Below are positions 1 to 64,000 of a DNA stretch of 64,000 nucleotides, in pieces (position 1 is the first letter of the stretch; every line of letters starts with the position of its first letter). The position numbers were made by a program, and so were the translations under genes. This DNA is from Mytilus californianus (Eukaryota). The stretch is from assembly GCF_021869535.1 (NCBI RefSeq), contig NW_026262679.1, forward strand, positions 92,711,982 through 92,775,981, written 5' to 3'. The notes beneath the pieces are model-generated. The model saw only the letters and a program-made list of their open reading frames with translations, made no database searches and was not told where the DNA came from.

Positions 1-1337
1 TTCTAACATAGCGACAATAACTATCGGAATTCCATTAAAATATTCACATCTGATACTCTATTCACACTATCACATTTTCATGTTCCATTGCCTACAAAGT
101 ATTGGTCAAAACCTAGATTTGGCATATATTAAAAAGTTCACATCATAAGGCCAAAATAAAAAAAAAAATGTGTGTTTCTGGTTTCCTGACCCTACCTCCG
201 TTTCCGACGCCAACCTTATACATTTTATTGACAGTATTTTTTTTAAATATTAAAAATCCTGATTTTTTGGTCTTTCCGGATCTGATTATTCCTTTAGAAT
301 TTTACAGATCTTCAAAACGTTTGATAATAACGACCAATATGGATAAGTAAAGCGTTACAATGACCAAGATTTTAAATAAACAAGTATGGTTTTTCGACAA
401 CCGTGTAGCGTATAATTTAGCTGTTAAATATGCGAAATGTGATCACATGGACTCAAAATATAATGACATTGATTCCGGATAATTACAATGTGATGAAAAT
501 TTATGAAGTACATCATGATTGACATAAAGACAAAAAAAAAAATATGAAGTTGACGCATTTTGCTCAACTTTTTTGCACAGGTACGAGATGAGGTTTTTAA
601 AAATATTTGTATATATAATGAAAAGTGTATTCAGTATATATACATATATTAACAAAATCTTGTCGTGTACCTGTGCTTCTTTGGACCAAAAGTCAGAATC
701 TTTTCAGGATGGACAGACTGTATATGTCTGTTAATTGACAAACAATTTTAGAGTAAAATGAGTTCAATTTACTCCTAAAATCAATCCAGCTTTTGTTGTA
801 AAAACTCTCTTACCAATGTTGTACAGAATTGTGCTCTGACATGACGCAACATAAACGACTGTTAATGCTTTTTAGCTTTTGAGTTAATGACGGCAAGGGG
901 GGAAGACAACGGTGTACAAGAAAGAGGAAAAAAAGCTTTCCCCAGAAGGCAGACATGGTGTATGATTCATGTTCATTTATAAATGAATCTGCCCCAGCAC
1001 CATGTCTACTTTTATTCTTTTATATTTTCTCTGGCTGGTCCCATAACAATTTATACAAGAAAAGAAAAAAAAAAATCATGTCATATTTATATCTGCAATT
1101 TATTTGACCAGTAGGTAAAGACAAAGATTTAGCACTCTCACGCTTCTCAAAACCTGGAATTTTAATATTGTCAGAACCACCCACTCTTCAAGATCACATT
1201 CTGTCAACCATTAAACCACATCTGTATATTAAATAAAGAGGGTGCAAGGGTAGAGTATCGAAAAAATCATTATCAATTTGCTGCTTAGCATCGGTTCAGT
1301 GTTTTTAAGTTGTACTAATCTGCTTCAACATGTATAC

Positions 1338-1527
1338 CCTGTGAGTCATTCATTACATTGTTAGGTTCAACGAGGCCCAACATAACATACCATGCTGGAT
1401 TTTTCCCTGCCATTTTTGGTTTAAGATAATCAATCGGCAAGAACATATTCCTATTACGACCCATGAAATGCATAAAATTTGCATTAAAGTTTATTTCCAT
1501 ATTTCTGACACACATACCTGCCAAGCT
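1338..1527 (-). CDS. MCMBP: MCMBP exon (more 3' exons expected further left, not resolved)
   Basis: ggtttcag|AGC ... CAGG|GTATAC. ..MEINFNANFMHFMGRNRNMFLPIDYLKPKMAGKNPAWYVMLGLVEP.. aligns to human ..[48 protein letters not shown]. If the donor is not used the frame stops 7 codons later at 1315. A weak candidate for the next exon lies near 850-1000 on the minus strand (..LPPLPSLTQKLKSINSRL.. ending at CATTG|GTAAGA). Confidence 0.55.
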
Positions 1528-2003
1528 CTGAAACCTTCAAAGAGGGAGATTTCCCTCTCAGCTATGACAGCTGAGGGGGAGATTTTGTGCAAACAACATT
1601 TTCAAGTGAAATATATGACATGTTTATTTATTAATCTACGAAACACATATAAGAGTTAATAGATATACTTTTGTTTCTTTTAATATGGTTATATTCTACA
1701 GAAGATGTGTTGTTTGTTTCTTTCGTATTTATGTTAAAAGAGAGCAATTATGTTCTTACAGATTGTGCATTATGTATGTGCTCTTATAAAGTTCTCTGAA
1801 TATGGTTCAATACACACCTTATAAATTTCAATATAAACATTGAATAGAAGTATAGATCTTTTAAGTGATTTTTAAAATATAATTATTTTTTTTGTCTTAA
1901 GGCATACAAAATCTTTTAATTGCCATCCTTTTATGATTCTTTGTTGGCAGGTATGGACACAGAACTAAAACAGAAAATTAAAAGAGCTGTAGATTAAAGT
2001 ACT

Positions 2004-2083
2004 ATTCTAGATATCAAAGGAGCAGGCACATCAAACGATTTGATTTGGAACCTTTTTCTGATGTCATCAATAGAGAGAAAAAA
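2004..2083 (-). CDS. MCMBP: Possible MCMBP exon (boundaries and phase unresolved)
   Basis: After acceptor aaaacag, the minus-strand frame gives FFLSIDDIRKRFQIKSFDVPAPLISRI, which resembles human [29 protein letters not shown]. A further small candidate exon at about 2110-2160 (TKINKLCVSYFTSKKI versus TIENMNHLKFIPHKDY) could not be joined in phase. Confidence 0.3.
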
Positions 2084-2375
2084 CTGTTTTCATAAAATAA
2101 AATGTTTTACCTACCTACCCTACCTAATTTTTTTGGAGGTGAAATAGGAAACACACAATTTATTAATTTTGGTCTAATGAACATGAGTACTAAGTTTCAA
2201 GTTGAATTGACCACATCATCATAGTTAGCTACATTAACCCAAACCTTTAACCTGATACGGATTAATGGTCAGTCAGATGCCCATCCAAGAAAACATTATG
2301 CCCCTACTATATACTGTAATCAGGGCATAAAAGCTAAGAAATAAAGTACTTGTATTGCTTTTGATTAAGTTATAC

Positions 2376-2493
2376 CTGTGAAAGCAGTCCTGCCATGAAC
2401 ACTTGTAATAGCTGACCATATTTTGGCGTTACTGGGCAATGACTAAGGTTTAGACTAAACTTTCCTAGAGGCATCACATCGGCTCTGCCATAC
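2376..2493 (-). CDS. MCMBP: MCMBP exon
   Basis: attttcag|G ... CAG|GTATAAC. YGRADVMPLGKFSLNLSHCPVTPKYGQLLQVFMAGLLSQ aligns to human [44 protein letters not shown]. Confidence 0.85.
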
Positions 2494-2813
2494 CTGAAAA
2501 TCAATTTTTTTAAAGTTTAAAATCAATTGCTATGGTTCAGTTTAAGCTATTAGCTTCAAAAGGAACTCCCAAAGCCAACAAATTTTAGGTCGTGCATAAA
2601 ATCAATGATGCAGAACTTGCTTTCTTTTTCACAAGTACAAAATACTACATGTAGTATGCTAGTTCAGCCTCACACATCTAAAAAGCAGAATTTTGGTAAG
2701 TATTTCCCAATTATCATAGGGCAAAAAAATGGACTGTATGCTATTGTTTGCTATGATACCCCTGCTGAAATCAGTACCCAAACATGATGTTATTATGATA
2801 ATTGAATACTAAC

Positions 2814-2937
2814 ACAGATGATAATAGATGCAATAGAAAAAACTCTGCCGCTAAACTGTCCCCAAGTAGAGCATGTTCCAATAATTCCATTATTCTCCCT
2901 CTCAAAGTATCTATCTCTTGTTCAATTTGCTGAAATT
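2814..2937 (-). CDS. MCMBP: MCMBP exon
   Basis: tttttttcag|AA ... TCTGT|[47 protein letters not shown](V) aligns to human [43 protein letters not shown]. Confidence 0.85.
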
Positions 2938-3023
2938 CTGAAAAAAATTGCATTAATACATACACTGACAATAAAGGGTATAAGAATAAATTCAAAGTAG
3001 AGATTTATTACTTAATATCTAAG

Positions 3024-3206
3024 GGCTGTTCCATTAAAACATACATGGTACTCAGGGAAGGCACTTTAAAAATGGGTTAACCACCTATGGGGGCAAATTA
3101 AATTTCACTTTACATTTCCACTATGCAAAAACAGATGACACCCTCCCATAGTTGAGATTTGAAAGTGCCTTCCCTGGGTCCCATGTATGTTTTTATGGAA
3201 CAGCCC
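3024..3206. mobile_element. MITE of about 183 bp with about 45-bp terminal inverted repeats and TAA flanks (Tourist/PIF-Harbinger-like)
   Basis: Left end AGGGCTGTTCCATTAAAACATACATGGTACTCAGGGAAGGCACTTT. The reverse complement of the right end is AGGGCTGTTCCATAAAAACATACATGGGACCCAGGGAAGGCACTTT. Flanked by TAA on both sides. Lies in an MCMBP intron. Confidence 0.75.
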
Positions 3207-3552
3207 TAAATCAAATAACAAAAATTTGGAAACTTTGTCAGAACTATCACTTTTAAGTTGGAAAAGTATAATGCTTCATTTTTATAGTACAAATAAAAGA
3301 GTTACAACAAATATCTTTTCAATTTCTTTACACATGCACTGTTTTCATTAAATAAAATTCACAGGTTATCACTTTGAGGACACTATTATAACATATTTTG
3401 AACATGTAATAAAACTATTAAGGTTTAAACTGAACTCATACAAGTGTTTTCTTAGAGCAATCAAATATTTGTTATGTATTTAAAAACTAGATGTGTCAGA
3501 ATGACACAAATGGCCCCATGCACTAAAAAAGCTTGAAGCCATTTTTAGGAGT

Positions 3553-3870
3553 GGAAATTTTCAAAGTCCAAAGCCTGTTATTTCAACAAAATTCATCAGA
3601 GCGGAACGAAACATAAACACAATCTGTAACTCATTATAATAGATTCACATACTAAAAATCAGCTCAATATGTGAAAGCATTTAGAAAAAAAGTCTGTATA
3701 ACTGTTATTTTCACATATTTTTCAAAGTCCAAAGCACGTAATTTTGTCAAAAATCAGCGGAGCGGAACCAAACGTAAACTTGAACTGTTACTCATCATGG
3801 TAGACTCACATACTAAAACTCAGCTCAATATGTGAAGGTGTTTAGAAAAAAAAGGTTTTTTTTCCTTCAT
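3553..3870. repeat. Tandem duplication, 2 copies of about 165 bp
   Basis: The unit gaaattttcaaagtccaaagc...cagctcaatatgtgaa(a/g)g..tttagaaaaaaa occurs twice head-to-tail. Confidence 0.7.
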
Positions 3871-3927
3871 AATAAATTGGTTTTAGTAGTCTATGATTAA
3901 AGCTGCAATCTATGTGTTTCCACTTAC

Positions 3928-4097
3928 TGGCTTTATATTCATCTGTGTCTGGTATCTGTGGCAGTAGTGGGTTATTGTGTGTCAGTTTGTTACACAAAAC
4001 AGCATGTAATCTTGGTACCAATGAAGGGGGCGGGGCATGAGCATTTATCTCTTCTACAGGTGGCTGATATCCTTCTATACCAAATTCTTCCGGTTGA
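3928..4097 (-). CDS. MCMBP: MCMBP exon
   Basis: ttttag|T ... GCCA|[62 protein letters not shown] aligns to human [48 protein letters not shown]. Phase is continuous with neighbours. Confidence 0.85.
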
Positions 4098-4920
4098 CTA
4101 AAATATTACAAAATTATTTGGTTTAATTTTCATAAATATTTACTGGTCAAATATGCAAATCAATTGAATAACAATTTGTAAAATTTAAGAAAATTATTTG
4201 AATGTTCAAGATAAATTACAGCATTTAATGATAGGTAATGATTATTTTTAATATACAATGAATCTGTTACAGTTTAAGAATCAATTACAATCAAAGTTGA
4301 AAATTAATTGAAATAAATCTGAAATGATAGTTTTTTCTTACAATCGACAATTTTTCAGTGACTCCCATGGTTTAGTGTGCTCCTTGCAACTTGTTTTAAT
4401 TTTGGAATTAAATTTGATGTTGGTCTGAGAGCATTAGCACCACATGCCTTTTAATATTTGTCATATTTTTCAATCTGTATTTACTATCTTTGAAACTCAA
4501 TATAAAATAATGAGAGAAAGTTAGATCTATCAGTATATGGTCTCTTCACTTAACAAATACAGGTATACAAAACTGCAGGTCTCCTCGTATTTTTTCAATT
4601 GTGAGTGAACAGCAATATCAAAAATGTTAAATTGCAGGGTAAAAACATTTTATTTACTTTACAGTGGTTTATTTTTGCAGCGTTTCAATATCACGATTTT
4701 CACAATTCTATTTCAATCTCAAAATTAGGGAAAATAATCCCCTCGTTAAAATTTCCTTCTTCACTTATTGTCTCAAAATATAAAAAAAAATATAAATGAT
4801 CCATAAGAAACAGGAGGAAAGCTTGATGAGACTACTTTTCTTCCTGTATGTTAAGCTTTTACAAATAAATTTCACATTTTTTAACAATGTAAATATGTTT
4901 CAAATTAACAATGCACTTAC

Positions 4921-5018
4921 TTTTCAGGATTAAATTGTGCTAAGGCTGGATCCACAGATAATATTCCAATGAATTCTACCATATCGTTCACTTTAAACTT
5001 GTCAATATCATCATAAAT
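4921..5018 (-). CDS. MCMBP: MCMBP exon
   Basis: taatttcag|ATT ... AAAA|GTAAGTG. IYDDIDKFKVNDMVEFIGILSVDPALAQFNPE aligns to human [33 protein letters not shown]. At least one exon between 5019 and 11207 (human ..GEKGPACLVK) was not found. Confidence 0.85.
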
Positions 5019-6224
5019 CTGAAATTACAAGAAGTTGCATCAATAAGGCATGCACAGGAAGACAGGTTTATCAGAATAGTGCACTTTACATATTCCTTAG
5101 CTACTGCAAAAGGAAGAGGTGGCCTAAAATCATTAAAGGTTCTGTCCTTTCAAAGGGGTATTCTCCAGCTAAGCTTGGTGAATGTTTGACATTTGGTTCA
5201 GAGTTATCATCCAAATACGAAATGTTTGCTCCAATTTCAACCTATCAATGACTGCAGGTGACCTTGACCTTTCCCATGTTACCTCAAAATCAATATGGTT
5301 TCTTTGTCATCTCATGTTTAGTAAAAGTTTGGTTCAAATGAAAACATTCAGAAATTAAAATTTCAGTCCATCAATAAATGCTGTGACCTCTACTTTTGAA
5401 CCCCAAACCTCACCTAAAATGGTTTTATAGTCAAGTTTGGTAAAAGTTGGACATCTGGTTCAAATGATAACATCCAGACACCAAAATGTCAATCTATTAA
5501 TAGCTGTTACCTTGAATTATTGACACTAAAATCAAAAGGCTTCTTCCTCACCCATTTATCAAGCAAAGTGTTGAAAAGATATTTCTTTTTCATTCAAAAG
5601 ACTTTGTCTGAAGAGCCTGGTGGCGTTCAGCATATCATTTATCAAGTTCAACTTCATCACAACTTGGCTAAAAGTCAGTTCAGACTAACTACATGTTACA
5701 TATCTCTGAAAGGTTGAATAACTTACCTTGAAAAAAAAGTTCACAAAAAATATGCTAAGAGAATTAGTCTACAGATAAGCAGTCTTAATATAACAAACGA
5801 AACTCGAAACCTGTCTGAACATGATTGATTCAAAAGTTAATTTATACCAACGTCAATACATTTTGAAGCTGTAAATTTTATCACTGGTCTACCCAAGAGG
5901 TTCATTTTAGGTGCGTTTCACTGTATCATCCTGATTTTGATCAAACATGCAGATGTACCATTCTTCCCTTAACTAAACATTATCTAGAATACATGTACTG
6001 TACTTGCCTTGACCAAACAAGCTGTACCTTTTTCTCCTTGCAAAGGGAAGTTTAAATCATGACCCACATTTGGAGGCTGAGCTGAAACATAAAATAACTG
6101 ACTATAATTTCCCTTTTCCTTTATGCAATTTCATAAAAGTTTTAATTTACAGTGGAAACTATATGTTGATTATTGAAGCAAATAAAAAGCCAGAAAAAAA
6201 GAAACTTTTATTGGACTGCATTCT

Positions 6225-9200
6225 ATATGCAATAAAATGCTCCGCTGGGGCGCAGCTTAATACGACCGCAGAGGTCGAACCCTGAACAGTTGGGGCAAGT
6301 ATGGACACAACATTCAAGCTTGATACAGCACTGAATTTGGATTGTAATTAAATATTTGACACAGCATAGGTTTCTCACACAGAATGAAAGTAGTCTAAGA
6401 ACTTAAATTTTTTTAATTTACCTATTCAAACCATATCATTATTATTTGCTTTTATATATAAATCAGAAATAACCAATTTAAAATGGAAAATTTTAAAGAA
6501 AAAAAAGGGAAAAAAAATCCCCCCCCCAAATTTTTTGAAACCCCCTTATGATTCATCACCCCCAAACTCAATCCCAGCCTTCCCTTTGTGGTATGGTACC
6601 TTGCAGTACAATTTCAGAGAGATCCATACACTAGAACACAAATTATTGTCTGGAAACTAGAAAAATGCTTGGGTTTTTTGCACCTTTTTGGCCCCCAATT
6701 CCTAAAAGTTTAGGGCAATTACCCCCAAACTCAAACCAAGCTTTCCCTTTGTGATATGGAACCTTGCAGTACAATTTCATAAAGATCCATACACTTACAC
6801 ACAAGTTATTGTCATGAAACTAGAAAAATGCTTGTTTTTTTGCCCCTTTATGGCCCCTAATTCCTAACATTTTGAGACAATTACCCCCAAAAACAATCCC
6901 AGCCTTCCCTTTGTGGTATGGTACCTTGCAGTACAATTTCAGAGAGATCCATACACTTGAACACAAGTTATTGTCTGGAAACTAGAAAAATGCTTATTTT
7001 TGGCCCCTTATTCCTAAACGTTTTGGGCAAGTACCCCCAAACTCAATTCCAGCTTTCCCTTTGTGATATGGAACCTTGTAGTACAATTTCATAAATATCC
7101 ATACACTTACACACAAGTTATTGTCATGAAACTAGAAAAATGCTTGTTTTTTGCCCCCATAATTCCTAAAATTTGGAGGCAATTACCCCCAAAATCAATC
7201 CCAGCATTCAAACCCTCAATCAGCATCATTTAACAGTAATATCTAAAAAGGGAAATTACATAATAAAGGTATTAAAATAGAAAATGACATAGTCATGGCT
7301 AAAAATAAACAAAATCCTTAATCAGCAACATTTTACAGTAATATCTAAAAATAAAATTCCTTTGTAACCATAAAAGCCCATTTAAATACATCATGACAGA
7401 TATTAAAATAGAAAATGACATCATAGTCATGGCTAAACATAGCAAAAACCTTAATCAGCATCATTTAACAGTAATATCTAAAAATAAAAATTTCTTTGCA
7501 ACCATAAAAGTAAAATAGAAAATGACATCATAATCATAGCTAAAAATAAACAAAAATTTTTTTTATTACCAAATTTTAAATGGAGTTTATTAAACTAAAA
7601 CAATAAATTTGCAACCATAAAACCCCATTTAAACACATCATAAAAGTATTAAATAATTCAACTACATCATAAGGCTATAAAAATAGAAAATGACTTCATA
7701 GTCAAGGCTAAAGGTAAACAAAAAACCTTCATCAGCAAAATTTTATATTGGCAAATTTCCAATGAAGTTTATTATACTAAAATTGTTGGCAAATTTCCAA
7801 TGCATTTATTAACAATAAAGTTATTGGCAAATTTCCAATTTACATAATTTAAAAGCAGTGTAAGTGAGATATTTAAATGAGTTTGAATTACCAACCTTAC
7901 ACTGCTTTTAAATAATGTTTTGTACTTATTTGTCTATTAACCTGGAAACCCTTGTTTTTTCACCTTTTTTTCCCTTATTATTTAAAGGTTTGAGCCATAA
8001 CCCTACCCCAAAGCCAATTCTTAAATTCCAATGTAACCTAAATTTACAATATACATAACTTCAATTTAAGTTTTTGATAAAATCAAACCACATCATTATT
8101 ATTTGCTTTTATATCTAAATCAGAAATAATTAACCAACTTTAAGTGGAAAATTTTCACACATCACGCCCCCCCAAACTCAATCCCAGCCTTCAGTTTGTG
8201 GTATGGTACCTTGCAGTACAATTTCACAGAGATCCAATTACTTAAACACAATTAATTGTTGGAAACTAAAAAAAAATGCTTATTTTTAACCCCTTTTTTA
8301 GCCCCTTATTCCTAAACATTTGAGCAATTATCCCCCAAACTCAATTCCAACTTTCTCTTTGTGATCAGAATTAACCAACTTAAAATGGAAAATTTTAAAG
8401 AAAAAAAAAAGGAAAAAAAATCCCCCCCCCCCCCCAAATTTTTTGACCCACTTCCCTTTGTGGTATGGTACCTTTAAGTACAATTTCAGAGAAATCCATA
8501 CACTTGAACACAAGTTAATGTCTGGAAACTAAAAAAATGCTTATTTTTGCCCCCTTTTTTGGCCACTTATTAATAAATGTTTTGGGCAAACATTTTACAA
8601 TAATATTTAAAACTGAAATTAATTTGTAACCTTAAAATTAAATAGAAAATGACATCATAGTCATAGCTAAAAATAAACAAACTATTGGTAAATTTCCAAT
8701 ATAAAATTGGCAAATTTCCAATGAAGTTTATTATACTAAAATAATTGGCAAATTTCCAATTTACATAATTCAAACATAGTGCAGGTGAGATATTTAAATG
8801 AGTTTGAATTACCAACCTTACACTGCTTTTAAATAATGTTCTTTACTCAATTATTTGTCTATTAAAATGGAAACCCTAGTTTTTTAACCTTTTTTCCCCT
8901 TATTCCTTAAACGAAAAAAAATAATTACCCCTTTTTTGACCCCCCCCCCCCCTATGATTCATCACCCCCATTCCCCCCCCCCAAACCAAGCTCAATAACA
9001 GCCTTGCCTTTGTGGTATGGTACCTTGTAATACAATTTTAGAGAGATCCATACACTTGAACACAAGTTATTGTCTAGAAACTAAAAAATGCTTATTTTTT
9101 ACCCCTTTTTAGGCCCCTTATTACTAAACGTTTTGGGCAATTACCACAAAACTCATTTCCAGCTTTCCCTTTGCGAAATGGAACCTTGTAGTAAAATTTC

Positions 9201-9700
9201 AGAAAGATCCATACACTTACACACAAGTTATTGTCATGAAACTAGAAAAATGCTTGTTTTTTGCCCCCTTTTGGCCCCTTATTCCTAAAATTTCGAGGAA
9301 ATTAACCCCAAAATCAATCCCATCATCGACCCTTTGTGATATGGAATCTTGTAGTACAATGTCAAAGAGATCCATACAATAACACACAAGTTATGTCTGG
9401 AAGTTACAAAAATGCTTATTTTCGGCCCCTTTTTGGCCCCTAATTATTTAACTGTTGGTACCATAACCCCCAAAATCAATCCCCACCTTCCTATTGTGGT
9501 ATTGAACCTTATGGTAAAATTTCATAGAGATCCATTCACTTAAACTAAAGTTAGAGTGCGAAAACCATTGTGTATTCGGACGACGACGCCGGACGACGAC
9601 GACGCCGGACGACGACGACGACGACGACGACGCCAACGTCATACCAATATACGACCACAAAATTTTTTTGCGGTCGTATAAAAACAACACAAGTAAAGGC
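6225..9700 (-). mobile_element. Compound or nested Helentron-like non-autonomous element(s) carrying satellite arrays, minus orientation
   Basis: 6225-6400 is the reverse complement of the 3' terminus seen at 37920-38099. It is followed by an A/T plus poly-C junction (6400-6560), a 150-160-bp satellite array (6560-7200) and a different tandem repeat of about 115-120 bp (7200-7560). Further satellite units are interspersed with extra junction copies (8100-8600) and a second satellite array (8930-9560). The element ends with a (GAC/GTC)n microsatellite at 9575-9640 and the hairpin terminus tatacgacc..ggtcgtata at 9640-9700. Lies in an MCMBP intron. Confidence 0.7.
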
Positions 9701-11207
9701 TATACCATGACATGTCTAAGTTACATACATAACAGGATTTAAAATTGTAGCCTTTTCAATTGAAAACATTGTATGACCTGATAAAATAATTGTTCTTGGA
9801 GCTTTTAAAGTAGATTCTTCTCAGAAGTTCATGTAACACAAATTCTCATTTTTTCATAAACAAAAGCTGGATAAGTCAATCAAATCTATATCACTTCTAT
9901 CAAAAGAAATTAAAATATCAACTAACACCCTCCAAATTTTTTCAAAACATAGGTCTGTCACATATTAGCAGATATATTTTTGGACTTGAGCCTTGCATAT
10001 GCTTTAGGTGTTTAAACTTTTTGTGTTTGTCTCATCTGAGATCTTGTTATTCATATTTAGATATAAGCAACAGTCTCCTCCAATAAAATATTTGGCCAAA
10101 TGATCTCTTTCAAACATGCATAGTGAGTAAAATATCTTTTTGAGGTAGGCTGTTGATCATAATTAATTTTACAAAAAACTACCGTAGAAAGGCTTGTATA
10201 GTTCGCACTGGTACATAGTCCGCACCCCCTTCTCCCCACGAAATTTTAGGTAAAAAAACTTTTTGTAACTGTTAGAAAAGGTCTAATGAAACTCCGGTAA
10301 TTTCAAATCCTGTGCGGTCGTTTGCAGTATTTTCTTGGAAAAACCTGTTTTCCATCATCAAACAGAAGCTTAAAAAGCACGTGTAAAAGAAGAAACTAAC
10401 CGGTGAGAGTCGAAATCCGTACATAACAGATATCACTATAATACGACTTTGAAAGTAAAACAGTTCCATCCTTTTGTAAAACAGTCTTTAATATATCTAT
10501 CACATTAATGTTTGAAGGGTCTTAAGCTAATACAAACCATATTAGTCAGTATGAAACACCAAAACGGAACAAACAATAACCGATTACGTTTTGTAGTTTA
10601 CAAATTCTAAGCTGGTTTACGGTTGTCTTTTTCACTATGTTTGTATCGTTTCAATCAAGCAGATACCAGTTTATTTCAACCAATGCATTGAAAAGAAACG
10701 AGAAATTTGTAATGAAAGGTTTAGTTTTTATATTTATCAGTATTAATTTGATATTGAATAGAAATAACTTATTAATATGGATGAGTTAAAATTATTAGTT
10801 TGAAAAATGATAAGAGCGCCCTCTACAATTATAATAACAAAGATGGCGGAACGTAAACAAACCACCTCGCCCGCGAAATTGAAATTTTTCTCTTATTTCT
10901 TGCTTATTGTACTCTATAGTCCGCACCCCGTCTGGAAGGTCCAATTTTGGAGAATAAAACCGCGGACTATACAAGCCTTTCTACGGTATGCTAAAAATTG
11001 CCATTTAGGTCTATTTCCAGATGTTTGTGATTTTGCAGCGACATCAAAAAAGACATTTCTACACTAAAGTGACCAGATTATATCACCACAATTCAATTTT
11101 CATGAACATAAACATAATTTGGAAAGAAAATTTCTGTTTTTTTTTAACAATTTCATATGCAAAACAATTGGTGTTCACATAACCCCTACATTCCAGTGTA
11201 GAAATAC

Positions 11208-11388
11208 CTTGTGTGTTTTCTGTTCTCGTCCTCTTTGATTCTGCTGCATCACAGGATTCTGTATTTGCACTTGGTTCTGAAGTCTCCATAGCAACATCTT
11301 CTGATTCTTCATCCAATGAACGTTTATTTCTTACTGGAACATGTGACATTGATGGTTGAACTTTGACACCTGCTTTGTCAGCATATGT
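11208..11388 (-). CDS. MCMBP: MCMBP exon
   Basis: cattatag|ACA ... CAAG|GTATTT. TYADKAGVKVQPSMSHVPVRNKRSLDEESEDVAMETSEPSANTE.. aligns to human AYVNANQARVSPSTSYTPSRHKRSYEDDDDMDLQ. Confidence 0.75.
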
Positions 11389-11609
11389 CTATAATGAACA
11401 AATTCAGTTGAAATATTTTTCAAAAGTGTAAAAATTGTTTACTTAAAACTTAGATACTATAAGCATGGTTATATATACAATTGACAGTTATAAGAGTCAA
11501 AACTTTTTTTCGTTTCATTTAAACTAGAGGCTCTAAAGAGCCTGTGTCGCTCACCTTGGTCTATGTGCATATTAAACAAAGGACACAGATGGATTCATGA
11601 CAAAATTGT

Positions 11610-12790
11610 GTTTTGGTGATGGTGATGTGTTTGTAGATCTTACTTTACTGAATATTCTTGCTCCTTACTATTATCTCTATCTATAATGAACTTGGCCCGG
11701 TAGTTACAGTGGAAAATACTTATAAAAATTTACAAAAATTTACAAAATTTATGAAAATTGTAAAAAATTGACTATAAAGGGCAATAACTCCTTAAGGGGT
11801 CAATTGACGATTTTGGTCATGTTGCCTTATTTGTAGATCTTACTTTGCTGAACATTATTGCTGTTTACAGTTTATCTCTATCTATAATAATATTCAAGAT
11901 AATAACCAAAAACGGCAAAATTTCCTTAAAATCACCAATTCAGGGGCAGCAACCCAACAACGGGTTGCCTGATTGGTCTGAAAATTTCAGGGCAGATAGA
12001 TCTTGACCTAATGAACAATTTTATACTCATCAGATTTGCTCTAAATGCTTTGGTTTCAGAGATATGAGCCAAAAACTGCATTTTACCCTATGTATATTTT
12101 TTAGCCATGTCGGCCATCTTGGTTCGCGGGCAGGGTCATTGGACACATTTTTTAAACAAGATACCCTAATGATGATTGTGGACAAGTTTGGTTAAATTTG
12201 TCTTAGTAGTTTCATAGGAGAAGATTTTTGTAAAAGATTACAAAAGTTTACGAAAAATGGTTAAAAATTGACTATAAAGGGCAATAACTCCTTAAGGGGT
12301 CAACTGACCATTTTGGTCAAGTTGACTTATTTGTAGATCTTACTTTGCTGAACATTATTGCTGTTTACAGTTTACCTCTATCTATAATAATATTCAAGAT
12401 AACCAAAAACTGCAAAATTTCCTTAAAATTACCAATTCAGGGGCAGCAACCCAACAACGGGTTGTCCGATTCATCTGAAAATTTCAGGGCAGATAGATCT
12501 TGACCTGATAAACAATTTTACCCCCATGTCAGATTTGCTCTAAATGCTTTGGTTTCAGAGATATAAGCCAAAATCTACATTTTACCCCTATGTTCTATTT
12601 TTAGCCATGGCGGCCATCTTGGTTGGTTGGCCGGGTCACCGGACATATTTTTTAAACTAGATACCCCAATAATGATTGTGGCCAAGTTTGGTCAAATTTG
12701 GCCCAGTAGTTTCAGAGGAGAAGATTTTTGTAAAAGTTTACGGACGACGGACGCAAAGTGATGAGAAAAGCTCACTTGACCTTTCAGGTC
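11610..12790. repeat. Tandem duplication of a unit of about 600 bp (2 copies)
   Basis: Blocks of more than 500 bp recur with about 90% identity, for example attgactataaagggcaataactccttaaggggtcaa..tttgtagatcttactttgctgaacattattgctgtttacag at 11780 and 12270. Lies in an MCMBP intron. Confidence 0.7.
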
Positions 12791-13388
12791 AGGTGAGATA
12801 AAAATGGACACCCCCACCAATGAGATGGTTCATTTACTATTTCATGTAAAACTATATCGTGGTCTAGTGCTTACCACTAAGAAAACACATTCTGTTGCTC
12901 CTATAAATTGAATTGTTGATAAAACAACGTTGTTTTTCATTAAAAATCCAACATCCGAGTCGGGATAAATTGTAGGATTTCAACAAGCTTGCATGTAGAA
13001 GATATGGGACATCAAACGGGGAAAGGGGTGTAAAACTTTTTTTTTTACATGACATCAATTTTTGTGTTTGAGAAATATGCATCAAAGTCCTGCTTTACAT
13101 ATCTTCAGTCCTTTCAGGCAAAAAAAGGAGCCTTCAAATCGTACCAGTTGTCAATTTTTAGATCCAGAGTATTGAGGCAAAAGCACATGTAATATTATCA
13201 AAGGCTTTATTAATCTGCAATTTGAACATGTGATTGTATACTGATAAATACAGATGCAGTTCCAAAATATCATCCAATAACATATATTTTGCATTAAGGA
13301 AAATTATAATATATGTTATTTCAGGAAAGTCTAAAATGCATTTCATAAGGATCATAATGCCTGTTACCACTTTATTTTAAAACCCTAC

Positions 13389-13490
13389 CTCTTTTACCCA
13401 TGTTGTCTCCCCTGGTATTGGTACACAATATATTGTTTGTCTGTCCATAGTAACATTGTCACTGGATTCTACATCTATCTGTTGTGATTT
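13389..13490 (-). CDS. MCMBP: MCMBP exon
   Basis: tttttgcag|AAA ... GAG|GTAGGG. KSQQIDVESSDNVTMDRQTIYCVPIPGETTWVKE aligns to human ..[22 protein letters not shown]. Confidence 0.85.
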
Positions 13491-13989
13491 CTGCAAAAAT
13501 GGTAAAGATACATATATAAAAGAATTATAATGTCACCATGCTGACCACATTTTAGCTAAACAATTGATTCAAAACAAGTCACAATTTTATCTGCTGTTAG
13601 CTGGTTTATTCATTTTCACTGTAAAAATTCCGAGGTATTTTATTTATTTGTTTTGCTTCTTTAGTAAAGCATATATACATATAAGCATGAATGTGCACTG
13701 AGCTGCATGCAACACTATTGAAACCAGAAGTAGGTCTTGTTCTACATTTTCTTTAATTAAAGGTATGTAAAAGCAAATTCAGCTTAACTGCAAACTTTTA
13801 AAATTTATGCCGAGATAGTTCAATAACAGCAAGAAATTGTAAAATTTTAAGACACCATATTTGTCCAAATTCTAGATATTGACAAATAACAGGAATCTCT
13901 ACTGCTAAAGGCTCCAGATCAATATGTATAAAGAGGGGATGGCCACCAAGATCTTCTCATAATAATAACATTATGATATTTTTTTATAG

Positions 13990-14300
13990 TGGAGAATGTT
14001 ATGAATTTTAAGGAATACAACATTACAGCCTTCCTGTCCTAAGTCAGGAATCTGATGTTCAGTAGTTGTCGTTCATAAGTGTTTCCTCGTTTTTTATATA
14101 GATTAGTCCATTGGTTTTCACGTTTGAATGGTTTTACACTAGTAATTTTTGGGGCCCTTTACAGCTTGCTGTTCGGTGTGAGCCAAGGCTCTGTGTTGAA
14201 GACCATACTTTGACCTATATTGGTTTACTTTTATAAATTTTGACTTGGATGGAGAGTTGTCTCATTGGCACTCATACCACATCTTCTTATATCTATTCAC
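13990..14300. repeat. Dispersed SINE/MITE-like repeat abutting the MCMBP exon-1 donor
   Basis: The block ggagagttgtctcattggca(c/a)tcataccacat at 14255-14290 recurs at 63915-63950 and in reverse at 63630-63650. The left part cctgtcctaagtcaggaa resembles 16345-16370. Confidence 0.5.
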
Positions 14301-14308
14301 CTACTTAC

Positions 14309-14575
14309 AGAACAGTCTGCAATGTCTTTATACATCCCTGATTTCTGTGTTACTGTCGATGTTTCTAAATCCTTCACCTGATAGAGTCCAAGGTAGAATT
14401 CTGGATCGTATATATCCTGTACCATACATCTAAATCTTACTAAAGAGTTTGGTTTCAGTGTATGTAGGGGAGTATCATTCAGACTTGGTACCTGAAAATT
14501 TAATAATATTCTTTTATGCAACAATTCTACCCATGAAGAAGGTCCATGATGCTTGTCATCAATTGGATAATTCAT
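14309..14575 (-). CDS. MCMBP: MCMBP orthologue, first coding exon (ATG at 14575-14573)
   Basis: In-frame TGA sits immediately upstream of the ATG. ..[48 protein letters not shown] aligns to human [48 protein letters not shown]. Donor TCT|GTAAGT. An internal ttttcag before GTACCAAGT could mean the true first exon lies further upstream. Confidence 0.8.
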
Positions 14576-15254
14576 TCATACCTGACAAATCATATTGAAA
14601 ATCAGGTTATCTGTCCTTTTTAAATACATTTGTACTTTATAACCCAATTTTACTGTAAATTCATGTAACTCATGCCGTCACACCTTAACAACTCATGCAA
14701 TGTACATTTTCTCACCATAATAAAATGTTTGCAGGCATAATTCTAATATTACATTCAAAGTTTCAACCAGGGCTTCCAAAAAATATTTGAGCCAGCCGGA
14801 CATTTTTTTTGTCTCATCCCGATTTTTATCCCTTAAGACTTAGTAACAAAAGAAAACCATAGTAATCAGTTCAGCATCATATGAATTATGATTGACACAA
14901 AAACGGTATTTGACTTGATTTTTTTAATATAAATTTCGATGTTCTGATGTAAACTGTTATATCTACAGTGCACCATTAGAAGTGTGCAACATCAGCTACT
15001 TAATATCTGCCTAAGACTCTTTATTTGTGCAAAATAACGCTGTCATAACTTCACTTTAGTTTTTGAAAAGTACATTTTCCTCATACCGGATGTTGACTTG
15101 ACAATGGTAAAACACAGACCAGAGACGGATACGTAAAATCCGTGTACCTTTCAAAGCACGATTGAGTTATTCAAGTATCTCTTTCCATATTATATCTATA
15201 GGAAAAACTCGAAATTAATGTTAGATAAAGGTATCAATGATATTTTTAGCATTT

Positions 15255-18100
15255 TTGAATAAAATGCTCCGCTGGGTGCAGCTTGATACGACTGCAGAGG
15301 TTGAACCCTGAACAGTTGGGGCAAGTATGGACACATCATTCAAGCTTGATACAGCACTGAATTTGGATTGTAATTAAATATTTGACACAGCATAGGTTTC
15401 TGACACAGAATGAATGTGGTCTAAGAACTTAAATTTTTTTAATTTACCTATTTAAACCATATCATTATTATTTGCTTTTATATATAAATCAGAAATAACC
15501 AATTTAAAATGGAAAATTTTAAAGAAAAAAAAGGAAAAAATTTTTTGAACCCCCTTATGATTCATCACCCCCAAACTCAATCTCAGCTTTCCCTTTGTGG
15601 TATGGTACCTTGCAGTACAATTTCAGAGCGATCCATACACTTGAACACAAGTTATTGTCTGGAAACTAGAAAAATGCTTATTTTTTGGCCCCTTTTTGGC
15701 CCCAAATTCCTAAATGTTTAGGGCAATTACACTCAAACTCAAACTGTTTCAGACCTAGCCAAACTTAAATTGTTTTAACAGGTCAGGAGGTCCAGTAACA
15801 ACTATTTTTTACTGGACCTTCCTTCCTGTTACAGGACCTACTAATCATTACAGGTGAACAGCGCTTCGCGCTGCAAACTTGCTAGGGATGTCCCGGAGCA
15901 TGCCACCCTGAATAATTTTGAAAAATTAGATGCAAAATCCTTCATTCTGAGTGCTTTGACTATGATAAATGAAATAACCAAAACTACTATCTCGTACTAC
16001 ACTTTTGCATGTTTAATCACATTGCATAAAACTTCATTTTTTAAGACTTTATTTAGATTTATTCCTCTTTGGCATAATCTAGTATTTTATTTGAGTTTGT
16101 CTCAACTTTTTTTGGTGTGCTGTACTTTGATCATCGGCCTTCTGTTTTTTGACCAGGCACAGTCTTATCATAAAAATGGAGGAAACTCATGTTATTGTTT
16201 ACAACATGTGTTTCGGGCGCATGTGTAATGAACCAGGGAAAAAAGAAATGCCGGAAACTGACACAAAGGACATGACAATCGAGATACAAAATCTTCAAAA
16301 TATTCAAATTGAATGCCACAAAACCAGGTTCAACCCACCATTTTATTCTTAAAATGTCCTGTACCAAGTCAGGAAAATGGCCATTGTTATATTATAGTTC
16401 GTTTCTGTGTGTGTTACATTTTAATGTTGTGTTTTTGTTGTGTCGTTGTTCTCCTCTTATATTTGATGCGTTTCCCTCAGTTTTAGTTTGTAACCCGGAT
16501 TTGTTTTTATCTCTATCGATTTACGAGTTTCGAAAAGCGGTATACTACTGTTGCCTTTATTTAGGCAGTAGGGGACAAGCCAGTGAGCCTTAAAATCGTC
16601 TGACTGATAATGTTTTTTTAAAAAAAGAAGTCACATTAGAAATGACGATTTTCAGGGAATGCATAAAATAGTTGACAAGAAAATCTCGCCGTGTGTCAAT
16701 AGAAGCGTGATTTCATTGGCTGCTTTTCATATTATTGCATTCTCATTGGTTTACTATTTGTGCTGCCCATATATATCTATAAATATGACTAGGGTATGTC
16801 CGCGATCCTTATTAATATTTAATTAATTAATTGTTTTTCATTGATCTCGGGAGAAAAACAATATTTTGTGTTTAATATAGCAACACATTTTTCCCAATTT
16901 TAAAACTGTATGCTGCAAAAAATGTACAGGACAGGAGGTCCTGTAGTTCACAGGATGGTGGCGGACCTTCAAGTTTTTTACAGGTCATGCATGACCTGCG
17001 GTCCGACGATGTTTGGGTTGGTCTGCTGAAACCCAGCTTTCCCTTTGAGATATGGAACCTTGTAGTACAATTTCATAAAGATCCATACACTTACACACAA
17101 GTTATTGTCCTGAAACTAGAAAAATGCTTGTTTTTTGCCCCTTTTTCCTAAAATTTTAAGGCAATTACCCCCAAAATCAATCCCATCCTTCCCTTTGTGG
17201 TATGGTACCTTGCTGTACAATTTCAGAGAGATCCTAACACTTGAACACAAGTTATTGTCTGGAAACTAGAAAAATGCTAATTTTTGGCCCCTTATTCCTA
17301 AACGTTTAGGGCAATTACCCCCAAACTTAATTTCAGCTTTCCCTTTGTGATATGGAACCTTGTAGTACAATTTCATAAAGATCCATACACTTACACACAA
17401 GTTATTGTCCTGAAACTAGAAAATGCTTGTTTTTTGCCCCTTTTTCCTAAAATTTTAAGGCAATTACCCCCAAAATCAATCCCAGCCTTCTCTTTGTGGT
17501 ATGGTACCTTGCAGTACAATTTCAGAGAGATCCATACACTTGAACACAAGTTATTGTCTGGAAACTAGAAAAATGCTTATTTTTGGCCCCTTATTCCTAA
17601 ACGTTTAGGGCAATTACCCCCAAACTCAATTTCAGCTTTCCCTTTGTGATATGGAACCTTGTAGTACAATTTCATAAAGATCCATACACTTACACACAAG
17701 TTATTGTCATGAAACTAGAAAAATGCTTGTTTTTTGCCCCTTTTTTGGCCCCTAATTCCTAGAATTTGGAGGCAATTACCCCCAAAATCAATCCCAGCAT
17801 TCCCTTTGTGATATGGAACCTTGTGGTACAATGTCAGAGAGATCCATACACTAACACACAAGTTATGTCTGGAAGTTACAAAAATGCTTATTTTTGGCCC
17901 CTTATTGGCCCCTAATTTCTTAACTGTTGGTACCATAACCCCCAAAATCAATCCCAACCTTCCTTTTGTGGTATTGAACCTTATGGTGAAATTTCATAGA
18001 GATCCATTCACTTAAACTAAAGTTAGAGTGCAAAAACCAATGTGTCTTCGGACGACGACGCCAACGTCATACCAATATACGACCGCAAAATAAAAATCGG
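15255..18100 (-). mobile_element. Helentron-like satellite-carrying element (minus orientation) interrupted by a nested TIR element
   Basis: 3' terminus (reverse complement) at 15255-15440, junction at 15440-15560, one satellite unit, then a foreign 1.29-kb insert (15740-17027). The satellite array resumes at 17028-18050 as about 6.5 units with alternating A and B subtypes. The 5' terminus at 18050-18100 has a degraded hairpin. Confidence 0.7.
15740..17027. mobile_element. Non-autonomous TIR DNA transposon of about 1.29 kb inserted inside the satellite array
   Basis: The satellite consensus breaks at 15738 and resumes exactly at 17028. Insert ends are GTTTCAGACCTAGCCAAAC (left) and GTTTCAGCAGACCAACCCAAAC (reverse complement of right). 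Internal ORFs (15854-16228 and others) are low-complexity with no recognisable domain. Confidence 0.6.
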
Positions 18101-19389
18101 ATGCATAAATAAATCTCGCACCTGCGCACAAATGTACTAGTTTAAACAACGTGGTTCTGACGATTTTTCACTTAAAACCTTTACAACTACCTTTTTAAAT
18201 TTTCATCAAATAATATTTATATATGTTTTCTGGTAACATGAATCTTGTTGACAATGATATTTAGATGCAAACCGCTGAAATTTAAGAAAATAACTTTTAT
18301 TAGACTGATCAATGTCCGGTACTAAATAGTTTACCTGTCGCCTGAACAGGTAAATTAAGCTGTCAGGGAACTAATTAGCCTTGATTGTAATGAGAGGGTA
18401 TTTAAGAAGGGTGTGTTTTGATAGTAACTATTCATCATGTCACTTTTATGACCGGAAATGTGTGTCTGTTTAAAGGCAAAAGTTGAGGTCAAAACTGAGA
18501 AGATTGCATGAACTTCAAATTATTTTTCTGAAATATGTTATTAAAATGTTCGTTTCAGCTTTGACACAACAAGTCATTTATATAATTTATCGGACAAGTC
18601 CGGAAAATATGACCGTTTTGGAAGCTCTGGTTTCAACCTCCTTAAAAATACCCAACTCAAGGCAAAAAGATTTCACCACTTAACTAACCCAACTCATGAT
18701 AAAAAATTTAACCTCCCTAACTTACCCAACTCATGGCATAGTTTGTTTGCATCTTACTGCTGAAGTAATCTTTAACACCATTATCATTTTGTTTGTTATC
18801 TGAAAGTATACAAAATGGAGTCTGGATAAATTGTTAGTCAAAAATAATAACTTGTTACATGTCAATACACTGTATATAAAATCTATTGATATAAAAAATT
18901 AGATGTGGTATGATTGCCAACAGTTTTTATAAAACCCCATATTTTAGGCATACATTATTATATTGCAGTAGCTCTAGACTTATGAATATGCATAGGTGGG
19001 GTATATTTCCATTCGATACATACCCATCACAAAATTGATCAAGACACCTAGACCATGCTGGAGGTTGAAGGGCATAAAGAATTTTTTGGCAGGCCACTTA
19101 CCCAAGGGAAAGTGATAAAAAAAAATTCACTTACCGTGTGCAAATCCACATTCCCCGGTTGAGACCCGCGAAGCGGATCGAATTTGTTAGGGGGTTTAGG
19201 GGCATTCCCCCCCAAGAAATTTTTGAAATTTAAGATGCAAAATCCTGCAATCTGAGCATACTTTTAAGGGTTTAACATGTCAACTGATTATGATAATTTT
19301 GTGTGACTTTTTAAAATTTATATACTATAAGCAATAGACATCGTATTCTGTTTTTCTTTTAGTGATTGAAATGTAAAAGTATTTATGCA

Positions 19390-20030
19390 AGCTCATTTTC
19401 TGAGCGTCCGCAATATTTACAAACTGGTTCCCGTGCTACAAACCAAAAGGCACACGTGTAAATCGCGTAAAAAATGATGAAATCATGGAAAGTTGACGCT
19501 CGGATGATCTTACAGAAGTATTTTGACATTTAAACAAGTAATGGGGACAAATTATTTTATTTATTTACCGGAAAACGACTTTCCCGACGGGATATTAGCA
19601 ACTGCAATGTCACTTTCCCGTGTAATAATTTACTTTCCCCGGGAAACCGGAAATGGTAATCTTTATACCCTTGGTTGACATACAATCATGTATCTTATCT
19701 TTACAAACTGGTTCCCGTGCTACAAACCAGATATCGTAAATTTAAACCAGTCCACTAACGATCTAACTAAATACCAAAAGGCACACATGTAAATCGCGTA
19801 AAAATGTGATGAAATCATGGAAATTTGACGCTCAGATGATCTTACAGAAGTATTTTGACATTTAAACAAGTAATAGGGACAAATTATTTTATTTATTTAC
19901 CGGAAAACGACTTTCCCGACGGGATATTAGCAACTGCAATGTCACTTTTCCGTATAATAATTTACTTTCCCCGGGAAACGGGAAATGGTAATCTTTATAC
20001 CCTGGGTTGACATACAATCATGCATCTTAT
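19390..20030. repeat. Tandem duplication, 2 copies of about 305 bp, in the MCMBP-TEP1 intergenic region
   Basis: The segment tttacaaactggttcccgtgctacaaacca...ggaaaacgactttcccgacgggatattagcaactgcaatgtcactttcccgtgtaataatttactttccccgggaaaccggaaatggtaatctttatacc occurs twice. Each copy has three TTTCCCG-type motifs. Confidence 0.75.
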
Positions 20031-21925
20031 CTTGGAGAAAAAACATTTAAATATGACTTACAATATGGTTAATTACATCAAGCAATTTTTATAATGCCTC
20101 ATTTTGACAAGATTCAAATCAGATTTTATACCATATGTATGTATGTAATTTCAAATCCAAGGATTTTTAGGAATATAAACAATTACAGCTCAAGCCAAGT
20201 CAAGGTCCTTAAATAAGCATGATAAGTAGCTTGATTAAATTTGTGCAGCAAAATTTAAAGTAATTTACCACAAAGAAGGTGCATTGTTTTTGCTACACCT
20301 TTTCATGTTCTTAACTAATGTCATAACCAGCCACATAACCATTGGTCATTTTATACCATGTCAACATCTTAATGGGGAAAAGCAACTAATATGTCCTTTG
20401 ACAGTGGTGTGGAAATGCTATGCCCGACTCATTTATTTGAATTCCCCCACAAGTAATTTTTTTGTCTGGGTTGCCCAGCAAGTAAAAAACATATATCTAA
20501 GTCAAAACATCAATGTTCATGACGATAAATATTAAATAACAGCGGAAATAGATCGATAACCAAATTAAAAAAATAATTATGCGAACCTGGGTCATTTAAA
20601 CCTTTCGTCATCTTTGTCCATTGACCCGGGAACGTCTATTAGGTTTTATCCATCATTTAACGGAAGTGTTATTTAGATTATGTATCTAGATGGCTAAATA
20701 CATTTTGTACTACTACTTAATAAAAACACCAGGCAATCGAGACAAAAAGAGGGGAGAGTCAAGTAAAAAACGTAAAACGCAGGCGAAGGACAAGGAGTAT
20801 AAATCAAAGCACTGTAAGCGCTGCAGGCAGTTAACCAAAAACCAAGGCAAACGTAATCATTATGAAAACTGTGGCAGTGTTGCTTCAAATTTTTTTTTCA
20901 GATTTGAAAGAACAAACATTAAACATTCGTATATTGTACATTTATGTTTATTTAATGAATTGATTATTAAGGCAAATTAATTAATATTTTATCAAGGTTT
21001 TCTAAAGCAACGCATATATCAATGTATATTTTTAATGGTGAGTCTGCAGTGGTACAAGTTCGCAATGATTGCAGGTGTTTTAGTTGGTAGTTAACGTTGG
21101 TACCAGTTGACTTTTAGTGGTACAAGTTGACGTAATTGTATGAATGGACTTGCTTCCCTGGAAGGAACACTGTGTTTGGGTTCTACAGTACAAAAGTTAT
21201 GAGACACAAATCAGACAAATGTTTACTACTACAGGGATCAAAGGTGAGGTCTGACTGCCCTGACCATAGTAAATGTAAATGACCCCCCCCTTCACCACAA
21301 GTCCGTGATATCACTCCATACCAAGTCTGGAATAAAATCACAGGTGATTATAAAAGAGGGACGAAAGATACCAGAGGGACAGTCAAACTCATAGATCGAA
21401 AACAAACTGACAACGCCATGGCCAAAAATAAAAAGACAAACAGACAAATAATAGTACAGATGACACAACATAGAAAACTGAAGACTAAGCAACACGAACC
21501 CCACCAAAAACTGGGGGTGATCTCAGGTTCTCCGGTCAAATAAAACAATTGGTCAAACATTCTTGGGCTTTACACTGCTTGAAAGATTTATATGTTATCT
21601 TTAAAATGAGCCATAAATGAAAATTTTTATAGGCCCAGAAATAATTCAAAAAATAATTAAAGTAAATTCAATTTACCTAGACTCATTTTTTGCATCAATA
21701 AAATTTTATAATAAACAAGAAATAATTGTAACAGGATGCTGTTACGAAGTCTCCCAAACAAAGCTCCCATAATTCGTCATTCCCATGGTCGCCTGACATT
21801 GGGCAAAGTCCAGTACACATTGGTTTGGTCTAGTAAAGTGATATGCATATGTCACATAATGTGACGCCTAGGAGATTGACCCTGTATATCATTCAAATTA
21901 TTTTGAAATGACAAACAGGAATAAA

Positions 21926-22530
21926 TATGGTTTAGGAGTGGGGACCGTTTACAAGTTCTCAAACAGGAGGGGGTGGGTTGACCCCAGGGACTCCCCCTAT
22001 ATTTCATTTGATTTTTTATATTGTCCCATACATCAATATATATGGTTTAGGAGTGGGGATTTCAACCGTTTACAAGTTCTCAAACAATAGGGGGTGGGGT
22101 GACCCCAGGGACTCCTCCTATATTTCATTTGATTTGTTATATTGTCCCATACATTAATATATATGGTTTAGGGGTGGGGATCTCGACCGTTTCCAAGTTC
22201 TCAAACAGGAGGGGGTGGGGTGACCCCAGGGACTCCCCCTATATTTCATTTAATTTGTTATATTGTCCCATACATGAATATATATGGTTTAGGGGTGGGG
22301 ATATCGAACGTTTACAAGTTCTGAAACAGAAGGGGGTGGGGTGACGCCAGGGATTCCCCCAAATTTTCATTTGATTTGTTTTATTGTCCCATACAAGTAT
22401 ATATATGGTTTAGGGGTGGGGATCGCGACCGTTTACAAGATAAAAGAACATTTTCAAATTGAAGGGGGGTGGGATGACCCCCAGGGACTCACCCTATATT
22501 TTATTTGATTTGTTTCATTGTCCTGTTCTC
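21926..22530. repeat. Satellite: unit of about 124 bp, about 4.9 copies
   Basis: The unit atatatggtttagg(a/g)gtggggat..cgtttacaagttctcaaacaggagggggtggggtgaccccagggactccccctatatttcatttgatttgttatattgtcccatacat is repeated head-to-tail, with the last copy diverged. The plus-strand ORFs 21908-22344 are repeat artefacts. Confidence 0.8.
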
Positions 22531-25494
22531 ATTACTGAAGACCACGCGTGTCTATCACTTACTGTTTTCGAGTATAAATAGTCATTTGAAAATAAAATCC
22601 CATAGGGTTCTACAGTAAACCCCTCCCTTCTTTAGGCCCCTCAAAATACCCCTAAATAGTTCCCAATGCACAAACGAAAGATTGATGGCTCCGCTAGACA
22701 TGTTAGTCTTACATTTTATGAAACCCTAAGTTAATCTGACAAGGGGTCCGAGTTGTTTTCTTAGACGGTCCGACTTGTCTCTGGGACGAGTTATTCTGCA
22801 TTTCTTTAAACATCGACCTGATTGGTCGACATTGATTACGTCGATTTCCGGTTTTTCATTCATAAAATAACAACAAGTTCAGTGATAAACGGAATAATTT
22901 AATAAAAGAAAGGAATTTAAATGTGCATACATTTAATTGAAATCAATTAAATAATCACAATCTTCTTAAACTAAAAGAATATCATGATTAAGAGTACTTT
23001 CGCTTAATCGGACTTTATATCATCAGAATCAAACGAACTTACGTTTCCTGTAAGTTAAAATTACCGCCAACTTAGACTACATGTGTACTATATATAACTT
23101 TATTCCCTCTATCATAGAGATTTGGTGTACATGAACAATATTCCTGCGCATTTTGCCATTTGGGAAATATAAACGACTTGTAATTACAGATTTTCGGCGA
23201 TGAAATATTTCATACAATTGTTCTTTGCCATCTTAGCCAAAAGCACAGGGGATAATAAACTACGTACAGATTTCTATTGAGCACTATTTCCTATGTGCAA
23301 CTTCAAATATTATGCGTCGTTCGACGATCATTTAAGGTTATTCTGGTCATATTTTTTGTATTCCAGAATTAAAAGAATGAACAAAATGTCCAATTAGTTA
23401 TAAATAACATATTAGCCTGCTAGATTACAACAATGGCACTTTTTTCAGCATTCGTTAGTAAGAACACAAATCTAGGGTGCTAGCATAAGGCAGCTTAACT
23501 GCCTAAAAATAAACGGAAGTGAGAATTTCAGACATCGTGGATATCAGATTTACCCTGGCTCTAAATGGAAGAAAATGGCTAATGAACAATCTGGATCAGA
23601 TCAGTGTAGATTGATGTGAAAAGGCTTTGGAATTTCACGACTTTTTGAGAAACAAACTAGAAATTTCAATAAAATATATTTGTTTCATACAATATTGTTA
23701 TCATTCTTTCAATAAATATCATAAGCAAGGTTAAGTCTGTTTATTGCTTTTTCTAGCATTCCACAGGGTCAGACATTAGACTAGTAGCTAATAACGGAGC
23801 AGACTATGTGATATAGAAAATTATCTAACAAGGAGAACTATATACAATGACCAATTATCCACAGGTGATTCAACAAAAGCAGTGGAATTTATGGAAATAA
23901 TTAAGTGACACCTAAACCTATGGGTTGCAATTCCGAACGTTTTATCATAGGAATAATCTGTAGCTCGATTGTCTGAAAATGGTAAAAAAAATTATGTCAA
24001 TTGGACAAGAAGAGCTACAGCTAACCCCTAGTACGAGTATATGCATGTGATTGTGAGAAAACAAAACATGTACTGACTACTGTTACATCATTTATGTATA
24101 AGGTTTATACATCTAGACTATAGTATATGGTTACATGTTCTATTTTATAAAATTGTGTTTGTCAATATATGTCATATATGATTTACCTATGATGTTTTGT
24201 ATTATAGCCAATGGGTTGTTAATCCAATCATCACCAATACCAGGCATACTTTCAATATGCTATAAAATTATAACGACAATTAAACTGCAAAAATACGGGA
24301 ACAATGTGATCAGAAATGGCGGGAATTAAAAGGACACCCTAAAACACAAGCAGCAAACCCTAGGAGTATTCCACAAAATTATTTGACAAGAACGACAAAT
24401 TGATCGTTATATTTCATTTGAACACTTATATTTTATTTTCTTATTAAAATTAAGTTAAACGGTATATGATTTAATTCTATGCAATGATGTATTTGATAAT
24501 GTGTCCTGATCGATGTTTGTTCACTCGGTGCTTCTCGGGTGGCTCGTTCCTTAAATACGAAGCCCAACTGAGTGACCCGAATGATTGTTTAGACTGCAGA
24601 CTTTCGGTTTAGGAAAATGTCCTGTCAGCACAAGCACGGGTGGTGAAATCGTTGTGAAATACCATTTTTCTCGATACTTCTTGCTTGGTAAATATAAGTT
24701 GCTCTTTATGTTAGCAGTTGTTCTAACAATTTAGTTTCAAATCGTACTACTCAGTACTGAAGCACATCTTATCTATAATTTTTGCAGTTGATTGATGGTG
24801 GGTTAGTATGTTTTGCTTGTTTTTTTACTATTTAACGATGTCGAATTAGACTTAAAGCAGCCTAGTTGCATGAATATCTTCAATTCAATAAATTGTGGAT
24901 ATATGTCAATAAGACAACTATTAGATCCGTGTTTTACATGCTTGGCTTAATATAATTTTTGACTATATTATATAAAAGTATATAACTATATATCTTTCAT
25001 GTCAATCTGGCCGCAAGTCGATTTGGGTCACATTTTAAAGCTGATCTGGCCAAAATTCAAAAAAGGGATAAGAATTACATGTATTTGACACAGTCTGTAT
25101 CGGTAGCCACTAGTCCGATGCCCCAGACTAGTAAAATTTTATTTGGACTAGTAAGTATTTACGAAACTTTGTTTTGACATTTAAGAAAAATGTCTGAATA
25201 TTGGTCTTCCGATTAGTAGATGAAAAAGATTTTGGTGCAGACTTTTGACATATACTTCATAAATATTAATGAATTTTATAAACAATAGCAAAGGTGGATG
25301 ATCAAAGATTGTGCCTTTGATGCTTCTCAAATATTTAATTTTCATTAGAAGAGACATTTATTCAAATATTGTTTTTAATATTTAAAATATTTAGACTGAT
25401 TTCATATTGAAATATTTTATTTTTTAAAGTAAAATATGTATATTAAAATTATTTATCATCTTGAATGAATAGGGGTGATTATTATAGATTATTA

Positions 25495-25618
25495 CATGGC
25501 ATTTTCCATATTGGCCCTGGTATCAGCCCTAGACTCCCTTATCAAGCCAGAGGGCTTTATCCCGAGGGCTTGGTATAGGTCGAGGGCTGATACCAGGGCC
25601 AATATGGTAAATGACATG
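25495..25618. repeat. Hairpin element of about 125 bp with 36-bp inverted arms (MITE-like)
   Basis: catggcattttccatattggccctggtatcagccct ... agggctgataccagggccaatatggtaaatgacatg. The arms are near-perfect reverse complements separated by a 52-bp loop. Confidence 0.7.
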
Positions 25619-25675
25619 TTATAATCTATTTATCACATATTTTCAAGCTGGAGAGAAAAGAAAGCATATATCAGA

Positions 25676-28322
25676 TTTTATTCCACTGTTTAAACATAAT
25701 GATAGTTTAATCAATATTTGATTGGTTGAGACTATCCCACGTGTCATTGAACAAATCTTCATATTCCATTCTGAAGATCATATTCTCCTCTGAAATGTCG
25801 GGATTACTTCATGCGACGTTACGCCAAAAACAAAAAGACTTATAATTAAATTTTGATCCTTATACTGTTTATCAATAGGTATGTCGTGTTTAATTTGACT
25901 TACGAAAACAAGCGGATAAGAAAAAAAATGTATGCAAAATAATATTTAATGTATTGATAGTAAACAAAGCATAGACAGTGGAATAAAACATTCATTTCCC
26001 TTTGCCTCGGGAGATATGAAGATTTGCTCACCCTCGAAAAATCATATTTCCCTCGGGCAGAACTTATATACATTTACGCTACAAATCTACAACTCAGTTT
26101 TGGCTACACGTCACATGCTTATCTATCAAGTCATGCATATTCAATAGATCAGTAGGCATGCACAAAAACGTAACATACACGATAATGACCAGCCAGTACA
26201 CCCTATTCTGATTTTATTAACCAGTATTAAAATAATTAAAAGACAAATATAACACAACAATCTGCTTTCAAATTTGTTGAACATTATAATCAAGAAACAC
26301 CAAGAAGCAATAAGGAGACAAGGGAGTAGGCCCGGTAAGACCCCTTTTTGGCCCCAAAATATAGCATTTTTACAAATTTGTTGAAATGTAAACTTTTAGC
26401 TATTTATTGGAATGTAGAATACTTATGTTCCATAAATATGGGCTGTTTCTGACAATACAGTGCACATGTATCAGGTACTAGCATCATAAATTCATGCAAA
26501 ATTCCTGAATTGTCACAATTTTAGCATTTGTGCTAATTTTAAGACGGTTTTTGTCTAAAATGGAAGTGGCCGCATTTGTGTTTTTATTCCACTGTTTAAA
26601 CATATTGATAGTTTAATCAATATTTGATTGGTTGAGACTATCCCACGTGTCATTGAACAAATCTTCATATTCCATTCTGAAGATCATATTCTCCTCTGAA
26701 ATGTCGGGATTACTTCGTGCGACGTTACGCCAAAAACAAAAAGACTTATAATTAAATTTTGATCCTTATACTGTTTATCAATAGGTATGTCGTGTTTAAT
26801 TTGACTTACGAAAACAAGCGGATAAGAAAAAAAATGTATGCAAAATAATATTTAATGTATTGATAGTAAACAAAGCATAGGCAGTGGAATAAAACATTCA
26901 TTTCCCTTTGCCTCGGGAGATATGAAGATTTGCTCACCCTCGAAAAATCATATTTCCCTCGGGCAGAGCCCTTGTGAAATATGAATATTCTTGGGTGAAC
27001 AAATCTTCATATCTCCCTCTGGCACGGGGAAATAAATGTATAATGTTTAATATTTTCAACAAAAATTCAAAAAAACATTTGAAGAAAAAAATTTAAAAAA
27101 TGTATCACAGTGAATTGATAATGATGTTTTTGATTAACCGGTTACTGGAAGTCGAATTCAGGGGCATGATATGGGTTTTCCAGGGCTGATATCGATATTG
27201 GCCCCGAAGGCAAATAACCAACCTTATAAATAGTTATTGATTGACAGGTTACCGAAAGTCAAAGTCGGGGGCACAATATGGATTTTCGAGGGCTAATATC
27301 GATATTGGTCCCAAGGGCAAATAACCAACCTTGACTTCCGGCAATATTGACCATGCAAAAACGTACATATTAGTACAAAACGTGTGATAATGCAGTATAT
27401 AGCATGAATAGCATTTATGTTGATTTCAATATTATTAGAAGTTATAAATTTGTTTGTCAGTGTCGCTTAAATCAAAAAGCGTTGAATGCCGTAGAGGATC
27501 CAAAATTGAAGAATATGTACAGAATAAATATAACAGAAGTTGGTGCAATCCTTAGTCAACATTAATTAGCAATTTTTCATATGACTGTAATTGATCTTGA
27601 TAATCTTTTCAACTGGTGTAATAACATTATTTTATTATGGGGCTGGAACGACTTGGGCCCAATTGACTTGGGGCCAGAACAACCTTATACCATTATATTG
27701 TATTCTCAAAACTACTTATATACATTTACGCTACAAATCTACAACTCAGTTTTGGCTACACGTCACATGCTTATCTATCAAGTCATGCATATTCAATAGA
27801 TCAGTAGGCATGCACAAAAACGTAACATACACGATAATGACCAGCCAGTACACCCTATTCTGATTTTATTAACCAGTATTAAAATAATTAAAAGACAAAT
27901 ATAACACAACAATCTGCTTTCAAATTTGTTGAACATTATAATCAAGAAACACCAAGAAGCAATAAGGAGACAAGGGAGTAGGCCCGGTAAGACCCCTTTT
28001 TGGCCCCAAAATATAGCATTTTTACAAATTTGTTGAAATGTAAACTTTTAGCTATTTATTGGAATGTAGAATACTTATGTTCCATAAATATGGGCTGTTT
28101 CTGACAATACAGTGCACATTTATCAGGTACTAGCATCATAAATTCATGCAAAATTCCTGAATTGTCACAATTTTAGCATTTGTGCTAATTTTAAGACGGT
28201 TTTTGTCTAAAATGGAAGTGGCCGCATTTGTGTTCAGTCTTTATATTAAAATATATATGTATTTGATGACCATACATAACATATATAAGGGTTGAGACTG
28301 AACACGAATGTGGCCACTTCCA
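25676..28322. repeat. Rearranged segmental duplication: A (25676-26060), B (26061-26583), A' (26584-26966), insert X (26967-27711), B' (27712-28245), ending in a hairpin
   Basis: A and A' share about 380 bp at about 97% identity, and B and B' share about 520 bp at about 98%. X starts with an inverted copy of the last 55 bp of A, making a 55-bp-arm palindrome across 26910-27015. X also contains two tandem units of about 107 bp (27140-27355). B' ends in a 27-bp-arm hairpin, ggaagtggccgcatttgtgttcagtct / agactgaacacgaatgtggccacttcc. Confidence 0.7.
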
Positions 28323-29487
28323 TGTTAGACAAAAACAATCTGATAAGTGACATGGCATATTGATAGATTTTTCATGTTAAAGCTTGAATTTGAGCGTCTT
28401 AAATGACCAACTCATTTTAAATCTTTGACATAAACTAATTGAATCGACTGAAGTCAGTCTTCACAATGAACTTTTAAATCTACAGGCCCGGAACTTAATT
28501 TTTGGAGAATTTTAGTTAGATTCTGTTGGCCTGTAGAGATGATTTTTACAGGCCCGAGAGCAATTTTACAAGCCTGGGCTGCTGGGCCTGTGGTTCAGCG
28601 TGAAGACTGTGAAGTAGACACTTAAGTGTTTAAAAAATGTCAAAAATCTTTCATCAGATGTACTTTGAATTTTAGGCCAAAACTAGCCCTCACCGGACCT
28701 TCTCCTTTAGTGTCAAGAAAGTTGATATGTACTTTATTTGTCTTAACCACAGGTATGAGACAAGATTGTTTTTAATATATGTATAACAACATGTATACTA
28801 ACAAGGTCAAAAACTTGCTCCTTCAGAGAAAATTATGGATGATAGTTGGGATGAATATTTTCATAAACGGTTTGTTAAACCATCTAGTACTTTACACTGT
28901 TGGAAAGATCAATATTTTAATGCCCCCACCGTAGCGGGACACAGCTCGTTGGTTTTATCGTGCAATACTGGAGTACTTACCTGGAAAAATATCTACTAAA
29001 TGGGAAAAGAATAATATGCATTTTACGCTTTGTTCGTCATTGCCTTATTGACTTTAAACCCTCTACATCATTATCTGGGCTAGATAATTTTAGTCCAAGG
29101 CATGATCTACCATAACTAATAGCTCAATCACTACATGTACCAATTAAGTAAACAATAATTAAATAAACATCTTTTGAATATAAATGATTACAAAGTCTAA
29201 CCAGATCAAACAAAAGTTACATTTTATATCCGTAAAGAAAAGATGTTATTTGATCATGATGATAAGGAGTCATTGATGTGATGCCTGATTGTCCGTTTTA
29301 TTGTTATTTTGTTTTTTCTTCGAAACTATATTTCGCCTTTATATGTGCAACATGTTTGTAAAGTACATGTACATGTATTTGACAGTTATATATTTAAAAC
29401 AGAACAAATAAAAAATCTGCATAAACATGATAAATTAATTTTTTAAAACTCTAAATTACATTTGTATATGCATATTTTCTGTTTCAG

Positions 29488-29611
29488 AATTATGAAATGT
29501 CGTCAACTGACAGAAACAAACTCCTAATGGGAGACAATAAGTCTATGTTATCAACTAGTTCATCATTGATGTCGAAATGGTCACTGAAGACAGACTTGAC
29601 ATCCCAAACTG
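29488..29611 (+). CDS. TEP1: TEP1 orthologue, first coding exon seen (CDS from ATG 29497)
   Basis: Acceptor tttcag at 29482-29487 means a 5'UTR exon lies upstream. ATG at 29497, with an out-of-frame uATG at 29492 giving an 11-aa uORF. Translation MSSTDRNKLLMGDNKSMLSTSSSLMSKWSLKTDLTSQT. Donor ACTG|GTTGGT leaves phase 1, which joins in frame with the next exon. Confidence 0.5.
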
Positions 29612-30602
29612 GTTGGTTTTAATTTTACAATAAAAGTTTGAATTATGTAATTTTCATGAAGAATTAAAATACTGTAAATATGGAAATGATTAAAATATTT
29701 CCAATTTAAGCAGCATAAATTTGTTCGTAAATATCTGAATATCCTTAGAATGTTATACATGTAGATGAATAAAAAGGTATGTGAAATATAAGTCAATAAT
29801 ACAGAAACCCAACAACACAAAAGCTCAATAAGTCACACACTGTTTTCAACCATAGTCAAGTGTCTATACATTGTTTCTTTAAGCTCTAAATTGAGCACTA
29901 AAATGCCCAGAGTCAAGACAAGCTGTGTCCATGTTTAACCGAGAGTAACCTAGATTGCCAATTGCAATAACACCAGATTTTTTAGCGGACAAAATCATTA
30001 GAATTTGATTAAAGACAACCAATTTCTTTCATGACAATGTTCCTAATTTTATGTACATGTATTATAATTAAGCTAATGTTTTTCTTTTAATCTGAATATG
30101 ATTATATTTGATGATTAAAAATCATGTTACATTGTATTATATATGAAGTTGTAGACATATATTATGACAGAGAACAGGTCTTGTATTCAAGGAACTCTAC
30201 ATGCTTACTGTTTATTCGTAAAAAAAATGTTTTAGTGTTGACACTTAAATTTGTATGTAAGCCTCTCATCCCTTGCATTAAAAAATTCAGAAAATATTTT
30301 TAGCTGACAGAATTTCAGAAGAACAATACTAACAAGATCTTAATAAAAAGAAAGGATATGGGGTATCCATCTATGGCTCAAATTCAGAATATGTACAGCG
30401 AAAAAAACAAAAATCAAAGAACAGCGCTTTTATTGCTGTTTTTCATCTCAAATTGACTGTTACAGCTGAAAGAAAAACAAGATATTTTTGTGTGTTCAGG
30501 TCATGATTGTTTACACAAGGAGTGAATAATTTATGTGAACTTTTCTGTGTGAATGTGACCAACACTACCTTTTCCTAATAAATTAATACACCTTTTTTTC
30601 AG

Positions 30603-31348
30603 GTTTAGGCCTAACGGCAGGATTGGTAAAAATGGAGAAGCCATCTTCTGTGACAACTTCAGGAAGAAGTAGGCTTGACCAAAATTCTTCAAATAATGGT
30701 GGAAAGATTACATCTTCAGCCTTACAAAATACATTACTTGGACCAACAAAGTCGAGTTTTTCATTGTCAGGAACTCCAGGATTGTCATCAAATTTGACTA
30801 GCAGTTTGACCACATCATCCAATTTGTCTAGTAGACTTGGTTTGTCATCAGGTTTAAGTAGCAGGCTTGGACCATCCTCCAAATTAACAAGCAGTCTTCT
30901 GACAAAGTCTGACCAATCAAAACTTAGCTCATTGAGAAGTGATGAAACTAGAACTGACCAAACTTCTTCCGTGTTTAAGGAAAATTTACAATCAAATTTA
31001 CTGAAGTCAAACTCGCCTCTTGTCACGATAAAAATAGAACCAGTCACATCCTTCAGTTCTAGCGCTTTTTCAACTCAAAGTACACTAACAAGGCAATTGA
31101 GCTCAGATAAAAGGGAGACAACCAAAAGAAAGAGTAATGATCGCTCTGCAGTCAAATCAAGAAAGAAGATTATGAACAATGATGGGAAAGTTACTACCAT
31201 AACTAGATATGAGGTCAAACCACCACAGTATAAATTGGAAGTAGACATTAAAGACAAAGGAATTGATATCCCAGACTTTGTATCACCAGCACAGGATCCA
31301 AGTTTGAAACCTATTTCTAAACCATTACATGATGTGAATGGTATAAAG
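30603..31348 (+). CDS. TEP1: TEP1 exon 2, Ser/Thr/Leu-rich low-complexity N-terminal region
   Basis: Acceptor ttttttcag|GT. 248 codons in frame from exon 1. Degenerate SSxLxSSL repeats (..SSNLTSSLTTSSNLSSRLGLSSGLSSRLGPSSKLTSSLL..). Donor AAG|GTATTG, phase 0. The supplied ORF 30623-31492 runs on into the intron. Confidence 0.6.
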
Positions 31349-31761
31349 GTATTGATATCTACACAATATCTGGTGTCAAAATTAGGCATTGTTTTGCATT
31401 TGCCAGAAAGAATGATTGAAATTATCATCCACTGGCCCTTTCTTAAATGTTTAGGGATTCTATTCATGTCAGGTTGGGTTGGTGGATACTGAGTTACACC
31501 CTCTAAAACAGACAATTTTGAAGTTGCAGCTCAATCACTTGAGTATGTATGTTTCAATAAAGTTAATCCCCTTAAAAGTTTTTAAATTCTTTTCAGTTGC
31601 CTGAGAAATGAACTGTTCATTCAGAAAATTGGTTTTGTAAAAAGAAATAGTTATAAATGCATATGGAAAAGAAATATATAAGTAATTCTAATAGTCTGGT
31701 GCTTTTGATGTGATGAAAAAAAGTCATTGCTTAACATGTATTTTAAAATTTATTATTTTAG

Positions 31762-31896
31762 CTTGGTTTCATCAATGCTGTCAGTGGTTCACTTATTTGC
31801 CAACCAGATTTTAGAAATTCAGTAGACAATACTAGAATAACACTATCCAACATGGCAAAGAGTTTGGTTGTTTATGATCCAGAGTTTATATTGAAG
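31762..31896 (+). CDS. TEP1: TEP1 exon 3 (start of TROVE region)
   Basis: tttag|CTT ... AAG|GTAACT. LGFINAVSGSLICQPDFRNSVDNTRITLSNMAKSLVVYDPEFILK aligns to human TEP1 ..LLEPEFILK. Confidence 0.85.
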
Positions 31897-32159
31897 GTAA
31901 CTACATATGTGGTAAACTTTTTATCCCCCACAGAGCCTCAGTGAGGGTATTGCTATAGGGCAATATGATTTATTATACTTCATGTCAAAATGCCAGATTT
32001 TGATTGGTTAATACGAGGGAGACAATTTACTCTATCCCATGGTAAACGCTCAAGTGTGCTCTTTAGTAAATACAGATGATTGTTATGTACACGACGTCAT
32101 AGTTTATTACTTCGAATTTAACATTTAATAGACAGTAATAACAGAATATTCAGTATAAT

Positions 32160-33490
32160 AAATTAAATAACACATATCTGAGAGGGTGATAGAGCAGATT
32201 GTTACCCCTCGAAAAGACATTGTCAACCTTGGCTAAGTCGCCTCAGTTGACAATGCAGTGGTCTCGTTAGCCCAAAATAGAAGGGCGCCGCATCCTGGGT
32301 GCCCTCAGCCGGGCCCTGGGTGCCTTCATCCGCGCCCTTCTGCCCTGACACCTTTTCCCCAAAAACCTTTGTGACGTTTTGGTAAAATTGCCTTTTGTTT
32401 CATCGATTTCTTATCACAAAGTTAAATTACATATATGACACCAGGTGATTGCCCCCAGGTTAATCATGTCATTACAATCAATTACAGTGGATAAGACTTC
32501 AAAGGTGTTAATAACTAGGTAATTTGATTTAGACAATGTACCTTTTTGTCATAAATTTGATGAATGTGTCAGCGAGTGTTTTTAGCTTGGGTCGGCATTT
32601 TCGATCTCCAAGAAGAGTGTATAAATGAAGACTTTCATGACTTTAGAATAGAATTTAAGACATCAAAATACTGCCTTCACAGAAACGCCGTCCATCTCAA
32701 CTTGTGAGCGACAAGCAAACAGTAAACGTGTTAGAAATTAATTTTGGAGTTACTTCCCCTGTTTTAGCTTATTACAAATTTGTGCTCCTAAAATATTATC
32801 TAGTATTAAAAATAGGAATAAATTACCAATTGAATACAAAATTATATAAGAATGTTACCTTAAGGATATTAACTGTCTTTGAACATACGAAAAAAAATAT
32901 ATTGCAATATATTTTTGATAATCATACTTTTAGCAATCCATGTTCTATACATTGTCAATTAAGGAATTTATTAGTTCAATTGTTATGTTGATGTTAAGCT
33001 GCAATCCTACATAAATGGGTAGTGTGAAGTTAAACTATCATAACATCAACTTGATGAAGCTTTACTAAATAATTCCTTAACACAAACAATGATTAAAAGT
33101 TTTGAGGGCCAAACTCTAGCTGAAAATTTTGAAATAAGACAACTCTGTCACATGTATGCTAAACTATGAGATGTTTAGTTTATGTTGTTTTTTTTTTGAA
33201 AAAGGGGGGGGGGGGGGGGGGGGGTGGAGAATAGTAAGTTAATTTGCCTCTATTGGTTTATAGTGATGTGATGTATGAATGTGTATTGACATGTTTTATG
33301 AACATGTTGTATGAATTACATTTTCTAATGCAAATTTTATAGAATAAATAATCAAAACAACAACTTATTCATAAAAAAGTGCCCTGCCCTCCACTGGCAC
33401 CCTGCCCCTTTTGATTTCTAGCTGGAGCACTGCAATGTTTTCTCTGGGTAACAATCTGCTCTATCACCCTCTCAGCTATGTGTTATTTAT
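32160..33490. mobile_element. Non-autonomous TIR DNA transposon of about 1.33 kb in TEP1 intron 3
   Basis: 43-bp terminal inverted repeats: AAATAACACATATCTGAGAGGGTGATAGAGCAGATTGTTACCC at 32160, and GGGTAACAATCTGCTCTATCACCCTCTCAGCTATGTGTTATTTAT at 33446. GC-rich sub-terminal blocks (32270-32350, 33368-33410). A 21-nt poly-G tract at 33204-33224. The internal ORF 32704-32991 is junk. Confidence 0.75.
33204..33224. repeat. Poly-G homopolymer (21 nt)
   Basis: aaaaa followed by G x21 then tggag. Lies inside the TIR element 32160-33490. Confidence 0.9.
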
Positions 33491-34397
33491 ATATTGTCCA
33501 TCTGTCTGTCTATTACACGTTTTTATGATAATTTGTTAAAAAAAAACTGAATTTCAATGATGGTTCATGAGGCTGCAAATATGAATTTCTTGGATGAATG
33601 TTTAGTTGGAATAATTCATCAAATATTATATGAGAAATCTAAGTTGTTGCATTGGAAAAAGTTGGATTTTGAGAAAAGCATCTTGTTTACTTCTGAACAA
33701 AAGTGAAAATGACTGTATTGCAATAAGAGCTATATATATAATAATTGCTGTTGAAGACAAAATTTCTCATACAACATTGAAACTCATATGACTTTATAGT
33801 TTAATTTATTTCCATTTACTTGTTATTTTTTGCAAAGGTACTCATCCTACTTTCACCTTAAACTTGTTTTTTTCTCTCACTTATTTAAGAGTTAATTCAT
33901 AATTATTAGAATGACAATCTATTATAAATTCAAAATTGCATGGACTGAATTCATTGTAATGTGATTTAACTAAGTTTGTGAAAGAATAATTTACTTTTCT
34001 TGTCTGTGACGAATGTCCAAGAAAGCTAGATAAAGCAAGAGCAGTGACAGTGCTAGCTGATGTATAAAATCTCTTATTTAAGTTGGTATGACATATCTTG
34101 TATATATACAAATGTCTTACTGTCTTAAGTTTCCATCAGGCATATGTTCATTGTCCTTGAACTATTTTTTTGCTTCAGTAACTGGTTTTAAATAAGCTAT
34201 AGTTTTTCTTAGAACTCGGTCAGATTGACATGTACATCTTACAATCATTTTATACACAGAAAAAGTTACCTATTACATATGGTATCGGAGAAACTGTCCT
34301 TTTTAAGAAAACTAAATGTCGACCATTGAACCATGAAGATTTCAGAATACATCTTTTTTAGCCAACAACATTCCTTTATTTGATTTTTTTTTTGTAG

Positions 34398-34559
34398 GTT
34401 GCACTGTACACCAGAAAACAACTTAACATAAGAACAACAGCAAACTTTCTGTTAGCCATGGCGGCTAATATTGATTTGTGCCGACCATTCTTAAAGAAAT
34501 ACTACTGTGCCTCTATCAGTTTACCATCAGACTGGATAGAAGTGGCTGAAATATATCAG
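34398..34559 (+). CDS. TEP1: TEP1 exon 4 (TROVE)
   Basis: ttttgtag|GTT ... CAG|GTTAGT. VALYTRKQLNIRTTANFLLAMAANIDLCRPFLKKYYCASISLPSDWIEVAEIYQ aligns to human ASLYARQQLNVRNVANNILAIAAFLPACRPHLRRYFCAIVQLPSDWIQVAELYQ. Confidence 0.9.
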
Positions 34560-36132
34560 GTTAGTACTGGTATGGTTACCTAAGGGAGATAATTTTAGGC
34601 TACAGGTACATGTAGTACCTTGAATATATCAGAGTAGTGATTCCTTATTTAGTCAAGGGACTCAATTATTGTCATGATTATGTAAGTAAATATTTTATGA
34701 TGCTTAATTTTGTTATTCTATCAGTTGTATTTTATCAAAGAAGCAAATAATTTCATTCCAATAAGTACTACACATTTAGAAATTACTGTGATGTTGGTAT
34801 AATATTGGATGTTCTACTGGAACAGGTTTCAAGAACAGAATTAATTGATAATTATTGTAAGTTGTTAAAGATTGACCAGAAAATGTTCATGCATTTAATT
34901 CGTGCGGTTGATCCAAGGTTCACGAGTGGGGGGTTATTGCCATCTTTGGGAAAAAATGAAGGAATCTATGACAAAAAATGACATTTTTCTGATAGGCATA
35001 CCCTTTTATGTCCCACCTGAATCTGCCACTGAATTATTTATTTTCAGTGTTAGAAATAAGTTTGTTTAAACAAAAGAAATCCATAAAAGTATTCCACTGA
35101 AATAAATAAATTTATTGAATTGAAGATGTAGTCTGCTCTACTACATACATAAATCAACTGTGCCATTTTGTAAAAAAATCTAAAACCCAATGTTAAACCT
35201 CTAGGTTTGCTCATTGTTACCATAATGCTTCAAATGACCTCAGGATCATTAGAGAAAAGACATGCATGAAAGTTTATTTTATGGAATTGAACTGATGTCT
35301 GAATATTCTGTACATCGTAACCATATAGAATTTACAAATCTTTAGTTTAATCTGTATTTTGTAAATAGTATTAGATATAGTTGTGATCTTACATTGATAG
35401 TCAAACACTGATATTTTTTATACGACCGCAAAAATTAAAAATTTTTTGGTCGTATATTGGTATGACGTTGGCGTCGTCGTCGTCGTCGTCTGGCGTCGTC
35501 CGAAGACACATTGGTTTTCGCACTCTAACTTTAGTTTAAGTGAATGGATCTCCATGAAATTTCACCATAAGGTTCAATACCACGAAAGGAAGGTTGGGAT
35601 TGATTTTGGGGGTTATGGTACCAACAGTTAAGGAATTAGGGGCCAAAAAGGGGCCAAAAATAAGCATTTTTGTAACTTTCAGACAATAACTTGTGTGTAA
35701 GTGTATGGATCTCTCTGACATTGTACCACAAGGTTCCATATCACAAAGGGAAGGCTGTAATTGATTTTGGGGGTAATTGCCCGAAACGTTTAGGAATTGG
35801 GGGCCAAAAAGGGGCCAAAAATAAGCATTTTTCTAGTTTCCAGACAATAACTTGTGTTCAAGTGTATGGATCTCTCTGAAATTGTACTGCAAGGTACCAT
35901 ACCACAAAGGGAAGGCTGGGATAGAGTTTGGGGGTGATGAATCATAAGGGGGTTCAAAAAATTTGGGGGGGGGGGGGGGGATTTTTTTTTTTTTTTTTTC
36001 TTTTTTTCCTTTTTTTTTCTTTTAAAATTTTCCATTTTAAGTTGGTTATTTCTGATTTATATTTAAAAGCAAATAATAATGATATGGTAGGAGATACACA
36101 CCAAACAGGATGTGTAAATTATTATATAATAA

Positions 36133-36360
36133 GTATTGTGCAATAGCAAGAAATTTTCAATTGCACAGTATTGCACAATAGCAAGAAATCTTCAATTGCA
36201 CAGTATTGCGCAATAGCAAGAAATCTTCAATTGCACAGTATTGCACAATAGCAAGAAATATCCAATAGCACAATATTGCGCAATAGCAAGAAATTGTCAA
36301 TTGTACAGTATTGCGCAATAGCAAGAAATATTCAATTGCACAGTATTGTGCAAAAGAAGA
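36133..36360 (+). repeat. 35-bp minisatellite, about 6.5 copies, each unit containing the palindrome TATTGCGCAATA/TATTGCACAATA
   Basis: The unit cacagtattgcacaatagcaagaaatcttcaattg is repeated head-to-tail. Its core ATTGCGCAAT equals the canonical C/EBP palindrome. The same array occurs at 45670-45890. Confidence 0.8.
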
Positions 36361-36399
36361 TACTTTGTATAAATTGCTTATTTCTTGACCAATTTCAAT

Positions 36400-37900
36400 G
36401 GGGTTTTATTCTTGAATTCTTGGGGTTCTTTAATATGCTGAATCTAACCTTGTATTAAGTTTTTGGATTTTGGGCCCCGTTTTTAAATTGGTCCACATTG
36501 AGGTCCAAAGGGTCCAAAATTTAACTTTGTTTGATTTCATCAAAAATTGAATTCTTGGGGTTCTTTGATATGCTGAATCTAAACATGTGTTTAGATTTTT
36601 GATTATGGGCCCAGTTTTCAAGTTGGTCCAAGTTGGGTCCAAAATTAAACTTTGTTTGATTTCAACAAAAATTGAATATATGGGGTTCTTTGATATGCTG
36701 AATCTAAACATGTATTTAGATTTTAGATTTTTGGCCCAGTTTTCAAGTTGGTCCAAATTGGGGTCCAAAATTAAACTTTGTTTGATTTCAACAAAAAATG
36801 AATATATGGGGTTCTTTGATATGCTGAATCTTACCATGTATTTAGATTTTTTATTTGTGGGCCCGCTATCAAATTGGTTCATATTGAGGTCAAAAGGGTC
36901 CAAAATTAAACTTTGTTTGATTTCATCAAAAATTGAATTATTGGGGTTCTTTGATATGCCAAATCTAACCGTGTATTTAGATTTTTAATTTTGGGTCCTG
37001 TTTTTTAAATTGGTCTACATTAAGGTCCAAAGGGTCCAAAATTAAACTTAGTTTGATTTTAACAAAAATTGAATTTTTGGGGTTCTTTGATATGCTAGAT
37101 CTAAACATGTGTTAAGATTTTTGATTATGGGACCAGTTTTCAAGTTGGTCCAAGTTGGGGTCCAAAATTAAACTTTGTTTGATTTTAACAAAAATTGAAT
37201 TTTTGGGGTTCTTTGATATGCTAGATCTAAACATGTGTTAAGATTTTTGATTATGGGACCAGTTTTCAAGTTGGTCCAAGTTGGGGTCCAAAATTAAACT
37301 TTGTTTGATTTCAACAAAAATTGAATATAACGGGTTCTTTGATATGCTAAATCTAAACATGTATTTAGATTTTAGATTTTTGGCCCAGTTTTCAAGTTGG
37401 TCCAAATTGGGGTCCAAAATTAAACTTTGTTTGATTTCAACAAAAATTGAATATATGGGGTTCTTTGATATGCTGAATCTTACCATGTATTTAGATTTTT
37501 TATTTGTGGGCCCGCTATCAAATTGGTTCATATTGAGGTCAAAAGGGTCCAAAATTAAACTTTGTTTGATTTCATCAAAAATTGAATTATTGGGGTTCTT
37601 TGATATGCCAAATCTAACCGTGTTTTTAGATTTTTAATTTTGGGTCCCGCTTTTTAAATTTGTCTACATTAAGGTCCAAAGGGTCCAAAATTAAACTTAG
37701 TTTGATTTTAACAAAAATTGAATTCTTGGGGTACTTTGATATGCTGAATCTAAACATGTGTTTAGATTTTTGATTATGGGCCCAGTTTTCAAGTTTGTCC
37801 AAGTTGGGGTCCAAAATTAAACTTTGTTTGATTTCAACAAAAATTGAATATATGGGGTTCTTTGATATGCTGAATCTAACCATGTATTTTGATTTTGGAC
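36400..37900 (+). repeat. Satellite: unit of about 125-143 bp, about 12 copies
   Basis: The unit ttgaat(tc/at)ttggggttctttgatatgctgaatctaaacatgt(g/a)tttagatttttgattatgggcccagttttcaagttggtccaa(g/a)ttggggtccaaaattaaactttgtttgatttcaacaaaaa has long and short variants. ORFs on both strands (36430-36903, 36587-36988, 37238-37949) are repeat artefacts. Confidence 0.85.
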
Positions 37901-49023: not shown

Positions 49024-49222
49024 AAAACAAGATTGTACAAGAGGCAGAGATTGCAGCCCAGTATGCAGCATTGGGAATTCCTCAACCAAGTGAGCGTGCC
49101 AGAGGTCGTGGTCGCGGTCGTGGTAGGGGGAGAGGTAGAGGACGAGGAGGAGGGGCAGAAGGAGAAGTACAATGGTGGATAGAGAAGAGAAACAAAAAGA
49201 AAGCTGAAGCAGGAAAAGCTAA
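49024..49222 (+). CDS. TEP1: TEP1 exon 11 with (RG)n repeat
   Basis: ttaacag|AA ... GCTAA|GTATGT. QNKIVQEAEIAAQYAALGIPQPSERARGRGRGRGRGRGRGRGGGAEGEVQWWIEKRNKKKAEAGKAK. Phase is compatible with exons 10 and 12. Homology to human is weak here, so a missed small exon in 47802-49023 cannot be excluded. Confidence 0.6.
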
Positions 49223-49528
49223 GTATGTTAAATTTAATCCTGTCACATGTTTGCATGCCTAAGCCATGTTTAAAAAATCTCATCTTGGGTATGTTTAAGC
49301 TATAAGGTTTTTGTTTGTTATGAATTTGGTCTTTGTGTCTGATATTTGATTATCTTTGTTGAATTTATAAACTACTTGTGCATACCCTATAGTCATCTAT
49401 AATTAAACCCATATATCATCATTTAGTATCTTTTTATGGTCTCATTAGGGGTTTCTCACCTCAAAATTTTGTCTAGAAATTTTTTTGTAATGCCTTGTGT
49501 AATTCACTGTCAAAACATTATATTTTAG

Positions 49529-49709
49529 AGAGACACCTTATGATCCATCACTTATACAGAGATACAGGAAAGCTTTAGATACAGCTGTTAAGATAGCAAC
49601 AGTATACAATGTCCAACCAATCAAAGGAAAGACAATCGTTCTGTGTGATGTTGGAGAGAATATGGACGTTAATTGTACAGCAGCTAGGGGTCTTGGAAAA
49701 CCAAGAAAG
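49529..49709 (+). CDS. TEP1: TEP1 exon 12
   Basis: attttag|A ... AAG|GTTAGA. KETPYDPSLIQRYRKALDTAVKIATVYNVQPIKGKTIVLCDVGENMDVNCTAARGLGKPRK aligns to human MLNRYRQALETAVNLSVKHSLPLLPGRTVLVYLTDANADRLCPKSN. Confidence 0.85.
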
Positions 49710-50312
49710 GTTAGATCAACTTCATTGGAATAGATTAATCTGAACTTTAAACATGAAAACCTAGACTGAATATTTACTTTACATAGCTATGATATTTGCC
49801 CAATGAGTTGCAATTTTATAATACCAATTGATGCACTTTTTCTTACCTTTGAATTGGAGTTCATTTAATCTGCTTTCATCCCACATATGCACATTTATTT
49901 GCCTTTTTGAGTTTAACAATTGACAACCAATCAGTTAATAGAAACATTCAGTGCTATTGGACTGGAAAATCAAATTTAAGAATGATAAATAAATGGAAAG
50001 ATACAGATTAAAAAGATAAGTCAAAGTTATCTAGGTTCAACCTTGCCTGGCAGACTTAAAAATCAGTTTCTGCAAAAAATTTCATCTATCAGTGGAAAAC
50101 ATTTCTAAATTGATGTATGGCATAAATCATGCTAGTGCCAAAAATAAAAAAATTTCATCTGTCTGAAAACAGTTGAAAGGTCGTACAATGCCTCCAAAGT
50201 ATCAAAATCGTAGGTTATAATGATATATCATTGCATGTCTGTTTATGTTTTAGTAAAAACCGTACTTATACTTTGTGGATTTCTGTTATAAAATAAATTC
50301 TTTTTATTTTAG

Positions 50313-50459
50313 ATGAGAGAAGTGGCTGTGTTGATGGGTTTGATGTGTAAATACTCATGTGAGAACTGTGAATTTGTCGTATTCGACGAGACTCGTTACG
50401 ACCTGATCACACCAAAACCTGGAACAATTCTGAATAACATGGAAGATACACTTACTGCT
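50313..50459 (+). CDS. TEP1: TEP1 exon 13
   Basis: tattttag|ATG ... GCT|GTAAGA. MREVAVLMGLMCKYSCENCEFVVFDETRYDLITPKPGTILNNMEDTLTA aligns to human LNYALLLIGMMITRAEQVDVVLCGGDTLKTAVLKAEEGILKTAIKLQA. Confidence 0.8.
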
Positions 50460-50595
50460 GTAAGAATTTAAACTCTTATGTGTCTGTATTCAACATAAAG
50501 AATATTATTCATAACTGAGCTCTTTATTTTGAAGTGTTGTTTTATTATTTCCTTTGAAAAGGAAAACACTGCTGTGTATTGATTTCTTATCTATT

Positions 50596-51413
50596 TTTAG
50601 TCCCCTACCGACGAAGTCGAAGGGGACTTTAGGTTTGCACTCCGTCCGTCTGTCCATCCGTCAGTCCGGCAAATCAGCTTTCCACACTTTTTTTCTTCGT
50701 TCTCGAAGATATTGATTTGATATTTGGTATATAGTTTTATCATGACAAGTTATAGATCAAGTTCGAATTTTGATCCGGTCTGATGATTTAGTCCAGAGTT
50801 ATGGACCATAACTCTGGACCATATGTAATGTTAGAGTACTATGTTAAACAATATTTCTGTACAAAGGGAGATAACTCATTTTTTAAAAGACATTCTTTGT
50901 TAAAGTATTTGAAGAATTTTTTGGCAGGTTTGTTTGTTATTTAGTATAAACTAATTTTCTGAATGCTATAGATATAAAAAAAATTATGAAGAGAAATCCT
51001 TTAATTAGATAATAATCTATTTTTATTAATGTATATATTTCAATACATTACATTGATAGATAAAAGTTGTTGACATTTTATAGATAAGTTACAAATCTAT
51101 ATTAGTTTGTGACAAATGAAAGAAAAAATATTTGGAACTAATAATTATATTTGATTATAATTTGAAAATAGATATACACTGCATTACATCATATCTAATT
51201 TCAGAGAACTATTAATCATATCTAATGTTTTTTTCACTCATATAATCCGTTTTCCCCACTGTTTTTAGTCATGCTTGAAGATATTGACATGATATTTACT
51301 TTTTGTTTACACCATGACAAGTTATAGAACAAGTTAGCATTTTGTTCCAGTTAAATGAATTTTTACTCGGTAGGGGACTATGTATTGCCATGCAATACTC
51401 TCAGAATGCTTGT
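50596..51413 (+). mobile_element. Uninterrupted copy (empty site) of the about 820-bp TIR host element, in TEP1 intron 13
   Basis: Inverted ends TAGTCCCCTACCGAC (50598) and CTCGGTAGGGGACTA (51366-51380). At the insertion point the sequence is cacacttttttt|cttcg. The filled copy reads cacacttttt-[ATACGACC...GCGAAGCAT]-tttattttcttcg. Confidence 0.8.
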
Positions 51414-51752
51414 TTAAAATAATATGTAAGAATGATCATGAGGCTGTTGTTGGTGGCAATCCTATCTTCTAAACCACTTTATGGGTGCTGTGTTTGTTGG
51501 AATTAATGGTTAAGCTTATATTAGAAATTGTTTACCAAACAGCATTTCTTGGTTTGAAAGTACATTTGTAGTTTCTGGTTGGGAATATTTGAACATATTT
51601 GTCCATTTGCATTTATATGTGGTATACAGAAAAGTTTTGACTTAAAGTTGAAAATTGAATTTGCCATTTTCAAACAAATTTACTTACAGTTGGATGATTT
51701 CATTTGCAGTTTTTTGTGCTTAATATATTATTTTAACAAATTTATATTTTAG

Positions 51753-51839
51753 TTGGATAAAAAATTGAAGCCCGGCAAGAAATTTGAATACAAAATTCCA
51801 GATTGTATATTGAATGATGCTTTGGTGGATAGACAACAG
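51753..51839 (+). CDS. TEP1: TEP1 exon 14
   Basis: tatattttag|TTG ... CAG|GTACGG. LDKKLKPGKKFEYKIPDCILNDALVDRQQ. Strong splice sites and phase 0 on both sides. Homology to human is weak. Confidence 0.6.
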
Positions 51840-52221
51840 GTACGGGCTTCAGAATAAATCAATTAACATTAAGTGTAATTTAAGAAAGTGTGATTAATTG
51901 TCATTGAGACGGCTTCCTATAAATGATCACTTCCAAGAATCAAGGTTAGCTTCTAATATTTTCATGTCATTAAAATGGAAATGTTCACAGCAATAGCATA
52001 TATATTTTAAACAAAATTCTGTGGATTTGGTTTGCGAAATCACAAATGTCTTTTTTCACTTCTTTTTCATATATTTTAAACATATATGTATAATCTTTTC
52101 AAAAATTTTAAATAAATTGTATTTCTGGAAGTATGAATTTTTTTATATATTTCAGATGTTTTTAAAGAGTTTTTATATATACAAAATTTTCATAAAAATT
52201 TGAATTACCTGCTAATTACAG

Positions 52222-52361
52222 ATTGATAACTTGATAATACTGAGTGGTGGAGTTGACAGTGTACAACAGGAGTTTGTCTCCTTTTTCCTGAAGAAGTTCA
52301 GACAACTAGTGAACCCTAATCTGTTATACGCCAATATTTCATTCAGTGGAAAAGGATGTGG
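52222..52361 (+). CDS. TEP1: TEP1 exon 15
   Basis: attacag|ATT ... TGTGG|GTATGT. IDNLIILSGGVDSVQQEFVSFFLKKFRQLVNPNLLYANISFSGKGCG aligns to human VDRVILLGQSMDDGM..LSTDLNPNDVTLSGCTD. Confidence 0.8.
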
Positions 52362-52783
52362 GTATGTATAAAATGTTTATTTTAGCTTACATAAGTCTGA
52401 AAATAACAAAGATAGGACTTTATATTGTAAGCAGGCAGAATCTTAGATCTTTTGTATACAAAGTATGCTGTTCAAGATTGACATGGTCTGACAATATTAG
52501 TTCAATAAAATATTTATATATGCTGTTGAGTTGTGGGAAAAAACAAAAATTTTCATAACATAAAGTATTTACTTAAAAGTTTAATTAAAAAAAGATAACT
52601 GGTTTCTTGTATACCAGGTCTGTTCAAGGTTGATGTGATTTGTAAATTTGATAGTTTAACTAGATATTGATGCATGCTGTTTATTTGGGGGTATGAATTG
52701 AAAATCTGCACAAAATAAAGCATTTCAAAAATTATGAGAGTAAATGATTTTCATATTAAAAGGTTATCTTGTTATATTTTTAG

Positions 52784-52855
52784 ATTTTCAGAGAGTATCA
52801 AACCAGAGAATGATAATGACATCTATATCACAGGATTTAGTGATGCTATACTGAG
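52784..52855 (+). CDS. TEP1: TEP1 exon 16
   Basis: atatttttag|A ... CTGAG|GTAATA. (G)FSESIKPENDNDIYITGFSDAILR aligns to human TLSGCTDAILKF. The alternative acceptor at 52790 gives an in-frame stop. Confidence 0.75.
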
Positions 52856-52892
52856 GTAATACTTATCTGCCAAAACATATACAGTGCCAATT

Positions 52893-53325
52893 TTTATGCC
52901 TCCGCCGTAGCGGAGGGAGCATTAAGTTTTACCCTTGACCGTCTGTACGTCCGTACGTCCTGAAATTTGTTTCTGTTCTCTAACTTTAGTTTGCCTCAAA
53001 CAAATGTTATGAAACTTATACACAATGCTTACTACAATAAAACACAGATCAAGTTTGAATTTTAGTGGTGTCACTTTTATCGTTCTAGAGTTATGCCCCT
53101 TTACAAATGGAAAAATTGCTGAATTTTTTGTTTATGTTTTCTAACTTAAGTTTGCCTCAACCAAATGTCATGAAACTTATACACAATGCTTATTACAACA
53201 AAACTCAGATGAAGTACGAATTTGGGTAGCGTCACTTTTACCTTTCTTGAGTTATTTCCCTTTATAACGTTATATGTTCAAGTGGGGCATCATCAGTGTC
53301 CCATGGACACATTCCCCATTTATTG
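52893..53325. repeat. Short dispersed element with palindromic head CCTCCGCCGTAGCGGAGG and an internal 2-copy 160-bp tandem duplication
   Basis: Head at 52899-52916 is a perfect 7-bp-stem palindrome. Units of about 160 bp lie at 52981-53110 and 53142-53270. The tail GGGGCATCATCAGTGTCCCATGGACACATTC matches 42745-42780. Confidence 0.55.
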
Positions 53326-53630
53326 CAAATGGAATTGATTTAAAATATTGCCCTTCAATTATTTGCTAGTGTGAGACAAGAATTTTCCAGAAAATTCACA
53401 GGATTAGATTAAATGCTAATTATTCATGTTATGCTATGGTTTATTCCCAATAAATTCCTTTTTAGTCCTGTAAACTCATTAAACAGGGATATAACACATC
53501 CTTTATTTGTCTTGAATATGCATGTAATATTGTTTAACCACAGGATGTTGAGCAAGCAAAAATCTTCCAAAGTCATCAATTGATGTTTTATTTGAGAAAA
53601 TTTAAAATTTAAATATCTGATTTTGAACAG

Positions 53631-53789
53631 ATTCATTGCTGAGAGAGGTGATGGAGGACAACTTCTACATGTTGATAAGATAGATGAATTCTTCAAACTG
53701 AAACCTATGCCAATACTACAGGATGTCTCTAGACCAGCGAGGTCTGTTCCTGTAGAAAGACCACTGCCAATACCATGCAACACACCATG
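53631..53789 (+). CDS. TEP1: TEP1 exon 17
   Basis: tgaacag|A ... CATG|GTAAGT. FIAERGDGGQLLHVDKIDEFFKLKPMPILQDVSRPARSVPVERPLPIPCNTP aligns to human FIAEHGASHLLEHVGQMDKIFKIPPPPGK. The 119-aa minus-strand ORF 53424-53783 is antisense to this exon. Confidence 0.85.
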
Positions 53790-54905
53790 GTAAGTTATAA
53801 CTTGTTACAATAGAAATTAAATAACAGTGACTGTGGATTCATAAATAGTCATGGGGTGCCAATTTTAGAGGATTTAGTGATAAACTACGAATTAAAATGT
53901 TCAATGAAGTATACATTTTCTACAGGCTTGTATTCTGACTTTGCAAACCATGTAATCAAATATCCAAGAAAAATACAATTGTTCCTCAATCCACTTAAAA
54001 TTGGTATGCATGAAAGTAAACTAATTCACAGTAACCAATTTTCTTGTAAAAGGATAATTCTGTTGTAATGTTGTGAAGATCTTTTTTTATAAAGAACAGA
54101 TGTTCAAATCCAACTGCTCATGTGGAACTTAAGACTTTTCCAGAATTGATTAAATGGGGGGATTAGGAAGGCACTTTTATTCAAATTTGAAGTGTGGTGG
54201 TTATTTTAGATAGAAAGTCTTAACAATTATATGAAATAATCAATTAAAATGTGATGCATCGCAGGGTTAAATATAAAGTACCTTTCGAACCCCCAATACA
54301 TTTATTTCTGAAATAGCCCTTAGGTAAAGATAAGAATATAAGCTGAAGTTATCTGAAGCAAACTGAATAAACTAAGATTATTGGTTTTTGTGATTAACAA
54401 AAGTTGAAATGGCTCCACGCTAAATTCAAGTTTTGATTTGTGTTAAACCCTAATCAGTGCCTTAATGATTGGTATATACTGAAGACCACGGCAGTTGTTT
54501 CAATATTTTACAGAAAAAATTATGGGGCCAAGGTTTTTTTCTTGACAAAAGCTTTTTAAAAGAGTAGCTTCTAAAATATAATGCGGAATGTATTCTTTTC
54601 AAAATAATTTTTCTTCTCTTTTTTTTTTTTTTTTTTTTTTGAATGCAAAAACATTTTTGTATACTTAATTGTTGATATGTATGGCATTTGTCATGATTTC
54701 TTTCAAATACTCAATGATGAAAGACTTTTGGATGTGCTTTTACTGGTTGTGTTTTTCTCTCTCACCTAATGGAATGAAATTATATTTTTATAAAAAAATC
54801 ACCTGCCTGAAATGGAGGAAAACAACACAATGTAAAAATTTAATGTGATGCAGCCTAACAAATTGAATCATGAATGTGTCAAATACTGTTTTCTTTTTTT
54901 AATAG

Positions 54906-55082
54906 CTGGAGAACCTTCAGAGTTTTTATATCATCAACATTCCGAGACATGCATGGAGAGAGAGATGTTTTAACAAGATATGTATTCCCAGAGTTACGTG
55001 CTCTTGGAAAGAAACATTTTATAAATGTATATGAAGTTGATTTGAGGTGGGGAGTGACAGAAGAAGAGACAAAACATCATAA
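54906..55082 (+). CDS. TEP1: TEP1 exon 18 (conserved [14 protein letters not shown] block upstream of NACHT)
   Basis: tttaatag|C ... CATAA|[64 protein letters not shown] aligns to human [58 protein letters not shown]. Confidence 0.95.
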
Positions 55083-56026
55083 GTAGGAATTCAATTGTTT
55101 TCACGGGATGATATAGTTTACAAAATTTATCTTTTTTTTTTTTACCTGTATGAAGTAAAGCCCCTGTTATGAAAAGTCTTAATGAAAATGTTACGTACAT
55201 GATCAAAATTCTTACTTTTTTTACTCTTTAACTTTTAACTTTTAAATATTTAGTTTAAGAAATATAAAAAGGTTGATAAATTGGAGCTTGTAAACATTTG
55301 TAGTAATTAGTTAGGATAGCAAATAAGTTTGAAATGAAATTTTATAACAGCTATTATACATGTTCTGTTAAGAAAAATTTAGATTATGTTCTAGAGGTAA
55401 AACTCACTTTAATTGTTAAGTTTCTTTTCTCTATAAATTTTTTCCATATTATGAAAAATGAAGGTATTTTTTACCTTTTTCTTATGGAAATCAATGTATA
55501 GATATAATTTGTTTATTAAAGTGTCACATTTTGATTGCAATAAAAAGAATTCATACACAATATACATACATAATAAAACAGCCAATATCCAGCCAAAAAT
55601 CTGACTTACGAGACACTATATACCAAATAAAGACAGCGTAAAAGTAAAAAAAATATATATATGTCTTTTTCACTAAAGAATAATCCTAAGTATATTGTTA
55701 AATAAGCAGACATAAGGCTCTGATGATGGACCCATACTGACTTGCAAACAAACAGAGCAGAGTAATGTTGTCAAAAAGAAGTTTATGGGAAAACGTTTTT
55801 TTCTTGCAAGTTCTTGTTTATTTAATTTATAATTACTTAAATTACACAAAAAGCAGCACACTTTTTACCTTTTTAAGATTTTTTGTTGTTGCAATTAATT
55901 GAAGTTCACATTTTGTGTAATTGAGTTTCTTTTAAAAGGAAGTGGTTTTGTTTTGAATTTTTATGCTAATTGGAATATTATGCAATTAAGTAGGATATTA
56001 TAAACCCTACAGTATTTCTTTTGTAG

Positions 56027-56269
56027 GACATTAGAGTTATGCTTATCAGAAGTTTCCAAATGCCAGTTTTTTATTGGCATCCTAGGGGAACGATATGGGT
56101 ATATGCCTGATAAATACACTGTGCCAGATACACCTGAATATGACTGGGTGAAACATTACCCTCAAGGGGCCTCAGTGACAGAATTAGAAATGCATTTAGG
56201 AGTTTTGATGAATGCTGCACAGAAACAAGACAAAGCTGTGATGATGATCAGAAACAATAATTTTATTAA
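56027..56269 (+). CDS. TEP1: TEP1 exon 19
   Basis: ttttgtag|G ... ATTAA|GTAAGT. KTLELCLSEVSKCQFFIGILGERYGYMPDKYTVPDTPEYDWVKHYPQGASVTELEMHLGVLMNAAQKQDKAVMMIRNNNFI aligns to human [64 protein letters not shown]. Confidence 0.9.
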
Positions 56270-57400
56270 GTAAGTACAAGTAAATGCATAGGTATTTACT
56301 TAGAAATGTTCTGTCTAAACTGAACCCTGCATAAACTAAAAACCTGTATTATTTGAATTTTTGTATCAGAAAACATTTTGAATATTCTTTAATACTTATA
56401 CCCAGGTTAACGAACACCTGCCTAATCCCAATAACTGTTCAGTCTCAACAGGTTCAGGTAGGTCGGTTTTCACTGTTCATTTCAATAACTTTGTGAAGAA
56501 TTTATCATTTCCTCGAATATTTATCTTCTGTGTTATTATGGAATGTACTTAACCAAATTTTAGACTATGTTTTAACAATATTCATGCATGTTAGGGTTAT
56601 TTATTCCATATGGAGCTCAACTCTATTTGTATCTTACAATAGGCTTTTCCTGATTGGCTGTCAATGACATGCTGAACAATTCATTTTTGATTGTGACATA
56701 AAATATTTATGAGATTTGTTATTTCTTATAAATGCATGTCTAAAAAATGTGCATATCAATGACAAAAATAATGTTAAGGATGTTAGCTACTCTGTTTCAA
56801 AATAAAAAGCTTTTAAAAGACTTATACATTGATAGTATATATATATATATAATGGAACTAAAAAAAACAGAAAAAGTTCAAGGGGCGTGTCCTTTTTGTT
56901 GAGATATAAGCCATTGAAAATTTGACAGGAAATGATTCTCTCTAGATTCTTCCTACAATTAACATCAGCATCTTTTTTCTTTCAAAAATTATGAAAAAAT
57001 ACCAAGGATTTTAGAAAATTAAAATAAAAATGGCTTTTTAAACTATATGTAATAAAGTTATCAAAAGAAAAGTAGCGGTTCATGGGCACAGCATGGATAA
57101 AACCAGAGGATTCTGAATATCTGACAAAAAGTCAAAACCAAGACTAGGGAACATCCTTAAGCTCCAATGATTGTTTTGAAATTTGTAATTGATACTTGTA
57201 AATTTTCTAGTATGACCATTATTATTTTGATGCTGTGGTGTTAGATACAGATAACTTAAACTGCAACGTTTTAATACTGTGATCTCGTCTAAATAATTTA
57301 CACCCATGTTGGATACATTATAAAAATGCCATTTTAATAGAACTACCTTTTTATGGCAATATTAATAAACCAGCAATATAAAATTAACTGTTTGTTCCAG

Positions 57401-57526
57401 AGATGTACCAAAAGAATTCCTGTCAGATTTTGTAGCAGAAAATCCAGAAGCTGAAAGCAAGATGACTGCACTGAAGAGTAGGGTTAGGAGATCTCCTCTG
57501 GAAATTATTGAAGGGTAAATATTGCT
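57401..57526 (+). CDS. TEP1: TEP1 exon 20
   Basis: tgttccag|A ... GAAGG|GTAAAT. KDVPKEFLSDFVAENPEAESKMTALKSRVRRSPLEIIE aligns to human [32 protein letters not shown]. Confidence 0.85.
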
Positions 57527-58996
57527 TGTGAATGGTATGCAACATATACAATGAAAAATGAGGGGGGGAGGGGGGAAACACTATTATAAAAAAAAGAATG
57601 ACAAGAAATATATATTTAGAACAATAAGAACTTCAAAATATTTTACCAGAAGTGTATTTGAGGTGTATTAAATGTTAGAAAAACTATTGAGGAATATAGA
57701 GGTTTTTAGTTAACTTTTTTTTATAATGCATATCCTAGTTAAAAGCTATAGGGGTAAAAATAATGTTGAGGAAGAGTTGCATATGTGAGAATTGAACATT
57801 CATAACAATTTCCATTTATCATGAAGTACATGTAAAACTATATTTCTATAACAATGGATATTCTGTTCCTTACTCTTGCAGCATACCCTATCTCAAAAAA
57901 CCTAGTTGAATCCTGCCACATGTTTATATGCCTGTCCTAAAAAAATCTCAATGAGTCCAGGCTTCTAATTTGGTTTTCCAGATGCACATTTTGTTTACAT
58001 TAGACTCATCAGTGGTACTCAAATCAAAACAGTGGGAATACTAAATCAAACACAAAGTTGGAAGAGCATTGAAAACCAAAAATTCTAAACAGTTGTGCCA
58101 AATATACATTTAGCTAGGGCCACCCATGCATAGGATTAGAATAAAATTAGCATTTTAAACAATTCAATATATTAAAACTAAAAAAAGACAACAATATCCT
58201 GGATTACTGCAAGGAAATGCTTTATTCTGGTCTACATGTTTCGCCACTTACAGTGGTGTCTTCAGGACAATTTAATGATAGGAAACAAATGCTGAAGTAC
58301 ATAAAATGAGGTTCATTTGGGATTGCAAAAAAGGTTAACAAGAAGTTACCTCACAATTATTGGTTGGACGACTTTAAAATGAAAGTGAAAGTAAAAGTTG
58401 ATAATGAATTGTCAGTATCTTTTCCAAAATGGACAACACCACACTGAACATTCTGTACCAATTCAATATATTATTCAAAGAATTAGCAGAAAATGACTGT
58501 ATCAATGATATTACATGTCAACACATGAGTTCTGACTACTGGGCAGGTGATATCCTTGGGGATGAAATGTCTACCAGCAGTGACATTGACCCAGTGGTTG
58601 TAAAAACTCATCAAGTATTCCAGGCTTATTATTTGATATACCAGACTCCTGTTTTATCTACATACGACTCATCAGAGACACTCCAATCAAAACAGTTTGA
58701 AGGCCATATTAAATAAAAAGTTGATGAACATTGAAAACCAAAATTTCCATAAAGTTGTGCTAAATATAGCTTAGGTCATTTATTCCTGGGAGTAGAAAAA
58801 GCTGATTGTTTCGAATAATTCAACAGTCAGGTTCCTTGTTAGTTGTTGTCTTTTGCGACATATCATTAATGTTAATTAGATTAAAATGTAATCAGGCACC
58901 CTTTTAGTGATTACTTAATTACAGGGCAAAGCAAAATCATATTTTTTGTACCTCCTTTATTGTTAGTACATGAATAAATATGATCAAATTTTGTAG

Positions 58997-59117
58997 GTAT
59001 GACTGTAGATGGGGAGGATCTGTTGATGGGAAGCCCATTGTTTCAGGACTAGAGAAGTTTGCAATGCCAATAATTAACTCTGTATGGAATTCTGTCAGGA
59101 AGCAATGCCCAGATGAG
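58997..59117 (+). CDS. TEP1: TEP1 exon 21
   Basis: ttttgtag|G ... GAG|GTAAGA. GYDCRWGGSVDGKPIVSGLEKFAMPIINSVWNSVRKQCPDE aligns to human [36 protein letters not shown]. Confidence 0.85.
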
Positions 59118-59576
59118 GTAAGAAAGTTCTTGCAATCTTTGCTATGACAACACAGTCAGCTTTAAATTAATCAAGGCCTGTAAACACTAAATAGAATACA
59201 AAGGACTGAGCAACAAGAACCCCCACAAAAACCAGGGCTAATCTCTGGTGATCTGGAAAGGTTAGCAGATTCTGCTCCACATGTGATACCACATGAGATA
59301 CCCATCATGTAACTCTAATGAAATATGTCTAGAAGAGGTATAAACTTTAACAAGAATTTAGAAGGAAAAAACAAAACTAGACAATGGAAAAAAACACTGA
59401 AATGTATTTAAAAATGATCATGGTAAATCTGTCAGACATGGTACATTGTACATGTACATTTATTTATAGGACATGGAAGTGATTTTACATATAAAAAACC
59501 TTTGCACAACTTAATTTTATAACAAGAACAATAAAACACAAACATTTAGTAAATCAAACTGCCAACATTTATTATA

Positions 59577-59762
59577 GGATGCCATGTTGGATGAAACAAC
59601 CCATGCTACAAAACAACATGAGGCAATGGTAGAGAACCATAGAGCTAGATTTGTAGGTAGGAAAAACCTGATCAAGGAATGTCTCAAAAACATGAAAGAA
59701 ATGACCTCTGGTGGTGTGTTATCACTTACAGGAAAAGCAGGCACAGGAAAATCTGCTGTTTT
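59577..59762 (+). CDS. TEP1: TEP1 exon 22 (NACHT Walker A)
   Basis: ttattatag|GAT ... TTG|GTAAGA. ..HRARFVGRKNLIKECLKNMKEMTSGGVLSLTGKAGTGKSAVL aligns to human RLMLPHGRLSLVTGQSGQGKTAFL. Contains the P-loop motif GKAGTGKS. Confidence 0.9.
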
Positions 59763-60007
59763 GGTAAGAAATCTTTTTTCAAAGTTAATACTTAGCTAAT
59801 TATGAATATATAGTGAACATTATTATGTCTTATCATGCATTATTTTTGCGGTTGTTATTTTGACAATTTCATTACATAAACTTTTTGTTCCTTCTTGAAA
59901 TGTCAAAAGATCCCCCTTGTTTATCTACATATTGAACTTTTCATAGCTCATCCAGATGAACAAATTTCAAATATCAGCTTGCTATTATTATGTCTGTTAC
60001 TTTGAAG

Positions 60008-60183
60008 GCTTCACTGGTGACATCTTACAAAGACTCAACCCAGTGTGATAGTCCAGCCAACATCTTGGTCCATATATCTGGAGCAGCCCCAGGGTCTACA
60101 AACATCCTGGCCACTCTAAGGAGACTGTGTTATGAAATAAGAAGACAGTTTGGACTGAGAACTGATATCCCTGAAGATTATAA
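60008..60183 (+). CDS. TEP1: TEP1 exon 23 (NACHT)
   Basis: tttgaag|GCT ... TATAA|GTAAGA. ASLVTSYKDSTQCDSPANILVHISGAAPGSTNILATLRRLCYEIRRQFGLRTDIPEDY aligns to human ASLVSALQAPDGAKVAQLVFFHFSGARPDQGLALTLLRRLCTYLRGQL. Confidence 0.9.
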
Positions 60184-60800
60184 GTAAGATTTTATTTTGC
60201 AATACAGCTTCAATTAACCTTATCTTGTAAAAGGGAGTATTACAGTGTTTTCCTTAGAAGCAGGTTGTACGTTAGATAGCTTTCTAGTTCACCATATTGG
60301 CCATCTTATTTTTTTTAATCAATTATAAAGTAATAAATATAAAAATTAAATGCATGCCCTCCTTTGCCTTATACTGTCAGTTTGTTTGTCATAAATTCTT
60401 GAAAAACACTGTATTGGTAATACTTATGAAATAACAGTCCAATGTACTCTGGAATTGACATATATTAAAGGAACTGTTTACTTCAAATTAAAAAGTCAAT
60501 AGAACTATTGAATAATATAACTCTTTTAAAAAGAATATTATAGAAAATATAAAGTCAGAAATGTTTGCAATGTTTTTATTATGGAAAAAGTGGTAAGCGG
60601 ATAGGTTTTCCAAAAGTAAAATTTTGATAGCATTATTTAAAGGCAGCATTTTCTCAAAACCTAATAATTTATCTCTTTTTATTGGTTCATTGTTCAACAG
60701 TCGGAATAAAAATGCAACTAGTTTTGGTAAAATTTAACAAAGTTCTGATAAGTTAAATGCAATTAAATTGAATGTAATTAGAGCTATACTATCTTTTTAG

Positions 60801-60948
60801 AAACATAACGCAGAAGTTTGGTGAGATGTTGAGTGAAGCTGGATCTCTATCTGGTTCCCCAGTGGTCATATTCATGGATGGTTTAGACTTGATGGAGAAC
60901 ACACTTCTGCCAAGCACAATGGATTGGCTGCCTAATCCTGTACCAAAG
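60801..60948 (+). CDS. TEP1: TEP1 exon 24 (NACHT Walker B)
   Basis: ctttttag|A ... AAG|GTAGGG. KNITQKFGEMLSEAGSLSGSPVVIFMDGLDLMENTLLPSTMDWLPNPVPK aligns to human ..HPGQTQVLIIDGADRLVDQNGQLISDWIPKKLPR. Confidence 0.85.
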
Positions 60949-61781
60949 GTAGGGGATCCACAGTGTAGACTGGTTCCTCAGTCCCTTTTCATTTGTTGTA
61001 CCAGGTTTATAAGGGGAGGTAAATCAGATAACCATTCAGGTTCCCCATAAAACTTACATATGTGACATCAGATATTTGAAATGTAAACATATAATGCTGA
61101 TTTTGGTGCATAGAAAACATGTGTCTTCAATACTCTTCATCAGGTGTGCTATAGACCAAAAGTTTAGTGCCATTTAATATTTCAGGTTTTGTGAGCTGAA
61201 AAGACAGTTAAATCAATATTGCATTAGTTATATGATTGCTTTAAATTGCCTTTGTTTGTTGTCATTTTGTCATTTTTGTAGTTTTAGCTACCATATTTTG
61301 ATATGTTAATATTACCCATAATATACATTCAAGAATATATAGGGATCTTTGGTTCATTTGTTCATCTCATTTTTGAATACCAGATTATAATTCATACTAT
61401 AGCTCATCAAATCTTTTGAAAATTACAAAATCTCATTGACCATATTGTACTTTTTAGGTCGTATATGGTATATTTGAGTTTTAATGGGTCGAGTTTTATG
61501 TCCCTTTATCATCTGGAAGTTTGAATTTTAAAGTTTCGGGATAATAATAAATGTTCTTCTTTTTAAAGATAAACAGTCTAAACATCATAGAGTATGGCTT
61601 ATTTTAGATATTGTAGGATTTGGTCATCTAAGGTTTAACATACTCTTTAATATTTTTTGGCAACAGTGATTAATGTTCTTGTAATAGCTGACTCAAACAG
61701 AGTTCTGGGTGATCAGTTATCATATAGCTTATGTTGTCAAGAATAGACCATATCACTATTTATTTATTCTTTTTGTGGCAG

Positions 61782-62006
61782 GAAAATAATGATAAGATTT
61801 TTGAAGTTTCAAAATCTTCTTTAATTCAGAATGTAATATTTGTGATAACTGCATTGGAGGATGGGAAGTTCCACAGTTCTTTGAAGAAACTTGGAGCTGT
61901 CAATTTAAGTGTTGGTCCATTAGACATGTGGGACAAAGCTGATGTCGTCAGGAACAACTTAGCAGTACACAGGAAGGCTTTAGATGAATCCCCATTTAAC
62001 AACCAG
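61782..62006 (+). CDS. TEP1: TEP1 exon 25
   Basis: tgtggcag|GAA ... CAG|GTAAAA. ..GPLDMWDKADVVRNNLAVHRKALDESPFNNQ aligns to human GPLEASARARLVREELALYGKRLEESPFNNQ. Confidence 0.9.
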
Positions 62007-62173
62007 GTAAAACTTTTTATTCAGGAAATACACTTTAATTGTAATGAGGGTTTGTAAAAAAAACAATTTCAATTAATTGATACAAATTTGAGTTTTCCTT
62101 TTTAATTTTACATTTACTACATCATAATTTAGTTTGAAAATTATATTACATATTTCTTTTAACTTTTCTTCAG

Positions 62174-62266
62174 ATGAAGTTATTGCTCTCAAAGAGGGAA
62201 GGAGCAAATCCTCTTTTCTTGAAGCTTGCATGTGAAGAACTCAGAGTATTTGGAGTGTTTGAAAGG
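62174..62266 (+). CDS. TEP1: TEP1 exon 26
   Basis: tcttcag|ATG ... AGG|GTATGT. MKLLLSKREGANPLFLKLACEELRVFGVFER aligns to human MRLLLVKRESGRPLYLRLVTDHLRLFTLYEQ. Confidence 0.9.
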
Positions 62267-62991
62267 GTATGTTAACAAATAACTTCTTTTAATTTAGAAT
62301 TGTTGCATACATTTATTATTGCATTTACTGAACAATGGGCACATATGGGATTAATTATTGCAATTTCAGGAAATGCTGTGTACTAATAATTCTATCAAAT
62401 TTAGAATGCAAGTTTATTTTTGCAAAACTTGATGAAAACATCACAAAAATTCCTGAATTTACAGTGCTTTTTTAGCCAGTTTGAATACAGTACAGATTGT
62501 GAATTAGTAGTGGGTTGGCAGATATGGGTTGGCAAGTTGTCATCAAGTGAGAGTTTGTGGCAAAAAATGTATCTTTTTTGTGTATTTGTGCCCTACAGTT
62601 TTTGAATCTGAGCTTTCAAACTTTCTAATGTAAAAAAAGGGATATGGTGTATTACAAATTCATGATTCATGACACAAAATGCTTGCATAATTTGACAAAG
62701 AAAAAGGAACAGAGCTTTTAATGAGGCTCCTCATCTCAAAGTCACAGTGAGCCCTCTATTTGGATCAAAAATTTGCACCTCACTGCAAGACTTCCCCTAA
62801 CTCCGCTTTTATGGAATTATTTGGAATGAGTGCATAACAATTTTGATCAATATACAGACTGAAAGACTAAATGTTTATTAGAACACATAAGAGAGTTTAT
62901 CTCAAGAATAAATGTGTTGTAACAATAATGTTGATTATCAAATCAAACTGGAAAGCAGAATAAGGTAACAATTAGAGGAAATCTTTTACAG

Positions 62992-63124
62992 ATTACCAAT
63001 AAACTGAAATCCCTGCCACATACCACTCCAGCATTATTACAAGAAGTACTCTCCAGACTAGAATCAGACTTAGGACTAGAGCTAGTATCTACAGCCATCT
63101 CATTGTTAGTCTGTTCAAGAAATG
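62992..63124 (+). CDS. TEP1: TEP1 exon 27; gene continues beyond the window
   Basis: ttttacag|ATT ... AATG|GTAAGT. ITNKLKSLPHTTPALLQEVLSRLESDLGLELVSTAISLLVCSRN aligns to human VSERLRTLPATVPLLLQHILSTLEKEHGPDVLPQALTALEV. The exon ends in phase 1 with more than 1000 aa of the human protein still to come. Confidence 0.8.
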
Positions 63125-64000
63125 GTAAGTTTAAAAAAAAATGTAAACCTTTAAGTTGAGCTCTAGACACTTTTATCAGTATATACACAGTTGTGTAACA
63201 GACTAGTTAAAAGTTGGATATGCCAAATGACAATCACCTTCCTTTGAGGTATGAAACCAATTAATTTTATTTTGACATATTGATATACCTCTTATTTTTC
63301 TGCTACTACAGAAAATCACAGATGCCTTCTAAATTTGGACAACATAAAGCATAGTTTTGGGCAACACTGTTCAAATAAGGTCATTATTGCAAGTGTACAA
63401 AAATGTTTGAATTAGTTGTATATTCTGAAATAGGCATTAGATCTTGATGATGGTAATTCATAATGTATTTTAAAGTTTCTGTTAAGCACATAACTAGTTT
63501 TCAGATAAAAAAACAAAATTATGCATTTATACTTAAGTGCATACACAAATTTTGTTTACCTTAATACAGCCAGTGTAATAGGCTGACTAAAATCTATATA
63601 TAAAAATAAGAAGATGAGGTATGTTTGCTAATGAGACAACTCTCCACCAGAGACCAAACGATACAGAAGTTAACAACTATAGGTCACTGTATGGCTTGAT
63701 ACTTGTACGCAAATATATCACTTAAAAATGGCCACACAAATATGGTTTTCTTGTCATTTTAAGAGTATTATGATTGATTCAAAAGTTATTGCATGCATAT
63801 TGTAAACAAAATCCTTATTATAATTTTTGTTGCAACCACAAACTTGCACTATAAGGATTATTGCATTAATATTGATGATATTGTTTGGAGCAGTATATCA
63901 TATTGCACAAGCTTGAGAGATAGTTGTCTCATTGGCAATCATACCACATGTCCTTATTTTTGTCTCGCCTACGACGAAAGTCACGGAAAGCGAGACATAG

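Follow-up and report, generated by a model that had tools for sequence, protein, structure and literature searches.

The window, a stretch of 64,000 nucleotides from Mytilus californianus, very probably carries on its + strand, at 29.5-63.1 kb, the 5' two-thirds of an intact protein-coding orthologue of TEP1, as a model predicted from the sequence. TEP1, also called telomerase protein component 1 or vault protein p240, is an RNA-binding protein of vault particles that cleaves NAD. The encoded product comprises, in this order, a Ser/Thr/Leu-rich N-terminal region, a TROVE domain, a vWA-like DUF5920 region, a DUF4062 domain, a P-loop STAND ATPase and the first helices following the ATPase. The kind of gene is already known; the TEP1 architecture is known from sponges to mammals as well as from Dictyostelium. 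An earlier note had named the gene TEP1 and described it as a TROVE region fused to a NACHT ATPase. The name stands, as TROVE, DUF5920, DUF4062 and the P-loop STAND ATPase are present in TEP1 order. The description is right in its two parts, TROVE and a STAND ATPase, and omits the DUF4062 or TIR-like NADase domain and the vWA region. The practical gain is a checked exon map of a long, repeat-interrupted gene with three splice-site corrections.

Gene Model

The gene model was rebuilt independently by tblastn of 120 database fragments, a dynamic programme for splice sites and phases, and manual curation. It comprises 27 exons on the + strand, from an ATG at 29497 to the donor that follows 63124. 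Every acceptor reads AG and every donor GT, and the frame contains no stop codon, in agreement with the exon chain proposed earlier. Introns measure 167-4254 nt (0.2-4.2 kb in the earlier note, which this matches). The coding length is 1550 codons if the upstream acceptors are used and 1524 if the downstream acceptors 60008 and 61830 are; the former estimate of about 1546 lies within this range, which is set by the two in-frame acceptor choices. Over the genomic span, 6.5% of the codons read in the three frames are stops, and at this frequency 1524 stop-free codons have a chance probability of about 1e-45.

The tblastn search yielded 312 HSPs, every one from the + strand, within 31762-62296 and collinear with the protein. 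The controls gave no HSP on the reversed window and none on three shuffled copies. Five peptides quoted in the earlier note were all found on the + strand at the places assigned to them. An exon-by-exon comparison covered the five exons that the note listed, out of its 27: AG and GT flank 34398-34559, 54906-55082, 60801-60948 and 61782-62006 exactly, while 59577-59762 lies 1 nt too low. Because its last modelled exon closes with a GT donor, the gene extends beyond the window end at 64000; the remaining 876 nt (63124-64000) yielded no confident exon.

N-terminal Exons

Exon 1 (29497-29611) is the weakest exon of the model. The ATG at 29497, an open frame and a GT donor are present, with an acceptor AG before 29488. 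No homologue support was found for this exon and its start codon. The donor is weak (CTG/gttggt), and an out-of-frame ATG is located at 29492, 5 nt upstream of the proposed start. The Met codon at 30632 in exon 2 is an alternative start. Exon 2 (30609-31348) is a 740-nt open frame encoding a low-complexity N-terminal region rich in Ser, Thr and Leu. The part from QNTLL onward can be aligned with the N-terminal end of the Patella vulgata fragment P0026, and in Patella this region is likewise of low complexity and rich in Ser, Thr and Leu. TEP1_N repeats are a vertebrate-type N-terminal feature and not universal; the Pfam model of TEP1_N had no match at E up to 10 in the N-terminal 1002 residues.

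TROVE and vWA-like Region

The TROVE profile (PF05731) matches the spliced translation with 359.3 bits (E 4.8e-107); the match falls into two parts, separated by the linker of exon 6. The domain starts in exon 3 (31762-31896), identified by tblastn hits; its donor was set at 31896 instead of 31911, since EFILK is directly followed by (V/L)ALYTR in four homologues. Exon 4 (34398-34559) has 75% identity to the database fragment P0019 and contains LPSDWIEVAEIYQ at 34521-34559. TROVE sequence continues, with tblastn matches throughout, in exons 5 (38215-38311), 7 (41461-41594), 8 (42081-42238), 9 (43347-43456, with HKKLPFMAMLRNLRNL) and 10 (47711-47801, with SKQFPFRFFSAYEVL); reading past 43456 meets stop codons. 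Exon 12 (49529-49709), also matched by tblastn, holds the end of TROVE and the start of the vWA-like region.

Two exons encode linkers. Exon 6 (40395-40672) codes for a Lys-rich, RGG-rich and Ser/Asp-rich linker inside TROVE and is needed for the reading frame. Exon 11 (49024-49222) keeps the frame as well; its linker includes an (RG)n run and ends in DPSLIQRY, matching LIRRY or LLDRY of homologues. It is conceivable, if rather improbable, that the RGG/RG-rich and Lys/acidic linkers inside TROVE are a molluscan or lophotrochozoan addition that would add a further surface for RNA binding or condensate formation and alter the small RNAs loaded into vaults. Equally, they may be neutral spacer sequence. 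A linker of the exon 6 type (K-rich/RGG/SD-rich) also occurs in the limpet Patella vulgata (P0026), which together with the (RG)n run of exon 11 provides the context for the idea of a lineage addition.

The vWA-like region between TROVE and the TIR-like domain is collinear with TEP1 fragments of vertebrates and amphioxus. Exon 13 (50313-50459) was identified by tblastn. Exon 14 (51753-51839, 29 codons) was added by hand because 24-31 residues of the homologues were left unmatched at this place; its IPDCILNDALVDRQQ aligns with VPIEFLTDMLKNRVQ. The profile DUF5920 (PF19334) reaches 39 bits (cut-off 27) and is covered at positions 88-186 of 203. It spans exon 15 (52222-52361; vWA-like region, tblastn and Pfam), exon 16 (52784-52855; tblastn) and the first part of exon 17 (53631-53789; tblastn), which ends in a linker.

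DUF4062 (TeTIR) Domain

DUF4062 (PF13271) was detected with 63.4 bits, above its cut-off. In 2026 the domain was identified as a TIR-like NADase ("TeTIR" or "NIR"). The solved human TEP1 fragment 11gz_A aligns end to end with one single-residue gap (217 bits, E 3e-63) to residues 979-1191 of a 1535-residue draft, which are residues 1003-1215 of the final 1524-codon model. The domain starts in exon 18 (54906-55082), which contains FISSTFRDMHGERD at 54925-54966. This was the strongest block quoted in the earlier note, where it had served as a mark of TEP1 and its membership in the DUF4062 domain went unrecognised. Exon 19 (56027-56269) forms the core and was aligned to 11gz_A. The same alignment runs without a gap over the junction of exon 20 (57401-57514), and the domain ends in exon 21 (58997-59117), where it is accompanied by tblastn matches.

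Equivalents of human F902, S905, R908 and R914 are encoded at 54925-54963 in exon 18, followed by those of the RWG loop (R942-W943-G944) at 55045-55053. In exon 19, 56040-56042 encodes the C959 equivalent, 56091-56093 that of R976 and 56187-56189 the catalytic Glu (E1008 in human TEP1). In the predicted translation, the residues reported as required for the NADase activity of human TEP1 (F902, S905, R914, R942, C959, R976, E1008) are all conserved. Human R954 is replaced by Lys. NADase activity has also been shown for the TeTIR domains of zebrafish, sponge and Dictyostelium. An invertebrate TEP1 that keeps the NADase residues fits an ancient, conserved NAD+ cleavage by a vault protein, and the Mytilus domain may serve as a further test case for TeTIR enzymology.

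ATPase and C-terminal Exons

The evidence supports a P-loop STAND ATPase, probably of the NACHT type, following the TeTIR domain. It begins in exon 22 (59578-59763, flanked by AG and GT), with the Walker A motif GKAGTGKS at 59731-59754. Exon 23 (60008-60183) has an alternative in-frame acceptor at 59978 that adds 10 codons. Homologues are without these residues; the triplet is AAG at 60008 and CAG at 59978, and the move from 59978 to 60008 raises the Pfam scores of NACHT from 13.4 to 22.8 bits and of AAA_16 from 31.6 to 36.2 bits. Exon 24 (60801-60948) contains the Walker B motif VVIFMDGLD at 60862-60888. Exon 25 (61830-62006) carries ESPFNNQ at 61986-62006. Its alternative in-frame acceptor 61782, used in the earlier note and indeed preceded by AG, adds 16 codons. 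Both acceptors have good splice scores and Pfam scores do not discriminate between them, but homologues favour the shorter form, the 16 residues being absent in 11 of 11. Exon 26 (62174-62266; tblastn) encodes a helical domain (NPLFLKLACEELRVFG), and exon 27 (62992-63124) a winged-helix-like segment that includes LPHTTPALLQEVLSRLESDLG and ends at the GT donor. Two weaker candidate exons, 62480-62546 and 63032-63124, were replaced by 62992-63124.

Three ATPase profiles score above their cut-offs, namely AAA_16 (36.2 bits), AAA_22 (29.9 bits) and NPHP3_N (27.5 bits). The earlier note had proposed TROVE and NACHT searches of the translation as a check; TROVE passes with 359 bits, whereas NACHT (PF05729) stays at 22.8 bits (E 9e-5; profile positions 3-162 of 167), under its gathering cut-off of 26.7. 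As described by Koonin and Aravind in 2000, NACHT domains reportedly have a Walker A of the form GxxGxGKS/T and a Walker B in which the Asp is followed by a tiny residue and, two positions on, by a second acidic residue. GKAGTGKS fits the former pattern, and VVIFMDGLD the latter with D, then G, L and D. A profile of the ATPase region compared with solved chains ranked the NACHT of NLRC4 best (E 1e-7 to 6e-6), followed by Cdc6 (1e-5) and APAF-1 (1e-3). The AlphaFold model of this region (pLDDT 81.6) has an AAA+/STAND fold, for which Foldseek ranked Cdc6/Orc1, Apaf-1 and Lon together at a TM of about 0.5, a result that does not separate NACHT from other AAA+/STAND proteins.

Intron Repeats

Most large introns had been described as filled by transposons. 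Introns 4, 5 and 9 (2.1-4.3 kb) are indeed rich in repeats, 63-75% of their length recurring within the window; in intron 3 (2.5 kb), repeat coverage is only 4%. No transposon ORF of at least 110 aa was found in the introns. The "transposons" are interspersed repeats without ORFs and with internal tandem arrays, present in three of the four introns larger than 2 kb. The host genome is AT-rich.

Identity and Proposed Function

All named hits in the protein database are "telomerase protein component 1(-like)", these hits being fragments of 512 aa or fewer. In the literature, TEP1 and its orthologues are distinguished by a TROVE/vWA extension before the TeTIR-NACHT module. In amphioxus, fish and mammals, the end of TROVE, the vWA-like region and DUF4062 are covered by single proteins, hence the parts belong together. 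The same proteins, collinear with exons 11-19, make it extremely unlikely that the in-frame chain is an artefact of model building which joins two neighbouring genes, a TROVE/vWA gene (Ro60-like or like the N-terminal part of TEP1) and a TeTIR-NACHT gene (NWD-like) on the same strand. Animals commonly have TeTIR-NACHT proteins that lack an N-terminal extension, and for other invertebrates the database contains separate fragments with TROVE only or DUF4062 only; the shortness of these fragments, however, reflects the 512-aa limit of the listed hits. The 1.1-kb intron between exons 17 and 18 has strong splice sites and joins them in phase without a stop, and no signal of a start or terminal exon was found between them.

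A single gene could also be a TEP1-like paralogue specific to the lineage, or a copy inactivated recently, in place of a functional orthologue. STAND/NLR-like genes are often expanded in invertebrate genomes, and the start exon is a prediction that homologues do not support. This reading is nevertheless very unlikely in view of about 1524 codons without stop or frameshift, intact catalytic and nucleotide-binding residues throughout, high domain scores, and a full TROVE-vWA-TeTIR-ATPase order that has been reported for TEP1 orthologues only.

For a TEP1 orthologue, the function may be proposed from its relatives. Vault RNA binding, vault residence and NADase activity are known for mammalian TEP1. 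The TROVE/vWA module would bind small non-coding (vault) RNA and carry the protein into the lumen of the vault. NAD+ or NADP+ would be hydrolysed by the TeTIR domain, with ADP-ribose (phosphate) and nicotinamide as products. Oligomerisation and activation might be controlled, as they are in other STAND proteins, by the ATPase and by WD40 repeats that are expected to follow beyond the window.

Comparison with Known Systems

Ro60 (TROVE2) and bacterial TROVE proteins (Rsr) have the RNA-binding module of TROVE and vWA in common with the Mytilus gene but are without TeTIR, ATPase and WD40 parts; solved bacterial TROVE chains are only weakly similar (E 0.003). A Ro60/TROVE2 identity, with TROVE and vWA only, was ruled out, as the TeTIR and ATPase exons continue in frame. 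In NWD1, NWD2, NPHP3, TTC41 and bacterial DUF4062 defence proteins (Swarozyc, Avs/NIR), the TIR-like DUF4062 domain directly precedes a STAND ATPase, as in Mytilus, and bacterial DUF4062 matches were among the database hits (P0021, P0039). These proteins have no TROVE/vWA extension. The domains of human NWD1/2 and NPHP3 have little or no NADase activity, unlike that of TEP1. An identity of the NWD1/NWD2/NPHP3 type, with TeTIR near the N-terminus, was ruled out by the approximately 1000 residues of TROVE/vWA sequence before TeTIR.

The closest sequences found are the predicted "telomerase protein component 1-like" proteins of Patella vulgata (LOC130012329), Branchiostoma floridae and Saccoglossus kowalevskii, with 50-85% identity per exon over fragments of at most 512 aa and no nearly identical sequence among them. 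Compared with human and mouse TEP1, the Mytilus protein has a Ser/Thr/Leu-rich N-terminus in which TEP1_N was not detected, and a TROVE domain with inserted RGG/RG and Lys/acidic linkers (exons 6 and 11). The counterpart of the mammalian WD40 part would lie outside the window. In the domains before it, human and mouse TEP1 have the same order of TROVE, vWA-like region, DUF4062/TeTIR and NACHT-type ATPase, the last with both Walker A and Walker B in Mytilus.

Gene model

The window is AT-rich (G+C about 32% throughout) and eukaryotic in structure, with short open frames between AG/GT-bounded gaps and many interspersed and tandem repeats. The plus-strand gene at 29497-63124 is very probably an ordinary, intact orthologue of TEP1, the telomerase protein component 1 (vault protein p240). 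When five exon translations were concatenated and used as a protein query, 267 matches were obtained; all that carry a name are annotated as 'telomerase protein component 1(-like)', and the domains precomputed for them comprise TROVE, DUF5920, DUF4062 and NACHT-clan models. The matches listed are fragments of at most 512 amino acids, on which the homologue comparison rests. Aligned to the window by tblastn, 120 listed fragments gave 312 HSPs, all on the plus strand, in 21 collinear clusters between 31762 and 62296. Neither the window in reverse nor any of three shuffled versions yielded an HSP.

The gene model was built by a dynamic programme on splice sites, phase and codon usage, followed by manual curation. 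A stable core of 24 exons was obtained. Curation added a start exon and a 29-codon exon (51753-51839), the latter filling a gap of 24-31 residues seen in three homologues. The exon-3 donor was shifted from 31911 to 31896, because four homologues read EFILK|(V/L)ALYTR. Two weak terminal candidates (62480-62546 and 63032-63124) were replaced by the single exon 62992-63124, which restores a conserved '...VFER-ITNKLKSLPHTTPALL...' segment. A read-through of exon 9 to 43555, hinted at by one tblastn HSP, is excluded by stop codons. Low exon penalties produced a 44-exon model with spurious mini-exons in intron repeats (e.g. 34826-34925, 35683-35893 and 38990-39165), which disappeared at higher penalties.

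The final model comprises 27 exons from the ATG at 29497 to a phase-1 donor after 63124, with canonical boundaries throughout, no stop codon, introns of 167-4254 nt and no overlap between any exon and a repeat. Stops account for 6.5% of the codons in each frame of the genomic span; an exon chain of such length thus cannot be due to chance. The earlier note, made from the sequence alone, had proposed 27 exons, introns of about 0.2 to 4.2 kb, AG/GT at each boundary and an open frame from 29497 to 63124, all of which the independent rebuild reproduced. Its five quoted peptide strings are on the plus strand where it had placed them. Four of the five quoted exon intervals are exactly flanked by AG/GT; the Walker A exon is 59578-59763, one base off the proposed 59577-59762. 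The note's length of about 1546 codons compares with 1550 for the upstream acceptors, or 1524 if 60008 begins exon 23 and 61830 begins exon 25. These acceptors belong to two in-frame pairs, 59978/60008 (30 nt apart) and 61782/61830 (48 nt apart). Homologue alignment favours the downstream site in both pairs, while the upstream sites have an equal or better splice consensus. The pairs could represent alternative splicing or mere decoys.

The donor of exon 1 is weak, and neither this exon nor the start codon finds support among the homologue fragments compared; a Met at 30632 serves as fallback start. An out-of-frame ATG (29492-29494) precedes the proposed start by 5 nt and opens a 12-codon frame.

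Identity of the gene

In the spliced protein, Pfam detected TROVE (359 bits, E 5e-107), DUF5920 (39 bits, cut-off 27) and DUF4062 (63 bits, cut-off 24.7). The best match among solved structures is 11gz_A (217 bits, E 3e-63), a chain of 220 residues annotated as 'Telomerase protein component 1'. The alignment covers exons 18-21 with one single-residue gap and thereby validates the three junctions there. Together with the named matches, these results show the TEP1 identification of the earlier note to be essentially correct.

Two adjacent genes, one contributing TROVE and the other the downstream domains, are an unlikely reading, because the exon chain is in phase and collinear with single proteins elsewhere. 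Fragments from amphioxus, acorn worm, fish and mammals follow the model from the TROVE end through a vWA-like region into DUF4062, so in other animals these parts are joined in a single protein. The vWA-like region lacks the MIDAS motif and reads DVGEN instead; TEP1 homologues lack it likewise, and the absence is therefore no peculiarity of this gene. A TEP1 paralogue or a pseudogene is also unlikely, since the residues are intact.

The TROVE region of this orthologue carries two low-complexity inserts. Exon 6 (40395-40672) encodes a linker with Lys-rich, RGG-box and Ser/Asp-rich runs, and exon 11 (49024-49222) an insert with an (RG)n run. Exon 6 is supported by a fragment from the limpet Patella vulgata, which contains the same Lys-rich, RGG-rich and Ser/Asp-rich linker; the similarity also hints at a molluscan source. 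The non-mollusc homologues have K-rich and acidic stretches and lack RGG.

Repeats and the neighbouring gene

The earlier note described most large introns as filled by transposons. This proved true only in part: introns 4, 5 and 9 consist to 63-75% of repeat families recurring in the window; repeat cover is 64% in intron 13, but only 4% in the 2.5-kb intron 3, and no ORF of at least 110 aa is present in the intron repeats. The repeats have a composite build, with arrays of tandem units of about 162, 35 and 126-135 bp inside them. Copies lie at 35414-38109, 38427-39739 and 44480-47398, with inverted copies at 6231-7209, 8986-9606 and 17026-18091, some of them within the neighbouring gene. They are 85-92% identical: the copies of introns 4 and 9 share 91% identity over 1.47 kb, and that of intron 5 shares 92% with an inverted copy in the MCMBP region. 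As no copy has a long ORF, the composite repeat is probably a non-autonomous mobile element with satellite-like arrays.

The neighbouring gene encodes the MCM-binding protein MCMBP (minus strand, 5987-14575), head-to-head with TEP1 at a distance of about 15 kb. Its exons are 14575-14300 (part), 13490-13389, 11388-11190 and about 6130-5987, and Pfam MCM_bind matches them with 181 bits (profile positions 13-202 of 577). The gene runs on toward the window start; its first coding exon is missing from this list. Direct duplicates occupy 25676-28234, some 1.3 kb before the TEP1 coding exons begin: 25676-26061 equals 26582-26967 at 99.2%, and 26062-26582 equals 27714-28234 at 99.8%. A very recent duplication, the termini of an element or an assembly artefact could explain them. 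Other tandem repeats are a 121-bp unit with G-rich and C-rich runs (21943-22439, 4.1 copies), a 500-bp unit in an MCMBP intron (11740-12741, two copies) and a 16-bp GACGACGACGCCGGAC unit (9579-9632, 3.4 copies).

ATPase region

Exons 22-25 encode an ATPase with Walker A (GKAGTGKS) and Walker B (VVIFMDGLD) motifs. The earlier note had proposed HMM searches for TROVE and NACHT. TROVE was found; NACHT reached only 13.4 bits with acceptor 59978 and 22.8 bits (E 9e-5, nearly the whole profile) with acceptor 60008, still below the gathering score of 26.7 bits. With the latter acceptor, AAA_16 (36.2 bits), AAA_22 (29.9 bits) and NPHP3_N (27.5 bits) exceeded their cut-offs. When the region and 11 homologues were made into a profile, its best match among solved structures was NLRC4, a NACHT protein (E 1e-7), before Cdc6, ORC and APAF-1. 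The AlphaFold model (pLDDT 81.6) has an AAA+/STAND fold; Foldseek, applied to this model, could not tell NACHT apart from its AAA+/STAND relatives. The label 'NACHT-type STAND ATPase' is reasonable and falls just short by Pfam's own criterion.

Predicted NADase domain and comparison with human TEP1

The novelty of the locus is low; beyond the earlier note, the analysis corrects splice sites, recognises the NADase and vWA-like domains and qualifies the use of the NACHT label. The block FISSTFRDMHGERD, quoted in the earlier note, is present and forms the start of DUF4062; its identity as a NADase domain had been missed. Three preprints from 2026 describe DUF4062 as a TIR-like NADase, called TeTIR, NIR or, in bacteria, the Swarozyc family. 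In humans, TEP1 splits NAD+ and NADP+ by hydrolysis into ADP-ribose (phosphate) and nicotinamide, also inside reconstituted vaults. This activity needs E1008 and likewise F902, R914, R942, C959 and R976, and S905 lines the pocket. Active TeTIR domains are further known from TEP1 of zebrafish, sponge and Dictyostelium.

By analogy with these orthologues, the TROVE/vWA module would bind a small vault RNA and direct the protein to the vault lumen, and the TeTIR domain would cleave NAD(P)+. The ATPase and the WD40 repeats expected beyond the window may gate oligomerisation and activity, like in other STAND proteins. Rfam reported no RNA family at gathering score anywhere in the window; hence no vault RNA gene is located nearby.

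The Mytilus californianus gene combines TeTIR with the TROVE/vWA extension that distinguishes TEP1 orthologues from other TeTIR-NACHT proteins; its TeTIR domain comprises about residues 1003-1220 of the model (exons 18-21). The catalytic and nucleotide-binding residues of the protein are intact. The equivalents of F902, S905, R914, R942, C959, R976 and E1008 are all conserved, with the catalytic Glu codon at 56187-56189, and among the human residues considered only the less critical R954 is exchanged, for Lys.
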